The position numbers and the translations under genes are program-made. Source: an uncultured virus (IMG/VR IMGVR_UViG_3300044612_002233) (lineage: Duplodnaviria; Heunggongvirae; Uroviricota; Caudoviricetes). From it: a stretch of DNA of 58,027 nucleotides. The notes under the pieces were generated by a model. It was not told the origin of the DNA. It did not search any database and worked only from the letters and a program-made list of their open reading frames with translations. Of the stretch, positions 1 to 58,027 are shown one piece after another (the stretch's first letter is position 1; each line of letters starts with the position of its first letter). The stretch lies in IMG/VR virus record IMGVR_UViG_3300044612_002233, positions 62,001 through 120,027 of that record, one strand, 5' to 3'.

Positions 1-1183
1 ATCGATTATTCCTATCATTAGTTGTATTCTGTAAAAATCTACTAATATCTATTAATAGATTCTTTAAATTTAATATCTCAGTATTGATATCAGAAAAAGA
101 TTCATTAAGCTTATTTTGTATAAGATTCTTTATCTCTGTAGAATCTAGCGCCTCAATAGAGAAGTCATCAATGAATGGACTAGTACTTAGTGCATGGGCT
201 ATTCTCTTATAAAATCGGGATGTTTTTAAATTCTTATTACTAAAAGATCTTTTTTCATCAAGTGTTAATATTCTATATATTGATGAATATTTCTGATAAA
301 GAGCGGATGAAACATATGATCTACATGGTATATTATATGTTAATGAAGAAGCTCTTTCAGTATCACTATTATGAAAGAAAAAACAGTCCCCATCAGGAAC
401 CCATAGTATTGGATTCGTATCCATCCTATGTAAAGAAGACGTATTATTATATACATTTTCTGACTTATACATATCAGCTATTTTAAATAATGGATTAGTG
501 CCTAAAGAGCTAAGTTCCACAATAGTTTTTCCTAATTCCTCATCGAAGACATAGCTACCATTAGTAAGCGTTTTACTCTGCTGATTAACCGAATATAATC
601 TAGCATTATTTATTTTAATATAAATATTATTAGTATCTCCACTTTTAACCAATCTTGATCCATTTGGGAAATATGTTAATGGTTGCTCTTTGCCTCCGTG
701 AATATTAGAATTATTAGTTATGTCCTTTAGTCTAAACCAACAAAGAATTCCATAATATACAGAGTAAGGAGTATTCTGTCCATTTAAAAACCAGTCAATA
801 CACATTTTAGCATTACTAGTTGTCCAGCTTTTAAAGTTTGGGGTGAAAGAGAAAAAACTCTCAATACCTAATTGCCCACTAGTTAATAAAGGATTGCTAT
901 TATAACAGCTACCGTGAGATGACAATAGTTTATTATCAACATATGTATCAGAATTAATAATTAATGGCTGCCATACATCTAATACATCATCAAGAATGGA
1001 ACCTGCCTGAGCTTGTTGTATCAGAGCATCAAGAGATGGTGAACGAATTAGCCCTCCTCCAGTATTATCATTATAGGTTAATGCCCCATTGGAGTTGACC
1101 GTGTACGGCAATAAGTCATCCAATAATGAATGCTTAATAATATTACAATTGCTACTTTTATCTATAATCCTTGAACTAAACAT
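1..1183 (-). CDS. Partial hypothetical virion protein (runs off the left edge; absent from the ORF track)
   Basis: ATG at 1183 overlaps the TAA of the upstream gene (TAATG). Translation starts MFSSRIIDKSSNCNIIKHSLLDDLLPY. The frame was open where I translated it by hand (first ~90 codons and the window edge). Confidence 0.8.
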   Translation of the reverse strand, partial: MFSSRIIDKSSNCNIIKHSLLDDLLPYTVNSNGALTYNDNTGGGLIRSPSLDALIQQAQAGSILDDVLDVWQPLIINSDTYVDNKLLSSHGSCYNSNPLLTSGQLGIESFFSFTPNFKSWTTSNAKMCIDWFLNGQNTPYSVYYGILCWFRLKDITNNSNIHGGKEQPLTYFPNGSRLVKSGDTNNIYIKINNARLYSVNQQSKTLTNGSYVFDEELGKTIVELSSLGTNPLFKIADMYKSENVYNNTSSLHRMDTNPILWVPDGDCFFFHNSDTERASSLTYNIPCRSYVSSALYQKYSSIYRILTLDEKRSFSNKNLKTSRFYKRIAHALSTSPFIDDFSIEALDSTEIKNLIQNKLNESFSDINTEILNLKNLLIDISRFLQNTTNDRNNR

Positions 1184-4100
1184 TATTTAATTGCCGTTAG
1201 TGTCCACTTTCCATTTAAGAATGTAAATATAGCTATAACATTAGTTGTTACTGTGAATCCTAGAGGATTATCAAAATTAACGGTCATTGTTGGAACAACT
1301 CCTGATCGTCTGCCTTGTACATAATGCATATCTATTAGGGCTTGAGTTGCACTAGTAGTCTTGCCTTTAACAACTAGAGACGGTTTGCTGACTGGTTCAT
1401 AAAAGCCCGTCTTTTTATTGTATCTGCAAAGCAATTTTGTTCCTCGTGGAGCACAGTATCCTGTTTTATCTTTAATATATATTAATCTTCTATACCCCTG
1501 TCGTAAAGGCTCGCTGCTAAATTCAATATCGTCAATATAACCTCTTGTAACATATGTCTCATCAAAATCTGGTTGTTTAATCAGATCTTCTTCAAGAGTA
1601 GCATATATCATTCTATAAATATACTTCTTTTTTGCTTTTTTGTCTAAAAAGCTTTTTAATGTGGTTATATCATTAGAGTTAGTAAGAATATAAGGAGGAT
1701 CAATCTCTTCTCCTCCGCCACCACCAGCCCAAACCATTCTGTCTTGATCCCAAATTAGATCAATAGGACCAACTTTCCATAAGTCAGGACGTTCTGCCCA
1801 ATTTAGATAAAAATCATTTAATTTAACTTTTTCTGACCATTTACCTGTAAATTTTTGAGTTTTACTAATTATACTTCCTTTAAATCCCTGAGTATAATCA
1901 ATTGGATTTCCAGCTGTTGGGGTAGGTCCAGGATCGTATCCGCCATCAACATCCATATTGTCTTCTATCTTAATAGGAGTAACATCACTATTATTTATTG
2001 CTGTTGTACTAAGTGATGACCATGATGATGGTAAATTCTCATAATTAAAAGTTTTAGCAAAAACATTAGTATTTCCAGATATGGTAAATAGTTCGCCAAC
2101 AGATAATGAGCTATATTTTTTAGCAGCCCCGCTATTGGTTAATTTAAGTTTAAACCTTTTTGGTCTGCCAAAATTATCATATGCTAATGGCTCATCAGCA
2201 GCATTAGGAACAGGATAACCATCAGCATCATATCCCCAAGCGTGTAGTGTTAATGGTCCTCGTAATCCAAAAAATCTTTGGTTGTTTTCATGCAACATAT
2301 TAAGCGTATCTTGAGCTTGGGATCTAATATTATATAAAGCTTCATCAGTAGGATAATAGTCTAAATTATTAGATGGAACACCAGCTGGATGATTAGTATG
2401 AGCCCTTAGATTTCTACTAGTTTCAAGCTTGTATCCTGCTTGATTTTGTGGAACTGATCCTCTTGCCACAATTTCTATGCAATGTCTCAGTCTGTCTCTG
2501 AAAATTCTACCCCCAGTAGTTAAACCTCCTATATCGTCGTGTGCCCCGTCTGGATGAGCACCAGTATAGTTTTGAGAGTTAGAATTTTTAAATTCTCCAT
2601 ATGGAACTACTATAGGATTTAATGTAATTAAATTAATTGGAATATCTTCATCTGTTACTATCTTAGCATTTAGTTTTTCACCAGCATTACCGCACTTATC
2701 ACATGTTATCTTTGTTGCTACTTCTGTTCTGGTTCCGGTTTTATCATACTGTACAACACTTATATCTCTAACCTTTGTGCCTCTACAAAATGGACAATTT
2801 AAAGTGTTATGTAAAGAATATGAGAATGTTGAGTTCTTAAAGGTTGGATAAAAAGATACTGGAGATAATATTCCATCCAAACTCATTGCTGACTGCATTC
2901 CATAGTCTTTTGATAATTGATTTTCAAGCTCTTTTCTTTGGAATAGTTGTACAGTAGAGGTCACTCTTGCAATAGACTTTAAGGAAGATATTGATGATGC
3001 TGTTTCTAGTGTGCTACTTGATGGTTGGCCAACGTCTGAACTAGGAACAAGAGCCCAGTTGGTTGCTTTCGATGTTCGTGTATCAAAAGCTCCGGGACTA
3101 CTAGATATGGAAAAATCATCAATTACTTTCGGAGTTCTTGATGGCTCATTAATAAGAGGGGAAGCCTGACCAACTAATACTGTGCTAGGACTCCAACTAA
3201 ATAGTTTTGAAGAAAGGTCTGAACTTCCAAATTGGGCATTGTTTAATCTCTCTTGTAATATTAGATCTCTTTCTTTATTTTTTAAATTAGTAATTTCCTG
3301 AGAAATTTGCGCAATCTGTTTTCCTCTTTTTAGATTTAACCTATTAGCTCTTTTTATTCTGTCTGTTTCTTCTTTGTTAAACAATCCTAATTTTCTGGTA
3401 TAAGTTCTGAATGAATATGTTGTAGATATACCCTGTTGTCCAACACTTGTTTGTATAGAGGTTATAATTGGACCATCAACAAAGTATGGTGGAGTTTTTA
3501 AGTCTAATACTTTGTATATTGCAGTAACGGTGTTTTCTGTATTAGGAGAAAAAGATATAGTTGCTCCTGGAATATATGATAAATCCACAACAGAAGCTAC
3601 GGAGTCTTTAACGTCTTTGTAACCATAACCAGATGGCGATATAATATGCAATCCTGTATTGGCTAATGCAAAATTACCACCTATATTAAATAATGGAAGT
3701 CCTGGCATATCTAATTGAGCAGTTTCTATAACGCTCTGGTAGTTTACTTTTGTTTGTATCTCTTTAAAAGCAACAATATCTAACTGATGCATTCCTCCAT
3801 AATTCCAAGGAACAAAATCATCATTAAATTCTATATTAACATTTGATATTAAATTGTTTAATGCTTTATCAACTTCTTCTTGCGTGGTTGCGCGACTTGA
3901 ATATGTGCAAGTTAATGGGAATGTTGATGATTGAGTAACAAGCTGACCAGATGGGAAAATACCAGTACCCTCTAGTGCTGGATAATTAGTCCATGGACCA
4001 TAAACAAATTGGTTTGATTTTATTGGAATACCAGCAAAAAAAGGATGGGCAGCTTTTGGTGCTAGCTCAACATTATTTGCAGTATGATTAGACGATACGG

Positions 4101-7100
4101 TATATAGTCCAAGAAAATATGGATTATTACTATCGTCTAATACTATTGGACTAATATAATTCAACATGTATCTTATCCAGTCCATGTCCCAATCATCTTT
4201 TCTGGTAGTCTTTAAATATATCATCAAGTCTTCAGCAGAAATATTGGATATTACTGTTCTATTAGGATCTTTAGCATTCTCTTCACTAGATAAATTTAAA
4301 TTAATTCCTGGAGAATCTATTAAGATTTTTGGATTTTCAAATCTAACAGGGTCTATATATATAAAACTTTCTTCAACAGACGTGGAAACATAAAGTTTAG
4401 ATCTTGGAATTGATGTGCTTGTTGTTCCATTATTATCTTTGATTTCTGTTTGCCAAGCGTCATATGACTTTACTATTGATTCTAAAGTTAATGCCGCTCC
4501 CATATTTCCAGTAGTGACTATACTGGTGCCAACACTTGCGATATATTTTTGGTCAACTATAACATAGTCATTATTTGATAAAGAAGAAATATCTAATGAT
4601 GGAAATACGTAGCTATCAGTACAACTTCTTGTTTTATATTCATTAAGAGTAAGCCAACTATCATAACTAAAGTATGGATTTGCCTGTTCTTTTATAAGGT
4701 CTTGAAGTGGTGTAGTGGCATTAGCTGCTACACACTTTGCTTGTCTAATATAATCATAATTATAATTATTGTTATAGCCCAATAATGGTTGGATCTTACC
4801 AGAATCGTCCGTTAATGTCATCCATTGTGTTCCTCCAACGGCCATACTATCATCTATTATATTTCCATATTCTTCCCAGGCGCCATCATTAGTTGGAGTA
4901 TAATTATATCTTAAATTACCATCTCCACTAAATATATATCCATATCCAACATTTGTGGGAAAAGCGAATCCGGTAACACTATCTTCTCTGTAGGTTCTTA
5001 ACTGATCAGCGGACACCATGTATTTTTTGCCATAATACTTTGCAATTTCCATAATAAATTTATGAAGTATTTTTAAATCTTGCAAAGCTTTTTCTTGAAT
5101 ATACTGACTTCCATCATTTTTATCTGGATAAACGGCAGTTGGATATAATTCGTCTCCGGCAATATTAGGGCCAAGTAATTTCCAATACCAGTCTGTTTCT
5201 TGAAAAGCAATTTTTTCAGCTTCAGCAAGTTCCATACCCATATTATTTACTAGTTCATTTCGTGTTTTAATATAGTAGGCTCTTCTTATTAATTCTATTA
5301 AATCTGGCTTGTATGTTTTTGCTAATGAATAAACAAGATAGTTATCAAATCCGGCTATTGCTGCTCGTATCTCAGATTCTGTTAATACAAAAAATTCTAC
5401 AGGATCATAACTATTTAATATTCCAAGATTATTATATGTTGTTGTTGGAGGATCCAGATTTGCTGTTTGAGGAAGAGGAAAGCTATTTCCAGTTTCAAGA
5501 TATGCTCGACTAATTGACACATTAAGTTTTGGTAATTCTGATACTCTTACTATTATAGATATTTGAGATGTCCAGGTATCATACCATACTGGACGTATTC
5601 TTCTAAAATCAGTATTTGCAGCATCATTGCCTCCAACCTTTAATCCAATTTTATTATCATAAACGAAACCAAAAAATGGACAAATATTATCTAAATATAA
5701 TGGAAACCATCTTCCTTTAGAAGTGTCTGTTTGTGAATATGCGATAGGATGACTATTTTTAAAGCAAGGTTCATAATTACCATATTTAACATTAACACCA
5801 TCTAAGAGTTCGTTTTTTGTGTTCCATATGGCGTCATTAGTGTCAAAACCTCTTGAGGCAGCGGTTTGTATAGCATCTTCGTCATTAATTATACTAACAT
5901 ATGCTGTCTCTAGTCTGCTTGATGTTCCCAGATAATCTGATATCTTTGTATTTCTTGAACTATTAAAGTTTGGAAATCTTATTTTACCGTGACCATATTG
6001 CTTAGTTGTAATAGTTGGGGCATCGTTACCTGTTGGTGCTCCATCAGCCAAAGAATAGTAATTAACAAATTTTCTTGTTCTGGGATTATAAATAAAATTA
6101 TTCTGAGTATATGCTAATCTATAACTTTTTACTTGATATAATCTTTGTTGTTGTCCTCCAACAACCAAACATCTTGATGGAGTATCATTCTTTTCTTTTC
6201 CGATGGTGTTAGATGATACTTGATAATTATTACATTCTAATGATTTTATAGTATTTTCAATAAGATTCGTACTAGGCTGTTTTAGTCTTGATATAGCTTT
6301 AACTTTTATAACATGATAAAGTTTCGTCTGATGTACTCGTGGAATCATTTCTATGCTAAAGTCACAACCAGCTCTTTCTCCAATATCATTTAATAAATCG
6401 GTTATGCTAAGAAATGGTCCTGTGGTTCGTATATCATTTGGCAATCTTTTCTTTATTCTAGTATTATCTGTATAAATCACATCATGAAGATCTAATACGA
6501 ATTGACATCTATTTGTTCCAGCAGTATCTGCCATAGCATTTAAAGGTTGAGGATATACTACTCCAAATCTATTAAAAGCTGATGTTATTGGTTCATATAA
6601 ATTGTCATTATCCTCTCTTTGCATACATTTGGATATGATTCTTCCAAATGGAGAAAATGCTCTTTTTATAGCTTCATTATTTCTGCCACTTAAAACAGTG
6701 TCTAATTTAAATCCGCTATCATGAGTTACTGAAGTTAACATCATTAAAGCATCTAGAATAGAATTTATACTAACTCCTCTATCGTCTGGTCGTGCTATTC
6801 CATAGTTTCCAGCGCCAAAAGACTCTAAAAATCCATAAATATTGAAAATATTAGGGATTGTTCCGTGCTTTAAATCAGTATCGGTATAAGTGGCACCAAG
6901 AGATTTTAAATAATTCTTTGGGCCGCCATATGTTGATGTTTGAGCCTTGCTAAAAATTGATCCAGCATATTTATCAACTATAATATAAGAAGAATTAAGA
7001 ATGGTCTGTGGACCATTAATAATAACAGTATAATTTTTACCTCCGCTACCAATATCTCGTGACCAAGATTGAACAAAGCCCCCAAATTGAAAATCCCCCA

Positions 7101-7608
7101 TTTTAAAATAAACAGGAGTATCGATTATATCATATTTGTATCCTGGATGACTATTCTCAGCAACGTTTGAGTAATTATTATTTTCTTGTATCCTTGTTTT
7201 TCTTCCAAAAAATCCAGGATCAGGATCTTTCCAGTATTTTGAGATTAATCCTTTAGTTTCTGATAATTCATAGTATACTTTTCCTGGAACTATTCTGTTT
7301 TCTATTGGAGTAGTCTCAGCAGCTGCCGCCCCAGTATATTTATCAATAAAACATCCTACTCCTTTACAAAGAGTATAATGATCATCACTATTAATAGAAC
7401 CAGTGAACTGCTGATACATGCTTCCGTCATTTGTTGTTGGAGACGGATCACAAGAGTAGACCAATTCATCTTCTACTAAATTAACGGTCAATTGTGATGG
7501 CTGTGTTCCCCAACCAAAGTTGCTAGTGAAACTGGCTACACTAGCTCCTAAGAATAATGTTTGAGCAATCGGCTTATTATCGCCACTTGGGCATACTGTT
7601 GTTGGCAT
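1183..7608 (-). CDS. Large tail-tip/baseplate hub-like structural protein, 2141 aa, with an internal CxxC...CxxC element
   Basis: Long ORF downstream of the TMP and fibre cluster, coupled to both neighbours. Beta-rich composition, with hub-like segments (FQFGGFVQSWSR; ITSIQTSVGQQGISTTYSFRTY). CPFC...CDKC lies at ~2680-2800. The product call rests mainly on position. Confidence 0.5.
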   Translation of the reverse strand: MPTTVCPSGDNKPIAQTLFLGASVASFTSNFGWGTQPSQLTVNLVEDELVYSCDPSPTTNDGSMYQQFTGSINSDDHYTLCKGVGCFIDKYTGAAAAETTPIENRIVPGKVYYELSETKGLISKYWKDPDPGFFGRKTRIQENNNYSNVAENSHPGYKYDIIDTPVYFKMGDFQFGGFVQSWSRDIGSGGKNYTVIINGPQTILNSSYIIVDKYAGSIFSKAQTSTYGGPKNYLKSLGATYTDTDLKHGTIPNIFNIYGFLESFGAGNYGIARPDDRGVSINSILDALMMLTSVTHDSGFKLDTVLSGRNNEAIKRAFSPFGRIISKCMQREDNDNLYEPITSAFNRFGVVYPQPLNAMADTAGTNRCQFVLDLHDVIYTDNTRIKKRLPNDIRTTGPFLSITDLLNDIGERAGCDFSIEMIPRVHQTKLYHVIKVKAISRLKQPSTNLIENTIKSLECNNYQVSSNTIGKEKNDTPSRCLVVGGQQQRLYQVKSYRLAYTQNNFIYNPRTRKFVNYYSLADGAPTGNDAPTITTKQYGHGKIRFPNFNSSRNTKISDYLGTSSRLETAYVSIINDEDAIQTAASRGFDTNDAIWNTKNELLDGVNVKYGNYEPCFKNSHPIAYSQTDTSKGRWFPLYLDNICPFFGFVYDNKIGLKVGGNDAANTDFRRIRPVWYDTWTSQISIIVRVSELPKLNVSISRAYLETGNSFPLPQTANLDPPTTTYNNLGILNSYDPVEFFVLTESEIRAAIAGFDNYLVYSLAKTYKPDLIELIRRAYYIKTRNELVNNMGMELAEAEKIAFQETDWYWKLLGPNIAGDELYPTAVYPDKNDGSQYIQEKALQDLKILHKFIMEIAKYYGKKYMVSADQLRTYREDSVTGFAFPTNVGYGYIFSGDGNLRYNYTPTNDGAWEEYGNIIDDSMAVGGTQWMTLTDDSGKIQPLLGYNNNYNYDYIRQAKCVAANATTPLQDLIKEQANPYFSYDSWLTLNEYKTRSCTDSYVFPSLDISSLSNNDYVIVDQKYIASVGTSIVTTGNMGAALTLESIVKSYDAWQTEIKDNNGTTSTSIPRSKLYVSTSVEESFIYIDPVRFENPKILIDSPGINLNLSSEENAKDPNRTVISNISAEDLMIYLKTTRKDDWDMDWIRYMLNYISPIVLDDSNNPYFLGLYTVSSNHTANNVELAPKAAHPFFAGIPIKSNQFVYGPWTNYPALEGTGIFPSGQLVTQSSTFPLTCTYSSRATTQEEVDKALNNLISNVNIEFNDDFVPWNYGGMHQLDIVAFKEIQTKVNYQSVIETAQLDMPGLPLFNIGGNFALANTGLHIISPSGYGYKDVKDSVASVVDLSYIPGATISFSPNTENTVTAIYKVLDLKTPPYFVDGPIITSIQTSVGQQGISTTYSFRTYTRKLGLFNKEETDRIKRANRLNLKRGKQIAQISQEITNLKNKERDLILQERLNNAQFGSSDLSSKLFSWSPSTVLVGQASPLINEPSRTPKVIDDFSISSSPGAFDTRTSKATNWALVPSSDVGQPSSSTLETASSISSLKSIARVTSTVQLFQRKELENQLSKDYGMQSAMSLDGILSPVSFYPTFKNSTFSYSLHNTLNCPFCRGTKVRDISVVQYDKTGTRTEVATKITCDKCGNAGEKLNAKIVTDEDIPINLITLNPIVVPYGEFKNSNSQNYTGAHPDGAHDDIGGLTTGGRIFRDRLRHCIEIVARGSVPQNQAGYKLETSRNLRAHTNHPAGVPSNNLDYYPTDEALYNIRSQAQDTLNMLHENNQRFFGLRGPLTLHAWGYDADGYPVPNAADEPLAYDNFGRPKRFKLKLTNSGAAKKYSSLSVGELFTISGNTNVFAKTFNYENLPSSWSSLSTTAINNSDVTPIKIEDNMDVDGGYDPGPTPTAGNPIDYTQGFKGSIISKTQKFTGKWSEKVKLNDFYLNWAERPDLWKVGPIDLIWDQDRMVWAGGGGGEEIDPPYILTNSNDITTLKSFLDKKAKKKYIYRMIYATLEEDLIKQPDFDETYVTRGYIDDIEFSSEPLRQGYRRLIYIKDKTGYCAPRGTKLLCRYNKKTGFYEPVSKPSLVVKGKTTSATQALIDMHYVQGRRSGVVPTMTVNFDNPLGFTVTTNVIAIFTFLNGKWTLTAIK

Positions 7609-7609
7609 A

Positions 7610-9589
7610 TTAATAATCTAAATAATTTTTACTATTTGTACATTGCTGATAAACCCATCCAACTGATTTTGAGTATCTTCCATTAGTAGGATCCCATGAT
7701 TGAGTATCATTGGTCACATAAACTTGTCCTTGGGCATTATTATTACCCCTATTAAAATTAGCACTTCCGAATATGTATGAAGCCCTATCTCCAAATGGCT
7801 TTAATCCTTCAATAATTCCTGTTATAGTCTGATACACCGTTCCACCCGTCCACAACGGACAAGTGGTATTTTGCATAAAGAATCCACCCATGCTCGACGG
7901 AGGAACCACTCCAACCTCTATTGTTACGCTTTTTCTTGTTGATGTTTTTGTTCCAAGATTTTGTAAAACTGGCCCTAATGATCGACCCAAAACGAAAGCT
8001 TCTCCGATAACATCTGTTGGTCCAGTTTCTTCAATACTGACACTTTCATATAAAACACCACTTATTATTGTAAACTTATTATTAAACTCATAACTATATG
8101 ATATACTACCCTTCTTAGGATTATGTGTTTCAGAAGTTGATATCGGTATAATATTTAATACGGAATTTCTAGAATATACTGGATTATTTGGGGGCTGTGG
8201 TGGATTAGATGCTCCTGGTATATATCCTTTTGTTCTGTCAGAACTGCTCATTGGTATACAGGCTCTTCTGTACAAATATGGCTTAACTTCATTTATCCAT
8301 CCACTAACAGCATTAGCATACTTACTAGCCATTAAATTTTTGGTTGCTTGTAATCCATTATCTGCTATTGTTGTATTAAATGATAAATTGTCTAACAATC
8401 CAGTAGATGAACTTAAATCTAATTTTATCGGACTTCCACTACCACTAACGTATGGCAAACCAGTAATACTTGGACTACTAATACTTAATCCTATAATATC
8501 TCCTTGAACTCTAACAGTATGAATATATTTATCGTCAGTACTCATTTCTAGCGAATAATCTTCAATAAAAGTTATGCCAGTTGGCATAGCCAGCCAAGTA
8601 TCGGTTATCTCATATCTAGCAGAAAGAACGTCAAAATTAGTGGATCTGAGATGATTATAAAAATATCCAGCAGACATTGGAGACCATAGAGCATTTCCTG
8701 TCTTTTTATCAAAAACAGCAGATGATCGTTCCATCACCCAGTTTTTAGCATTATTAAATGCTGATACTGCTAATGCCGGATATCTGTCAAAATCTATTTT
8801 ATTACTAAGAGACAAATTACTTTGACAAAACCCCGTCCCTGATGGTATCCCTACTGCACTAATTGTTCTAGAAACTTTAAACTGAGGAATATTTAGATAA
8901 TTAATATCAACTGATGCTACTGCTGTTCCTCCAGTATTTGTTTGGGTAGATTGGGGTTGTCCAGCAGTAGTGGTTGGCGCTGTTGGCTTTAACTTAGGAT
9001 TATCATACTCTGTTTTTTGTATTACATTAATAGTACCTTTACTATAAACATAATCTTCTAATGGTTCTATACTCCAACTATCACTATAATCTTTAACATA
9101 CCAACCACTATACGCAGGTTCCAAATACTCCAATACAGCGGTATAGTCTGCTGTATATATCCAATTGTCGTTGCTTTTATTAAAGTCAAAACTAACTGTT
9201 CTTACTCCAGCAGCACTAAATAGAGATGTTTCTGCTGCGGTTGGGGATGTTTTACACTTTATTTCAAAACTTCCACACGTATTAATTTTAAAAATTTGAC
9301 TTAATCCATTGATTCCTGACATTATTGGACCTATTCCACTACCATTAGACGATTCCTTGGTGCTAACTTTACCCGTTAATGTTATTCTGTTGGTAAAAAC
9401 CACAGTCTCTCCTGCTTCGTTTCTTTCAACAGAAGTAGAAAAATCGATGAAGGGGGTTGGTCCAGCAACAGTATGGATACCGCTACCATTATAATATACG
9501 CTAACAGCACGACTAGGAGGTTGATCAGATTGTATACTAGCAAAATCTTGTGTAGAATTTAGAGCTTCTAATGAATAAACCATAATCAA
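7610..9589 (-). CDS. Putative distal tail/baseplate structural protein, 659 aa (start may be ATG at 9583)
   Basis: Beta-strand-rich ORF directly upstream of the hub-like gene. An AAGGA Shine-Dalgarno at ~9593-9597 fits ATG 9583 better than TTG 9589. Confidence 0.45.
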   Translation of the reverse strand: MIMVYSLEALNSTQDFASIQSDQPPSRAVSVYYNGSGIHTVAGPTPFIDFSTSVERNEAGETVVFTNRITLTGKVSTKESSNGSGIGPIMSGINGLSQIFKINTCGSFEIKCKTSPTAAETSLFSAAGVRTVSFDFNKSNDNWIYTADYTAVLEYLEPAYSGWYVKDYSDSWSIEPLEDYVYSKGTINVIQKTEYDNPKLKPTAPTTTAGQPQSTQTNTGGTAVASVDINYLNIPQFKVSRTISAVGIPSGTGFCQSNLSLSNKIDFDRYPALAVSAFNNAKNWVMERSSAVFDKKTGNALWSPMSAGYFYNHLRSTNFDVLSARYEITDTWLAMPTGITFIEDYSLEMSTDDKYIHTVRVQGDIIGLSISSPSITGLPYVSGSGSPIKLDLSSSTGLLDNLSFNTTIADNGLQATKNLMASKYANAVSGWINEVKPYLYRRACIPMSSSDRTKGYIPGASNPPQPPNNPVYSRNSVLNIIPISTSETHNPKKGSISYSYEFNNKFTIISGVLYESVSIEETGPTDVIGEAFVLGRSLGPVLQNLGTKTSTRKSVTIEVGVVPPSSMGGFFMQNTTCPLWTGGTVYQTITGIIEGLKPFGDRASYIFGSANFNRGNNNAQGQVYVTNDTQSWDPTNGRYSKSVGWVYQQCTNSKNYLDY

Positions 9590-9607
9590 ATATCCTTAGT
9601 ATCTTAT

Positions 9608-12600
9608 TTATGCTATATCAGACCAATTATGAGAGTATCCTGTTCTGAAAGTATAACCAGCACTACTAGATATTAATATCGTTGTGCTATTAGCAATTGT
9701 GATAATAATTTTATTTCTATCTCCTCCATCCGTATGAGTCCACACTTTAAAGATGGGACTAAGTGCTCCAAGACCAGACATTGCCTGAGTCCAAGAAGCC
9801 TTATTATCTGTTGAATGATATATTTTTCCCTCAGTTGTTGTGACAGCATATCGCCCATTACCCACATATATTCCATATCCATACGTAATTTTATCTACAT
9901 TAAACATACTGCTTTGTCCAGATCCATTTATTATGGTACTCCAGCTTATTCCATTACTACTAGTCGCTACGCCCATTCCTGCTCCAAGTGATCTATTTCC
10001 TATTATTATAAACTCATTATTAAGATATTCTAATGATGAACAAGGCACAATTGGTCCTCCAAATGACCTTACTGTCCATGTTAATCCATCCGGCGATGTT
10101 GAACAGGTGCTTGAATTTTCTGTGGCGGCCACAATTATATTAGCACCATAAGCAATTCCTTTCCAATTAGCACTAGCAGGTAATGAAGAATAACTAACAC
10201 TATTAACACTACCATTTAAGAATTTAATAATAGCAATTTCAGAACTAGTATTGGACGTTAATATAAAGTTATTATTAATAGGATCATATGTAGAACTAAT
10301 CCACAAATGAATGACACCAGGCATGTCATCTGCCATATCATATGATTGCCAAGTTATACCATTATCAGTAGAATAATTAATAATATAACTATTATATGCT
10401 GCAGCAACGAACACTCCATTGCCATAAGATATTGTTGTCCACAATTGATTATCTGGTAAGTTCTTTAAGAGATAAGCATCACCATAGTCTTGAGATACCA
10501 TAGCCTTGTTATTGCTGTATGCTACAGCAACAGCATTAGCTTGAGGTATGGCACTAGTTACTGTTGGAGTTATGGTTACTGTTTGAGTTACTGTTGGAGT
10601 GGTGGTTGTTGTTATAGTAGGAGTGATTGTTGGAGTAATGCTAATTGTTGGAGTTGGAGTTTGTGTTGATGTTATACTCGGTGTTATTGAAACTGTTGGC
10701 GTTATTGTTCTGGTTGGAGTAGCCGTGGCAGTTACACTAATAGTAGGAGTAACTGTTGTTGTTGGACTAATTGATATTGTTGGGGTAATTGTGACAGTAT
10801 TTGTTACACTTGGAGTTATGCTAATTGTTGGGGTGATTGTATTAGTAGGAGTAATTGATGGGGTATTTGTTATCGTTATAGTTGGAGTAATACTGGTAGT
10901 TGGAGTTATGCTAGTTGTTGGAGTTATAGTAGATGTTACGGTTATTGTAGGAGTTGCTGTAACTGTTGGAGTTAATGACTTTGTTGGAGTTTTTGTGACT
11001 GTAGGAGTTATAGTATTAGTTGGAGTTAAACTATTAGTTTGAGTAATAGTTGGAGTAACTGTTTGAGTAATAGTTAATGATAATGATGGAGTTACTGTAA
11101 TGGTTGGTGAAGGAGTTAACGAAGACGATACTGTTACAGTAGGGGTTGCGGTACGCGTTACGGTATTGGTCGGAGTACTAGTTAGAGTGGATGTATTTGT
11201 TAGTGTTATTGTCGGGGTTTGCGATGGAGTTGCTGTTACAGTTGGGGTGATGGTTTTTGTTGGCGTTGGACTAACATTGGGTGGTTCGTACAAAATTGCA
11301 ACATTAGGAACAAGTTTTCCTTGTAATAAGAATCCTTTGTATAAAACTTCTATTTCATCACCAGAATAAACTGCATTTTGATAAATTAATTGACCAAGAT
11401 TAATTGGAACAACTAGACTTTTGGATGGTGTCGGGGTTATTGTTGATGTTCGTGTTGGTGTTTTGGTAGTGGTTCGTGTTGGTGTTGTGGTTTTAGTTAT
11501 AGTCGGAGTAACAGTCTGTGTTGGTGTTACTGTTGGAGTCACAGTTCTTGTTTGAGACACTGTTCTGGTAACAGTTTTGGTCGGAGTTATAGTTTGAGTA
11601 GCGCTAATAGATACTGTGGGTGTCTTTGTTGCTGTAACACTTTTGGTTGGAGTAACACTCTTAGTAACTGTTGGTGTTGCTGTTCTAGTTGGTGTTTTTG
11701 TTGGGGTGGCTGTTTTAGTTGGCGTAGGGGTTGGGGTGGCTGTGTAGCATACGCTTTCTGGACTAGTTTTATAAGCTTCTCCATTATCATCAACAATAAC
11801 AGCATTAGGAGCAACATCACTTTGTGTTGCATACGTCCAGAATCCGGTATTAGCTCCGCCGCCTTTATAAAAAGCGGCTTTATACCATTCATTCTCGTTA
11901 GGAATCCAGTAAGTATTTTTGTTAGATGGTGATGGTTTGGATGTTCCCTCGATTATTCCGCTTAAACTATAAACTCCAGACTCAGTATCGTTTCCAGTTT
12001 GTCCACCATTATGTAGCCAATTAACATATCGTGCAGCACAAAACCAATTCATAAAATTAACTGGCTTATTCCCCATATCCATTTTTGCAGAATATGTGAA
12101 GCCTACCGACGAAGATCCTGATCTATTGATTCCGCCCCTAGGATCATCGCTCATTTCGGGTATCCATAATGCTAGCCCAAAATTAGACGTACTAGCAACC
12201 GCATTTAAAAACTGAACATATTCAGAGTTTGTTATAGCATACTTTTTAATTTGATAATTATAAGCTACTGCACCATAATTATTATTAGCAGCATCACCGG
12301 TATTATTAGAGTCCGTCACTAGTGCATAATTAGTTGAATCTATTAACGATGCTGTTTTGGCTATTCTGAATCCTATATCATTTCTTTTTCCATCAACATA
12401 ATTAATATCAGAATAATTTTTAGCTAATTGACCACTAGCACTTACGAAAGATCCTCCTCTGAATTTAGGATAACCGTCAACAAAAGTATCAACTATCTCA
12501 TTAATGTTTCCGCTCTGATCATAGGTTCCATAGTAACTAGAGATTCCATTTAATCCTACTGCTGATAAGTTACCAGTAATCCCATTCCAAACAGCCTGAC

Positions 12601-12634
12601 TATTATAGTTAGAACTATTACAATTATTTAACAT
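9608..12634 (-). CDS. Adhesin/fibre-like protein: permuted FGE-sulfatase/C-type-lectin-fold domain, long Thr-Pro stalk, C-terminal beta-propeller
   Basis: Contains SYYGTYDQSGN, RGGSF, IGFRI, ITNSEYVQFLN, NKPVNFMNW and PNENEWYKAAFY. These are followed by TxTPT repeats and then WxxIxYGNxxxVA/SxDGxTW repeats. Confidence 0.75.
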   Translation of the reverse strand: MLNNCNSSNYNSQAVWNGITGNLSAVGLNGISSYYGTYDQSGNINEIVDTFVDGYPKFRGGSFVSASGQLAKNYSDINYVDGKRNDIGFRIAKTASLIDSTNYALVTDSNNTGDAANNNYGAVAYNYQIKKYAITNSEYVQFLNAVASTSNFGLALWIPEMSDDPRGGINRSGSSSVGFTYSAKMDMGNKPVNFMNWFCAARYVNWLHNGGQTGNDTESGVYSLSGIIEGTSKPSPSNKNTYWIPNENEWYKAAFYKGGGANTGFWTYATQSDVAPNAVIVDDNGEAYKTSPESVCYTATPTPTPTKTATPTKTPTRTATPTVTKSVTPTKSVTATKTPTVSISATQTITPTKTVTRTVSQTRTVTPTVTPTQTVTPTITKTTTPTRTTTKTPTRTSTITPTPSKSLVVPINLGQLIYQNAVYSGDEIEVLYKGFLLQGKLVPNVAILYEPPNVSPTPTKTITPTVTATPSQTPTITLTNTSTLTSTPTNTVTRTATPTVTVSSSLTPSPTITVTPSLSLTITQTVTPTITQTNSLTPTNTITPTVTKTPTKSLTPTVTATPTITVTSTITPTTSITPTTSITPTITITNTPSITPTNTITPTISITPSVTNTVTITPTISISPTTTVTPTISVTATATPTRTITPTVSITPSITSTQTPTPTISITPTITPTITTTTTPTVTQTVTITPTVTSAIPQANAVAVAYSNNKAMVSQDYGDAYLLKNLPDNQLWTTISYGNGVFVAAAYNSYIINYSTDNGITWQSYDMADDMPGVIHLWISSTYDPINNNFILTSNTSSEIAIIKFLNGSVNSVSYSSLPASANWKGIAYGANIIVAATENSSTCSTSPDGLTWTVRSFGGPIVPCSSLEYLNNEFIIIGNRSLGAGMGVATSSNGISWSTIINGSGQSSMFNVDKITYGYGIYVGNGRYAVTTTEGKIYHSTDNKASWTQAMSGLGALSPIFKVWTHTDGGDRNKIIITIANSTTILISSSAGYTFRTGYSHNWSDIA
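10555..11745 (-). repeat. Degenerate coding tandem repeat (mucin-like T-x-T-P-T), in two blocks ~10555-11275 and ~11430-11745
   Basis: The protein shows dozens of TPT units, and the + strand shows recurring gttggagt/gttggtgt words. Confidence 0.9.
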
Positions 12635-12648
12635 ATTTTAATAGTCCT

Positions 12649-15600
12649 TTAGAAATTATTAGTAACTGAAAACGTAACTGTTTGTGATGGTGCAGAAACA
12701 ATGGAGTATCCAGCTCCAGCTGGATCGCTGCCATTAATATTAACGGGAGAGTAAAGAGCATAGACTCTAGCTTTATAATTACCTAAACCTACCGGAAAAT
12801 GAGATCCAAAAGTATAGCTAGTTTCAGTAGCTGATATTTGGCGAGAGCTGAAGAAAATATTAGTCGATAAATCGACATACATGACTGCTACATAACCATA
12901 TAGAGTAAGAGAAATTCCTGGGACTAATAGTGTCTGTGTCGGATGGCTCCATGTTATTGCGGCTTGTAAATCTCCTCCTGTCGCGCTTAGAATATTTGGA
13001 GCACATGGATTTGCAGTATCATTATTAGGGTTCCACCTATACCATCCTGCATTTATCATACCTGCTATAGTTCTTGGGTCCTGATTAAATCCAAAATTGT
13101 AACTAATATATCTACTAAATAGTCTAATATAGACTGGTCTATTATTTAAATCTACAGGTGGATTACGATAGTATCTCATGCTAGACAGGTCTACTGGCCA
13201 ACTATAGGTATAATTTTGTATTGATGCAACTGAAGAAAAGGGCAAATCATTCTTGGCCCATTGAAAAGTACTATCGAATATGGAACTATTAGAACTATTA
13301 CCTAAATAAACACCATAGCTATAACCATATAGTGGAATTGAATCTACTGTTGTGTCTAGTGGTGTTTTCCATGTTAAAAGTGCTGAATCCTGATATGATT
13401 GCATTACAAAATTCGAAGGAGCATTAGCACTATCGGATAAAAGACGATCATTTCGCATGCTAGGACTAATTGTCATTGTTGGAGTAACGGTTACGGTACT
13501 AGTTACTGTTGGAGTAGTAGTTGGAGTAAATGATGGACTAACAGTAATTGTTGGAGTAACTGTGGGTGTTTGCGTATTTGTCGGAGTTACAGTTATTGTG
13601 GGTGTTACTGTTGAGGTTACCGTTGGAGTCACTGTCTCTGTTGGAGTAACTGTAATTGTTGGAGTAATTGTCTGTGTTGTTGAAACGGTTTGTGTTACTG
13701 TTGGTGTTGTAGTAATAGTAATAGTTGGTGTTGGTGTTAGTGTTGAAGTTACACTGGGTGTTGGAGTATTCGTTGAAGTTACTGTTGCTGTTGGTGTTAC
13801 TGTTGATGTTATTGTTGGAGTAACTGTGATTGTTGGCGTGACAGTTCTTGTTACTGTTGGAGTAACTGTTCTTGTTGGATAAGGAGTTTTGGTAACTGTT
13901 CTTGTAACCATCGGAAGTCTGGTTGCGCCTATTTCACAATCATTACTAAGACTATCACACTTTACCACAGTATTATTCTGATAAAAGACACGAGGAAGAG
14001 GAATACTTGAACTAATAATACCAAGAGTATTAGTATAATCTCCATCTAGCCAAGTATTACTTATCGGAGGATCAGGATATGCAGGATTCATAATATAATA
14101 TAGAAAATCTTCTCCCCCTGCTGTGCTCTTTTGAAAAGCCCAATATGTTGTATATGGATATGCTGCTAGAGTAGTAAGACCAATTCTTGGATAAGAGTTT
14201 TTACCATCTTTACTATAAAAATAACTACCATTACTATCAGTAGTAGTTGATAAATAATAAATACCATTAATTCCATCTTGTACAGCCTGACCACCAGAAA
14301 CAATAATATCAGAACTATTCATTAGTTTACTAGTTAATACTAACATTTTCATTGGCCAATATTTCGTAATTTGCACCATGATTTGTTCTGTTGTACTAGA
14401 AGCAATAAATGCCACGATTGGTTTATCTATAGTGGCAGTATATGGAGATTCTTCGCTTAAAGTAAAGTAAGCAACATATTTATTTCCAGGAATAAGATTC
14501 GTGAATGTTACTAAATGTCCAACATTCTGAGGTGTTGGTCCATTGCCGTATGGGTCAATATCAGAACATGATGGAGCATTATTGCTTTGAGTAGCGTAAT
14601 TATAAAATCCACTGGGTATTATAGAATAAAAATCAAATACTCCAGGATTTTCAAAACTATTAGTTGACATATTAAATATGCCAGGAGAAATAGTGATATT
14701 AGTAGTAATAGGATCATCATAATTTATACTAGTAACAGTTGACCATGCTCCATTTTTTAAAATTTTCCAACCAGTTGTTACCGGAATAACGCTTTCTAAG
14801 TTTTGAACAGGGAGTGTGGCTGAGTCTTCAAATGGATTACCATTAGTATATGACCATTTCTGAACATCATTCAGATTATCTGAATAATAAGCTGCTTTAT
14901 ACCATTCTCTTCTTGAGGGTAAATAATATCTAGCATTTGCTGATCTTGATATATCAAACTGTATACCATCGACACCAACAGAAGGACTGGATACAAAATC
15001 ATAGGCACCAGTATCTATTATTTTTGTATTAGCATTATCTACTCTGTTATGTAGCCAATTACAATATCTCATTGCCATAAAAGCTGATACATAATTTACT
15101 GGTTTATTTCCCATATTTTGTAATACTGCATATTTTGAACCAGCAACATCATTATAGTCAAAACCTATTCCTCCATAAGTAGTATTTGACATAATCGAAT
15201 GGTATAATAATCCAGAATTTCTAGAAGCTAATTGTCCATAACTATTACTATAATCAGATTCATCAGCAAGCAAACCACTAGGATCAACAGAATTTAAGAA
15301 GTCTACATATTGCTGATTCGTAACTTCTAAAGCTGATGCTTTGAAATTAGAACTAATTGATCTAATAATAAATGGATAATTCCCAGCAATGTCTCTAAAT
15401 CCGGGTGTCAAAAAGTTTGTAGAATTATCTACAGTTTTAAGTATTGATATTTTACCAAAATATTCACTATATATGTCTTTATCTATTGTATACCACTCTT
15501 TTCTATCTCTATGATGTCCATAAAGTATAGATCCATCATAATTTATAGCTAATTGTAATATAGCAGGAGAGGATCCTGGACCACTTAATTGGGCATTTTT

Positions 15601-16563
15601 AATAAATACTGGCGATCCACCCGTAGTTGTTGGAAGTAAATTAATAGCATAAAAAGTATTTGACGCTGTTGAGGCGTATAACATACCAGAGTTTTTATCT
15701 ATTGCAATATCGCCCAGTGTATTGTCTGTATCTAAAATAGGTAATGAAATATTCCATGTTTGTTTTCCTGTTGCTGTTGGCACATTACTTGATCCTGCAT
15801 AGGAGAATGATATTTTGTTCAGAGTTTTTGTACCCTCTGTAAAATACCAATAGCCACTAGCATAATAATCTGCATTTCCTATAGATGTAGTTAAATAAGT
15901 ATTTGATGAAGCTATATAAGCTAGTTGTGGACTGGTTGAGTTCGTATTCCACCAATACAATCCAGAAGGATCACTTTCATAGCCATTAAAGGTAAAATAA
16001 ATCTGATCCTTGTCAAAATTATAAGCCAAAGCATTACAGGGGCTTTTCTGAAAAGTTGTTCCTGTGCCAAAAACTAAAGAACAAGCTCTTCTTTCTGGTA
16101 TTACTTCAAAAAATAAATTTGTTTCTGTAATTCCATAAATTCTGGATTGTGGTAAAGTATCAGAAGCTGATGATCCGCTGACTGTAACAAAATTAGGTAA
16201 GTTTAGCGGGTTGCTGGTTGAGAATACTCTAAATCCAATATCTTTTTTAAGAGTAAATGAGTTATAATTATTCTGATTATGTATACCAATATTATTAGAA
16301 GTATCATATTTGGAGATAGTTCCACTATTCGAACTAAATGATCCTCCCAAAACTATTTTCGATGAGCTATAATTGTACTCTGGATTATATCCACTAAAAC
16401 TAACATTATTTTCAATCCATTCAGCAACATTTCCACTTTGATCATAAGTTCCATAATAACTAGGAGAGCCATTGAATCCAACAGCACTAACATTACCAGT
16501 AGCAGCATTCCAAATTACACAATTGTTATAATTAGCCTTATTAAGACCAGGTATATCCAGCAT
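12649..16563 (-). CDS. Adhesin/fibre-like protein: permuted FGE/CLec domain split by a propeller-like insert, Thr-Pro stalk, C-terminal FN3-like domains
   Basis: SYYGTYDQSGNVAEW...GGSF...IGFRV sits at the N-terminus. EVTNQQYVDFLN...NKPVNYVS...LPSRREWYKAAYY follows a ~260-aa insert containing GDIAID/LQLAINYDG blades. The C-terminus has APSN...LTWKTP and APN...ITWSHP...YKARVYA. Confidence 0.72.
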   Translation of the reverse strand: MLDIPGLNKANYNNCVIWNAATGNVSAVGFNGSPSYYGTYDQSGNVAEWIENNVSFSGYNPEYNYSSSKIVLGGSFSSNSGTISKYDTSNNIGIHNQNNYNSFTLKKDIGFRVFSTSNPLNLPNFVTVSGSSASDTLPQSRIYGITETNLFFEVIPERRACSLVFGTGTTFQKSPCNALAYNFDKDQIYFTFNGYESDPSGLYWWNTNSTSPQLAYIASSNTYLTTSIGNADYYASGYWYFTEGTKTLNKISFSYAGSSNVPTATGKQTWNISLPILDTDNTLGDIAIDKNSGMLYASTASNTFYAINLLPTTTGGSPVFIKNAQLSGPGSSPAILQLAINYDGSILYGHHRDRKEWYTIDKDIYSEYFGKISILKTVDNSTNFLTPGFRDIAGNYPFIIRSISSNFKASALEVTNQQYVDFLNSVDPSGLLADESDYSNSYGQLASRNSGLLYHSIMSNTTYGGIGFDYNDVAGSKYAVLQNMGNKPVNYVSAFMAMRYCNWLHNRVDNANTKIIDTGAYDFVSSPSVGVDGIQFDISRSANARYYLPSRREWYKAAYYSDNLNDVQKWSYTNGNPFEDSATLPVQNLESVIPVTTGWKILKNGAWSTVTSINYDDPITTNITISPGIFNMSTNSFENPGVFDFYSIIPSGFYNYATQSNNAPSCSDIDPYGNGPTPQNVGHLVTFTNLIPGNKYVAYFTLSEESPYTATIDKPIVAFIASSTTEQIMVQITKYWPMKMLVLTSKLMNSSDIIVSGGQAVQDGINGIYYLSTTTDSNGSYFYSKDGKNSYPRIGLTTLAAYPYTTYWAFQKSTAGGEDFLYYIMNPAYPDPPISNTWLDGDYTNTLGIISSSIPLPRVFYQNNTVVKCDSLSNDCEIGATRLPMVTRTVTKTPYPTRTVTPTVTRTVTPTITVTPTITSTVTPTATVTSTNTPTPSVTSTLTPTPTITITTTPTVTQTVSTTQTITPTITVTPTETVTPTVTSTVTPTITVTPTNTQTPTVTPTITVSPSFTPTTTPTVTSTVTVTPTMTISPSMRNDRLLSDSANAPSNFVMQSYQDSALLTWKTPLDTTVDSIPLYGYSYGVYLGNSSNSSIFDSTFQWAKNDLPFSSVASIQNYTYSWPVDLSSMRYYRNPPVDLNNRPVYIRLFSRYISYNFGFNQDPRTIAGMINAGWYRWNPNNDTANPCAPNILSATGGDLQAAITWSHPTQTLLVPGISLTLYGYVAVMYVDLSTNIFFSSRQISATETSYTFGSHFPVGLGNYKARVYALYSPVNINGSDPAGAGYSIVSAPSQTVTFSVTNNF
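13460..13910 (-). repeat. Coding Thr-Pro tandem repeat (stalk)
   Basis: TVTPTITVTPT-type units run for ~150 aa. Confidence 0.9.
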
Positions 16564-16583
16564 TATTAATTTCCTTTATTTTT

Positions 16584-19298
16584 TTAAATACACTCAGGAC
16601 CACATTTTACTGCAAGATAGTCCATAGCCTCCAAGGCATTGCTAGTATTAGTTAGTTTAAACTGTATAACAGCCTGACTCTGATTTTCTAAATTAATATT
16701 AGCAACAGTTAATAAATTAGCTTGTCCACTATTCTGAAATACAATATTACCACTACTCGGAGTTAGTGTGATAGCAGGAGATGCTGAAATGAATCGATAT
16801 GTATGATTATCTCCTGGCATAGCATTACTAACATTAACAGATAATAGCTTTGTTCCAGAGCAGCAACCAACTGGTAGTGTTAATACTGGAGATCCAGAGA
16901 ATGAAACAATATAATCTGTTATAGGTAAGCAATTATTACAATTTAATGTAAAATCATTACTATACGTTGTTATATTTGAGCAAGAGGTTTGTTGAACGCT
17001 CATGTTCAAAGTTATAAACTTATTCTTTGATCCATCGTATAATGAATTTTCTTTATAGACTAGGATAGTATCTCTAGTGTCGGTAGCGCATGATCCACTA
17101 GGGTAACAGAACCCAATGTCTGTTTTGATAACTCTAGAGTCAGAAGTTGCCACAAATTCACCAGATTGTCTTGAAACAACAACCGGCCAATTACTATCAA
17201 CACGAGCAAAATTGTATTTATACGTTTCTCCAGGAATAAGATTATTTAGTCTAGAGTTTAAAACATAAGTATTATTACCGAAAGTATCCAATACAGCATT
17301 AGAGTCTTGAATAATCTCAAGCTTCTTTAGACAATTATCACAAGAAACTCTACATTCATTACTTTGTGCTATTGAATCATTACAACCAGTTTCTTTAATT
17401 TCTAGTCTTAGTTTCACATTTCTATCAATTGCTCCAAAATTCGTTGAACAAGTTGGATCTAATGAATATGGAATAACATTTGCTGTTCCATTAGGACATG
17501 TTCCTGTTGATGGGCAGAATGTTAATCTGCTAGTTAAACTTTCAAAAGTTGAATTAGCTTTAATTACTCCACTCATTGGATATAGTATTGCTGGCCAATT
17601 AGCTCCAGCACCCTTAAACTCATAACTATAATACGATCCTGGAACAAGATTACTAACATCTGCTAGAACATCAATATAATTTGTTCCATAGTTAAGAGAA
17701 AGATTCTTTGGTATTGTAGCATCTAGTATTGGTAAGCAGTTTTCGCAAGAGGCTGTTAACTCATTACTGTAAATAGTTTCAGCATCATAGTTAATTGGAT
17801 CAACCATTAGTCTCAATTTAATATTTCTACTAATATATCCTGCTCTTGTAATACATGAAGAGTCAATGGTATAATCGAGAACATCAGGATCAGAACTAGG
17901 ACAAATACCGGTTGATTTGCAGAAAGATAATTTGGCGGGGATTGACATTGATGTTGTTGTTGGAGTTAATAGTCCGCTCATTGGAGAGATTGTTACAGGC
18001 CAATTAGCATCAACAGCCTCAAAAACATATCTGTATTGTGAATTTGGAATAAGATTCAGTATGTCTGCATTAAATACATACTTATCATTTCCTTGTGTTA
18101 AATTCAAAGAGTTTGGAATAGACGCTCTTGGTTTGGACACACAGTCATTACAAAAAATACTTAATTCATTACTATAGGTTGATTCATTATTAGAAGATTG
18201 TTTAATTCTGAGTTTTATTCTTGCTGTTTTGTCTAATAGTCCAAAGTTGATATCTGATGATACATTGGTTGTGTATGCTAAGACTCCATTAACTCCACTT
18301 GGGCACAAGCCTGTTGATGGACATAATGTTAGTTTAACAGGAATAGACGCCACTTTATCTGTGGCTACCATTGTGCCACTTTGTGGCTGCACTAAGACTG
18401 GCCAATTAGCTCTGACACTACTAAATTCATATGAATATTCTTGTCCAACAATAAGATTATCTAAAGCAACATCAAAACTACTATAAGTATCACCAGCATT
18501 AAGATCAATTACAGAAGGTAACACAGCATGAGTTTTTGGTAAACAGTCATTACAGAGCACGGAAAAGGACGATGATGAGCTAGCTTGTGGAGATTGTGCT
18601 TTTTCAACTGGCTCAACTACTAGGTTAATAACAGAATATCTATCTTCTCTATCTATACTATTTGAAGTATCAACATAGTTTAAAACTTTATCATCAGCTT
18701 CTAAGCAGACATTGGAAGATGAACAGAATGATAGTAGACTAGTTATATTAGCATATTCATTTGAGGCTTTAATGACTCCTGATCTTGGAACTATCTTTAC
18801 TGGCCAATTTCCTCCAGCTCCTTCAAAAGAGTATGTATATGATTGATTTGGTATTAATCCATTAATCTCTGATGTTATGCTTGTTGAATTTCCATCTTCT
18901 GGATTAAATGACATAGAGTCTGTTCTAATTGATAGTTGAGGAGCACATTCATCACATTCAACAATACATGGATGTGTATATATAACTTCATTAACATTAT
19001 CATATTCTGTAATAGATAATCCAAGAACACTATATAAACTCTTTGGTCCAACAGCTAATCCTGGATCACTGATTTTTGTCTGTGGAGTATTGAAGAATAC
19101 ATTAGCATCAGAAGCTGGACATTCTCCAGTTGTTGAGCAAAAATATACATATGTTTTGACATTACTAGGATAAAATACTCCTGATAGTGGAGTTACTCTA
19201 ACTGGCCAATTTCCACCATTATTAGTAAATTTAAATCTATATTTATTATTTGGATTTAATCCACTAACATTAACATCAATTGTTTTAATTGTTGACAT
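16584..19298 (-). CDS. Virion protein of 6 (+1 degenerate) Cys-rich ~130-aa 'NWP' repeats, probably beta-sandwich
   Basis: Repeated pattern L.P...Y.[YF].F....NWP....P.SG...FC.S.G.C...SN....C..C.P. Confidence 0.75.
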   Translation of the reverse strand: MSTIKTIDVNVSGLNPNNKYRFKFTNNGGNWPVRVTPLSGVFYPSNVKTYVYFCSTTGECPASDANVFFNTPQTKISDPGLAVGPKSLYSVLGLSITEYDNVNEVIYTHPCIVECDECAPQLSIRTDSMSFNPEDGNSTSITSEINGLIPNQSYTYSFEGAGGNWPVKIVPRSGVIKASNEYANITSLLSFCSSSNVCLEADDKVLNYVDTSNSIDREDRYSVINLVVEPVEKAQSPQASSSSSFSVLCNDCLPKTHAVLPSVIDLNAGDTYSSFDVALDNLIVGQEYSYEFSSVRANWPVLVQPQSGTMVATDKVASIPVKLTLCPSTGLCPSGVNGVLAYTTNVSSDINFGLLDKTARIKLRIKQSSNNESTYSNELSIFCNDCVSKPRASIPNSLNLTQGNDKYVFNADILNLIPNSQYRYVFEAVDANWPVTISPMSGLLTPTTTSMSIPAKLSFCKSTGICPSSDPDVLDYTIDSSCITRAGYISRNIKLRLMVDPINYDAETIYSNELTASCENCLPILDATIPKNLSLNYGTNYIDVLADVSNLVPGSYYSYEFKGAGANWPAILYPMSGVIKANSTFESLTSRLTFCPSTGTCPNGTANVIPYSLDPTCSTNFGAIDRNVKLRLEIKETGCNDSIAQSNECRVSCDNCLKKLEIIQDSNAVLDTFGNNTYVLNSRLNNLIPGETYKYNFARVDSNWPVVVSRQSGEFVATSDSRVIKTDIGFCYPSGSCATDTRDTILVYKENSLYDGSKNKFITLNMSVQQTSCSNITTYSNDFTLNCNNCLPITDYIVSFSGSPVLTLPVGCCSGTKLLSVNVSNAMPGDNHTYRFISASPAITLTPSSGNIVFQNSGQANLLTVANINLENQSQAVIQFKLTNTSNALEAMDYLAVKCGPECI

Positions 19299-19322
19299 TT
19301 ATTTTACCTTTGTATATTGAGT

Positions 19323-20120
19323 TTAACAGCTGGTTCCTTCACTGATAGTCACACCCACGCCAACATGACCACCGTTACTAGCACAATCTAAGCATCTGAT
19401 TTTAACTATATTACTACGATGAATTATACTAGAACAATCTGGGTCACTAAGCAATAATCTGAATGATGTTTCGGTTTTATACCAATTTTTAGTTCCTGCA
19501 TTATTCTTTATTGAATATGGCAATACTCCTATTTGTCCATTTGGACACGAACCTGTTGTGGCACAGAAGCCTCCGTATAGGCTAAGCACAGCATCTTTTT
19601 CGTGTGCATATATTTGACCGGTTGTTGCAGATAATGAGAACGGCCAATCTGAATCTAGTGCTTGTAGTGAATAATTATATAGTTTATTTGGGATTAAATT
19701 ACTAAGAGTAATATTTATTTCGTGTTCAGTTTCTTTTTTAATTCCGGTATTGACCACATCAAATTTTATTTTTGGAAAACAACCAGTGCAAGTCACTTTA
19801 ACCGAATCGCTTTTATATATATTTGAAGCATCGTTTACAGCATAAAACGACAATTGTATTTTACTAAATGGATCATCTCCAATATTACATAAACAATCAT
19901 CATAAGCTAATAGACCATCACAGTCTAAACAGCCAGTTTTTGATAGGCAAAAATATACTGTAGCATCAATTGATGCTGTAGCGGATGTTGAGGTTATGGA
20001 ACCACTAATTGGTGTTATTACTGTTGGCCAGTTTGACCCTATGCCATTAAAAACATAGTTATATTTTTCAAATGGAATTAGGCCATTTATTTGAGCCGAA
20101 ATATCTATAGGATTAGGCAT
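19323..20120 (-). CDS. Protein with two Cys-rich 'NWP' repeats
   Basis: SNWPTVITPISG...FCLSKTGC and SDWPFSLSATTG...FCATTGSCP. AAGGA SD upstream. Confidence 0.75.
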   Translation of the reverse strand: MPNPIDISAQINGLIPFEKYNYVFNGIGSNWPTVITPISGSITSTSATASIDATVYFCLSKTGCLDCDGLLAYDDCLCNIGDDPFSKIQLSFYAVNDASNIYKSDSVKVTCTGCFPKIKFDVVNTGIKKETEHEINITLSNLIPNKLYNYSLQALDSDWPFSLSATTGQIYAHEKDAVLSLYGGFCATTGSCPNGQIGVLPYSIKNNAGTKNWYKTETSFRLLLSDPDCSSIIHRSNIVKIRCLDCASNGGHVGVGVTISEGTSC

Positions 20121-20147
20121 TTGATATCCTTTTTAGTATGAATAACT

Positions 20148-20158
20148 GTTTATACACC
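20148..20158 (-). promoter_or_regulatory. Putative late promoter GGTGTATAAAC
   Basis: In the 43-nt gap upstream of 20120. Confidence 0.5.
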
Positions 20159-20163
20159 ATATG

Positions 20164-21831
20164 TTATGGACTGCTAGGGGCTGCTCCTGGAGGAGTACGA
20201 TCAATAACTATGCCAAGAGCTGCGCTAGCTATTCCCACATCTCCAGCTGAGTTTTTAATCCTGGCACTAATTGTATATTGACCATCATTTTTAACCGCAT
20301 CTTCTGGAATAGCAACGTTATAGCCTCCGAGGAGATCGGGCTCTGCGGGTACTGTGGTGACTACACTATTATTAACTAAGATTTCTATAGTATCTGTATT
20401 CAGTAGATTTATAGTATTGGGTATACTGAGAGTAACAACTGGAGAAACAGCATTTGTTATATTGTCAGTATCACTTGATCCAGTGTCTGATGTTGCTACT
20501 AAATCAATAATAGCATCGGCTAAAGAAGGCACAGATGATGGAGGTTGAGCATCTGGCTGACCATCATCAATTGTTAAAGTCGCACCAGGGCCGCCTGCTC
20601 CATTAGAAGATAATGCTGGCTTTCTGTATGTGACCACTAACGGATTACTATATGTAATCTCAGACGGACACGAATTAGAAACTAGTGTTGCTCTTAGCAT
20701 AATATCATAGTCAATTGACCCTGTCCAAAATTTGGGATATGATGGTATGCTGTAATTATTAACACCATTTTGTCCAGGTTGACATATTCCTGTTGACTGG
20801 CAAAATAAAATCTTACTAGATATCTGAGGAACAGTAGTAATAGATTTTACGTCTATTGTTCCTGATGACGGTCCAATGAAAATAATTGGCCATTGGGAAT
20901 TAATTGTTTCTATTTTGTACGAATATATTTGATTTTTAAGCAAATTATTAATAGATAAATTAAATTCATACGATGCATTAACTGTTGTGTCTGTTGGTCT
21001 ATTTACTATATTAGGAACAGAACTAGATAGTGATATTGATGATTTTGGTAAACAATCCTTGCATCCTATGCTGAACTGATTGCTTATAGTTTCTGGACCA
21101 TCAAAAGAGGTTGGGGTTATTGATAATTCCATTATTGCATATTTATCACTATCTTTCGTAAATAAACATGGCTGTGGAAGATTATAATTTAGAGTATTAG
21201 AATCACAACTTCCGCTTGTTGGACAGAAAGTCACTCTTGCTTTAATTAAACCCGTTGGAGTTGATGGCTTTAGTATTCCGGATATTGCATTAACGCTAAC
21301 TGGCCAATTAGCATCTACACTTTTAAATACATATCTATACTCTTCATAAGGTTGTAAATTTTCTATCTGTGGATTAATAACTATAGAGTTACCATCTGCC
21401 AGAGTTAGTATTTCATTCTCTATACTTGATGGTATAACATTTGGCAAAAGTTTAGTAGCAGTACTCGTGAATCCGAGTAACGATCCTCCAATAGCTGGAA
21501 TTTTTAATGGAATAGCAGATTCGTCTCTAACTATAAAATAATATGATGATCTTGGATCTAAAAATTCTAAATCAGAATCTGGATGTGGTGCGTATAGGTA
21601 TCTTTTATTACCAAGCGAGTCTGATCCTTCTACTAGTTTTGTCCAAAATTTTGGAATTTTTCCATTAGCGCTTTGGCTGCTATATATAGCACTTATACTT
21701 TGAATGAATCGGTCATATTCTGCTCGTCCCTCATCTGTTAAATTTGCTGGAACAGTTTTCAATGACAGTCTTTGATTACCACTATAATATGTAATAAAAA
21801 ATTGGCTATTTATAATCATGATATAGTCCAT
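20164..21831 (-). CDS. Protein with two 'NWP' repeats and a C-terminal bacterial Ig-like (Big) domain
   Basis: ANWPVSVNAISG and SQWPIIFIGPSSG repeats. The C-terminal DLVATSDTGSSDTDNITN...DGQYTISARIKNSAGDVG...IVIDRTPP resembles Big domains of giant adhesins. Confidence 0.75.
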   Translation of the reverse strand: MDYIMIINSQFFITYYSGNQRLSLKTVPANLTDEGRAEYDRFIQSISAIYSSQSANGKIPKFWTKLVEGSDSLGNKRYLYAPHPDSDLEFLDPRSSYYFIVRDESAIPLKIPAIGGSLLGFTSTATKLLPNVIPSSIENEILTLADGNSIVINPQIENLQPYEEYRYVFKSVDANWPVSVNAISGILKPSTPTGLIKARVTFCPTSGSCDSNTLNYNLPQPCLFTKDSDKYAIMELSITPTSFDGPETISNQFSIGCKDCLPKSSISLSSSVPNIVNRPTDTTVNASYEFNLSINNLLKNQIYSYKIETINSQWPIIFIGPSSGTIDVKSITTVPQISSKILFCQSTGICQPGQNGVNNYSIPSYPKFWTGSIDYDIMLRATLVSNSCPSEITYSNPLVVTYRKPALSSNGAGGPGATLTIDDGQPDAQPPSSVPSLADAIIDLVATSDTGSSDTDNITNAVSPVVTLSIPNTINLLNTDTIEILVNNSVVTTVPAEPDLLGGYNVAIPEDAVKNDGQYTISARIKNSAGDVGIASAALGIVIDRTPPGAAPSSP

Positions 21832-21855
21832 TCATAAAGTTTATGTTGCATAATA

Positions 21856-21866
21856 TTATTTACACC
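21856..21866 (-). promoter_or_regulatory. Putative late promoter GGTGTAAATAA
   Basis: In the 35-nt gap upstream of 21831. Confidence 0.45.
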
Positions 21867-22751
21867 CTATGTAAAATCTGATATTGGAATAGTATCCCCA
21901 ATAACTCTGCCGCCCGCTTTTAATAAACAAACAGAAGGTATTGGCTGTGGTGATTCTGGCGAACCCAATAGGGCCGTATTTTTAACAGGTAACAGAACAA
22001 CGGTGTCCTGGTTTTGCGCTGGATTTTCTAATATGAATTTTACTATTACTTGATCTCTTACAATATATGTCCAATTATTATTATAGTCTAATGCAGTATA
22101 TACTGATGAGGCATTGTTATAAACCAGATTCGTTGGGTCGATACAACCAATAGCAGTGACGAAGGAAAATGTTCCAGAATATGATTGATTTGCTACGAAA
22201 TTAACAACCTTGTTAAGCTCAATTAAGGTATTAGAAATTAAACTTTTAACAAAATATGTTTCTGTGGTTGGTATTCCTGGGCCAGTAACTGTTGATCCTA
22301 GTGTTATTGATGAACTTGCTCCTGTTGTATCCGTTATTTGTATAATTGATCCTCCGTTAGGACCAATCCCTCCAGAAGAAGTTGACAAAAGAAGGGTGCC
22401 AGCAACACTAGCTTTTGATTCTGGTGAACATATTATTAATAAATAATCAGTATATAATACATTATTTTTTGTATCTTTTATCGTTAATCTTAATAAAGTT
22501 TTCGTTTGTATTTTCTGTAATGCCTTAACTTTCATAAAAATTTTTGGAACCAAACTTGCTGAACCCTGAATAGAATAAGATCCTGATGGAGGCTCAAAAG
22601 TTATTGTGGTTGGCGGATTTTTAGGTAGGTTAATTGGAGTATCAAAATATAATACATACTCTGTTTGTTTTTTTATAGAAGATGGGATAGGGAAATATAC
22701 AATAAATCCCTTTTGCCCTTCTTCTAATGAATAATTTTGTGTTGTAATCAT
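21867..22751 (-). CDS. Hypothetical virion protein, 294 aa
   Basis: Co-oriented and tightly packed. Contains ITLGSTVTGPGIP, a beta motif common in fibres. LYTDYLLIICSPE resembles the C-terminus of 16584-19298. Confidence 0.55.
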   Translation of the reverse strand: MITTQNYSLEEGQKGFIVYFPIPSSIKKQTEYVLYFDTPINLPKNPPTTITFEPPSGSYSIQGSASLVPKIFMKVKALQKIQTKTLLRLTIKDTKNNVLYTDYLLIICSPESKASVAGTLLLSTSSGGIGPNGGSIIQITDTTGASSSITLGSTVTGPGIPTTETYFVKSLISNTLIELNKVVNFVANQSYSGTFSFVTAIGCIDPTNLVYNNASSVYTALDYNNNWTYIVRDQVIVKFILENPAQNQDTVVLLPVKNTALLGSPESPQPIPSVCLLKAGGRVIGDTIPISDFT

Positions 22752-22752
22752 A

Positions 22753-23325
22753 TTATATTGTTTCTGATTGACATTTAATTGTTACTATTTTTTCAAGTAA
22801 TTTTTTATTATTCTGCGTTACTGATATTACTGAAAATTTAAAGATACTAATATTTTGTTGATTATTGAGAATGGCTAAATTAATTGGAAGAATTGCTCTT
22901 CTTACAGAAATAGTTTCATTAGTAGTAGTTCCTGGTTTAGGAATAGTATAATCAGAATACTTGGCATCTTGTATTATTATGTCTTCTATATTGGTATTCG
23001 TAGTTAACTCAACAAATTCAAAACTATATTTATATGGTTCTGGTTTTAATTGTGTAATTTCAAACTCTAATATGGCGCCTAAACAACAATAATTCTCTAT
23101 ACTATCATTAGCAATGAGGTTATTTTCATAGTATGTCTTAATAGTTGGTATTGGATCAAAGCATACCGGCTGACTAACAAATTCAACAACTGATCCGTCT
23201 GTGAGTTTTGTATATAGTTTTCCAGTAACACTATTCATTACTAATTCACCAATTGATATCTGATCTGTGCTTGGAAATCCATCACCTTGCTCGTCTCTTT
23301 TAAATAATAGTTTCATGTTGGGCAT
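22753..23325 (-). CDS. Small fibre-adaptor-like protein with an N-terminal 'KR...P...GEL..N...GKLY' motif
   Basis: MKLLFKRD...FPSTDQISIGELVMNSVTGKLYTK matches a common N-terminal attachment motif of phage tail fibres (Mtd_N/hyaluronidase N-terminal-like). Confidence 0.6.
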   Translation of the reverse strand: MPNMKLLFKRDEQGDGFPSTDQISIGELVMNSVTGKLYTKLTDGSVVEFVSQPVCFDPIPTIKTYYENNLIANDSIENYCCLGAILEFEITQLKPEPYKYSFEFVELTTNTNIEDIIIQDAKYSDYTIPKPGTTTNETISVRRAILPINLAILNNQQNISIFKFSVISVTQNNKKLLEKIVTIKCQSETI

Positions 23326-25775
23326 ACTCCTGTGAATAGAATAGATCCAAAGTCCCAGTTGCTTAGCAGATCATTTTCTCTTTGTACAGCTAATTCTGGA
23401 TCTTCTTCCGATATTAAGTTTCCTGATGCATATATATAAGCATATGAACTTTGACCATTAGAATTATATGCTGATAGTCTATAGTGATAATTTATATTAG
23501 ATTCAGTACCATTTATAACTTCATTAGTAGAAGTAATAAGATTACTAGTATCATTATAATTCTGCCACGATATTCCAGCATCGTATGATTCTTCTATTCT
23601 ATATCCAAGAATTGGACTTGATCCATTTTGGCCAGCTTCCCAAGATAAAGCAATATCAGAATATATAGTATTATCAAATTCTCTAACATATGCTAAATTA
23701 TATGGAGCTTTTGGAACAGATGATCCTGGGGTCATGCCACTAGAAGCATCAGAGTATTCACCTATTCCAATTAGGTTTTGAGCAGATATTCTAAACTTAT
23801 ACTGGGTTGCGGCAGAAAGCCCCTTTATTGTCGCTCTTGTTGATTCTGGTTTTGCTCTATCAACAGAATATGGAGACTGTATATCGGTCCATGTGTCACC
23901 ATTATTGGTGGAAAACTGAATAATATAATTTATTATTAAACTGTTACCATCACTCTCTGGTTGATTCCATTTGATTGATAATTCACTATTACCAATACCG
24001 TTTGAATCAGGATCAAGAATTATACCGTAGGGTTTTCCTGGGGTTGTTGGATTGGTCTTTGGTACTCTGGATATTATCTTACCATTTTTATCAATTGTTA
24101 ATAAAGCATTTGTTATATATTTACCGCTATTATCTGATAACGGCAATGGTCTTAAATAAATGTCTTCAGTAATAATATTAGGACTATATATTGTCCTATC
24201 TACTGTTAAATCAGCATAATCATAAACATATCCTGTTATCGTCACCTCTCCTATTGTATAAGTACCAGTTGGTAATGAACTTATAACATATGCTCCGCTT
24301 GTATTAATAGAAACTTTTGCTCTAGTATCATAATTCCATCCTGAAGGATTTGTTTTTTCTCTATCTAGATACTTTACAAAATAAATACCGGAAGATGGAG
24401 ATCCGCTAGCTGCGTTTGGTACATTAGCATCTACCTTAAGAGCAGGAATCATACCTACTGGAATATTATGTGAATTTAATCCAAAAATATTTTCATCATA
24501 ATTTCCATATCTTGTTTTTCTTTGTCCATAAACAAGGAAGTCTATGTTTTCACCAAGCATATTAAATGCTGTATGAGTATCTGGTCTTATACTGATACTA
24601 TTAAGTGTGCTTGGTTTAAATTTTAATTGACTATTTTGTAGTTCGTCTTGTATGCAATTATATTGGTTCTTTGCAGTTCTTCCCAACTGCATATCCATAT
24701 ATGCTCCCTTAGTAACAGAGAATGCGTATCCATTCCCTAAATATGAGTTACCATCTGACCAAGGCTTTGGCGTACAAATTTTAATAGCTAAGCCTTGTAC
24801 CGTTTGATCTGGTTCTCCATCGGGGTCAATAAAGTCTGCTTCTTGATAGAGGTCTTCTAATGGAGTAACTAGGTCAATAGAATCTTGTTCAGCTCCGTAC
24901 CTAACTTCTGCTGCAAATTTAACATATACAATTTCTCTCGTATCATTTCTCATTAATTCAATAGTATCAAAACCTATTCCAAATTCTGATTCTAGTATTT
25001 CTTGAGTTAATGCTGTGGCACTTATACTAGCATCTGCCCATTTAGGTTTATTAATATAAAATATGATTCTACCATCTTCGACCTTAACTGGTCTCTTTGA
25101 GAATCTATTCCATTTAACCCCATCTGCATTAAGATACACTGCTGGAGACCACTCTGCGGGCTGATCTTTTCCCATGTGTGTAAGAATATTACCTTTATAT
25201 CCTTCAAAGTTTGGATATATTTGTATTCCTTCTGTTATTTTTGTTATAGCATTTATTGTAACTTTTGCTGGGATTTGAACGCTATCAATAGTAGTAGATG
25301 GTTCATATTCTATTTGTGAAAATGCTTTTATCTCGTGACTATTTGGATTATCAAAATTACCGGAACTTACATATAAAGGTCCGTATGGTTGACTTGGCAT
25401 TGTTATAGCATTCAATCCAGTATTAAAAACCAATTTATTTCCCGGAATTGCTGCTAAATCATTTTCTCCAGATCTATATATCAAAGCACCTTCAGACCCA
25501 GGATAAGACGGTATTATATTTCCACTGGAGTCTATTTTGCTTATTTGTTGATATAAAAGATTTTTAGATCTTAATCCACTAACGTCAACATATCCTTGTG
25601 ATATAAGTTGTATTCCGCTTCCGCCAACTAACCACATATTACCACTTGCTGATAATTGAATATTCTTATCTCCAAGAACATTAAAATATTGTCCATCTAT
25701 TTTTTTATTTCCAGTATTTATACTAACTCCTGGCCAGCTTTTTGGACCTAGTATTGTAAACCATGAATTGCTCAT
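23313..25775 (-). CDS. Virion protein with two C-terminal fibronectin type III domains
   Basis: PGKP...IKWNQPESDGNSLIINYIIQFS...GLSAATQYKFRISAQNLIGIGEYS and PKAPYNL...LSWEAG.NGSSPILGYRIE...YHYRLSAYNSNGQS at ~23430-24050. Confidence 0.8.
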   Translation of the reverse strand: MSNSWFTILGPKSWPGVSINTGNKKIDGQYFNVLGDKNIQLSASGNMWLVGGSGIQLISQGYVDVSGLRSKNLLYQQISKIDSSGNIIPSYPGSEGALIYRSGENDLAAIPGNKLVFNTGLNAITMPSQPYGPLYVSSGNFDNPNSHEIKAFSQIEYEPSTTIDSVQIPAKVTINAITKITEGIQIYPNFEGYKGNILTHMGKDQPAEWSPAVYLNADGVKWNRFSKRPVKVEDGRIIFYINKPKWADASISATALTQEILESEFGIGFDTIELMRNDTREIVYVKFAAEVRYGAEQDSIDLVTPLEDLYQEADFIDPDGEPDQTVQGLAIKICTPKPWSDGNSYLGNGYAFSVTKGAYMDMQLGRTAKNQYNCIQDELQNSQLKFKPSTLNSISIRPDTHTAFNMLGENIDFLVYGQRKTRYGNYDENIFGLNSHNIPVGMIPALKVDANVPNAASGSPSSGIYFVKYLDREKTNPSGWNYDTRAKVSINTSGAYVISSLPTGTYTIGEVTITGYVYDYADLTVDRTIYSPNIITEDIYLRPLPLSDNSGKYITNALLTIDKNGKIISRVPKTNPTTPGKPYGIILDPDSNGIGNSELSIKWNQPESDGNSLIINYIIQFSTNNGDTWTDIQSPYSVDRAKPESTRATIKGLSAATQYKFRISAQNLIGIGEYSDASSGMTPGSSVPKAPYNLAYVREFDNTIYSDIALSWEAGQNGSSPILGYRIEESYDAGISWQNYNDTSNLITSTNEVINGTESNINYHYRLSAYNSNGQSSYAYIYASGNLISEEDPELAVQRENDLLSNWDFGSILFTGVCPT

Positions 25776-25790
25776 AATTGAATTTCCTCT

Positions 25791-28700
25791 TTAAATAAAC
25801 CACCCAGGACCATTGGTTTTTTCGTCACACCACCAAGGAAGATTATCTGATTCTATTAAACCAGCATCTGAACATAAAGAGAATGTGTCTGTTTCTATTC
25901 TCTTGGGTTGAGCAGAGAATATACATCCAGTACAACTAGCTATAGTTCCTAATATTGATTTTGTATTACGATTATTCCATTGGTCATCAAGATTAGTGGC
26001 TGGCGTTTGTGTTTGCGTAATAGTTTGTGTGTTTGTTTGTGTGTTTGTTGTGTCTGTTCCACCACCTTGTGTGAAATTTAATTCAGATAATGATGACATT
26101 ATTGTGCCATCACCAATCATAATATGATCAGCATATAACCATCCACTCACACTTAAATTAGCAAATACTTTTGTTTCTTGGTTTGTTACAGCATCGATAC
26201 CTGAACCAACCAAATAAGGTTCGGGTCTTTTGATACTAACAGATGATGTTCCAGTAACACTGTTACCATTAACTGGTCTGTAGTATGCGGCTTTATGCCA
26301 TTCACTAAGTTCTGGTAGCCAGTATTTTCTATAAGATCCTTTAGCTATACTATAAGTGTCTACATCAGTAAGATATATATTATATGATCCATTATTAAGT
26401 ATATAATCAATATTATTTTCAGCAATTATTGGAAGAGCCCCATTGTGCATCCAATTTATAAATTTAATAGCATTTAAATAACTAACAAAAGTGACTGGCT
26501 TATTAATCATGGATGGTTTTGGAGAGTACTCATAAACTCCTGTGTCTATTCGTAGTATTCCTCCAAGGTTACTGCTCGTCATTCTAGAATCATATAATTT
26601 ACGATCTACTACCTTACTGCTAGCTGTTGCATTTAAGAACTTACAATATTGACTATTAGTAATTTCATATTTACCTATTCTATAAAAATTATTAACAACG
26701 CCTAGATTGTTTAATATTATAGGAGAATATGATCCAGTTGATCCTTTAACATATGTACTTGATGAATCTTTAATATTTCTAGGATCACCAACCGTAACAA
26801 AGGACATATTTAGTCCGGTTGCCTGAGATATAGCGGCCGAATCAATTATTCCCTGTAGCCCTGCTATTCTGAAGCCAACATAATCAAATCCCGACATTCT
26901 AGGAAGAGACTCTATACTTTTTAAACCACTGGGGCCTATTTCAACATCGTCTGTTGTTAAGTAAGATCCTCCAGCGGTAAACTCGTTTATGTCACGAGAT
27001 TCTATAGATGCTTTTTCAACCCACTCTGCAACGTTTCCGTTCTGATCGTATGTTCCATAATAAGATGGTAATCCATTTGTTCCAATATCTGATAATACTC
27101 CACTAAATAAATTTCTGCTAATATTATAATTATAATTTGCAGATGAGTAGTAGTTTGAAATGCCGCTTCCTCCAGTTGTTACCACAATAGGAAACATATC
27201 TGTTCTAGTGGTTGCAAATGGAGAATAAATGCCAGATGGTTGTAATACTCTGCCAGAATTAGCTTTAATTAATAGTGCTGGTTGTTCATCAAGTCCATAA
27301 ACTATAAAATTAATATCTTTTTGTTTGCTGTTAAAGACAGTATCTGTTAATGGTCGCACACTAAGAATATTTTCTGTTGAATCAGACAATGTACCTTCAT
27401 CAACACTCTTAGTCATCGTTAAATATCCACCCTTAGTTATAGAGTAAACATTAACATTTGATGTAATATTTTGTACAATATTTTGATCTACTAAAAGTCC
27501 AACAACGGCACTACCATTTGATTCTAAACTAATAATTTTTCTGTATATATTAGATCCATTTGATGAGATCACTATTTGATCTCCAGCAGCAAACTCATCA
27601 GCAGAAACACTATCTGTGAAAGTAATTTGTCTCAAGCAGGCTGTTGCGGGTCTTGGGGAATACTTTGTCCAAATAACATCTCTTTCAGTTAAGAAATAGT
27701 CATCTAAAGTATATATTCCAGTGATTGCTCCATTTGACGTTGTGCTCAATAATTTATTTGCTGGCACAGGAAGTAAAAGAGCCCCTGCCGAATCAATACT
27801 GAGTGGACTATTAATTAGTTTACCGCCAGAAGCCATCAATAGTCCGCTAGATCCCAAATTACTAATAGTAATATTAGTAACATCAATATTTTGTGAAGAT
27901 ATGGTTGTTAGGTATGAGGTTCCTGTAGCATATACTGAGGACGATGAGAATGTTATTGATGATTGGGGACTAACTGTTATCTGACTATTTCCATTAGATA
28001 ATAGTAAATTACCATTATTGTTAATTTGTAATCTATTTCCACTATATCCAACATATGTAGAATCTACTGTAGTTTGTATGGTTTTTATTCCTGTGACACC
28101 AGAAACTACTGTGATATCTAGTGAACCCTTTTCTCCATAAACTGTTGTATTAACTGCTCGTGATTCTATCTGGGCATAATTTGTTTGATTGCCTGTAGAA
28201 TTTTTAGCAGAAAGGTTGATCTGGGAAACAACACTACCACTTGCTATATCTGTTGACGGTTTATGATAAAGAGTTATATTAGCTGGATAGCAGGATGTTC
28301 TATTCTCTAGTCTTAAGCCTTCTTGACAAACGGTATTAACAATATGGAATACTGTTGATGGCCGTGAGCCTGACGGAATGTTGATTCCTACTCTTCCGTC
28401 ATAAGAAAAAAATAAATTTTTACTTAACGATCCGCTTCCATAAACTATAAAATCGCTACCATTAGTACTATTGTTAACAATGAAAGGATATGTACCACTA
28501 GTTGGGATAATGGTATCTGCTGATGATGCTGAATTTGCTCCGATAAATACTCTTTGAGACTCTGAATCCCAATACATTTCGGCATTATTCATTTCTCCAC
28601 TTAATATAGAAAAAGTATCAGAATCATTATTTAATGACTGTACGCTCATTCTTTCTGGAGACTTATTATTTAGTACTACCCAATCCTTCCCTGTCGATGC

Positions 28701-29258
28701 TAATCTGGCATAATTATTAAATGAATCTAGTGTGCATACTAGTGACCCATCTTTATTATTCACAAATAATGAGTTTGATGATTCTATTAGTTTTAATTCA
28801 ATAATAATATTGTTTGACTGGTCTAATGATGGAAGACTAATGCTAATAGGTTTTGAAGAGCAGTCTACAAGATATAAGGCACTTATAGCATCTAAAGATA
28901 AGTCTTTATCAATAACGATTGTATTATTTAGTCCTTTATCAAAAGAACTTTGATTAGCAAATACATAAAAATCATTACCAGAAGATGGAAAATCTACTGT
29001 ATTGTTATTATTAGACGATGAAATAGTCTCAATTCTTTTAACAACAATATTACCACTATTATCAAATACTATTTCTCCAACACCAGTTTCAAATAAGCGA
29101 CTATTTAAGTTTCTGGCTATGTAAGGAATTAAATATCCTACATGATTAGTATTAAGAATATTATATGTTTTTATAGCAGATACTGGCTTAATAACGTCAT
29201 TTTCTATAACGAAATTAAATCCAATATTATCAAATACTCTTATTAGTTTGTTTGACAT
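25791..29258 (-). CDS. Tail fibre-like protein with a permuted FGE/CLec domain
   Basis: First gene after the TMP. It has fibre-shaft motifs (GRVGINIP...FHIV) and, at ~26280-27145, SYYGTYDQNGNVAEW...VGFRIA...FVTVGDPRN...IGKYEITNSQY...LPELSEWHKAAYY. Confidence 0.72.
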   Translation of the reverse strand: MSNKLIRVFDNIGFNFVIENDVIKPVSAIKTYNILNTNHVGYLIPYIARNLNSRLFETGVGEIVFDNSGNIVVKRIETISSSNNNNTVDFPSSGNDFYVFANQSSFDKGLNNTIVIDKDLSLDAISALYLVDCSSKPISISLPSLDQSNNIIIELKLIESSNSLFVNNKDGSLVCTLDSFNNYARLASTGKDWVVLNNKSPERMSVQSLNNDSDTFSILSGEMNNAEMYWDSESQRVFIGANSASSADTIIPTSGTYPFIVNNSTNGSDFIVYGSGSLSKNLFFSYDGRVGINIPSGSRPSTVFHIVNTVCQEGLRLENRTSCYPANITLYHKPSTDIASGSVVSQINLSAKNSTGNQTNYAQIESRAVNTTVYGEKGSLDITVVSGVTGIKTIQTTVDSTYVGYSGNRLQINNNGNLLLSNGNSQITVSPQSSITFSSSSVYATGTSYLTTISSQNIDVTNITISNLGSSGLLMASGGKLINSPLSIDSAGALLLPVPANKLLSTTSNGAITGIYTLDDYFLTERDVIWTKYSPRPATACLRQITFTDSVSADEFAAGDQIVISSNGSNIYRKIISLESNGSAVVGLLVDQNIVQNITSNVNVYSITKGGYLTMTKSVDEGTLSDSTENILSVRPLTDTVFNSKQKDINFIVYGLDEQPALLIKANSGRVLQPSGIYSPFATTRTDMFPIVVTTGGSGISNYYSSANYNYNISRNLFSGVLSDIGTNGLPSYYGTYDQNGNVAEWVEKASIESRDINEFTAGGSYLTTDDVEIGPSGLKSIESLPRMSGFDYVGFRIAGLQGIIDSAAISQATGLNMSFVTVGDPRNIKDSSSTYVKGSTGSYSPIILNNLGVVNNFYRIGKYEITNSQYCKFLNATASSKVVDRKLYDSRMTSSNLGGILRIDTGVYEYSPKPSMINKPVTFVSYLNAIKFINWMHNGALPIIAENNIDYILNNGSYNIYLTDVDTYSIAKGSYRKYWLPELSEWHKAAYYRPVNGNSVTGTSSVSIKRPEPYLVGSGIDAVTNQETKVFANLSVSGWLYADHIMIGDGTIMSSLSELNFTQGGGTDTTNTQTNTQTITQTQTPATNLDDQWNNRNTKSILGTIASCTGCIFSAQPKRIETDTFSLCSDAGLIESDNLPWWCDEKTNGPGWFI

Positions 29259-29261
29259 ATA

Positions 29262-32200
29262 TTAGGTTCTCATTGGGCGATTATTGGCTGCAGTGTTTAG
29301 ATTACCTTCAAATTGTGATCTGTCATATTTTGCCATAGTGTTTTGACTAGTTTGACTACCAGCTAATTGTCCTGCTTGTGCTGCACTACTTACTATTCTA
29401 TCTCCTTCTTTTCCTAATCCTGTAAAATCAACAACTTGTCGCCCAGTAACTTCTGCTGTTAATGATGTTGGTATTTGACTAGCAGTCTCTGACCAAGTAT
29501 TTGCTGAACTAGCAATTGTTTGTGAAGCACTAGCGAATGTTTGGCCGAAATTATTTAATGTTTCAGTACTACTTTGCATCATTTGACTATATGTTTCCAT
29601 TCCTGATTGGAGTGCGGTGCTTAGTTGGTTCATGGCCTGTCCTACTGCAGCACTAATACTAGACGATATATCATTAGATACACCACTACTACCACTACTA
29701 CCGCCACTACCTCCACTAACTAGTCCAGCTGCAGCATAATATTTGGGTGCAACTATTCCACCATTGGCCAAATAGTTAACAATTCCACCTCTATTGAAAT
29801 GGCCACTATTTATAGCATTAAGTAGAGGCATATGCTGCTGACTAGATTCTCTGTTAACAACAAATTCTCCAGGAGTTAGCATGGCTGGTACAGTATCTGT
29901 TCCCTGAGATAGATAAGGTATTAATGCTCCATTATTAGCATATACTATACCACCCTTATTAAATTTTTGTATTCCTAATTTATGTAATTTTTCAATAATT
30001 TCTGGCGTAACTTCATCGGCTGGGATATTATATATTTCCGTTGATTTAGCTCTAAGACTTGGACCTCTAACATGGATTCCTCCTTGTGAATCAAACTCAT
30101 AAACAGGTTTACCAGTATCTTCTACCTGGGCGTGGGCTTTGGTTTCAAACTTTTCTAATGATCTCTTACCAGTTTTAGGATCAATAATAGCACCTTCAAA
30201 ACCACTATAGTTGACATATTTATTATCAACACTCGTGGTTGATCTACCTGTTCCGACTCCTCTAGACTGTTTATAAGAATTACTCAATCTACCATAAGCT
30301 TCAGCTGATTCTATGAGATCTGCTGGCGCATTTCGCATAGATCCATATGTTCTAAATTGATTTGGTATGCCAGCTTCTACAGCACTTTTCCATAAAGGAT
30401 CACTCTCATCATAATAAGATTGTCCCAAACCAGTCTTTTCTATTTCAAAAACTCTCTTACCTTCATCTATTTGTGCTTGATAAAGCATAGTGTTTCTAGT
30501 CTTTAATAATTTATCAATTTCTTCTTTTTTACTAACTCCTTTTTTAAGTCCAAACCAACTATCTGGCTTTTCTTGAGATCTTAGAGATGCTATTTGAGCA
30601 TCAAGTTGTGCTAGTTGTTTATTTGCAGTAAGAGATGCTGGGGTCTTAGCTTGGTTGACTCCTGCTATAAAATCATCAAACGTAGCTTTGGATGCTGCTA
30701 ATCTCGCTTCACGTTCTGCTATTCCTCTTTTTGTAATTGGAGTGTCTAGTAGGTCTGCTTTCATTGGATTATAAAGACCAGGGCCTTGTTTGTGTTTTCC
30801 TGTTCTCCTAACACCCGGAATAACCATTTGAGCATTCTCACTCCCGGCTATCGGGCGCTCCTTTGATACTTTCGGATCATATGTTCTAAGACCATCAGGA
30901 AATTGCCTGGCCTCTTTTACATCACGAATTAGTTTTAGATCAAAATCGTTATACCCTTTATCAAATTTCGCATATAATTGTGTCATCAGATCATCAGAAT
31001 TTAATCCGGAGTCTACTAGATACCTGGTTACATCATCGTATAGTGAGCTGTACGAAAGGTGGCTTGGACCTTTGGTTGTATTTTTATCTATATATCTTGT
31101 AAAAAAACTATCTAAAGTTTCTTGCGCTTTAGTGTCTAAATTACTATTTTTAATAATACCTCGCATAGCAAATGCGCTCTCTTCTGCATTACTGGAGAAA
31201 GGCTTCATCCTAGCCTCTCTGGCTGCTTGCATTTGAGCTTTTTGACCAGATGTCATGCTCTCAAGCTCAGCTTTTTGCATTTTTGCCAAGCTTTGTCTTT
31301 CAGCCTGTCTGCTTGATCTAACAGAAGCTCTACTTTGTTCTCTTAATTCCGCTTTACTGGGTGCTTTTTTAGTTGATTGTGTTGCTGTTGCGGTTGATGC
31401 TGTTGACTTCGCTTTGGTTCCAGCGGGCGCCAAATCAGCAAAAGAAGATTGTGCAAATGGTACGACTTGTCCTTTTACTTTTTTGGTTTTCCAAACCGAT
31501 AATAAACGATCTGGAGACGGACGAACAATTGTACCATCTTTTAATCTAATACCATTTTTTAATATCGTATCATATTGAGATAGTGAATCTGGATCGCTAG
31601 CCAATTCAACTATTTTATTTAATCTTGCTTGTAGTTCAGCTGATCCTCCTAAATCAGGATGTGTAAACTTATTATATTTTCTTACTAGATCACGAACCCC
31701 TTGCGAAGTTAATGGTGTTCCTGGTTGAACTCCTAGTATATCATATACTGATGATTCTGATGAAGATAATTTGGATAAAAATTCTTCTTTACTCATTTCT
31801 TTAGCACTATCAATAGCACTTGATGCTTTTCCTGCTTTTGATGGAGTTGTGGACGATTTAGCGTCCGCTTTTGCTGCCGCCGCATCAACTTTCGCTCTAT
31901 CTGCTGCTTCTTGTTGTACTTTAGCAGCGTCTTTTGCTCTCGTTTTGGCAGCAGCATCGTCTTGCATTTTAGCAGCATCGGCTTTTGCTTTTGCAGCAGC
32001 GTCTGCTTTAACTTTTGCAGAAGCGTCTGCATCTGCTCTGGCTTTATTAACCGATTCAGCTTGTGTCTTAGATGAATCAAGTTTAGCTTTGGCGTCTGCA
32101 TCTGCCTTAGTTGTGGTTCTTAAACTATCGTCTACCGATCCGCTTCCTGGGGTGGCATCAGGAACTTGACCCTTTCTTGGCTGAACATAGACAGTGGATG

Positions 32201-35200
32201 GTCTTTGTGGTGCAGCATTTACTGTTGGATCGTACCCTAGTGCTTGCTGAGTTTGTCCTGGTCTTGGCTTAACATAAATAGTTCCTTGTTTTGCATTCTT
32301 AACTGACGCGGCTGATGCTGCTGTATTTGTTGGGGCGTATTTTGTTGTTGGATTAACTCTTGGCTTAGCCCAATCTGGAACAATACCCTTAACCCCCAAC
32401 ACATCACCCATTTGAGTAGCAACATCTTGAACACCTTCAACGAAATTATCCACTCCTGCTCTAACGGCACGACCAGCAGACCTAAACGGAGCAGCCGCTG
32501 TGCTTGTTGCTCTGGGGAACGCACCAGAAATGTACGAACCCATTTCTCTAACATCTCCAGCAGCCTGAGCGGCTCCTCCTACAACATTATCCACGGTTGC
32601 TCCCACACTTCTAGCAAATCTACCAGCCCCAGGTAATCTTCCGACAGTATTTCCTGCTGCTCTTCTTGCTATTCCAGCGCCAGAAGAAACGACTCTTCCA
32701 GCAGCACCACCAATCCTACCGGCGGCATTAAATACCGCTCCTTCAGCATTAATTAATGCTCCTGCGCCTTGAGAGGCTGCATATCCAGTAGTTTGCGCAA
32801 ATGCTGTACCGAAGCCTAAATAACTATCCATACCACCAGCTAGTTGCACATTTCTAGCATCATTGCGTTGTAATGCAGTTTGCTCACCGGTTTGTATCGG
32901 TCCCATACCAGCAACAGCTTGCCCAGCTTCAACAAAACCCATTGCTCCAGCACCCATAGCATTAACACCAACTTCAGCAGCCGCTCTTGTTGCTGCAGAA
33001 TAAGCTCCTGGTTGATTATTTAGTCTTTCACTGTTTGCTGTAGCTGCTCTTGCTCTTATAACAGCAGCATCTTGAGCAGCCGCTATCTCTTGAGGCGATG
33101 GCATTGGTCTGCCATTAGCTCTAGCCTCATCATACATATTTTCTGCTGTTCTATTTCTTAAATTATTCTCATCCCCAATTTTAAAGGCTGTATCATCTCC
33201 AGACATAGCATATCCAATACCTCCAACAATAGGAGATGCAACTGTTGCAACTGCTCCGGCAGTTATATTTGCTGCCCCATAAAGAGCGTCTCCAATACCC
33301 TGAGTTACTCCTCCAACATATCCTGCTGCTGCTATAGCAGGATTACTGCTATTTATATATAATGATGCTTGTCTATCTTCTTCAGCTTTTTGTTGTTGTG
33401 CTCTAACCTTTTCTGCCGCACTAACTTGTTGAGCCCCCTCAAATTGCGCTATCGCTTCACTATTAGCTTGATCCTGTAATAATTGTTCGGTTGTTGGAAC
33501 AACATAATTTTCAAGTTTTTCCATATATGGTTTTGGCATATATTTTCTTTGTTCAGTCCTGTACTGTTCTCTTTGATCTTCTTTAACCTTTCCTTCACTA
33601 AGAAGTTGATTAAATTTATTGTCTATTTTACCTGTTTGTTCATCTAATTTAGCTTGATTTCTTTCATTGATTACTTGTTGTCTTCTTCCTTTTTTATATT
33701 TTTCTCTTTCTTCTGGATCATCTTCCATTGCATAAGTATTAGGATCTTTGCCTGATCTAGACGCTTCTAACTTCTGGTTAAATTCAACATCAAATGCTTG
33801 TTCTTGAGCTGCTATTTGTGCTCTTTTTTCTATTCCTATTTTTGTGCTAGTAATAGCACTATCTGCTTCTCTCTTTTTCTTCGTGTCGCTTGAAGTTGTA
33901 GCCGTTTGAATTGAAGAAGATAATCCTGGACTAGCAGTTATTCTATAAACATTTTGTGTTTCTGCTTTTGCTCGTATGTTTGGATCATTACTATATTCAT
34001 ATGGATCTGTAGCGCCAACAGATTGATAAGAATTTATTTGACTATTCGGCTTAAACAACTGATTTGGATACTTTATCATTGTCTCAGTCGCTAGTACATT
34101 TGATGGTGAACCAAGAGGAAAGTCAAACCAATCTCTGCGTGAACTTTCTCTATCTCTAACTGTTTTCTGAGACTCAAACCTTGGAGTATTAGGATCGCTT
34201 CCATATGTATAATTTCTTCCAGCAACATAATCTCCAGGTAATGACACCCTAGGACTTGGAACCATTGGACCATTATTCACACCTAATCTTCCATCCTCAT
34301 TTTTAATTTCTGGTGTTCTCAAATTAACAGAAGTATTAGTCTGGGTTGCTTGTTGAGTTTGCTGGGCCTCATAAGCTCTATTATCTGCTATGCGTCTAGT
34401 TAAACCAAGTAAAGGATCTCTTGTTTTATATTTTGGATCATTTGGATCTGGCTTTTGTAAAGGCTTATTGGTAGTATATTGTTGTGTAAATCCTGATTCG
34501 ATTACAGCATTTTGCTCGGCAGCCTGTTGCTCATTGCTTGGTCTTGAGTAGCCTTCATTTATTCTGGAGGCCATTGCTGGATCAACAGAGCCAGGTTTTC
34601 CTCCGTTGCTAGTTATTGGAGGCAACGCACCAATAAATGATAGAGCGCGTAGACTTCCTCTATTTCTACGATCAGAGCCTAACTCTTTTAGAGCCGATCT
34701 TTCTTCTGGCGTTATCTCATTAGACTGAGCACCTTTACGATAGGCACTATTTACTAAAGAAGAAATATTACGATCTTTTTCTACAGTATATGGACCGACC
34801 TCTCTTTTTATTTGATTAGATTTTAAGGTTGCATATTCTGTTTCTTCTTCTGAGCTTCTTCCTTTGCTTCCTTTAAGCCACAATGATCGTCTTCGTAACT
34901 CTTCAGATTTGATCTTTTTCTTCTCATTAATAGCTTCTTGAGTGGGTCTAATTTTTGTTGTTGTTCCTCTGCCCCATGGAACAACTTCTGCTTTTACTAA
35001 AGGAACTGGTAGCGATGGTTGAACGACAGATGTGGTATAGCTCATATCTGGCTTAATATCGCTCTTGGCCACTTGTGCCTCTTTGGCCTTAACCTCTGCT
35101 GTTTCTCTTGCGGTTTTGGCAGGATTTTCCACAGGCATTGGTTGACTATTAGTATTAGCACTTACATTTTCAGCTTTTAATCTATCTGCTGCTAATTTCC

Positions 35201-38200
35201 TTTCTCTCTCTTCTATTCTGACCATATTAGCTTGAGCCCTAGCTTCAAAATCGGGCTTAGCTTGTTCAGCAGCCATTCTTTCAGTCCAATTAACTCCATC
35301 TTTATGAAACTCCATACCTGATCCTGGACCATATCCTATTGCTTCTTCCGGAATACCAGCCGCTCTATATGCGTCATTTACCGCATTACTAGCCATTCTG
35401 CCCATATTAGTAGAATTAGGTTTATTTTCCACCAGATCCAAATCGTTAATGATGCTACGATCTGTTGTGGCCGAAGAGTCCCCCATATTTGCCTGAACAG
35501 CATATCCTTGATTTCTATTCATATCTATCTGACCAAGGCGTTGTTTTTCTTCTGGGGTGCTATATCTTTCTCTTCTGTCTCTCATCGTTCCGCTATGGTC
35601 TATTCTAGCATTCATAGCTATCTGAGTTTCTTTCCAAGTATCCTTATAATTACCAGGATTATATGAGTAATCAGTTATAACACTATTAACTCCTTCTTTT
35701 TCTTTATCTATCAGTTCCTGTTTCTGCTTATCGTCAAGTTGATCCCAAGCACCACCTACTCTGCCCGTAACCATATCGGTATTATTTTCTAATCTTCTTC
35801 TTGCTCTGGATTCAGCATAATCGGCCACGTAAGCATTTTTGTCTTCATCTGTTGACCAATTGCCAGATACAGAATCTAAGGTAGATGCCACAAAATTCCT
35901 GGTCCCAGCATTAATTTCAGCATCCACTAATTCTCTACCAGTTGCTTCATCAGATGCTCTTTCCTTACTATCTGAACTATTATATGATCTAGTTCTAGAC
36001 TCTATATTTCTATTTATCTGTGTTGCTTCCTCTCTTTCAGCATCTAATTTACCCTGTACATCTGCTCTGGTTCTGGGTTTGGCTACTTTTCCTCCATCTG
36101 CTAAATAAACTACTCCGCCCTTACTATAATTCCCACTATTAATAGCTTTCAATAATGGCAAGTGTTCTGCTGTTGATCTTGCATTAATAACAAACTCGCC
36201 CGGAGTTAACATGGCAGGAACAGTGTCGGTTCCTTGTGGTTGGAAATTTACTAATTGACCTTCACTAGCATAAATTAATCCTCCACGAGCCTTCGGAGGA
36301 GCAACTGGAGCAGCAACAGCTACTCCCGGATTAACTACTTTCTGTCCAGCAGCATTAACTCTACCCTCATTCATATCATTATTAAGCATACTAGCTTCAA
36401 TAGTTGTTCTAAGATCATCTATACTAACTTTAAGGTTAGCATTTGCTGATACTAGAGCCTGCTGAGATTCTAATAGAGCCAATTCTCCTTGTGCCTTAGT
36501 AGCATCAGCTTGTAATCCAACAGACTGTAAATATTTGCTAGAAGCTTCTTTCATTGCGGGATCAGCATTAGGATCTTCCATAGCGGCTATTGATTGTCTA
36601 ACAAGCGGATTATTCATCATTCCGCTCTCTATCGCCATACTCTTTGTTAATTGTATTTGTTGTTGTTTGAAATAGTCAGCAACAGCTTGATCGGCGCTTA
36701 CTCCTGGCTTTCCTTTGCCTTGAGCATATTGATTTCTTATATTTAATTCTTGAGCAGCTCGTACTCCAGGATCTTGTGATAAGGCCAAAGTTTCTTTTCT
36801 TTGATTGGCTAATACTGTATTACCAGCCTTGGTGGCTTCTCTTACACTTCCTGTTTCTCTTAATGTTTGATTAAATGCTTTACGAGCATCTCTTTGATTA
36901 CTGGCATTGTTTAATCCTCCAGAAAGATTTCGTTGAAGTCTTATGAATGTTTTATTAAGTTTATCAGCTTCTTCTGGGGTGTTAGTTAATAGCTGATTAA
37001 CAAAACTTTCTCTATTCTTCTGAAGCTCTCTAACATTCTTTAAATTGTCAAATGCTTTTTCTACTAATTCTGTACTAGTAGCTAATGTATCTAAAGCTTC
37101 TCTGGTATCTCTTAGTTGATCATCTAATGATCTTAGTTGTTCAGCAGACTTTTTAAGCTCATTAGGATCACTAATACCCTGTCTTTTTTCTTCTACAGCC
37201 GTTCTCTGTGCTTGTAAACCAACCATTCTATTCTGAATGCCGCGAACAGTCGTTTCTCCACCAGCTAATTTGGACACATCCCCCATAACTCTTGCTTGTT
37301 TCTCATCATAAGTTTCACCAACGCCCGTCATAACCTCTCTAAGATTCATATCTCCTTGAACTCTAATATCTCTAGCTTTCTTAAAATAGTTCTGAGCATC
37401 TTTTGCTGCTTTACTAGCATCCTTAAGACCTTCAGAGAAATCGGCTAATGCCCCTTGTTTAAACGATGATAGGGCCTTTACTGCTTCAAGCGTTTTGACT
37501 CCAAAAGCCCCAAGAATATTATCAGACTCTCCTAATCCTTCCCTAAAAGCATCTAATTCTGCTTGAGGCGTATCATTTTTTTTCTTAGCTTCTTCTGCTA
37601 AATTATTTATTCTTGTTTCTGCTTGTTTTTTAAGACTTGTCTTTTGTTCATCTGATAAGTTTGTTTTATCTATTTTTTCATTAGTAATTTTAATAGCCTC
37701 TGCCTTGGCTTCGTCAACTCCCAAACTTCCCTTGGTACTTAATTTATCTGCTATACTTTTTGTTATAGCATTAGGTAATTGTTGTTGTAATTGCGCTCCT
37801 CCTATTAACTGATTTCTAGTTTTTTCATCAACTCCTGCTGTAGCTGATTTTAGAGCATCATTAAAGTCTTGTTCAGAATAGGCGTTTGGATTTTCAAGAA
37901 CATTTAATTCTCTTAGCTTTGGACCACTATCTTCTGATTGTCCTCTTAATGCTGATCTGCTTTTTTCTGCCGATGATTTTCTAACATCCGATTCGAATTT
38001 TATTCTATTAACAGATTCACTAACAATACTTGATAATTTTTCAAAACTAGCTGCTAGTTTTCTACCAGCTTTATCCGCCGCCTCTAAAGCATCAGACATC
38101 TGTTTTGTCTTTATTGCAGATTGGACTTGAACATTGGTCAGTATTTTTTCATTAGCAACTTCATCTAATATAGCATCTTGTCTTTGTTGTGAAACCTTAT

Positions 38201-41200
38201 CATATCCACCTTCTGATATTATTCTTGCTCTAACCGTTTTAAGAGCATCTTCATCTGCTAATACTAATGCTCTTCTAGCCCCAATTAATTCTTTATCTGC
38301 TTGTATAGATTCTACACTAGCTCCAGTATTAATTTTTTGTGATATTAAAGCAAATGCCTTATCCCCACTATCAGCATTTCTTTCTGCTTGTTTACTAGCT
38401 AGTTCATTAACATCCTGAACATCCATCTTCGGCTTTTCTGCTCCGGATAGAAACTGTGTCCATGTTCTAGTTAGGCCCTTTTCGTTTTCAGCAACTTTAG
38501 TTTCAGCAGCTACTGCTTTGAGTGAAGATTCTGATGATCTAACAAGAGCCTTATCTAAAGCCTTTTGTAAATCTATATTACCAAGATCTTTCTCAAAATC
38601 CTTGAAAGCCTTAGCTAAATCTTTTTCAGAAGCTGCCACTTCTTCAAATCGTAAATTCTTTTCCATTTCTAGAGCAGCAGTTTTTTGCGCTCCAGTAAAA
38701 TCAAAGGCAGCATCAGCACCGGCATATAAAGCTGTACCTATAGCAACAGCAGCGCCTAGGTAGGGATTGATCGCCATTAACTGAGAGGCAGTAGTTAAAC
38801 CAGTTGCTAGTGTTGAGCCAGTTTTTTCTATGGCCGCACCAGTTTTGGCAGCTCCTACTTTGCCTGCGTCTGTTGAGGTATCATACATTAGATTTGCAAT
38901 ATTTTTTCCTTGTCCACCCACTAAACCAGCAGCCATTCCAACGTCTCCCAAAGCTGTTCCAACGCCTTGAGACGCTGTACCTGAGAAATACCTTCCTTGG
39001 ATGGCCTTTATAATAGGACTGTTTCTAATATCAGTTAAACCAGCGGCCCCAACTCCTTTTTCTCCCTGCTCTTTGGCCATCTCATTAATCATTTCTCTTC
39101 TTTTACTAACTTCTTCCTTAGCAAGAGCAAGTGCTTCTGATGCTGATTTGACTGAGACACCTCTAACAGTTCCAGCATTCTTATACTCTTCTAATCTCAT
39201 TGCAATAAGCTGCTTGTCCATCTGAGCTAATGTTTTACGATCAGTCATAGATTGAGAAACATAACTTTGAATATCAGCTCCACCAATGCCCATACCTGAA
39301 AGTTCTGATCTTTTAATTCCAGTAACTTTTTCTGTGGCTGATGCGAATGCCTGCTCTTTAATTTGTCTTTGTTCTTTTTCTAATCTTCTATTAGTTCTTC
39401 GTTCTAGTTTATCTTTGTCTCCTAATAATGATGGATCTTTTTTGATTAAATCTTTTTCTATTTGTGATTTTCTTTGCGCTGTAATTAATTTTTCTTTTTT
39501 CTCGGCTTCTGTTAAAATAGCTTGCTGGGCACCACCCGAACCAAGAACTTTACCTGTTTTTGATTCTTTTAATCCTGCTTCTAAAAATTGTCGTTTTACT
39601 ACTGCTGTTTTAGCTTGATCTCTAACGGCTTTTAGGGCTTTTTCTGCTGCTATTATAGTGTCTATTGATGCTCCGGTAATCTTGAGTCTTTCAACATCCT
39701 TAGTCATTGCCCTTTCAATATCTTTATAAGATATGTCGGCTCCTGCCCCCACTTGCTCAAGAATTTTCTTAAAGCTTATCATGCTATAACCAGCTTCTTC
39801 AAAACCTTGTGCTAATAATTTAACGTTATTAAATAGTTCAGATGAAGCTTCTAAGCTTTTACTATCAATAGTTTCTGGTCTAGTTTTTAATTTTTGAACT
39901 GCTGGTTCAGCAAGACCTTTTAATCCTTGCATTATTGCTTCAATACTAAAAACACTACCACCAGTAGCAAATCTTTGAATTACTCCTCCACCAACTACTC
40001 CGCCTTTATTATAACCCTGTATTTTATCTGCTTTATTTAGTTTTTCTAACTTACCATATCCAATATTTTGAGCAGCTTTTTTATTAATTACAAATTCGCC
40101 AGGAGTTAATAATGCAGGAACAGTGTCTTGAGATGATATTCCTGCTTGTCCTCCGTTGGCAAAAGTTTCGATATTGGTTGGTTTTAAAGGATTAGAACCA
40201 GTATACTTTAATGCTAATCCTAGTGGACGTTTAAATAATTCACTTTCAAATGAATTTATTAATTCGGGATCTCCACTTTGGAGTCTATTCATTATTTGAC
40301 CAAGAATCTCACCTTCTCTTATGTTAGAATCTCCACCAGCATATAGTGCTTTTCTTGAGCCTTCTGCTGATTGTACTTTTATACCTGCTGACATTACTCC
40401 CTTAGATGCATCTTTTGCTATAACATCTCTAATTCCGGCCAATCCCTTTTCTTTATCAGGAGCTGCCTTATCTTTTATCTTATCAAAATTATCATAAAGC
40501 CATTGTGTAACAAGATTCTTTTGAAGTTCATAGTCTAGGTCATAAGTTTTTGGATCTAAAATTTCATCAAAACTTAATACCATTGGTTTGCCTGATGTAT
40601 CACCACTAGTAACTGTAAATCCGCTTCCTCCTCCAACTCTCATTTTGGCTTGTTGTTCAGCTTTGTTCTTTTCTGTATATAGATAGAATCCAGCACCTTG
40701 ACCATATCCAGTAGCAATATTACTTAATGCTCCCTTTTCTTTAAAGCTTTTTAGCACACTATCATCAACACCAGTGTTGCTTCCATGATATAGTTTAGTC
40801 TTTCCTCCATCAGCAAACTGTTGTACTTTCATACCCTCAATATGTCTAATATCACCACCCAATAGTTTATCTTCTTGATCTTTACTGATTATTCTATCAA
40901 TATCGTCAATTCTGAATTTTGAAGTTGGTGGCAGAATAAATTCTTTTTCTATTCTTGTCGCTGATCGACTTCTACTTAAATAATCTGCTCCGCTTTTGCC
41001 AGAAACAGGATCGATGTATTTTGATAAAGCTTTTATAACATCATCTTCTGTAGAAGTATCAAATATTGTCTTGTCAACATCAATAGATGGAATATTTTTA
41101 TTTCTAAAGATACTCAACATTGCACTAGAGCCATTTTCTGGCTGAAATACAGCAGCGGTATCTGGAGATTCACTAGTAGATAATAATGATCCATTTAAAT

Positions 41201-44200
41201 TAAAGCTTTTACCAATAGCATCAGGAATATCTTTATTAGAACTTAATGGATTACCTATCTGAGTTAAGATGGTTTTTAATTTACCTCCAGCAACAGTAGA
41301 ATATAGTTTACCAGAACGCTTTGAGCCACTCATTGATTCTTTACTATTAAACATTTCCAATAAATCTTTTGCAGCATTCTTTGTAGCGTCATACGCTTTG
41401 GGCGGATCAGCATGGAAAGTTTTAAGATATTCCATGAAAGAATCATTATCTTCTAAATACCTATTTATAAATTCACTATCAGTTCCACCACCAGGAAATG
41501 GTCCTGTTCTGTATTTGGCTAATGAGACTAGTTGTTGTGGGGAATATACTTCTCCACCATCAACATATCTTTTCATCGGTCTAAGCCCAGGATCTGGTTC
41601 ACCTTTTAGCATTTCAGCAAGAATTTGCTGTCGAGGTGTTGGATCTGATAATGTTTCTGGAGCTAATAATGAAGAGAAGTCTGTTTTAACGCCAGATAGG
41701 GCCGCTTTGCGTGCTCGTCTTTTTTCTAGCATCTCCTTGAATTCTTCAAGATTTAGACCAAAGGTTTTTGCATCTCTCGCCAAACTATTAAACTCTAAAG
41801 CACTGAATCCACTACCTTGTTCTAGAGAAAAATAGTCTACTTTAGATTTTGGAATGTCAAATGGAGATGGACCAATAGGTTCTTTTGAGAAAGTAAACCT
41901 TCTAGATGCTTTACCTCCACGAGCCAATTTTTGTGGTTGTTCTAATTCTTTTGGTTCGGGAATACTGTATTGTTGTCTAAAATATTTTTGAAATTCTTCA
42001 ACAGCCTTGCCTCTACTATTACTATCTATTGTTCTTTTAACTTCTGTTGGAATATCAGGATCGATACCAAATATTTTTGCTGCTTTAGATCCAATACCCA
42101 TTGGAAAGTCAATCGGACGAGTTCTTAAAGCATCGTCTAATATTGTAGCATCTGCTGATCCAAAAATTTGTTCTAGTAAAGCGCCTTCAATATTACCCTG
42201 ACCTAATGTTTCTCTTTGTTTTTTGGTTAATTTCTTTGCAGATATTCCAAGAAGTTTGGCTGCTCCACCTACAATTTCTTCTGTTTGACCACTAAGATAA
42301 TCAATGACATTTTGATATTGTGTTGGTAATCCTCTTTGAACTATTGATGCGTCTATTGATCTTTCTTGGCCAGACGGATCGACTCCAAGATTCCAAGTCT
42401 CTGGACCTAATAATCCAGTATATCCTAGCGGATTTAAGCCAACTAATCCTAATTGTTTAGACGATAATACGGCATTAGTTGTTTCTGCTAGTGCTGTGGC
42501 CTTTTGAGTTCCTTGTGATTCATTAAATTTATCTATTAGATAGTCTCTTGTTGCAATATAGTAGGCGAGCTTGTCTGCTTTTGTTTCTGGTCTAAAGGCA
42601 GAATTCCAATATTTTAATTTTCCACCATCAGCAGTATCTCGTACTGTTTTTCCTGAGAATGGACCAAAACTTGGATCGTTTGGTAGTCTTTCTGTTCCAA
42701 ATCTTTTTAGAATCTCTGATCCTTGTGCTGGTAATATTCCAGAAGACTTTTTGACCTGCGTGGCCTTTTCTACATTTTTTAGTATCGCCTCTTCTAGTCC
42801 AGAAGGCATCTCTGTTGGAACTCCACCAAACTCACCAGCCATCTGTTCTGAAATTTGTGCTGATATGGCCTCTCTGGTTATGTCTGATGGTTGCGCAGAT
42901 ACAGGGGATTTTCTTGATGGGTCTAACCCATAAGTTTCTGGATATTTCGCAGATAGAGCGCTTATTATATTAAATGCTCTATAGCCAAATGCTCCTTTAG
43001 ATACTCGATCTCTTTTGTCTCTTATCTGCTTAACTTGCTCAGCTATTTCTGGATAATTTTTCTTTAGATCAGCACTAACATTACCATATGGACCACCAGG
43101 AGCATTTGATAATATTTCTGCAACCTCAGCATTGGATCGTACTTTATCTTGATCAACAAACTTTTGTATTTCTTCGATGAGCATAGGAACCATAGTGCTA
43201 CGATTACGTAATTGTGCTCTATTGCCCATTAATATTGATGCTATATCAGGATTCATTAAACTAGTAAGTGTTTTATCATCACCATTGAATAATGCGTCTC
43301 TAACTGCAGTAGCACTAATATCTTCTATTCTGGGAATATCTGTAACATCTATTCCTGCTCTTTGGTATTTGCCTAATGTTTTATCGTCTTTACCAGAAGT
43401 TATTGCCATGGCGCCTTTTAATCTGGCGAATTTTCTTCTATCTCCAGCATCAGTAACTTCCATAAATTTTGGTAAACCACCAGCAGTCTGGCTTTGAGTG
43501 CTAATCATGGCATTTCCAAAATTCATTTGGCTGAATAAGGTTCTTATATCTGATGGGAAAATACCATATCGTGCAGCGTGGTCTATACCTTCTTTACCAA
43601 CAATCATTGGAAGATCAGGAGCAACACTAACAAGAATATCTTCTAAAGAAGAGTTTGGGTTTTTTGCTAACATGTTTTCTAATAAAGTATCTAACGCTCC
43701 TCTATGGCCTCTTGTTGGTGGGGCAAAACCACCCATATAAAATCCACCAGCCTGAACTATTTCTGGTAGTTCGCTTTCTCTTTTACGTCTTAAACCGAAA
43801 CTATCTTTTTTTCTTCCTAATACTGTGGCTCTTTTGCCAAGTTCATCTCGTAATATGGTTTCTTCCAGACCAAAATCAATATCAGCTGCTCTTGTGGTTC
43901 CTGGTTTACGACCATACAATCCTTCTCCTGTAATATCTCTGCTCTCTCTATTTGACCTAACTCTATCTTGTTCCTCTCTGCTATTAGAGCTTAATACATA
44001 TGCTCTATCAACATCTTTTAAATAAGCATCTAATTTAGTCTGACTAGCTGTAGATGTTAATACTATAACCTCATTAACTTTGTTTATATCTTCAGGCGTT
44101 AATATTTGAGAGCGAATTGTTTTTCTTAAAGTAGCATCATCATTAGCTCCCTTTCCGGTTGCTAAACTGCTTTTTCCACTTCCAGCAGCTCCAGCAATAG

Positions 44201-46910
44201 CTCTAAACCTAGATAGCGATCCACTTTTTCTAGCATTGCCTGCCAATTCTCCAAGTTTTGTTGTATAGTCACTAACATCAGTTATTCCAAGCTTTTCCAT
44301 TGCTGGCCTAACTATCGCCGCATTAGCTTCATCTCTTAGTACATCCGTATCAACTACTCCAATTTTTCTTTCTACTTTTCCTCCAACCATGAACTTAGCC
44401 AATCCTTTAGTCTCTGTCATTTTTTTAGTAAAATCACTGTCTTTGATTGTTTTTAGAAGACGGGCTCTGTTTTGTCTTATATTACCTAAACTATCAAATC
44501 TGTCCTGAGACTCTTCTGGCATATAGTTAAACATATAATCATCTTTAATAACCCTATCCCATGATGACTTATTGGTATTGCCAAATCCTGAATTTTTCTT
44601 CATTATCTCTAGTCTATTTGCTAGCTTATCTGCTTGAATAATATCTTGACCTTTTTTAGTTCCACTATATTTTGCAACATTCTCTCCTACTAATTTTTTA
44701 TTAAGAGCACCAATTTCCGCCATTGGTCTGCCATAGTAATCTACTTTATTAGCGTCGATAAAAATTTTAGCTAATTTTTCTTTACCAAGTCCACTTATAA
44801 AATCTATAGTTATATCTTTGGCTCTTTTGCCTTTCTCTCTATTACTAGCATATGCCGGACCTTTTCCTCCTTGACTAGCATACTCTTCTCTTTCTTTTTT
44901 TGATGCTTTAATTTCAAAAGCATCTATTCCTTCAAGTCTAGATGTGACTTTAAATTTACCTTTTTCACTAGGATAAATTAAATCGCCAGTTAGTTTTTTA
45001 AAACGTTTATTAACTAGTGTTTGTGTTGGATCAACCAATAAATTTATACTATCTGCATCATAAGCTTTGAGCCTACCAGCATACTGCTTGTTAGACTTAG
45101 AATATTCTTGAACATCAATATCGTCATATAGTTTACCTCCATTACCGAATCTTTTTCTTCTATTTGATTTTCCTGCTCGTATACTTCCACCACTTCCATA
45201 CTTATTCATACTATGAAGATTATCAGCACCAATAGTTTCAACAGCTTTCTTTCGTATCACAAATTCTCCTGGCTCTAACATTGCCGGAACAGTATCTCCA
45301 CTACCAGTGCCTGGAACAACACCTCCTCTTGCGAATTTTCTAATTACTCCACCATTAGCTTTACCGTCTGGTCCTCTTTTAACTCCAGTACTAAAACCAC
45401 TAGCAAATTGAGTTAAAGCTTTAGCTCCTTTAAATGCTGTTATAATAGCAAGAGCTGGTAATATTCCTTTAATAGCATCTGTAACTTTAATTAGTCCACT
45501 AGCTAAACTTAAAGCTCCTCTTATTAATGACTGAAATCCTTTTGATTGTCCTATTTCTCTGAATAAGGCAAAAAACTCTTGTCTTACTTTGCTAATTTGA
45601 TTTGCTAAAGAAAGTTGTGCAGTTGCGGCGTCTTTTGCTAGTGATCCTTGTCCAGCTTGGGCGGTCTTTAATGCTTCTTGGGCAACTGTGAACTGCTGAA
45701 TAAGTGGGATAACTTTACCAATTTGTCGGAATCCACCAAGTTCTTCAACTATCTTGGAAAACTGTAAACTTCTTGGGTCAATTCCGCTCAATCCTTTACT
45801 TAATAATTCAACAGCTTTATAGGCTCCTACGAATTTGCCCTCAGTATCGGTTAGATTAACTCCAAACTCTTTCAGAGCATCTATTGTGCCTCCTCTCTGA
45901 ATACGAGTAAAAATTGTTCTTAAGCCAGTAGAAATAGTTTCAGCACTTTCACGAGTAGTAGCACGAACACTGGTAAAAACTGCAATAAATTCATTTAAAG
46001 CATCCTTACCTTCGCTAACTCCCTTACTTGCTGTTGCGAATACGCTACCCGTTCTTTGAACAGCAGTAATAATGTCAGAAGACTCAACAGCGAATCTGGC
46101 AGCAACAGTATTTACAGCACCTAATGCTCCTTCTAAATCATCTGCACTAATACCAAACTGTCGCATCAATGCGATACTTCCTTCTACTGTCTCATTCATG
46201 TCATCAAAAGACGGAGCCAAACTACTTAATGCTAAAGCTCTTAACGCTTTTTCTGTTTCTCTTGCGCTTAAACCGGCCTGTGCTAATGTAGAAGCAACAG
46301 AGGTCAAATCTTTAGAGCTAACGCCAAATGTTGTTGACAGATTTGTAATTTGATCTTGTAGTTTAGCAAGACCTGATGATGATTCTCCAGTAACTTGTTG
46401 TAATTTAACTAATTCTTTATCATAATCAATAAACGCTTGAACACCCTGACTAATACTATTAGTAAGTCCATATATAACACTAGTAACAGTACTAAATGCT
46501 ACGAATCTTCTGATAGCAAGACCAGCCTGTTTACCGAACTCTTGCATCTCTGCTGATGCTGATCCAAGATCTTTTGCTGATGAGGATGATGCTTTATTAA
46601 GTTTATTAACAGCATTAGCTGCTGCATTTATTTGTTGTGGAATATTATTTACTTTAACACTATTTATACTATTGCCAAAAGCTTTGATAGCTGCTGCAGC
46701 AGAAGTGGCGGCTGTCGTTGTTGAACCAAATGTAGCATTTAATGTCTTAAGAGACGAGGACAAAGCCGCAACATTTTTAGTTACAGCAGGATCAAGCTTA
46801 AAAGTAACATTCGCATTAATATTACCAAGATCTTTTTTAATTTGTGCAGCAATTTGCTTTACATTTGTTGGTCCTTGTAAATTAAGTTGTGCAGTTAGGT
46901 TGAATGCCAT
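29262..46910 (-). CDS. Giant tape measure protein (5882 aa) carrying multiple putative enzymatic cargo domains
   Basis: N-terminal TP901-like TMP core (FIDYDKELVKLQQVTGES...STLAQAG...AARFAVESSDI...GLRTIFTRI), long Ala/Lys/Glu helical tracts and hydrophobic segments (~38705-38815). It follows the tube and chaperone genes and has an AGGA SD. Confidence 0.92.
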   Translation of the reverse strand: MAFNLTAQLNLQGPTNVKQIAAQIKKDLGNINANVTFKLDPAVTKNVAALSSSLKTLNATFGSTTTAATSAAAAIKAFGNSINSVKVNNIPQQINAAANAVNKLNKASSSSAKDLGSASAEMQEFGKQAGLAIRRFVAFSTVTSVIYGLTNSISQGVQAFIDYDKELVKLQQVTGESSSGLAKLQDQITNLSTTFGVSSKDLTSVASTLAQAGLSARETEKALRALALSSLAPSFDDMNETVEGSIALMRQFGISADDLEGALGAVNTVAARFAVESSDIITAVQRTGSVFATASKGVSEGKDALNEFIAVFTSVRATTRESAETISTGLRTIFTRIQRGGTIDALKEFGVNLTDTEGKFVGAYKAVELLSKGLSGIDPRSLQFSKIVEELGGFRQIGKVIPLIQQFTVAQEALKTAQAGQGSLAKDAATAQLSLANQISKVRQEFFALFREIGQSKGFQSLIRGALSLASGLIKVTDAIKGILPALAIITAFKGAKALTQFASGFSTGVKRGPDGKANGGVIRKFARGGVVPGTGSGDTVPAMLEPGEFVIRKKAVETIGADNLHSMNKYGSGGSIRAGKSNRRKRFGNGGKLYDDIDVQEYSKSNKQYAGRLKAYDADSINLLVDPTQTLVNKRFKKLTGDLIYPSEKGKFKVTSRLEGIDAFEIKASKKEREEYASQGGKGPAYASNREKGKRAKDITIDFISGLGKEKLAKIFIDANKVDYYGRPMAEIGALNKKLVGENVAKYSGTKKGQDIIQADKLANRLEIMKKNSGFGNTNKSSWDRVIKDDYMFNYMPEESQDRFDSLGNIRQNRARLLKTIKDSDFTKKMTETKGLAKFMVGGKVERKIGVVDTDVLRDEANAAIVRPAMEKLGITDVSDYTTKLGELAGNARKSGSLSRFRAIAGAAGSGKSSLATGKGANDDATLRKTIRSQILTPEDINKVNEVIVLTSTASQTKLDAYLKDVDRAYVLSSNSREEQDRVRSNRESRDITGEGLYGRKPGTTRAADIDFGLEETILRDELGKRATVLGRKKDSFGLRRKRESELPEIVQAGGFYMGGFAPPTRGHRGALDTLLENMLAKNPNSSLEDILVSVAPDLPMIVGKEGIDHAARYGIFPSDIRTLFSQMNFGNAMISTQSQTAGGLPKFMEVTDAGDRRKFARLKGAMAITSGKDDKTLGKYQRAGIDVTDIPRIEDISATAVRDALFNGDDKTLTSLMNPDIASILMGNRAQLRNRSTMVPMLIEEIQKFVDQDKVRSNAEVAEILSNAPGGPYGNVSADLKKNYPEIAEQVKQIRDKRDRVSKGAFGYRAFNIISALSAKYPETYGLDPSRKSPVSAQPSDITREAISAQISEQMAGEFGGVPTEMPSGLEEAILKNVEKATQVKKSSGILPAQGSEILKRFGTERLPNDPSFGPFSGKTVRDTADGGKLKYWNSAFRPETKADKLAYYIATRDYLIDKFNESQGTQKATALAETTNAVLSSKQLGLVGLNPLGYTGLLGPETWNLGVDPSGQERSIDASIVQRGLPTQYQNVIDYLSGQTEEIVGGAAKLLGISAKKLTKKQRETLGQGNIEGALLEQIFGSADATILDDALRTRPIDFPMGIGSKAAKIFGIDPDIPTEVKRTIDSNSRGKAVEEFQKYFRQQYSIPEPKELEQPQKLARGGKASRRFTFSKEPIGPSPFDIPKSKVDYFSLEQGSGFSALEFNSLARDAKTFGLNLEEFKEMLEKRRARKAALSGVKTDFSSLLAPETLSDPTPRQQILAEMLKGEPDPGLRPMKRYVDGGEVYSPQQLVSLAKYRTGPFPGGGTDSEFINRYLEDNDSFMEYLKTFHADPPKAYDATKNAAKDLLEMFNSKESMSGSKRSGKLYSTVAGGKLKTILTQIGNPLSSNKDIPDAIGKSFNLNGSLLSTSESPDTAAVFQPENGSSAMLSIFRNKNIPSIDVDKTIFDTSTEDDVIKALSKYIDPVSGKSGADYLSRSRSATRIEKEFILPPTSKFRIDDIDRIISKDQEDKLLGGDIRHIEGMKVQQFADGGKTKLYHGSNTGVDDSVLKSFKEKGALSNIATGYGQGAGFYLYTEKNKAEQQAKMRVGGGSGFTVTSGDTSGKPMVLSFDEILDPKTYDLDYELQKNLVTQWLYDNFDKIKDKAAPDKEKGLAGIRDVIAKDASKGVMSAGIKVQSAEGSRKALYAGGDSNIREGEILGQIMNRLQSGDPELINSFESELFKRPLGLALKYTGSNPLKPTNIETFANGGQAGISSQDTVPALLTPGEFVINKKAAQNIGYGKLEKLNKADKIQGYNKGGVVGGGVIQRFATGGSVFSIEAIMQGLKGLAEPAVQKLKTRPETIDSKSLEASSELFNNVKLLAQGFEEAGYSMISFKKILEQVGAGADISYKDIERAMTKDVERLKITGASIDTIIAAEKALKAVRDQAKTAVVKRQFLEAGLKESKTGKVLGSGGAQQAILTEAEKKEKLITAQRKSQIEKDLIKKDPSLLGDKDKLERRTNRRLEKEQRQIKEQAFASATEKVTGIKRSELSGMGIGGADIQSYVSQSMTDRKTLAQMDKQLIAMRLEEYKNAGTVRGVSVKSASEALALAKEEVSKRREMINEMAKEQGEKGVGAAGLTDIRNSPIIKAIQGRYFSGTASQGVGTALGDVGMAAGLVGGQGKNIANLMYDTSTDAGKVGAAKTGAAIEKTGSTLATGLTTASQLMAINPYLGAAVAIGTALYAGADAAFDFTGAQKTAALEMEKNLRFEEVAASEKDLAKAFKDFEKDLGNIDLQKALDKALVRSSESSLKAVAAETKVAENEKGLTRTWTQFLSGAEKPKMDVQDVNELASKQAERNADSGDKAFALISQKINTGASVESIQADKELIGARRALVLADEDALKTVRARIISEGGYDKVSQQRQDAILDEVANEKILTNVQVQSAIKTKQMSDALEAADKAGRKLAASFEKLSSIVSESVNRIKFESDVRKSSAEKSRSALRGQSEDSGPKLRELNVLENPNAYSEQDFNDALKSATAGVDEKTRNQLIGGAQLQQQLPNAITKSIADKLSTKGSLGVDEAKAEAIKITNEKIDKTNLSDEQKTSLKKQAETRINNLAEEAKKKNDTPQAELDAFREGLGESDNILGAFGVKTLEAVKALSSFKQGALADFSEGLKDASKAAKDAQNYFKKARDIRVQGDMNLREVMTGVGETYDEKQARVMGDVSKLAGGETTVRGIQNRMVGLQAQRTAVEEKRQGISDPNELKKSAEQLRSLDDQLRDTREALDTLATSTELVEKAFDNLKNVRELQKNRESFVNQLLTNTPEEADKLNKTFIRLQRNLSGGLNNASNQRDARKAFNQTLRETGSVREATKAGNTVLANQRKETLALSQDPGVRAAQELNIRNQYAQGKGKPGVSADQAVADYFKQQQIQLTKSMAIESGMMNNPLVRQSIAAMEDPNADPAMKEASSKYLQSVGLQADATKAQGELALLESQQALVSANANLKVSIDDLRTTIEASMLNNDMNEGRVNAAGQKVVNPGVAVAAPVAPPKARGGLIYASEGQLVNFQPQGTDTVPAMLTPGEFVINARSTAEHLPLLKAINSGNYSKGGVVYLADGGKVAKPRTRADVQGKLDAEREEATQINRNIESRTRSYNSSDSKERASDEATGRELVDAEINAGTRNFVASTLDSVSGNWSTDEDKNAYVADYAESRARRRLENNTDMVTGRVGGAWDQLDDKQKQELIDKEKEGVNSVITDYSYNPGNYKDTWKETQIAMNARIDHSGTMRDRRERYSTPEEKQRLGQIDMNRNQGYAVQANMGDSSATTDRSIINDLDLVENKPNSTNMGRMASNAVNDAYRAAGIPEEAIGYGPGSGMEFHKDGVNWTERMAAEQAKPDFEARAQANMVRIEERERKLAADRLKAENVSANTNSQPMPVENPAKTARETAEVKAKEAQVAKSDIKPDMSYTTSVVQPSLPVPLVKAEVVPWGRGTTTKIRPTQEAINEKKKIKSEELRRRSLWLKGSKGRSSEEETEYATLKSNQIKREVGPYTVEKDRNISSLVNSAYRKGAQSNEITPEERSALKELGSDRRNRGSLRALSFIGALPPITSNGGKPGSVDPAMASRINEGYSRPSNEQQAAEQNAVIESGFTQQYTTNKPLQKPDPNDPKYKTRDPLLGLTRRIADNRAYEAQQTQQATQTNTSVNLRTPEIKNEDGRLGVNNGPMVPSPRVSLPGDYVAGRNYTYGSDPNTPRFESQKTVRDRESSRRDWFDFPLGSPSNVLATETMIKYPNQLFKPNSQINSYQSVGATDPYEYSNDPNIRAKAETQNVYRITASPGLSSSIQTATTSSDTKKKREADSAITSTKIGIEKRAQIAAQEQAFDVEFNQKLEASRSGKDPNTYAMEDDPEEREKYKKGRRQQVINERNQAKLDEQTGKIDNKFNQLLSEGKVKEDQREQYRTEQRKYMPKPYMEKLENYVVPTTEQLLQDQANSEAIAQFEGAQQVSAAEKVRAQQQKAEEDRQASLYINSSNPAIAAAGYVGGVTQGIGDALYGAANITAGAVATVASPIVGGIGYAMSGDDTAFKIGDENNLRNRTAENMYDEARANGRPMPSPQEIAAAQDAAVIRARAATANSERLNNQPGAYSAATRAAAEVGVNAMGAGAMGFVEAGQAVAGMGPIQTGEQTALQRNDARNVQLAGGMDSYLGFGTAFAQTTGYAASQGAGALINAEGAVFNAAGRIGGAAGRVVSSGAGIARRAAGNTVGRLPGAGRFARSVGATVDNVVGGAAQAAGDVREMGSYISGAFPRATSTAAAPFRSAGRAVRAGVDNFVEGVQDVATQMGDVLGVKGIVPDWAKPRVNPTTKYAPTNTAASAASVKNAKQGTIYVKPRPGQTQQALGYDPTVNAAPQRPSTVYVQPRKGQVPDATPGSGSVDDSLRTTTKADADAKAKLDSSKTQAESVNKARADADASAKVKADAAAKAKADAAKMQDDAAAKTRAKDAAKVQQEAADRAKVDAAAAKADAKSSTTPSKAGKASSAIDSAKEMSKEEFLSKLSSSESSVYDILGVQPGTPLTSQGVRDLVRKYNKFTHPDLGGSAELQARLNKIVELASDPDSLSQYDTILKNGIRLKDGTIVRPSPDRLLSVWKTKKVKGQVVPFAQSSFADLAPAGTKAKSTASTATATQSTKKAPSKAELREQSRASVRSSRQAERQSLAKMQKAELESMTSGQKAQMQAAREARMKPFSSNAEESAFAMRGIIKNSNLDTKAQETLDSFFTRYIDKNTTKGPSHLSYSSLYDDVTRYLVDSGLNSDDLMTQLYAKFDKGYNDFDLKLIRDVKEARQFPDGLRTYDPKVSKERPIAGSENAQMVIPGVRRTGKHKQGPGLYNPMKADLLDTPITKRGIAEREARLAASKATFDDFIAGVNQAKTPASLTANKQLAQLDAQIASLRSQEKPDSWFGLKKGVSKKEEIDKLLKTRNTMLYQAQIDEGKRVFEIEKTGLGQSYYDESDPLWKSAVEAGIPNQFRTYGSMRNAPADLIESAEAYGRLSNSYKQSRGVGTGRSTTSVDNKYVNYSGFEGAIIDPKTGKRSLEKFETKAHAQVEDTGKPVYEFDSQGGIHVRGPSLRAKSTEIYNIPADEVTPEIIEKLHKLGIQKFNKGGIVYANNGALIPYLSQGTDTVPAMLTPGEFVVNRESSQQHMPLLNAINSGHFNRGGIVNYLANGGIVAPKYYAAAGLVSGGSGGSSGSSGVSNDISSSISAAVGQAMNQLSTALQSGMETYSQMMQSSTETLNNFGQTFASASQTIASSANTWSETASQIPTSLTAEVTGRQVVDFTGLGKEGDRIVSSAAQAGQLAGSQTSQNTMAKYDRSQFEGNLNTAANNRPMRT
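31566..31752 (-). other. J-domain (DnaJ-like) within the TMP
   Basis: SVYDILGV...RKYNKFTHPDLGGSAELQARLNKIVELASDPDSLSQYD carries the Y.ILGV, HPD and SDP....YD hallmarks. Confidence 0.85.
40170..40800 (-). other. His-Tyr clade (PARP/diphtheria-toxin-like) ADP-ribosyltransferase-like domain within the TMP
   Basis: TKLYHGS...SFK...GYGQGAGFYLYTEKNKAEQQA. Confidence 0.68.
40830..41550 (-). other. VIP2/C3-like (R-S-E clade) ADP-ribosyltransferase-like domain within the TMP
   Basis: KLYSTV (the expected Arg position holds Ser), LLSTSES and IEKEFILPPTSKFRI. Confidence 0.7.
41960..42460 (-). other. Putative PD-(D/E)xK restriction-endonuclease-fold domain within the TMP
   Basis: GNIEGALLEQ (helix Glu), RPIDFP (Asp) and TEVKRT (ExK) appear in canonical order. 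Confidence 0.5.
43270..43750 (-). other. HxGH-class (HUP) nucleotidyltransferase-like domain within the TMP
   Basis: YMGGFAPPTRGH at ~43704-43740 and C-terminal ISATAVRDAL at ~43290-43320 are the two signature motifs of the CoaD/NadD/cytidylyltransferase superfamily. Confidence 0.78.
43800..44220 (-). other. P-loop kinase-like domain within the TMP
   Basis: Walker A AIAGAAGSGKS at ~44169-44200, with a later R-x-x-x-R lid-like helix (RVRSNRESRD). Confidence 0.65.
44660..45080 (-). other. Thermonuclease (SNase-like) domain within the TMP
   Basis: YDADS...RLEGIDAFE...GKRAKD...DYYGRPMA...LNKKLVGENVAKY follows the SNase order DGDT / RL.GIDAPE / G..A / D.YGR.LA / N..LV..G.A. Confidence 0.78.
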
Positions 46911-46940
46911 AATTTGATTGTCCTAATTAATTATTTAGCT

Positions 46941-46985
46941 AAAAAAATATTCCCAGCCACAAGAAAAATCTCATGGTTGGGAATA
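46941..46985 (-). terminator. Intrinsic (rho-independent) terminator between the chaperone-like gene and the TMP gene
   Basis: Minus strand TATTCCCAACCATGAGA-TTTT-TCTTGTGGCTGGGAATA forms a ~17-bp stem (1 mismatch, 2 G-U pairs), followed by TTTTTTT. Confidence 0.8.
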
Positions 46986-47012
46986 CTAAAAAGAAGAATT
47001 ATATTATAAAAA

Positions 47013-47912
47013 CTAAGCTGGAGCAACCTCTTTTGATTCAGAAACAACGGGCTGAGCTGGTTGAGTCTCTGGCTCGACTGTTTCTGTTTTTGCTGTTGGT
47101 TCATCTTTTTTGTCTTCTTCTAAGATTACTGGGTTTCCGTTTTCATCTAGGAAAGGCTTTGCATCAACGAGATAATCTCCATCGGAAGTTACTCTGTTGC
47201 CATACTTATCAACAAAGTTACCTTCTTCGTCTATGAATCTTCCACTCTCATCAATCAGCCTACCTTCCGCATCAATTAGTCTGCCCTTCTTGTCTACTAA
47301 TCGTAACTTATCATCAACAAACTTAAACTTCTTTAAGAATTTGTTTTCTGGTAAATTACTTTCGTAGTCATTATCCAAACCATACAGCATATTGGCCAAG
47401 TTTTGTGCTCCTAGTAGTCCAACCTGATCAGTTGATCTATTAAGATAGTCTTCCATATTGTTAAAATACGGTTGCTTGCTATCATTATACACCACACAAA
47501 CACTAACTAAATAGTTAAATCTAGCATTATCTGCTTGACCTTCGGCACTATGATTGTCTAGAGATGTACGAACACTGATAAGATCTCGTATTTCATCTCT
47601 GACGCCCTTCATTTTAATCGCAAGGTCTTTGGCTTCATTTAAACTAAATCCACCCTTAGCGAGCCTCTTCTCGCCATCAAGCAATTCTTTTTGCAGAGTG
47701 GTGAACTTGGCCTGTTTCTCATCATTCCATAATCCTTGATCTTCTAATAGATCATCTAATTTTGCCCTTACAACACTTTTGCTTTTAATAGCATCAGTAA
47801 AAGCTTGATTATAGACCTTCTGAGCCTCTCTTTGATCATTTAAAGATGGTGTTTTAACAAGAAATTCTTTTTCTGCACCATCAATCATTGTCTTAAAAGT
47901 CTTAGTTTTCAT
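47013..47912 (-). CDS. Putative tail assembly chaperone with heptad beta-hairpin repeats (start revised from 47939 to ATG 47912)
   Basis: Immediately upstream of the TMP. AAGGAG lies 7 nt before ATG 47912. Repeats read LVDKKGR/LIDAEGR/LIDESGR/FIDEEGN/FVDKYGN. Confidence 0.55.
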   Translation of the reverse strand: MKTKTFKTMIDGAEKEFLVKTPSLNDQREAQKVYNQAFTDAIKSKSVVRAKLDDLLEDQGLWNDEKQAKFTTLQKELLDGEKRLAKGGFSLNEAKDLAIKMKGVRDEIRDLISVRTSLDNHSAEGQADNARFNYLVSVCVVYNDSKQPYFNNMEDYLNRSTDQVGLLGAQNLANMLYGLDNDYESNLPENKFLKKFKFVDDKLRLVDKKGRLIDAEGRLIDESGRFIDEEGNFVDKYGNRVTSDGDYLVDAKPFLDENGNPVILEEDKKDEPTAKTETVEPETQPAQPVVSESKEVAPA

Positions 47913-48204
47913 ATCCGTCTCCTTCTTTCTTTTTATCAAAATTAAATTGATATTTTTGTTTTACTGTGTTATTATTACCAAAATAATTGCTAAGATCATC
48001 AATTGCTGATCGTGCTTGTTTATTTCCGTTGTTGAGTATACTATTTCTAGCATATTCCCACATATCTTCAAATTCTTCAGCTTCTTTGCTATCATTTTCC
48101 CATAAATGTCCAAAAATAGCTTCGAATCTTGCTAGTGAGCCAATCATTGTGGTTTGAAATTTTTTATATACATTATCTATTAAGAGTTTTTGTTCGTTTG
48201 TCAT
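47902..48204 (-). CDS. Hypothetical protein, 100 aa
   Basis: Co-oriented and overlaps the next gene. Confidence 0.65.
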   Translation of the reverse strand: MTNEQKLLIDNVYKKFQTTMIGSLARFEAIFGHLWENDSKEAEEFEDMWEYARNSILNNGNKQARSAIDDLSNYFGNNNTVKQKYQFNFDKKKEGDGYEN

Positions 48205-48215
48205 GATGTTGCTTT

Positions 48216-49253
48216 CTATCTTTTTCTTGCTTGAGATGCTTGGTTCATTAAATTCATTCTAACATCGGGTAAATTTCCATCATCAACAGAGCCCATTTGT
48301 TGAACATAATTCATTTTTTCTTTCATTCTTCTTAAAGAGTCTGGAGAATTTAATCCAATAATATCTTCAATTTCTTCCTTGCTTTGTGGTATTAAAAATA
48401 CTTCCTGAGCATTTTTTAGCTTCGGATTCATCTCGTCAATTTGGGCTTGTTTTTTCGCTTTTTGATTTTTCTCTCGTTGATGAATCATCCAACCATCTAA
48501 CATATCGTCATCTTCAATAACATGATCTGATGGACACTCAGGATGATCATAAATATTATCGTACATTCTAGTTACACTAACTGTTGTTCGTTGATCATCA
48601 GTCCAATCGCATACTGCTTTATTGAATACTTTCTCTTTATTACAGTTCCAGTACGATCTCCACATGGAACTTCTTGCTAATTCTTTATATGAGTCTATTG
48701 CGATATTCTGTTTATTTACTTCTGTTACTAAATCATTAAAATAAACATATGATGCTTGATCACTAGATACTTGTTTTGGAAAAACTCTCATATTATTTTT
48801 AAATAATGTATTACAAAGTATATACTCGTTTTTTATGGATGATGCATATCCTTCTAAAGTATGAGAAAATAGGTCGTTTTTATAGTCCATAATTTTATTT
48901 AATTGATTTCTATATTCACTTAATGATTTTTTAATTTTTTTTACTTTATCTGATAATGCTGCTGATAAAAACATATCCACTTTGCTTCTTTCAATCTTTT
49001 TTTCTATATCTTTAATAATGTTATTTGTGTCCTTTGACCACAGGCCCAAACTAATTAACATATTATCCAAATCTTCTGCTCTAATCCAATCATTATATTT
49101 TTCATCATTAATGATACTATCATATAATAGTTGAGCTTCATACTTAATATCAACAGATGAATTTTTTAGCTCATATTGCTCATTTTTATATGTGAATAAT
49201 ATTTTTCCTGATAATACTCTATATAATAGTAATTCCAGATCAGCATCAGTCAT
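48216..49253 (-). CDS. Hypothetical helical protein, possibly tail chaperone-like, 345 aa
   Basis: Lies between the tube gene and the TMP. Contains YDNIYDHPECPSDHVIEDDDMLDGW. Confidence 0.5.
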   Translation of the reverse strand: MTDADLELLLYRVLSGKILFTYKNEQYELKNSSVDIKYEAQLLYDSIINDEKYNDWIRAEDLDNMLISLGLWSKDTNNIIKDIEKKIERSKVDMFLSAALSDKVKKIKKSLSEYRNQLNKIMDYKNDLFSHTLEGYASSIKNEYILCNTLFKNNMRVFPKQVSSDQASYVYFNDLVTEVNKQNIAIDSYKELARSSMWRSYWNCNKEKVFNKAVCDWTDDQRTTVSVTRMYDNIYDHPECPSDHVIEDDDMLDGWMIHQREKNQKAKKQAQIDEMNPKLKNAQEVFLIPQSKEEIEDIIGLNSPDSLRRMKEKMNYVQQMGSVDDGNLPDVRMNLMNQASQARKR

Positions 49254-49389
49254 CCTTGTTCCTGGTTTGTTTTAACTTTAGAATTTCAGAATCCTTGTCC
49301 TTTAACTGCTGCTGTAAACGCTCTAGCAGTTTTTGCATATTATACATATCCACATATAATTTTCCTACTATACTGAATAGTTCATCCAT
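49246..49389 (-). CDS. Small coiled-coil protein, 47 aa (absent from the ORF track)
   Basis: MDELFSIVGKLYVDMYNMQKLLERLQQQLKDKDSEILKLKQTRNKDD, with an AGGA SD. Its stop overlaps the next start (ATGACTGA). Confidence 0.75.
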   Translation of the reverse strand: MDELFSIVGKLYVDMYNMQKLLERLQQQLKDKDSEILKLKQTRNKDD

Positions 49390-49444
49390 AGTTGTCCTAA
49401 GTCCTGTTCAATATCCCTTGTCTGCTTACAAATTTAACTAATTA

Positions 49445-50548
49445 TCAGTCACCAACATTGCTATCGGTACCATTATCTACCCAACTAGGATCAATGAATG
49501 ATCCGCTACCGGTCACAACAAGCTTATTAAAGGTTTGATAGCTATATGTAACAGTAGCGTTACCACCGCCAGTATCTCCACCGGCATAATTAACGCTTGT
49601 TAGCTTATTCTTACTACCAAGATCAATACCTAAATTATTAGCATCTCCACTACCGCAAATACGAATAAAAATCGTCTTATCTTGAAGATTCTTATACTCA
49701 GTAGCGCAACTTGATGTTTGATTGCTAAAGTCTAAAGCATTAACCATATCTCCACTAGCGGCGATAATCTGGAATTCACTAGTAACTTCAAGAGGGAATG
49801 TTACATAACGATAGTATGGGGCCATTGCTCCGAGTTCGAAAATTGCTTCACGACCAAGATTAGCACTAACAGTAACACTTTGGAGTCTTGGTTTTCCATT
49901 ACCAGGAGCAGGAATACCACCACCAGCGCCTGTTGGAATAACACTATGAACAGCATTATACTTATAACGTCTAGCAACTGATGGAGCTGTCATTGTTCCG
50001 GCGGAAGTACCTGAATCAAAAGTACCATTAGAGTTTGGAGCTCCATGTAATCCACTATTCCATACTTTATTATTTCCAACAAGAGTAATGTCTTCTGTAG
50101 CATTTCCTTCAACAGGAATAGTATAGCTAACGCTTGACAAATACATTCCACTGCAGTCAACGTAGTTACTTGGTGTTCCAGTAGCTGCTGCTAAATCGTC
50201 ACTATAAAGACCTAAACGAACATTAACTCTATTATTTGCTAAAGCAACAAGTTCTTTTCCACTAGCGAAAGTAGCAGCATTTTGTCCACACATACATAAT
50301 AGATATAGTGGGAATGTTCCGTCAATAATTTTACTCATTGTAACTTCAACTTCAGGAACATTTTCCATGTTATCGTAAAGTTCGATTTGACCTAATTGGA
50401 AAACTTGTTCTAGTGTGAAGTTTGTTGTGATACCTATGCTCTGTAAGCCTCTAGGATAGTACCAGTTAGAGGCGACTGCTGTTCCGTCTACGTTTTGTCC
50501 TTTAAGAGCAACACCTTGTGTGGCGTAAAAAATTCTGTTAAATGGCAT
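49445..50548 (-). CDS. Major tail (tube) protein-like, 367 aa
   Basis: Sits after the neck/terminator genes and has a GGAG SD. Beta-rich, with an internal duplication (GLQSIGITTNFTLEQVFQLGQ vs RLQSVTVSANLGREAIFELGA). Confidence 0.65.
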   Translation of the reverse strand: MPFNRIFYATQGVALKGQNVDGTAVASNWYYPRGLQSIGITTNFTLEQVFQLGQIELYDNMENVPEVEVTMSKIIDGTFPLYLLCMCGQNAATFASGKELVALANNRVNVRLGLYSDDLAAATGTPSNYVDCSGMYLSSVSYTIPVEGNATEDITLVGNNKVWNSGLHGAPNSNGTFDSGTSAGTMTAPSVARRYKYNAVHSVIPTGAGGGIPAPGNGKPRLQSVTVSANLGREAIFELGAMAPYYRYVTFPLEVTSEFQIIAASGDMVNALDFSNQTSSCATEYKNLQDKTIFIRICGSGDANNLGIDLGSKNKLTSVNYAGGDTGGGNATVTYSYQTFNKLVVTGSGSFIDPSWVDNGTDSNVGD

Positions 50549-50585
50549 GTGTATTCTCCGAATAAGGGGTGTTTTGATTTATATG

Positions 50586-50596
50586 TAATATACACC
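50586..50596 (-). promoter_or_regulatory. Putative late promoter GGTGTATATTA
   Basis: Intergenic, ~40 nt upstream of the tube gene. Confidence 0.5.
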
Positions 50597-50599
50597 AAG

Positions 50600-51535
50600 T
50601 CATGGAAAAATTTCTATCGACCATCTGATAAGACCATTATATAAGTTGCTGCTCAAAGTATTCATTTCGCCAAGACTGCTACTTTTAATATTACACCAAT
50701 ACTGCCTAAAATTAGCTACCAATCCAGGATAATTTTGTCCATTTCGATTAATACTTCCTTCCGAAGTTAATGAATAAACTTGGTTTTTGGCTACTTTATC
50801 AGAGTCATATAGAAATAAGACTTTATCTTTTTGAGCTAATAATATATCTATTAATACATTTCTTTGAGTTGCAGTTGGAGAAAAAATATGAAGAAAAACA
50901 TCCTGAGTCCAAACATTTTGGGTGGTTCCTAATTGAAAAGGAGTTAGTTCTGTTCTTGGCGCAAGCTCTATAATAACTGCTGGCAATTGTACTCTATGAA
51001 TAGAGGTGATAGCATAATCTCCATTCGACTTATAATTAGCCGGATTATACGTTTCTTTTTGAACCTCTTTCCACCATAATGAATCAGTAGATTTATAGGT
51101 TTGAACATATCTGTATGAATATCCAGCAGTAACAGAGCTAGTGGCAGAAACAGCATTAGTAAATTTAATTTGACCTAATGGATAATTTACAGAATATGTA
51201 TAACTACCACTTCCTGATGGTGCAGGAAGAAAAGCGTTGTTTAGATATACTCCAGAAAATAATGATGGAGAAACTCCACTATATACTATTCCTGATTCGT
51301 AAACCCAGTCTTTTCTTGGAGCCTGCCATAATCTATTTCCTGCAACAGTAGGGTCAGTTGACAACTTTAATGTTTGAAAACCAACTGTTCCTGTTATAGC
51401 CACTGTTGGGGTTGATACATTTATAAATCCTCCAATATTTAAAAATGACCAATCTAGAAAACTCTTTAGGTTATCTTCTAAATTTGATATCTTATCTTTA
51501 TATGTTATTGAGCCAACATTATGAAATTGTGTCAT
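50600..51535 (-). CDS. Putative tail terminator/completion protein
   Basis: Directly upstream of the tube gene. RVQLPAVIIE...FQLG...DVFLHIFS....RN.L.D is a terminator-like pattern. Confidence 0.5.
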   Translation of the reverse strand: MTQFHNVGSITYKDKISNLEDNLKSFLDWSFLNIGGFINVSTPTVAITGTVGFQTLKLSTDPTVAGNRLWQAPRKDWVYESGIVYSGVSPSLFSGVYLNNAFLPAPSGSGSYTYSVNYPLGQIKFTNAVSATSSVTAGYSYRYVQTYKSTDSLWWKEVQKETYNPANYKSNGDYAITSIHRVQLPAVIIELAPRTELTPFQLGTTQNVWTQDVFLHIFSPTATQRNVLIDILLAQKDKVLFLYDSDKVAKNQVYSLTSEGSINRNGQNYPGLVANFRQYWCNIKSSSLGEMNTLSSNLYNGLIRWSIEIFP

Positions 51536-52173
51536 AGATTTTTTTCTATATTCTCTTGAATAATTTTATAGACACTATCTTCTACACTATTTATGGCTCT
51601 GGTTGTCCAATTATCATTTTCTGTTCCTGCAAACTGTGGAGGAACTCTCCAAGAACTTGACGATGGAATCATAATGGCCATTCCTGATCTTGAATATGGA
51701 GATGGAAAATATGATACCTCATAGTTTTTAACTAATATTTCATTACCTTTTAATAATAGCCATTCTAGCCATGGTAAAGAATATCCGCTAGCATCTTTTA
51801 CAGATGCTATGTCAGCATATATAACTCCATTTAGATCATCAGATTTCATCATTGTAAGCACGAATCCGCCAGACAAACCTTTATTTGTAACTGTTATAGC
51901 ATTTCTTTGAACAGATAATGTCTCTATAAGAGCATCTATTACGGAATTGATCGAGGTAGCGTCGGCTATGCCTAATTCAGCCTTTAGTGTTCCTGTCATT
52001 AAAGAAGAATATTCTGGTTGATTTCTTAATGACTCACTAACAAGAATTTTGATTTGTGATGAAATTGTTGGAAGAGCTTTATTGATCGCTTTATCTAGAA
52101 TAATCTTTAATTCATCCATGATTAGTTTAGCTATTTGATTATCAGTTTCTAATAATCGTAAAGAAAATTTCAT
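51532..52173 (-). CDS. Putative neck/tail completion protein
   Basis: ATGA-coupled within the neck cluster. C-terminal WRVPPQFAGTENDNWTTRAI. Confidence 0.45.
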   Translation of the reverse strand: MKFSLRLLETDNQIAKLIMDELKIILDKAINKALPTISSQIKILVSESLRNQPEYSSLMTGTLKAELGIADATSINSVIDALIETLSVQRNAITVTNKGLSGGFVLTMMKSDDLNGVIYADIASVKDASGYSLPWLEWLLLKGNEILVKNYEVSYFPSPYSRSGMAIMIPSSSSWRVPPQFAGTENDNWTTRAINSVEDSVYKIIQENIEKNL

Positions 52174-52703
52174 TTACGCTTCCACATAGTTATAATATAT
52201 GAATTATTACCAAGTCCTGCTGGTTCTGGATCTCCAGCTCTTTCATAGGTATAATTACCATACTTGCTAATCTTAGAATCTATAATAATTTCAGAGGCAT
52301 TTCTAATTTTTGGTAAAAGCTCAACTTTACATATTGTTTGAACCATCCCATCTGGAATATTAACAGTTTTTGAAGACCAATTCATCCAGTACTTGCTATC
52401 AAATATGCAAGCCAAATATACTGTTTCGCTTGAGGATGATGATGTTGTCATGCCCATACCCATGCAAGAAGGACATATTGAACCTTCTGGAAATGGATTA
52501 GGGCCCCTATTATTATATTTATTTGAAGACAATCCAGAGATAGTATCAAAAATACAGTTATTACAATAAACAGCATTTCCCGCACCAGAGTATTTAAAAG
52601 TACAAGGAACAGTCAATGCTGTGGTTTCCAACAAAGAGTCTATGGCATCTTTATATAGTTGTTTAAATTCTGAATTTATTAAATTAGAAAAAGGATTTGT
52701 CAT
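52170..52703 (-). CDS. Putative head-closure/adaptor protein with CxxC...CxxC
   Basis: YCNNC...CPSCMGMG followed by a beta-rich C-terminus. Located in the neck cluster. Confidence 0.5.
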   Translation of the reverse strand: MTNPFSNLINSEFKQLYKDAIDSLLETTALTVPCTFKYSGAGNAVYCNNCIFDTISGLSSNKYNNRGPNPFPEGSICPSCMGMGMTTSSSSSETVYLACIFDSKYWMNWSSKTVNIPDGMVQTICKVELLPKIRNASEIIIDSKISKYGNYTYERAGDPEPAGLGNNSYIITMWKRK

Positions 52704-52897
52704 TTTGATATATAAACCATATTTGTAGCACTATTCTGGAGATCAACTGACGTTTTAGTTAAATTTTGACTATACCTTAAAATAATTTTAGAAATACTAA
52801 TAGTATTTGTAATAAAATCATTCATAGAGATTGATAGTGTTGACTGTTCAATATTAACAGATCCAATAGTGTTATAGTTTTCTTTAACAATATTCAT
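52700..52897 (-). CDS. Hypothetical protein, 65 aa
   Basis: Overlap-coupled on both sides (TAATG and ATGA). Confidence 0.55.
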   Translation of the reverse strand: MNIVKENYNTIGSVNIEQSTLSISMNDFITNTISISKIILRYSQNLTKTSVDLQNSATNMVYISK

Positions 52898-53139
52898 TAT
52901 GGATTATTTGTTGGTGGGGCTTTAGCTTCTCCAGGAACTCCAGGAGCAGCAGGAGCATAAGGAGCATCTTGATCAACTATAGCCTGAATGCATAGTTGTG
53001 CCCATAATTCTGCTTCTGTTGCAGAACCCCAGGGTGTTGAATCTGGCCAATCTGGTTGATATACAATTGGCTCAGTTCTTCCTTCAGTAAAAATATTAAC
53101 TGCAAAACTATTAGGATCTACTGTGTAAGTTAAATTCAT
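52897..53139 (-). CDS. Small protein, possibly a fibre assembly chaperone, 80 aa
   Basis: AGGAG SD, QPDWPDSTPWGSATEAELWA motif, and position after the propeller gene. Confidence 0.5.
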   Translation of the reverse strand: MNLTYTVDPNSFAVNIFTEGRTEPIVYQPDWPDSTPWGSATEAELWAQLCIQAIVDQDAPYAPAAPGVPGEAKAPPTNNP

Positions 53140-53171
53140 AAAATCATCTCCTATACTTAAAATTAAAAATA

Positions 53172-54497
53172 TTATGTAATACTATACCAATTATCGGCAG
53201 TTATTGATCTTTGTGTCCAAGTTATTCCATTTGATGATGTTGCTACTATACTACCATTACCAATAGCGATAAAGGTGTTATTTATATATATTATACTGTT
53301 CCACTGATTAGCAAAAATATTTTGATTAGACCAACTAGATGTGTCACTAGATAATGTTACGGCAGATGAGCTATTGGCTATAGCAACATAAACTCCATTT
53401 CCATAGGCCACTGTTGTCCAATAATCGGTAGATGGTAATGTTCCAGAGGTCCAATTTATTCCGTCTGAACTAATTAGTGTAATATTTGTATTATAGCCAA
53501 CTATAACAAATCTACCGTCTCCGAATACTATGTCTTTCCATTCTCTTGATACCGGCAAAGATCTTTGAGTCCATGTAGTACCATTTGTTGATGTTGCTAT
53601 TATGGATGATGAGTCTGATATGGCAACAAAAATACTATTGCCATATGCTACAGATTTCCATGTTGCATTAGCTGGTAGATTTACTGCATTCCACGTTAAT
53701 CCGTCAGAGGATTTTGCAGCAATATGAGAGGCTGATAGAACAAGGAACATGTTGTTAGCATAGATTGCTTCTGTCCATTGATTGTTGGCATCGGCAATAT
53801 TAAAATTATTACTAGTCCATGTGATACCATGCGACGAATAATCATAGTCAGAGCTATTGTATGCACATGCTATAAATTTATTGTTGCCATAGGCAATACC
53901 TGTCCAATATCTAGAAGCTGTTAAATTATTAATATTCCATGTTGCTCCATTATTTGGAGAGGCTGCTGATCTGTTGCTATTAAAAGCCACCGCAACAGGA
54001 AAACCTCCAACAGGATATACAACCGGCATTGTTGGTTCTGGCGTTGGGGTTGGATCGGGTGTTGGACTTGGCTCAGGTGTTGCGTCAGGTGTTGGTGTGA
54101 GCGTTTGAGTAATTGATGGAGTAGGAGTGACGTAAGGAGTCACAGAAATTGTTGGCGTTAACGAAACTGTTGGCGTTACTGTTTGAGTTACTGAAATTGT
54201 TGGGGTCTTTGTTGGGCTTATGCTGATTGTGGGAGTAACGGTCCTTGTTTGTGTTGGGGTTTTTGTTACTGTGCGAGTTGGTGTTCTTGTTACTCCGGGG
54301 AGAGCTGCTCCTGGCCCAAGCTTATAATAAGCAGGATCGTCAAACTTTTCATCATATGTATCTATATCAGACGGATTGACCGGATCAGCATCTTTGGAAC
54401 TATCATAGTAGTTCATGGCTTGTCCACCAGTATTTACAGTACTAGAACCATTACTTATTGGTCTGTCTTCTCTCGCTTTTGAAATATCTGTCATCAA
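53172..54497 (-). CDS. Thr-Pro stalk plus beta-propeller appendage protein
   Basis: TPT and TPEP repeats at ~54030-54295, then ~6 WxxxAYGNxxF...SxxGxTW blades. Confidence 0.75.
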   Translation of the reverse strand: MMTDISKAREDRPISNGSSTVNTGGQAMNYYDSSKDADPVNPSDIDTYDEKFDDPAYYKLGPGAALPGVTRTPTRTVTKTPTQTRTVTPTISISPTKTPTISVTQTVTPTVSLTPTISVTPYVTPTPSITQTLTPTPDATPEPSPTPDPTPTPEPTMPVVYPVGGFPVAVAFNSNRSAASPNNGATWNINNLTASRYWTGIAYGNNKFIACAYNSSDYDYSSHGITWTSNNFNIADANNQWTEAIYANNMFLVLSASHIAAKSSDGLTWNAVNLPANATWKSVAYGNSIFVAISDSSSIIATSTNGTTWTQRSLPVSREWKDIVFGDGRFVIVGYNTNITLISSDGINWTSGTLPSTDYWTTVAYGNGVYVAIANSSSAVTLSSDTSSWSNQNIFANQWNSIIYINNTFIAIGNGSIVATSSNGITWTQRSITADNWYSIT

Positions 54498-54518
54498 TAT
54501 ATCCTTTATTTTATAAGA

Positions 54519-55508
54519 TTATGGTTTGTATGTTAGTACAAGTTTCCAGCCAGCTATTGATCCAGAAATTGTGGGGTCGGTATCTTTCACTATAAGATTC
54601 CAAACTCCCGTTACGCTATTTCCAAATAAATGATCAAAGCCATATGCTAAAGTTTCATTTGAGTATTTGATAGAGTTTATTTTTTGACTATTGTTATATA
54701 TATTACATAGATTGCCATTGGATACATTATGCAAATACGATGTTGGTAATGCTTTATTAGAAAACATAAAACTAAAATTATTACTATTATTAGATATTTT
54801 ATGATTACCAGCTAAGAGTATCTTGTTTCCAGAAGGAGGAGCTAGAAGAAGTTGTAAATCTTGTGGAGATGAATGGTTTAGATTATTTATAACCAGTTCC
54901 ACATTTTCTATTTGTCTAGTATCTGTTGTAGAAACTGATCCAGTAACAGCGGATAGGTCTGGTATTTGTAGTGACGATCCTTCATATACTTTAGAATAAA
55001 TATCAACATCTAAACAGTCTGTTTTTAAGCAAAGATCCTCAACGTCTGGTAGAGGTGTGGCTGTTGGAGTTGGTGTTCCTCCGCCTGTGTTGCCGCCTTC
55101 TGTACCACCTGTTCCTGGGTTTGTTTGTTGTACTTGACAATTTGGAAATGGTGTTTGTCTTTTTAGTATAGTTACAGAACCAGATACTAGTCTAGTAATC
55201 TTAGTTCCTTGTATAACATCTAAATCATATACTGCATTATCAAATGAATATAGTTTAGTTAATGAATTATCAAGCTTTAATGTAATAAGACCTTTATCAG
55301 AAGCAACAAAAGAATAATTAGGGGCTTGAATTGTTGTTGAAAAAGACGTGGTTGCACTAACACCAGAATTTGGTATCATTTGCAGAACAACACAAGCTCC
55401 TTGATTACTACTTAAATCAACAGGACTACCATTCTCATTATTGTATTGAAAATTAATTTCAAAGTCAGTACCCTGTTCAATTATAAAGTTATAGTTTACT
55501 GCTGGCAT
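54519..55508 (-). CDS. Virion protein with an N-terminal Ig-like adaptor and a C-terminal proprotein-convertase P-domain-like module
   Basis: YNFIIEQGTDF...YDLDV...RLVSGSVTI at the N-terminus. VELVINNLNHSSPQDLQLLLAPPSG...FGNSVTGVWNLIVKD...GSIAGWKLVL at the C-terminus. Confidence 0.75.
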   Translation of the reverse strand: MPAVNYNFIIEQGTDFEINFQYNNENGSPVDLSSNQGACVVLQMIPNSGVSATTSFSTTIQAPNYSFVASDKGLITLKLDNSLTKLYSFDNAVYDLDVIQGTKITRLVSGSVTILKRQTPFPNCQVQQTNPGTGGTEGGNTGGGTPTPTATPLPDVEDLCLKTDCLDVDIYSKVYEGSSLQIPDLSAVTGSVSTTDTRQIENVELVINNLNHSSPQDLQLLLAPPSGNKILLAGNHKISNNSNNFSFMFSNKALPTSYLHNVSNGNLCNIYNNSQKINSIKYSNETLAYGFDHLFGNSVTGVWNLIVKDTDPTISGSIAGWKLVLTYKP

Positions 55509-55520
55509 AAGATTTCCTTG

Positions 55521-56030
55521 TTAAAATAAATCTCTTCCTCTATTATCAGAGAATAGTGATCGTGGATCAAATTTATTACCAACAAACGGACCAAGAATTG
55601 CTCTAACAGCAGTAGCCTGACTAACATCCCAGTGAGAGGTTAATTCATCGTATGATGCACATGGTCCTTTTTCTAGTATCTTTATGAATCCTTCTAAACT
55701 TCCCTTAACAGTTAGTGTTGCTGATCCTAGTGATGCTCTTATTCCTTCTAAAGCGGCCTTTGTTCTTAGTGCGCTTTGGTCAACAATACATGCTGCTTTA
55801 AGAGACACTAAGCTAATAAAAATCTCATCATTATGATTAGTTGGATCAGGACTTATATTTCCTTCAACAACATCTACATTATAAGAATAATCAAGAACAA
55901 CGTCAAATTGAACATATTTAGCAGCAACTGCTATTATTTGTTTTAGCCTTTCATCACTATATGATGGTTGATCACTTAAATCATTAATGAGTGTTCTTAC
56001 GATGATTGGTATTTCTATATCCCAAGACAT
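55521..56030 (-). CDS. Putative head-tail connector (head completion) protein
   Basis: VRTLINDL...YSDERLKQII is a connector-like N-terminus. First gene of the neck cluster. Confidence 0.6.
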   Translation of the reverse strand: MSWDIEIPIIVRTLINDLSDQPSYSDERLKQIIAVAAKYVQFDVVLDYSYNVDVVEGNISPDPTNHNDEIFISLVSLKAACIVDQSALRTKAALEGIRASLGSATLTVKGSLEGFIKILEKGPCASYDELTSHWDVSQATAVRAILGPFVGNKFDPRSLFSDNRGRDLF

Positions 56031-56079
56031 AATATGGCCTTTTTAAAAAATGAAATCTTAAGTACTTATAGGCATTATC

Positions 56080-56090
56080 TATTTATACAC
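56080..56090 (-). promoter_or_regulatory. Putative late promoter GTGTATAAATA
   Basis: Intergenic, contains TATAAATA, and shares the GTGTA core with three other intergenic sites. Confidence 0.55.
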
Positions 56091-56093
56091 TTT

Positions 56094-56444
56094 TTAAACT
56101 GATCCTGAGGGATTTGGGAGCTGATCCTGAATAGTCACAGTACCATCTTCATTCATGGTGAATTGACCGATAACATCCCAGCCTTCTTGTATACTCTCTG
56201 GTTTTATACTATTAATTAATTGTCCTAGCGCATAGTGTAATTCAAATACCTCCCTAGCATCAGTTCCTAGAGCTTCTGCTATTTGAGTTGGAGTAGAGTG
56301 TGGATTGTTCCAAAAGTTTTTAGAACCCATATTAAAAGCATTGGTCATCATTTGAAAAGTTTGTCTGGTAGTGCCTTTAATATTATTGGCTACTCTAACA
56401 GCTCTATCAACTGGATTTTGTGAATTATTATCTAAAATACTCAT
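56094..56444 (-). CDS. Hypothetical protein, 116 aa
   Basis: GGAG SD, co-oriented. Confidence 0.65.
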   Translation of the reverse strand: MSILDNNSQNPVDRAVRVANNIKGTTRQTFQMMTNAFNMGSKNFWNNPHSTPTQIAEALGTDAREVFELHYALGQLINSIKPESIQEGWDVIGQFTMNEDGTVTIQDQLPNPSGSV

Positions 56445-56617
56445 ATTATTTCTCCATTATTTAGATTTGATAAATAACTTTCAACTAATTCATTAACTTC
56501 TTCTTGTGTTGGATAGTGGTCAAATTTGAAGAACTGGGTTGAGTTTTCGTCAATTTTTATTCTAAAACGATATCTGTCTGATGACTCGGAAAATATTTCA
56601 ATTATTTCGTAATTCAT
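56441..56617 (-). CDS. Hypothetical protein, 58 aa (absent from the ORF track)
   Basis: MNYEIIEIFSESSDRYRFRIKIDENSTQFFKFDHYPTQEEVNELVESYLSNLNNGEII, with an AAGGA SD and an ATGA overlap with the next gene. Confidence 0.72.
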   Translation of the reverse strand: MNYEIIEIFSESSDRYRFRIKIDENSTQFFKFDHYPTQEEVNELVESYLSNLNNGEII

Positions 56618-56626
56618 TTTTTTTCC

Positions 56627-58027
56627 TTATATTTGTACTATAGTAAGATCGTCTATATATCCGGTAAATGTTGATCCGCCCCAACACTCTGCAAGTATAT
56701 CCACAGCACCAGCTTCTGTTGGAGTAAAGTTAAGAGTAATTTGTTGCCATGTGTCAGCAGCTGCTGTCATATAACTCGTAATATCATTGTCTACACCAGC
56801 TATTTGTCTACCTTTAATTCTTAGTCCCATAGTTAAAGATAAACTGGTCCTTCTTACCCATGCCTTAATAGTTACCTGAGCATTTGCGCTAACCGCAATT
56901 GTAGCAATTTTTAAATCTAATGGATAATTAGAGTTTCTAAAAAGAGAATTAGTTGGAGCTAAACTCCAAGCATATCCATTATTAGAATATCTTACACTAG
57001 TTTGAGGTCTTATAACACCATAATCAGTCGCAATAATATAATTTCCACTAGTATTATCATGATTAATAGAGGATATTCTACTATTACAAGTTCCATAATT
57101 GCCAAACTCTACTGGCTCATTGATAATACAATTGTATAGATACATATCTCCACCAAAACTGAAAAAACCATTTCCTCCAGTATGACCAGAAGTTACACAA
57201 TTATAATATCTATCATTTTTACAACCGTATGTTCTTACTCCGTCTGTAGCATTATTGAAAAAATTACCACTAGTATATATACTATCTGTTCCATTATCAA
57301 CAAATAAACCCAAAGTATTATTTGCAGATAATATATAGTTAAATTTATTATTAGCTCCGCCACCCCTAGTAACTAATAATCCCTGAGATAAACTGCCAAT
57401 ACTGATAACTTTATTAAATATATTAGATCCTGCTCCAAAATCACTTACAAAATTAGTAGAGCCATTACAACAGCTTTTTAAAGTACCATAATTATTACTA
57501 AAGTGTGCAAAAAAATCAAAACCCGCACTTGTGCAGCAGATGGTCTCAATATTATCTATGTTACCAAAGGCTGAAGTGTGCCTAAAAGCACGGTCAAATC
57601 TGACTAAACCCAAATTACTAATATTTAAATAGTTATATCCTTGTGTAAAAAATCCATATCCTAAGCCATTCGTTCCATCAATATAGGTTTGAGAATCTCT
57701 GGTACTCATATTGGTTCTATCATAACCAAATTCCCAGGACATAGGATTGCCAACAGCGCCAGCCTCCTGAGGAGATTGATTGACTGAAGCAGCAACACTG
57801 GTCATAGGAACTTTTATAGTTTCTCTTTTATAGGTTAATACATTCTCAGTTACTCCATAATATCCTCCTCTATTAGAGCTTGTAGAGCCAAGAAAATTTG
57901 TATTTGCGACGTTTCCTTGTCCGAGCATAACTCTTGTGCCATTGATACTCATTATGGGATACCAGCATTCATCTCCTGTATTTTTACTAATTAAAGATTG
58001 CAAAGTTAAGCTGTCTGGTTCCGAAGG
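56627..58027 (-). CDS. Partial tailspike-like right-handed beta-helix protein with a C-terminal beta-sandwich (5' end outside the window)
   Basis: The frame stays open beyond 58003 to the edge (PSEPDSLTLQ). It has ~22-24-aa Asn/Gly/Cys-rich coils and a C-terminal WQQITLNFTPTEAGAVDI...YIDDLTI carbohydrate-binding-like module. Confidence 0.65.
   Translation of the reverse strand, partial: PSEPDSLTLQSLISKNTGDECWYPIMSINGTRVMLGQGNVANTNFLGSTSSNRGGYYGVTENVLTYKRETIKVPMTSVAASVNQSPQEAGAVGNPMSWEFGYDRTNMSTRDSQTYIDGTNGLGYGFFTQGYNYLNISNLGLVRFDRAFRHTSAFGNIDNIETICCTSAGFDFFAHFSNNYGTLKSCCNGSTNFVSDFGAGSNIFNKVISIGSLSQGLLVTRGGGANNKFNYILSANNTLGLFVDNGTDSIYTSGNFFNNATDGVRTYGCKNDRYYNCVTSGHTGGNGFFSFGGDMYLYNCIINEPVEFGNYGTCNSRISSINHDNTSGNYIIATDYGVIRPQTSVRYSNNGYAWSLAPTNSLFRNSNYPLDLKIATIAVSANAQVTIKAWVRRTSLSLTMGLRIKGRQIAGVDNDITSYMTAAADTWQQITLNFTPTEAGAVDILAECWGGSTFTGYIDDLTIVQI

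Follow-up and report, generated by a model that had tools for sequence, protein, structure and literature searches.

The open reading frame at positions 29262-46910 of the window (minus strand, 5882 aa), where the window is the whole stretch of 58,027 nucleotides that was analyzed, encodes a cysteine-free tape measure protein (TMP) of an uncultured lake-water tailed phage with a genome of about 120-150 kb. Two long inserts break up the ruler of this protein, and each of them is flanked by duplicated joint units of approximately 80 residues. In ordinary tape measures, including gpH of phage lambda, the same unit is single and lies near the C-terminus. We consider it probable, if narrowly so, that the TMP has been turned into a carrier for enzyme cassettes of the type found in polyvalent proteins.

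The original prediction, made from the nucleotide sequence, had called this protein a tape measure, and both domain and family searches bear this out. Pfam places a PhageMin_Tail domain (PF10145) at residues 185-391 (45738-46358, minus strand) with an E value of 1.3e-27 and 97.4 bits against a cut-off of 33.2, and 16 of the 19 PHROGs families matched are annotated as tape measure. The gene belongs to a minus-strand structural arm and adjoins tail genes; the second gene downstream of it (23313-25775, 820 aa) has matches in PHROGs among the families of minor tail proteins, and the genes upstream have no family match. Two short overlapping ORFs upstream show no clear -1 slippery site or frameshift chaperone signal, and the second has its own Shine-Dalgarno sequence and ATG. 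The absence of Cys from all 5882 residues, compared with 1.2-1.6% Cys in the other ORFs of the phage, is shared by 51 of the 58 relatives of at least 3000 aa. In a Pfam search of 19 overlapping 600-residue pieces of the TMP, PF10145 alone scored above its cut-off, and no enzyme family did so within either of the two insertions, here termed bay 1 and bay 2. Neither Pfam nor PHROGs identified MuF, portal or zincin peptidase domains in the protein, divergent versions being possible. Searches with both bays against GenBank phages (tblastn) gave no match at E 1e-5, and bay 1 had no match in the PDB (phmmer).

A regular-expression search for DTVPA[ML]LxPGEFV finds exactly four boxes, at residues 539-551, 2262-2274, 3562-3574, and 5672-5684 (window positions 45258-45296, 40089-40127, 36189-36227, and 29859-29897). 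Boxes 1 and 2 have a common ...KKA..IG...L..LNK tail, and boxes 3 and 4 a common ...H[LM]PLL.AINSG tail. Both the number of boxes and their pairing had been predicted correctly, and the predicted limits of the bays fall within about 100 nt of those defined by the boxes. Since the 45-nt DNA cores are only 69-87% alike, conservation of the box acts on the peptide and does not reflect recent duplication. The boxes are embedded in joint units, all on the minus strand: type I units 1 (residues 517-597, 45120-45362; GGvIrKFArGG..DTVPAMLEPGEFV..YGSGG) and 2 (residues 2240-2320, 39951-40193), and type II units 3 (residues 3540-3620, 36051-36293) and 4 (residues 5650-5730, 29721-29963). Unit 4 sits where ordinary tape measures have their single box, and a tblastn search with it located the unit at 72 places in phage records of GenBank, 70 records in all, almost every one of these places being annotated as tape measure. 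A profile of 16 joint units matches lambda gpH at approximately residues 733-784 (hhalign 85.8%, E 5.4e-6), a pairwise BLASTP comparison with gpH not being significant by itself (E 2.1).

Lambda gpH and the TMP are both tail rulers, and toward the C-terminus of each a hydrophobic Gly-rich stretch precedes an FAxGG - GEFV - YAxGG unit. As described in PMC12617516, gpH has a weakly predicted membrane-spanning stretch (residues 691-712) ahead of the box unit, is cleaved into gpH* and gpHC in its Gly-rich C-terminal region at a site whose exact position is unknown, binds the tail-tip hub through its far C-terminus, and is reported at six copies per lambda tail. However, gpH has a single unit in 853 aa and no known enzyme activity, whereas four units bracket 3800 aa of inserts in the TMP; cleavage, established for gpH, is a putative step for the TMP.

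The ruler comprises an N-terminal segment, a middle segment, and a C-terminal segment, together approximately 2020 residues. The N-terminal segment (residues 1-538) contains the PF10145 domain (covered by HSPs in 46-54 of the 58 giant relatives) and a hydrophobic Gly/Ala-rich segment directly upstream of box 1 (residues 462-500, 45411-45527, minus strand). The middle segment (residues 2321-3539, 36294-39950, minus strand) includes a hydrophobic stretch at residues 2697-2736, is 50-84% identical in relatives, and is covered in 11-38 of the 58 giants. The C-terminal segment (residues 5685-5882, 29262-29858, minus strand) is 36-74% identical in relatives, and its length is 198-238 residues in the four full-length proteins compared, the TMP and three relatives. 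These four proteins have three to five joint units each (four in the TMP) and total lengths of 4950-5986 aa, against ruler sums of 2023-2087 aa; total lengths thus differ by 21% and ruler segments by 3%.

Bay 1 (residues 552-2261, 1710 aa; 40128-45257, minus strand) lies between boxes 1 and 2 and is a string of cassettes between type I joints, each cassette beginning right after an [FYL]-x-x-G-G motif. All of the motif strings named in the original prediction are present (RLEGIDAFE at 658, DYYGRPMAEI at 724, AGAAGSGKSS at 906, GGFAPPTRGH at 1060, STS at 1909, EKE at 1986, LYHGS at 2039, GFYLY at 2072, and HPD at 5082), and its proposal of enzyme-like folds in bay 1 is upheld for a nucleotidyltransferase and two types of ADP-ribosyltransferase (ART) and, more tentatively as to the fold, for a kinase.

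The core of bay 1, cassette B (residues 843-1662, 41925-44384, minus strand), is present in every relative fetched, with 99 cluster representatives reaching E <= 0.001. It consists of a putative zeta-toxin-like P-loop kinase domain (residues ~848-1049, 43764-44369; Walker A AGSGKSS at 906), an NMNAT/PPAT-like nucleotidyltransferase domain with a HIGH motif (residues ~1049-1238, 43197-43766; GGFAPPTRGH and ISATAVR), both encoded on the minus strand, and a very conserved C-terminal part. The AlphaFold2 (AF2) model has pLDDT values of 80-93 over residues 845-1358, and residues 845-1240 form compact alpha/beta domains, not coiled coil. The Walker A lysine is conserved in at least 90% of sequences; the Walker A of one relative, P0042, is degenerate. 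In 25 sequences the G, P, T, G, and H of GGFAPPTRGH and the I, S, T, and R of ISATAVR are invariant, TxGH and ISxTxxR being kept down to 26-37% identity. ISxTxxR is the second signature of the HIGH nucleotidyltransferase superfamily; a PDB profile search aligned ISATAVR to MJ0951 (E 0.01), and the modeled domain has a Rossmann-like fold. The predicted P-loop kinase and HxGH nucleotidyltransferase are retained, the former by its motif and only tentatively by its fold, the latter with the motif written as (T/H)xGH. In the window and the bays of seven relatives, the only Pfam match for the nucleotidyltransferase is HIGH_NTase1_ass, at 14-21 bits against a cut-off of 26.7. Compared with NadR, NadM, and phage NMNAT-type enzymes, to which it is 10-16% identical, the core differs in its order of kinase then transferase, and a choice between NMNAT, PPAT, and TmcAL cannot be made from similarity of fold. 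The conservation of the core in all relatives would also fit a structural or assembly role. Toward the C-terminal end of cassette B, the strings E...IDFP...EVK at residues ~1575-1625 agree with the proposed PD-(D/E)xK nuclease, but nothing beyond the motif was found: there is no Pfam match and none with the A2 profile against the PDB, searches whose coverage ended short of the stretch itself, and pLDDT falls under 50 in parts of the region (model residues 1005-1049).

Cassette A (residues 589-842, 44385-45146, minus strand) precedes the core and carries the SNase-like motifs at residues 658 and 724. Its best match in the ESM Atlas (0.90) is to PF00565 SNase clusters, with 164 common features against a guide value of 170. 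Pfam gives no match at E <= 10, a PDB profile search returned only chance ubiquitin rows and no nuclease, and the AF2 model, from an alignment two sequences deep, has pLDDT below 50. The SNase of the original prediction thus keeps its motifs and one language-model lead, but Pfam and PDB profiles do not add to these, and we describe the cassette as a putative SNase-like module. Cassette C (residues 1663-1781, 41568-41924, minus strand) has a relative (43% identity) in two loci only, L044 and L038, where it occupies other positions of the proteins. The AF2 model of residues 1663-2261 has a mean pLDDT of 44.9, with no usable fold for cassettes C and D, and a search for short standalone relatives (30-308 aa) of residues 1700-2262 gave two matches.

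Cassettes D and E account for the two ART clades that had been predicted. Cassette D (residues 1782-2031, 40818-41567, minus strand; STS at 1909, ExE at 1986) is related to ADPrib_exo_Tox. In the window it scores 13.2 bits against PF03496 (E 0.058), below the cut-off of 23.4, and is linked by BLASTP at 28-29% identity to homologs that score 28.6 (L047) and 31.9 bits (L040), above the cut-off, and 22.1 bits (L011), below it. The [ST]S and ExE motifs are kept in all five D-type cassettes (LLSTSES and EKEFILP in the window). The expected first motif of R-S-E ARTs is LYRG; its arginine is absent in all five, which have LYST or LY[SA]G instead. As judged from its sequence, cassette D is an exoenzyme-type ART, tied to PF03496 through its homologs. 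Cassette E (residues 2032-2249, 40164-40817, minus strand; LYHGS, GFYLY, DLDYE) belongs to a set of 11 aligned E-type sequences, every one of which retains [YW]HG[ST], GFY[LV], and DLDYE. Fold comparisons place 38 of the 50 VIA rows on this cassette, at least 33 of which are ART-fold proteins as judged by their titles, and BFVD rows for it are named PolyVal ADP-ribosyltransferase. The only Pfam match is to DUF3990 (E 0.023-0.09, 12.9-14.8 bits, cut-off 32.2). Cassette E is, on the evidence of the model, an ART fold of the H-Y-E or polyvalent-protein type, an assignment that depends on a moderately confident region because the model of residues 1663-2261 is poor overall.

Bay 2 (residues 3575-5671, 2097 aa; 29898-36188, minus strand), between boxes 3 and 4 with their type II joints, is hypervariable and mostly polar or of low complexity, with a hydrophobic fraction of 0.13-0.26 and one hydrophobic Gly/Ala stretch at residues 4542-4571. 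HSPs cover most of its 100-residue bins in 0-4 of the 58 giants, rising to 11 in the bin holding the box 3 unit. A J-domain-like module occupies residues 5054-5120 (31551-31751, minus strand; YDILGV...HPD...YD) and aligns with positions 2-63 of the 63 in PF00226 at 18.8 bits (E 0.0018), with FTHPD at residue 5082 placing the HPD after helix II. The J-domain of the original prediction is supported by this HPD and the full-length alignment, but the score is below the Pfam cut-off of 27.8. Against the PDB (phmmer), bay 2 matches a DnaJA2 fusion (E 0.39) and one chance entry only. The module was not found in relatives, except for a J-like string in P0040, and residues 5125-5671 have no usable match in the ESM Atlas. 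No enzyme was found in bay 2, and the proposal that it is a magazine of enzymes is not sustained, since it holds only a sub-threshold J-domain in mostly polar, low-complexity sequence.

The TMP family comprises 99 cluster representatives at 50% identity, 58 of which are at least 3000 aa long; among these are giant ORFs, 3000-7279 aa in length, that run without a break and share the N-terminus of the TMP. The architecture is common to 22 IMG/VR loci and six metagenome loci. PF10145 was detected in six of seven whole giants scanned, the seventh being without its N-terminus, and the only other Pfam match in the seven was a weak one to an aminopeptidase. Modules resembling cassette D precede the core in L047, L011, and L040 but follow it in the window and L010. 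In bay 1, 159 of 283 BLAST HSP ends lie no more than 12 residues from the nearest of seven joints; 27 +/- 20 would be expected if the ends were placed at random, and none of 2000 shuffles reached 159. As read from these alignments, relatives retain the ruler and have swapped, lost, or reordered cassettes at the joints. The predicted combination of a conserved scaffold with variable bays therefore stands insofar as the ruler is kept and bay content varies, but the core of bay 1 is conserved in every relative.

It is extremely improbable that the ORF is an artefact, either of a chimeric contig or of separate genes mistaken for a single one. In favor of an artefact, the boxes are repeats at which contigs from metagenomes break; many loose ends occur at 29854-29904, and a few contigs join box to box. 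In two runs (X4 and X5), short contigs connect box 4 directly with box 3, so that 6366 nt are left out, and their shorter side measures only 22 letters; they could come from variants without bay 2, from different phages, or from an assembly graph confused by the repeated box. Against this, eight listed contigs of an independent run (X3), which carries no flag as a possible source of this DNA, have 0-3 differences each, together span the greater part of the ORF, and cross boxes 2, 3, and 4, including joint units 2 and 3, and a 5452-nt contig from another study (X8, ~98% identical) runs from box 2 to within cassette A (39848-44944). The sequence or part of it occurs in 20 runs belonging to 19 studies, with no RNA run listed among them, and the family is common in metagenomes of lakes. 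The uninterrupted ORFs of relatives and the 22 IMG/VR loci also speak against an artefact.

Among the nearest known systems are the polyvalent proteins, which, as described in PMC5512222, also combine several unrelated enzyme domains in one huge polypeptide among virion genes, and which share with the TMP polyvalent-type ARTs and a zeta-toxin-like kinase. Recombinational variation of cassettes is discussed there as well (Iyer et al. 2017, PMC5512222). The polyvalent proteins occur in MuF, portal, or N4 virion-RNAP contexts, frequently together with zincin peptidases; the terms "tape measure" and "tape-measure" have no occurrence in the main text of that paper. In contrast, the chassis here is a tape measure, duplicated joints of the ruler flank the cassettes, and the searches detected no peptidase domain. 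An enzyme domain inside a tape measure is also a feature of SPbeta YomI and of mycobacteriophage TM4 (cited in PMC12619734). Of the cultured matches to the N-terminal segment, the nearest is YomI, which is annotated as transglycosylase or tape measure and has 25-26% identity (E ~1e-10). However, these proteins carry one periplasm-acting hydrolase, whereas the TMP has cytoplasm-type folds (kinase, nucleotidyltransferase, ARTs, J-domain) in a multi-cassette array. Sle1-type effectors of actinobacterial contractile injection systems, as described in PMC13277306, likewise have a tape-measure-derived chassis in a tail-like tube and exchangeable domains, but belong to a bacterial injection system and have a single C-terminal functional domain. 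Searches of the open-access literature in PMC and bioRxiv yielded no account of a giant tape measure that bears cargo.

The arrangement is suggestive, though no proof, of a tail that injects enzymes before the DNA; this route of delivery, and a role in host takeover or anti-defence, are what we infer from it. The cysteine-free cargo would occupy the lumen of the tail in a compact, non-native form and be expelled together with the tape measure before the DNA leaves. Cutting at the joints, like that of lambda gpH in its Gly-rich region, may come before this step. The cargo would refold inside the host, where DnaK could be recruited by the J-domain, and the cassettes might then act immediately on host proteins and nucleic acids as well as on nucleotide or NAD metabolism. 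It is tempting to join these elements into a single scheme, a programmable injection chassis, which is a rather doubtful proposition as a whole. Under this scheme, duplicated joints of the lambda gpHC type would mark where cargo arrays are loaded and then cut free in the lumen, and the J-domain would engage host DnaK, pulling in and refolding the cassettes. The core, with its kinase and NMNAT-like domains, might rebuild NAD+ or make another nucleotide within seconds of infection, defeating NAD-depleting abortive-infection defences, and variable ART and nuclease cassettes would be swapped at the G-G joints in an arms race.

The length of a tape measure normally sets the length of the tail, and the tape measure of P74-26 has approximately 5000 aa. 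The TMP could on this basis be a plain ruler for an extremely long tail, its 5882 residues measuring ~0.9 um, with modules exapted as extended spacers and without a role in the host; the tail of P74-26 is nearly 1 um long (PMC10034513). The lack of any Pfam enzyme family above cut-off in the bays of the window, the missing arginine of the D-type ARTs, and the degenerate Walker A of P0042 would all agree with such a ruler. We nevertheless regard it as quite unlikely, as total lengths of close relatives vary by 21% (4950-5986 aa) and their ruler segments by 3%, TxGH and ISxTxxR are invariant in the 25 sequences even at the lowest identities, residues 845-1240 are modeled as compact domains, and reshuffling of cassettes as units is not needed for spacers.

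A second alternative, unlikely but deserving of weight, is that the TMP is a polyprotein serving the producing cell or the head, from which the cassettes are cut out at the joints in late infection, leaving only ruler pieces in the mature tail. Released cassettes would act in the infected cell or be packaged elsewhere, and the joint unit is homologous to the cleaved region of lambda gpH. Available space also bears on this: by simple arithmetic, a chain of 5882 aa occupies ~780 nm3, and a 4-nm lumen offers ~12.6 nm3 per nm of tail, or ~3800 nm3 for the ~300-nm tail that ~2020 helical residues would set. Three copies would thus fill ~60% of the lumen and six, the lambda count, would not fit, making space tight for full-length copies and their cargo, a point that weighs against the carrier reading as well. 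The phage encodes a ClpP-like protease (L050:13533-14192), the only candidate found in a Pfam search of 62 left-arm ORFs for a clan-CE or other protease cutting at G-G. On the other hand, no sign of cutting was seen for the TMP, and even in lambda the position of the cleavage site is not known; cysteine-free cassettes are unexpected for ordinary cytoplasmic enzymes in a phage whose other proteins have 1.2-1.6% Cys; and late-acting enzymes have no evident advantage from lying inside an essential tail gene.

The carrier reading bears on what tails are thought to hold. Injected phage proteins are known from capsids, as in T4 Alt, the N4 vRNAP, and MuF fusions, and to our knowledge tape measures carry a cell-wall hydrolase at most. 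If the TMP does carry about 3800 aa of exchangeable cytoplasm-type enzymes, the tail lumen would be a second cargo hold, and tape-measure length would no longer be a simple predictor of tail length. The purpose of ruler cleavage of the lambda type would then have a testable answer, the release of cargo. Since the TMP family is almost entirely dark to Pfam, it may be a large and unexplored source of enzymes of early infection, contained in cassettes whose borders are defined.

The window forms the right arm of a virus record that is 120,027 bp long and has 33% G+C, and all large ORFs of the window lie on the minus strand. One of them, at 29262-46910 (-), is an uninterrupted reading frame of 5882 aa, and by sequence residues 1-540 form the N-terminus of an ordinary tape measure. 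Pfam places PF10145 on aa 185-391 (97.4 bits, E 1.3e-27), and 16 of the 19 PHROGs families matched bear the annotation 'tail length tape measure protein', as the original prediction had it. Among cultured phages, the N-terminal segment finds its closest match in SPbeta YomI (25-26% identity), a tape measure that also contains a transglycosylase. Two genes downstream, an 820-aa protein (23313-25775) matches minor tail protein families in PHROGs and contains an fn3 domain. The structural arm also encodes three FGE-sulfatase-type (PF03781) proteins of 1008, 1304, and 1155 aa (9608-12634, 12649-16563, and 25791-29258, all (-)). FGE-sulfatase-type domains are common in tail fibres, and these three are probably receptor-binding fibre or tip proteins.

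A regular-expression search for DTVPA[ML]LxPGEFV returns exactly four boxes, at aa 539, 2262, 3562, and 5672. Aligned with the boxes of four relatives, each is the centre of an approximately 80-aa unit, comprising GGxIxKFAxGG, a short Gly-rich turn, the box, about 25 residues, and KGGxV..[FY]LAxGG. Downstream of the box, units 1 and 2 are of one type and units 3 and 4 of a second, which means that each bay (bay 1, aa 552-2261; bay 2, aa 3575-5671) has like units on both sides, in agreement with the predicted two pairs. The 45-nt box cores are 69-87% identical in DNA; judged from the sequences, the conserved part is the peptide. A tblastn search locates box unit 4 at 72 places in 70 GenBank phage records; the annotation is tape measure in nearly all cases, and a record almost always has a single copy. 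In ordinary tape measures the unit lies near the C-terminus (PHROGs). Pairwise BLASTP of the unit against lambda gpH is not significant (E 2.1); a profile of 16 box units aligns with gpH residues ~733-784 (FATGGFTGTGG...GEFVFTKEATSRIGVGNLYRLMRGYATGGYV) at an hhalign probability of 85.8% (E 5.4e-6). According to PMC12617516, cleavage of gpH in a glycine-rich region, at an unknown exact site, removes a C-terminal piece of about 14 kDa (gpHC), residues 818-849 are the binding site for the hub protein gpI, and lambda contains six copies of gpH*.

The segments outside the bays, here termed the ruler, vary little in length. The N-terminal, middle, and C-terminal segments measure 538, 1287, and 198 aa in the window protein (sum 2023, total 5882), 539, 1308, and 212 aa in G001 (2059, 5986), 538, 1290, and 200 aa in G002 (2028, 5642), and 539, 1310, and 238 aa in G003 (2087, 4950), G001-G003 being relatives. 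Bay 1 lengths in these four proteins run from 1466 to 2102 aa, and the distance between the third and the last box from 1345 to 2097 aa. The expected conserved scaffold with variable bays is thus borne out by ruler sums of 2023-2087 aa against totals of 4950-5986 aa, except that the core of bay 1 is present in all proteins compared. Among 58 cluster representatives of at least 3000 aa, HSPs cover the N-terminus in 46-54, cassette A in 12-16, aa 1301-1700 in 24-37, cassette D in 1-2, cassette E in 5-6, box 2 in 28, the middle segment in 11-38, and box 4 in 26. The figure for the core (aa 801-1300, 44-58) is inflated, since these giants were found with the core.

By BLASTP, bay 1 is a mosaic relative to four full or near-full relatives (G001-G004), and the breaks fall at a short [FYL]-x-x-G-G motif. 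The core block starts at an invariant GG (10/10 sequences) and ends in ...QQYGIPxP, 5-10 residues, and xGG, beyond which five sequences diverge completely. These borders and breaks define five cassettes: A (aa 589-842), B, the core (aa 843-1662), C (aa 1663-1781), D (aa 1782-2031), and E (aa 2032-2249). Against the 58 giants, 159 of 283 HSP ends in aa 560-2300 lie within 12 aa of one of seven joints of this kind, compared with 27 +/- 20 for random joint positions; none of 2000 shuffles reaches the observed count, the HSPs being non-independent as they come from related proteins. Comparison of the giant ORFs from 22 fetched loci (with L024 a duplicate of L009, coordinates included) finds cassette B in all, A in three phages (four loci), and E in ten loci (nine phages). 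Cassette C occurs in two of these ORFs at 43% identity and at other positions in the protein. Cassette D occurs in one at 93% identity, and L047, L011, and L040 have D-like modules (28-29% identity) upstream of the core. In fragment P0002 a D cassette directly abuts box 2 with no E between. At the level of sequence, these alignments document exchange of cassettes at the joints.

About two-thirds of the predicted domain list is supported, namely the kinase, nucleotidyltransferase, and ADP-ribosyltransferases (ARTs); PD-(D/E)xK stays at motif level, and SNase at motifs plus one language-model lead. No Pfam family exceeds its cut-off in the window's own bays. An AF2 model of aa 589-1662, built from 25 aligned sequences, has pLDDT 80-93 over aa 845-1358 and <50 in cassette A; values past aa 1390 are 45-80. 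The kinase and NMNAT-like pairing in the modelled core is reminiscent of NadR and points to NAD+ or a different nucleotide as product, NMNAT, PPAT, and TmcAL being inseparable by fold similarity alone for the predicted nucleotidyltransferase. The C-terminal part of the core (aa ~1380-1654) hardly varies, even when proteins of 52% identity are compared; as no fold could be assigned to it, its PD-(D/E)xK reading is one of motif alone. Cassette D scores 13.2 bits against PF03496, below the 23.4-bit cut-off; the homologous cassettes of L047 and L040 exceed it, at 28.6 and 31.9 bits. D-type cassettes conserve STS and ExE, and the first-motif arginine is missing in 5/5. Cassette A contains three strings that we take to be SNase signatures, and ESM Atlas gives a lead of 0.90 to a PF00565 cluster; Pfam, a PDB search, and the AF2 fold give no support for SNase.

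Bay 2 is of another kind. In most of its 100-aa bins 0-4 of the 58 giants have an HSP, and in the first bin, which holds the box 3 unit, 11 have one. Among G001-G004, parts are common only to G002 (aa 3938-4870, 65%) and G003 (aa 3960-4199, 60%). Its hydrophobic fraction is 0.13-0.26, against 0.25-0.30 in the bay 1 cassettes, and it contains a Gly/Ala-rich hydrophobic stretch (aa 4542-4571), a Pro-rich linker, and an Ala/Lys/Asp run. G+C at 30001-36000 is 0.385-0.423 against 0.33 for the genome, probably owing to Ala/Gly-rich composition, with foreign origin as the alternative source. The predicted J-domain corresponds to a J-domain-like module at aa 5054-5120, which matches PF00226 over its full length and has the HPD, but at 18.8 bits stays below the cut-off of 27.8. 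It is absent from all relatives searched, bar a J-like string (YKNLGL...TNHPD) at aa ~2695 of P0040, a giant tape measure, in a quite different position. Given this second string, J-domains may recur as cargo cassettes.

The sequence, whole or partial, was found in 20 runs (19 studies), nearly all of them lake water by label. A chimeric assembly is countered by run X3, unflagged as a possible source of the window DNA, in which eight listed contigs (0-3 differences each) together take in most of the ORF and read across boxes 2, 3, and 4, and by a 5452-nt contig of run X8 (~98% identical) that reaches from box 2 into cassette A (39848-44944). At box 4 (29607-30213), contigs of four lake metagenome runs have 5-10 times the depth of the flanks and many loose ends. 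A few short contigs join box to box, from 29898 to 39958 in X3, X5, and X8, and from 29897 to 36264 in X4 and X5, the latter with only 22 letters on the shorter side. Such joins could alternatively represent deletion variants. The depth rise and the joins together seem to reflect many co-occurring relatives or phages sharing the box as a hub.

The tape measure avoids cysteine, with none in 5882 aa. Other ORFs of the phage contain 1.2-1.6% Cys, rates at which the chance of none is ~1e-32 to 1e-41. Cys is likewise absent from G001-G004 (4/4) and from 51 of the 58 representatives, nearly all of which start with MAxxFNLTA. At the opposite extreme, a few genes off, is a 904-aa protein (16584-19298 (-)) with 34 Cys (37.6 per 1000 aa) and purple-acid-phosphatase-N/fn3-like matches. 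Elsewhere, beta-propeller-like repeats come after a long region of Pro/Thr-rich repeats in a 441-aa protein (53172-54497 (-)), and GC skew at 10001-12000 is +0.31, against -0.25 to +0.08 in the remaining 2-kb bins. In the left arm, DNA polymerase III alpha looks split (L052:4199-5611 and L052:6445-7275, G000 ~40.2-43.3 kb): a PHP and N-terminal piece ends in an intein-splicing-domain match, the remainder of the NTPase domain lies in a separate ORF and the finger/HHH/OB part in a third. PF18454, the Major tropism determinant N-terminal domain, matches a 407-aa left-arm protein (L050:16138-17358) at E 1.3e-8, and this protein may be a diversity-generating retroelement target.

These data establish the architecture of the tape measure and support the folds named above for bay 1. 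Lambda gpH has one joint and no cargo, and SPbeta YomI and TM4 are tape measures with a single cell-wall hydrolase. Polyvalent proteins share a putative zeta-like kinase and a polyvalent-type ART with the window protein, but have a head-associated chassis, and the main text of PMC5512222 does not mention tape measures. Sle1-type effectors are tape-measure-derived and come from contractile injection systems (PMC13277306). None of these unites a ruler with multi-cassette arrays between duplicated joints, and no earlier description of this combination was found in open-access PMC and bioRxiv. A rough volume estimate cuts both ways for cargo carriage: three full-length copies would occupy ~60% of a ~300-nm lumen, and six would not fit. 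From the known behaviour of tape measures (lambda gpH*, T5 pb2; PMC12617516) and the analogy with polyvalent proteins, delivery through the tail is plausible; the cargo would sit in the tail lumen, exit together with the tape measure before the DNA does, and act in the host cytoplasm.

Follow-up and report, generated by a model that had tools for sequence, protein, structure and literature searches.

Organization of the tape measure gene

The window analyzed here, a 58,027-nt stretch from an uncultured member of the Caudoviricetes, contains on its minus strand a giant open reading frame (P0001) encoding a tape measure protein (TMP) of 5,882 residues, the codon for residue i beginning at window base 46910-3(i-1) (Table 1). 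PHROGs of TMPs match the frame (for example phrog_28 at E 6e-30), as does the Pfam profile PF10145 at aa 185-391 (E 3e-25 to 8e-28), and the protein has 144 giant relatives. Four glycine-rich elements with a GEFV core, termed boxes 1 to 4, divide the protein. Accessory cassettes C1 to C5 lie between boxes 1 and 2, and the mosaic half between boxes 3 and 4 contains, by eye, hydrophobic Gly/Ala-rich stretches and a J-domain-like HPD at aa 5082-5089; a Pfam search of aa 3608-5649 at E<=1 gave no match. By analogy with the C-termini of lambda gpH and mycobacteriophage Douge gp16, the C-terminal tail may be the hub-binding end. The portions of the two structural reports used here describe resolved C-termini spanning residues 818-849 of gpH (PMC12617516) and 1658-1699 of gp16 (PMC13033339).

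Table 1. Features of the giant TMP in order along the protein, with their window positions; all are on the minus strand. For single motif copies the first residue is given.
Feature	Residues (aa)	Window position	Basis
Giant TMP frame (P0001)	5,882 aa	29262..46910	ORF list and translation
N-terminal TMP core, hydrophobic stretch at its end	1-525	45336..46910	PF10145 and TMP PHROG matches; in 114/120 relatives
Box 1: FARGG - DTVPAMLEPGEFV - YGSGG - FGNGG	526-592	45135..45335	matches C-terminal part of TMP PHROGs
FARGG	526	45321-45335	
YGSGG	571	45186-45200	
FGNGG	588	45135-45149	
Cassette C1	593-839	44394..45134	in 24/120 relatives
Joint FMVGG	840-844	44379..44393	breakpoints and motif retention
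Cassette C2, composite	845-1661	41928..44378	in 56/120 relatives
Joint LARGG	1662-1666	41913..41927	breakpoints and motif retention
Cassette C3	1667-1781	41568..41912	in 21/120 relatives
Joint YVDGG	1782-1786	41553..41567	breakpoints; junction in relative L006
Cassette C4	1787-2031	40818..41552	in 5/120 relatives
Joint FADGG	2032-2036	40803..40817	breakpoints; upstream contexts of C5
Cassette C5	2037-2249	40164..40802	in 46/120 relatives
Box 2: FANGG - DTVPALLTPGEFV - YNKGG - FATGG	2250-2318	39957..40163	phrog_24, E 6e-7
FANGG	2250	40149-40163	
YNKGG	2300	39999-40013	
FATGG	2314	39957-39971	
Long stretch, helical, TMP-body-like by eye, one hydrophobic Gly/Ala-rich segment	2319-3540	36291..39956	in 64/120 relatives
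Box 3: KARGG - DTVPAMLTPGEFV - YSKGG - LADGG	3541-3607	36090..36290	phrog_25241, E 6e-9
YSKGG	3595		
LADGG	3603		
Mosaic half, without any [FYL]xxGG	3608-5649	29964..36089	motif scan; breakpoints without motif
Box 4: FNKGG - DTVPAMLTPGEFV - FNRGG - LANGG	5650-5718	29757..29963	phrog_25241, E 7e-6
FNKGG	5650		
FNRGG	5705		
LANGG	5714		
C-terminal tail, Gly/Ser-rich, then polar	5719-5882	29265..29756	sequence

The cassettes may include several unrelated conflict-type enzyme domains within one polypeptide, each recognized weakly or by eye. C1 resembles staphylococcal nucleases only by eye (RLEGIDAFE, aa 658-666) and this copy has no Pfam or PDB sequence match; relative P0013 carries a precomputed PF00565, and precomputed PF00565, PF03496 and PF16581 occur among relatives. 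By eye, C2 holds a Walker-A-like GAAGSGKSS (aa 907-915) and a HIGH-type GGFAPPTRGH (aa 1060-1069), and it gave weak matches to PhoH (E 0.059) and HIGH_NTase1_ass (E 0.044) in Pfam and to the cytidyltransferase phrog_395 (E 0.0035). C4 is a possible, weakly supported ADP-ribosyltransferase (ART) of the R-S-E type, given its match to PF03496 under the curated cut-off (E 0.036) and STS at aa 1911-1913 by eye. C5 weakly resembles the ART fold, with an H-Y-E-type LYHGS first strand. Its AF2 model (20 alignment rows; pLDDT 65, pTM 0.66) places the start of this strand 2 residues past GG, and Foldseek returned weak hits (E 0.16-0.6), mostly to ART folds, namely tankyrase PARP domains, diphtheria toxin, PltA, cholera toxin and Tpt1; DUF3990 matched at E 0.077. 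Searches of the C1, C2 and C3-C5 sequences against the PDB gave no meaningful match.

Distribution of the [FYL]xxGG motif

The initial annotation had listed 15 copies of an [FYL]-x-x-G-G motif, and all of them were recovered in the one TMP frame, including the QFADGG that runs directly into KTKLYHGS. Five further pattern matches were absent from that list (FYMGG 1057, FPGGG 1805, LYAGG 2189, LGSGG 2456 and LVSGG 5730). By eye, FYMGG 1057 overlaps the nucleotidyltransferase-type GGFAPPTRGH of C2. The resulting 20 matches compare with 5.4 +/- 2.3 expected, and none of 5,000 residue shuffles reached 20. Three residues ahead of GG, phenylalanine occurs 10 times against 1.6 expected, tyrosine 4 against 1.4 and leucine 6 against 3.9; leucine at this position, taken alone in this TMP, is a poor signal. 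Over 121 proteins of the giant TMP family [FY]xxGG occurs 1,715 times versus 413.5 expected from GG counts, and there is no enrichment in the other 97 frames of the 120-kb genome (10 versus 11.6 expected). The consensus is approximately [KR]-[FLY]-A-x-G-G-x-[VAI], the last position being mainly V.

The motif had been described as falling between domains. This description applies to the stand-alone copies at aa 588, 840, 1662, 1782, 2032, 2250 and 3603, judging by homology breakpoints and the C5 model; the copies beside PGEFV are the box's own arms and not inter-domain linkers.

Origin of the motif in the GEFV box

The motif is one repeat unit, approximately 9 residues long, of the arms, rich in glycine, on either side of the conserved TMP GEFV box. 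An [FY]AxGG unit flanks the (P)GEFV core on both sides in three of the four boxes, with KARGG upstream in box 3, and the arms hold 2-4 tandem units. A profile built from 23 boxes matches lambda gpH at residues 731-798 (E 2.3e-5), taking in its FATGG and YATGG, and matches Douge gp16 twice (E 6.4e-8). Box 2 and the gpH C-terminus also have phrog_24, phrog_4346 and phrog_13338 in common. Ordinary TMPs carry one FAxGG...GEFV element, as the initial annotation noted; in the present protein it has been multiplied. By pattern count the box occurs in 4 copies in this protein and in 2-8 in giant relatives. The profile search found it in 25,143 cluster representatives; for 1,483 the match reaches E<=1e-30, and each of the top 150 has 4-12 matched stretches. 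The four copies of the 5,882-aa TMP differ from the single box near the C-terminus found in isolates, where 40 of 40 listed records, out of 66, have it in one place each.

RTX nonapeptides (GGxGxDxUx) recur every 9 residues and have G as the fourth and D as the sixth residue. A reading of the arms as RTX repeats was dropped: the period of 9 fits, but positions 4 and 6 hold V and a variable residue. A likeness by eye of "DTVPAML..GEFV" to the GDSM..GD of self-cleaving S24/LexA-like proteins was likewise set aside; lambda has YEPAG there, with no Ser or Thr.

Several of these properties would suit a docking or structural repeat, in which a strand-turn unit binds a partner (the lumen of the tail tube, a chaperone of assembly, or the hub) or else fastens TMP chains to one another where modules meet, and would keep an insert-interrupted chain in register inside the tail. 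The most frequent motif spacing in the giant TMP family is exactly 9 residues (295 of 2,307 gaps), ordinary single-box TMPs, lambda included, have units on both sides of the box, and the number of box-bearing representatives points to an ancestral role tied to tail assembly and not to effectors. However, the box modeled alone by AF2 is mostly coil, with one helix after GEFV and a pLDDT of 52, too weak for a fold search, and the corresponding gpHC part of lambda (approximately 690-817) is described as not resolved in virions in the sections of PMC12617516 considered. Units 250-800 residues from a box are still conserved, where a fold-dependent role would not be expected to persist. A trimer prediction (3 copies, alignment A2) scored 0.00 and counts neither way on self-association. 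We regard a docking role as somewhat doubtful.

Homology breakpoints at the motif

Breakpoints were taken as the 800 internal ends of BLASTP alignments of at least 150 aa between the TMP and 120 relatives. Such endpoints are not independent, since the sequences are related, and are blurred by approximately 5 residues where local alignments run into conserved islands; 295 of the 800 lie within 5 aa of a motif, versus 3.7% of positions. All but three (292) sit at the 15 box and junction motifs, and the five additional pattern matches, with 3 of 800 nearby, are not hot spots. Only 2 of the 800 lie at the PGEFV cores of the four boxes, where conservation is highest. Individual motifs account for 58 (LADGG 3603), 48 (FNKGG 5650), 44 (FMVGG 840), 33 (LARGG 1662), 24 (FADGG 2032), 19 (aa 588), 14 (aa 571) and 11 (YVDGG 1782) of the 800 at the same distance. 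When 121 proteins were compared all against all, 7,382 of 44,877 endpoints fell at the motif versus 1,820 expected, with alignments stopping at the second G to +4 and beginning at -7 to -1 relative to the motif.

Cassettes have been gained, lost and replaced among relatives at motif joints, in one close relative at the GG codons themselves. Relative P0003 carries an insert of approximately 424 aa exactly after the GG of FMVGG 840. In relative L006, with approximately 89-90% DNA identity on both sides, C3 is missing exactly between the two flanking GG motifs, giving ...FADGG|EVYTPQQLV where this TMP has ...YVDGG|EVYSPQQLV, and a different cassette follows ...QQFKDGG.

The initial annotation had proposed that the motif might be a recombination joint and had suggested mapping breakpoints in homologous TMPs relative to it. 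The proposal stands insofar as breakpoints pile up at the motif and cassettes change at the boundaries it punctuates. On the other hand, a motif of this length, with codons this variable, could not work as a DNA homology joint, and many breakpoints have no motif. These include 174 of 300 within aa 593-2249 (among them those in C2 near 1320-1349), 110 of 114 within aa 2319-3540 (the other 4 being at a motif), and those of the mosaic half near aa 3872-3996, 4182-4199, 4312 and 4877-4881.

Retention of the peptide

Motif retention among relatives was counted without requiring the alignment to reach the motif, and random 30-aa windows score approximately 0.10. The motif was kept in 74/76 relatives after the end of C2 and in 45/46 after and 44/46 before C5. 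FMVGG was kept in 24/27 relatives with the upstream cassette and in 75/81 with the downstream cassette, C2. Retention was weaker after C3 (12/20), box 1 (56/80) and box 3 (78/98). Upstream of the KLYHGSNTG of C5, all 25 distinct contexts carry [FLY]AxGGx[VI]. When alignments had to reach the motif, the GG of LARGG was kept in 73/74 relatives with linker columns 5-61% identical, and in general the GG, A and hydrophobic position persist in relatives that are only approximately 50% identical, with the linker columns next to them at 0-60% identity. The AF2 model shows the motifs on either side of C5 as coil of low confidence (pLDDT < 50).

The motif is thus kept whatever the neighboring cassette, with codons and linker varying, which argues for selection on the peptide rather than for DNA homology; the sequences fit such selection acting after recombination. 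Homologous cassette swapping on identity supplied by the motif codons, as the breaks at GG codons in the approximately 90% identical relative might suggest, is disfavored and improbable. Motif copies differ in codons (GGA GGT, GGT GGA, GGT GGT or GGC GGA, with TTC or TTT) and share at most approximately 10 scattered bases, the four boxes are 65-73% identical over 60 nt, and a repeat search found no long direct DNA repeats at the motifs. Flanking shared cassettes or boxes are more likely starts of homologous exchange.

Similarly small odds attach to the motif being a passive scar, a functionless left-over half produced where glycine-rich box-arm arrays tolerate insertions. An insertion between two of the tandem units in an arm would leave one on each side, and both the losses after C3 and the existence of motif-free junctions would follow easily, but a scar would hardly keep its GG, A and hydrophobic position within linkers that drift so far, or be retained at the rates seen after C2 and C5.

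With a probability of roughly 0.6, we favor the reading that the GEFV-arm unit has become the standard cassette joint of giant multi-box TMPs and is read as a peptide motif. Each accessory cassette between boxes 1 and 2 ends in one unit, the next folded domain beginning within approximately 2 residues of it. Each unit would function independently, recognized in the protein as a short linear motif, and in-frame exchanges would survive selection only when the unit is kept.

Possible processing at the motif

GG|X protease sites (adenain, ASFV pS273R, PLpro/DUB LXGG) have a hydrophobic residue at P4 and GG at P2-P1, and enzymes with a JAB/MPN domain, which lambda gpK carries, cut after GG. Head maturation proteases normally act inside proheads; lambda tails mature without heads. 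The site at which lambda gpH is cut, and the enzyme, have been sought since 1974. According to the parts of PMC12617516 used here, cleavage within the glycine-rich region toward the C-terminus of gpH, which is structurally unresolved and adjoins a hydrophobic stretch, yields gpH* and a fragment of approximately 14 kDa. The link between box and cleavage is an inference.

That gpH is cut somewhere in the homologous region nevertheless leads us to lean toward a putative processing or hinge site, in tail maturation or after ejection, as a possible though tentative role for the motif; a docking or structural role is placed slightly below it. In its explicit form, a phage or host protease would cut at or beside each [FYL]AxGG and free the nuclease-, NTPase/NTase- and ART-like cassettes in the tail or the infected cell, a minority possibility that deserves weight. 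It would explain a 7-9-residue motif conserved within drifting, disordered linkers that abut folded domains. A computed cut after FATGG-737 of lambda gives 80.1 and 12.2 kDa, against the reported fragment (PMC12617516). The portion of PMC10038345 used places the cleavage of T5 pb2 after R1127, where the TMP body meets an enzymatic domain on its C-terminal side, with pb2* and pb2C as the products. By eye this cut reads FVPR|AEGGMMYPG, directly before AxGG; the resemblance has no profile support, and pb2 was rejected as a box homologue and kept as a by-eye lead only, having no profile match and no PHROG in common with lambda gpH or box 2. Thermus phage P23-45 gp96, reported as full-length in virions in the passages of PMC10770324 considered, lacks both the GEFV box and any enrichment of the motif ([FY]xxGG 2 versus 1.7 expected), which accords with cleavage being tied to the motif; as a counter-example to cleavage it was discarded, since without box and motif it is silent on the motif.

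Against cleavage, tandem copies 9 aa apart would be odd for a protease site and the C-terminal mosaic half has no motif. The motif is also at odds with the P4 rule of known GG-cleaving proteases, as the 425 stand-alone copies have the hydrophobic residue at P5 and Ala at P4, departing from the GG|X site rule, and Pro directly follows GG in 15 of them. The initial annotation had called for a genome search for a maturation protease, which yielded no GG-type candidate here or in the relatives searched. With limits of E<=1 to 10, JAB, C48 and C39 all went unmatched in this genome (G000, 87% complete), a search that would miss distant or novel proteases; C48, C39 and M23 were absent from G000, G003 and G004 (the last rated 100% complete), and no peptidase family matched at E<=1 across 21 segments of the TMP. 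JAB was rejected as the cutting enzyme, Prok-JAB being found neither in G000 nor in relatives G001-G004. A single protease was detected, a ClpP-like enzyme of head maturation whose gene lies outside the window. The part of a marine phage proteomics paper that was covered (PMC12014285) contains nothing on TMP cleavage. It seems unlikely that [FYL]-A-x-G-G is the maturation-cleavage element of box-bearing TMPs, lambda gpH included, multiplied in giant multi-box TMPs into a polyprotein that would pass several enzymes (nuclease-, NTPase/NTase- and two ART-like) down the tail and release them inside the host.

Should the joints be functional, they would amount to a plug-in scheme by which phage tails are loaded with enzymes and, if so used, to an early-effector route that differs from polyvalent proteins and from ejection proteins packaged in the capsid. 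The relationship to lambda turns cleavage of gpH at FATGG or YATGG into a concrete question, and the joints suggest places where foreign modules might be put into a TMP without breaking it. Our search of open-access papers and preprints turned up no account of TMP cassette arrays punctuated by a motif, and box-bearing multi-box TMPs are apparently a large, undescribed class.

Comparison with known systems

In MARTX and polymorphic toxins, a short conserved joint (VENN, PxxxxDPxGL) is the exchange point between modules and, in MARTX, also a processing site. The likeness is one of principle only, as there is no sequence relationship, those proteins are secreted bacterial toxins and not virion proteins, and no cysteine protease domain was recognized here. 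Polyvalent proteins (Iyer et al. 2017, PMC5512222) likewise combine many conflict-type enzymes, including ARTs, in one injected polypeptide and are extensively mosaic, and in the sections considered their proteolytic release is proposed through embedded metallopeptidase domains. They are not TMPs, the words "tape measure" being absent from that paper, and no embedded metallopeptidase was detected here; a term search of the paper gave no mention of linkers, and no standard joint motif came up. As described in the part of PMC10770324 used, P23-45 gp96 resembles the present protein as a giant TMP (5,002 aa) that brings an active enzyme into the host, namely the virion RNA polymerase fused to it, but that enzyme is single and N-terminal.

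The closest parallels are box-bearing. Lambda gpH has the same layout, with FATGG, approximately 10 aa, EPAGIVHRGEFV, approximately 25 aa and YATGG, but has one box approximately 60 residues from its resolved hub-binding C-terminal end and no enzyme cassettes, against four boxes and at least five cassettes here. Only the last 42 residues of Douge gp16 (PDB 8zdo, 1,699 aa) are resolved, its boxes being without structure in the material drawn from PMC13033339. This protein has two boxes, YAGGGFL...GEFI at approximately 960-1036 and YANGGFL...GEFI at approximately 1411-1460, and box multiplication is therefore not unique to the giant TMP family.

Tape measure protein and source record

All reported coordinates of the [FYL]xxGG motif fall within a single ORF encoding a giant tape measure protein (TMP), which was identified by PF10145 at aa 185-391 (E 3e-25 to 8e-28) and by the match of its first 500 residues to many TMP PHROGs. 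Large tail-fibre-like ORFs lie downstream. The record holding the window, which forms its right-hand 58 kb, is a 120,027-bp phage rated 87% complete; it is probably incomplete, because a 150,248-bp IMG/VR contig (L005) with 100% identity to a 676-aa query stretch of the TMP is 30 kb longer.

Positions of features in the window, the genome record and the TMP (aa); domain calls for the cassettes are weak or by eye
Feature	Position	Strand	Detail
Giant TMP ORF	window 29262..46910	minus	5,882 aa; ~640 kDa as estimated from length
Two small ORFs	window 47013-47939, 47902-48204		directly upstream of TMP; regarded as chaperones
PGEFV cores of boxes 1 to 4	aa 547, 2270, 3570, 5680
Cassette C1	aa 593-839		nuclease-like
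Cassette C2	aa 845-1661		NTPase/NTase-like
Cassette C3	aa 1667-1781
Cassette C4	aa 1787-2031		ADP-ribosyltransferase-like
Cassette C5	aa 2037-2249		ADP-ribosyltransferase-like
Three large tail-fibre-like ORFs	window 9608-12634, 12649-16563, 25791-29258	minus	FGE-sulfatase (C-type-lectin-like) domains, E 2e-7 to 9e-14
Mtd_N ORF	genome 16138-17361 (L001, outside window)		E 1.3e-8
Split DNA polymerase III alpha gene	L003:2199-8498 (genome 40199-46498, outside window)
ClpP-like protease	genome 13533-14195 (outside window)		matches head-maturation PHROGs
P-domain ORF, head/neck block	window 54519-55508	minus	329 aa; proprotein-convertase P-domain PF01483, E 2.8e-10; phrog_1084 match
J-domain-like stretch	window 31644-31667 (aa 5082-5089)		..YDILGV..., then HPD

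Several other features were recorded. FGE-sulfatase and Mtd_N domains are typical of the proteins that diversity-generating retroelements target; a Pfam scan of ORFs of at least 100 aa showed no reverse transcriptase. GC skew reaches +0.31 at window 10001-12000, within a 1,008-aa ORF, against -0.14 to +0.08 in neighbouring 2-kb windows. The first of the DNA polymerase III alpha pieces encodes PHP and the beginning of the NTPase domain and has intein/Hint matches, the second encodes the remainder of that domain, and the finger/HhH/OB parts follow, with endonuclease-like and exonuclease-like ORFs between the pieces. The J-domain-like stretch, in the motif-free C-terminal half of the TMP, is called by eye only, because Pfam gave no match at E<=1 on that segment.

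Enrichment and origin of the motif

The initial annotation named 15 motifs, and all were found within a few bases of the positions it gave. The TMP holds 20 matches to the pattern against 5.4 +/- 2.3 expected (5,000 shuffles, none with as many as observed), five of them away from seams (aa 1057, 1805, 2189, 2456 and 5730). Three residues before GG, F was counted 10 times against 1.6 expected, Y 4 against 1.4 and L only 6 against 3.9; L is nevertheless a normal alternative at the hydrophobic position in the junction contexts of relatives. The enrichment belongs to the TMP and not to the genome, whose remaining 97 ORFs contain 10 [FY]xxGG against 11.6 expected.

The TMP carries four copies of a module, here called a box, composed of a [FY]AxGG unit, ~10-18 residues, DTVPAMLTPGEFV, a short helix-prone stretch and 1-2 further [FYL]xxGG units. 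Many TMP PHROG families match each of the boxes through their C-terminal part, and the single FAxGG...GEFV motif described earlier as common in TMPs is indeed a known, unnamed feature of TMP profiles, namely a single box. A profile built from 23 boxes of the window and seven IMG/VR loci matched two sequences of solved structure: mycobacteriophage Douge gp16 (twice, E 6.4e-8) and lambda gpH 731-798 (E 2.3e-5), where the alignment spans FATGG and YATGG of gpH. Read directly, gpH runs FATGG(733)...EPAGIVHRGEFV...YATGG(778), and its C-terminus has phrog_24, phrog_4346 and phrog_13338 in common with box 2. Of 2,307 inter-motif gaps in 121 family proteins, 295 measure exactly 9 residues and form a sharp peak; there is a second group at 30-79 residues, the span of one box, and a broad, domain-sized group at 120-800 residues. 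The unit consensus is approximately (GG-x-[VI]-Q)-[KR]-[FLY]-A-x-G-G-x-[VAI]. By the box matches and the gap pattern, the motif is the repeat unit of box arms.

Cassette seams

The breakpoint mapping proposed in the initial annotation bore out a relation between motif and cassette boundary. BLASTP of the TMP against 120 of 144 giant relatives yielded 473 alignments that were 150 aa or longer and had 800 internal ends between them; because the sequences are related, these ends are not independent of one another. A distance of up to 5 residues from a motif centre takes in 3.7% of positions but 295 of the ends, and one of up to 10 residues takes in 6.4% of positions but 401 ends. The 295 divide into 292 at the 15 motifs of boxes and junctions and 3 at the five other pattern matches. 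The PGEFV cores are the best-conserved segment of the box, and all four together account for only 2 of the 800. The strongest sites were 3603 (n=58), 5650 (n=48), 840 (n=44), 1662 (n=33), 2032 (n=24) and 2250 (n=24). In an all-against-all comparison, which produced 44,877 distinct ends, 7,382 were no more than 5 residues from a motif where 1,820 were expected. Alignments stop most often between the second G and +4 and begin most often between -7 and -1; therefore the motif is the piece that is shared.

Exact junctions were also found (a slash marks the join). A relative without C5 (P0002) reads ...KVQQFANGG/QAGISS where the window has ...KVQQFADGG/KTKLYHGS...(C5)...TFANGG/QAGISS, and another (P0003) has ~424 additional residues following ...FMVGG/ and terminating ...TYAAGG/KVERKIG. 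The stretches aa 1-1656 and 1783-2036 have 89-90% DNA identity between locus L006 and the window. C3 is missing from L006, which reads ...AFADGG/EVYTPQQLV for the window's ...KLARGG/(C3)...YVDGG/EVYSPQQLV, and after ...QQFKDGG/ the L006 cassette differs from that of the window. Among the 120 relatives, C1 is present in 24, C2 in 56, C3 in 21, C4 in 5 and C5 in 46. On these alignments, the motifs are seams of cassette exchange.

Motif-free breaks speak against the simple picture of a joint on every cassette. Within aa 593-2249, 174 of 300 alignment ends lie away from any motif, among them 26 around aa 1320-1349 of C2, a cassette that is thus composite, and 110 of 114 ends in aa 2319-3540 are without motif. 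The motif is absent from aa 3608-5649 (>2,000 residues), yet this region is mosaic, with breaks near 3872-3996, 4182-4199, 4312 and 4877-4881.

Retention of the junction peptide

All 25 distinct contexts upstream of C5 (anchor KLYHGSNTG), drawn from several visibly different upstream cassettes, have [FLY]AxGGx[VI] two residues before the anchor. The variant tracks the upstream cassette, and the motif therefore behaves as the C-terminal tail of that cassette.

Retention of the motif in relatives (scored so that the alignment need not reach the motif; random 30-residue windows give ~0.10)
Site	Retained
After C2 end	74/76
After C5	45/46
Before C5	44/46
Before C2	75/81
After C1	24/27
After C3	12/20
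After box 1	56/80
After box 3	78/98

When the count was confined to alignments reaching the motif, which favours retention, 73 of 74 relatives kept GG at site 1662, the figures for site 840 were 27 of 27 and 25 of 27, and the linker columns preceding these sites were 0-61% identical. A DNA homology joint, the other role first suggested for the motif, cannot explain the pattern, since codons differ among motif copies and long DNA repeats are limited to box cores (65-73% identity over 60 nt). Selection appears to act on the peptide; that the motif is a passive scar is quite improbable.

Predicted structures and the cleavage question

A model of C5 with both flanking motifs (window 40131-40823, 231 residues, 20 alignment rows) reached pLDDT 65 and pTM 0.66, with scores below 50 at residues 1-5 and 224-231, which cover both motifs. 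Its first strand, TKLYHGSNTG, begins two residues past GG. No PDB entry matched this model at E<=0.001 in Foldseek. Cyanophage A4 pre-ejectosome chain 9k3a_B ranked first (E 0.02, TM 0.31 on query), above other weak rows (E 0.16-0.6) that were mostly ADP-ribosyltransferase folds: tankyrase PARP domains (24-28% identity, ~85 columns), diphtheria toxin, PltA, cholera toxin A and Tpt1. These folds are consistent with a first strand of the PARP/DT type, which is marked by "HG[ST]". Box 2 modelled alone (23 rows) gave pLDDT 52, with coil and one helix after GEFV.

That the motif is a cleavage site is a tentative reading, held at below even odds. According to PMC12617516, cleavage of lambda gpH takes place in its glycine-rich region, the homologous one, and yields gpH* and a ~14 kDa fragment; by calculation, a cut after FATGG-737 would yield 80.1 and 12.2 kDa. 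In T5 pb2 the cut follows R1127 and separates the TMP body from an enzymatic part (PMC10038345). The T5 sequence at this place is FVPR/AEGGMMYPG, a likeness seen by eye and without profile support. However, the full-genome search for a maturation protease, which the initial annotation had called for, found no Prok-JAB, C48, C39 or M23 peptidase in the window's genome or the relatives searched, including one rated 100% complete (G004), the sole protease found being ClpP-like, with matches to head-maturation PHROGs. Additionally, the hydrophobic residue would sit at P5, not P4, and motif units occur in tandem. P23-45 gp96 is full-length in virions (PMC10770324); having neither box nor motif, it is neutral on cleavage. 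A docking or structural role is held to be slightly less probable than cleavage.

In pb2 residues 1120-1150 of phage T5 (L015), the R1127 cut is followed by AEGGMMYPG...GEHGTEVV, which by eye resembles a box arm and core and has no profile support.

Family of multi-box tape measure proteins

A word-indexed search with aa 520-2330 (E<=0.001) found 144 giant relatives of 3,235-10,294 aa, on contigs up to ~250 kb; among the matches listed, nearly all have PF10145. They span 3-84% of the query and are therefore mosaic. Pattern counting gives each of them 2-8 boxes, and their [FY]xxGG number 1,715 against 413.5 expected. Exhaustive search of 1.84 billion representatives with the box profile returned 25,143 box-bearing proteins at E<=0.001 (1,483 at E<=1e-30), the best 150 having 4-12 matched stretches and 2,257-7,872 residues. 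In isolate phages, tblastn with one box matched 66 of 50,697 records; the 40 matches listed have one box place each, and include TMPs from phages of Gordonia, Nodularia, Burkholderia, Ralstonia and others.

Comparison with known systems

In the open-access literature searched, we found no description of a large family of multi-box TMPs, of accessory cassettes strung between TMP boxes, of the closing of each cassette by one box-arm unit, or of exchange at such units. A giant TMP bearing an enzyme is already known from P23-45 (PMC10770324), and multi-enzyme injected "polyvalent" proteins are known as well (PMC5512222). Lambda gpH ~690-817 is unresolved in virions (PMC12617516), a state that the weak coil model of box 2 fits.
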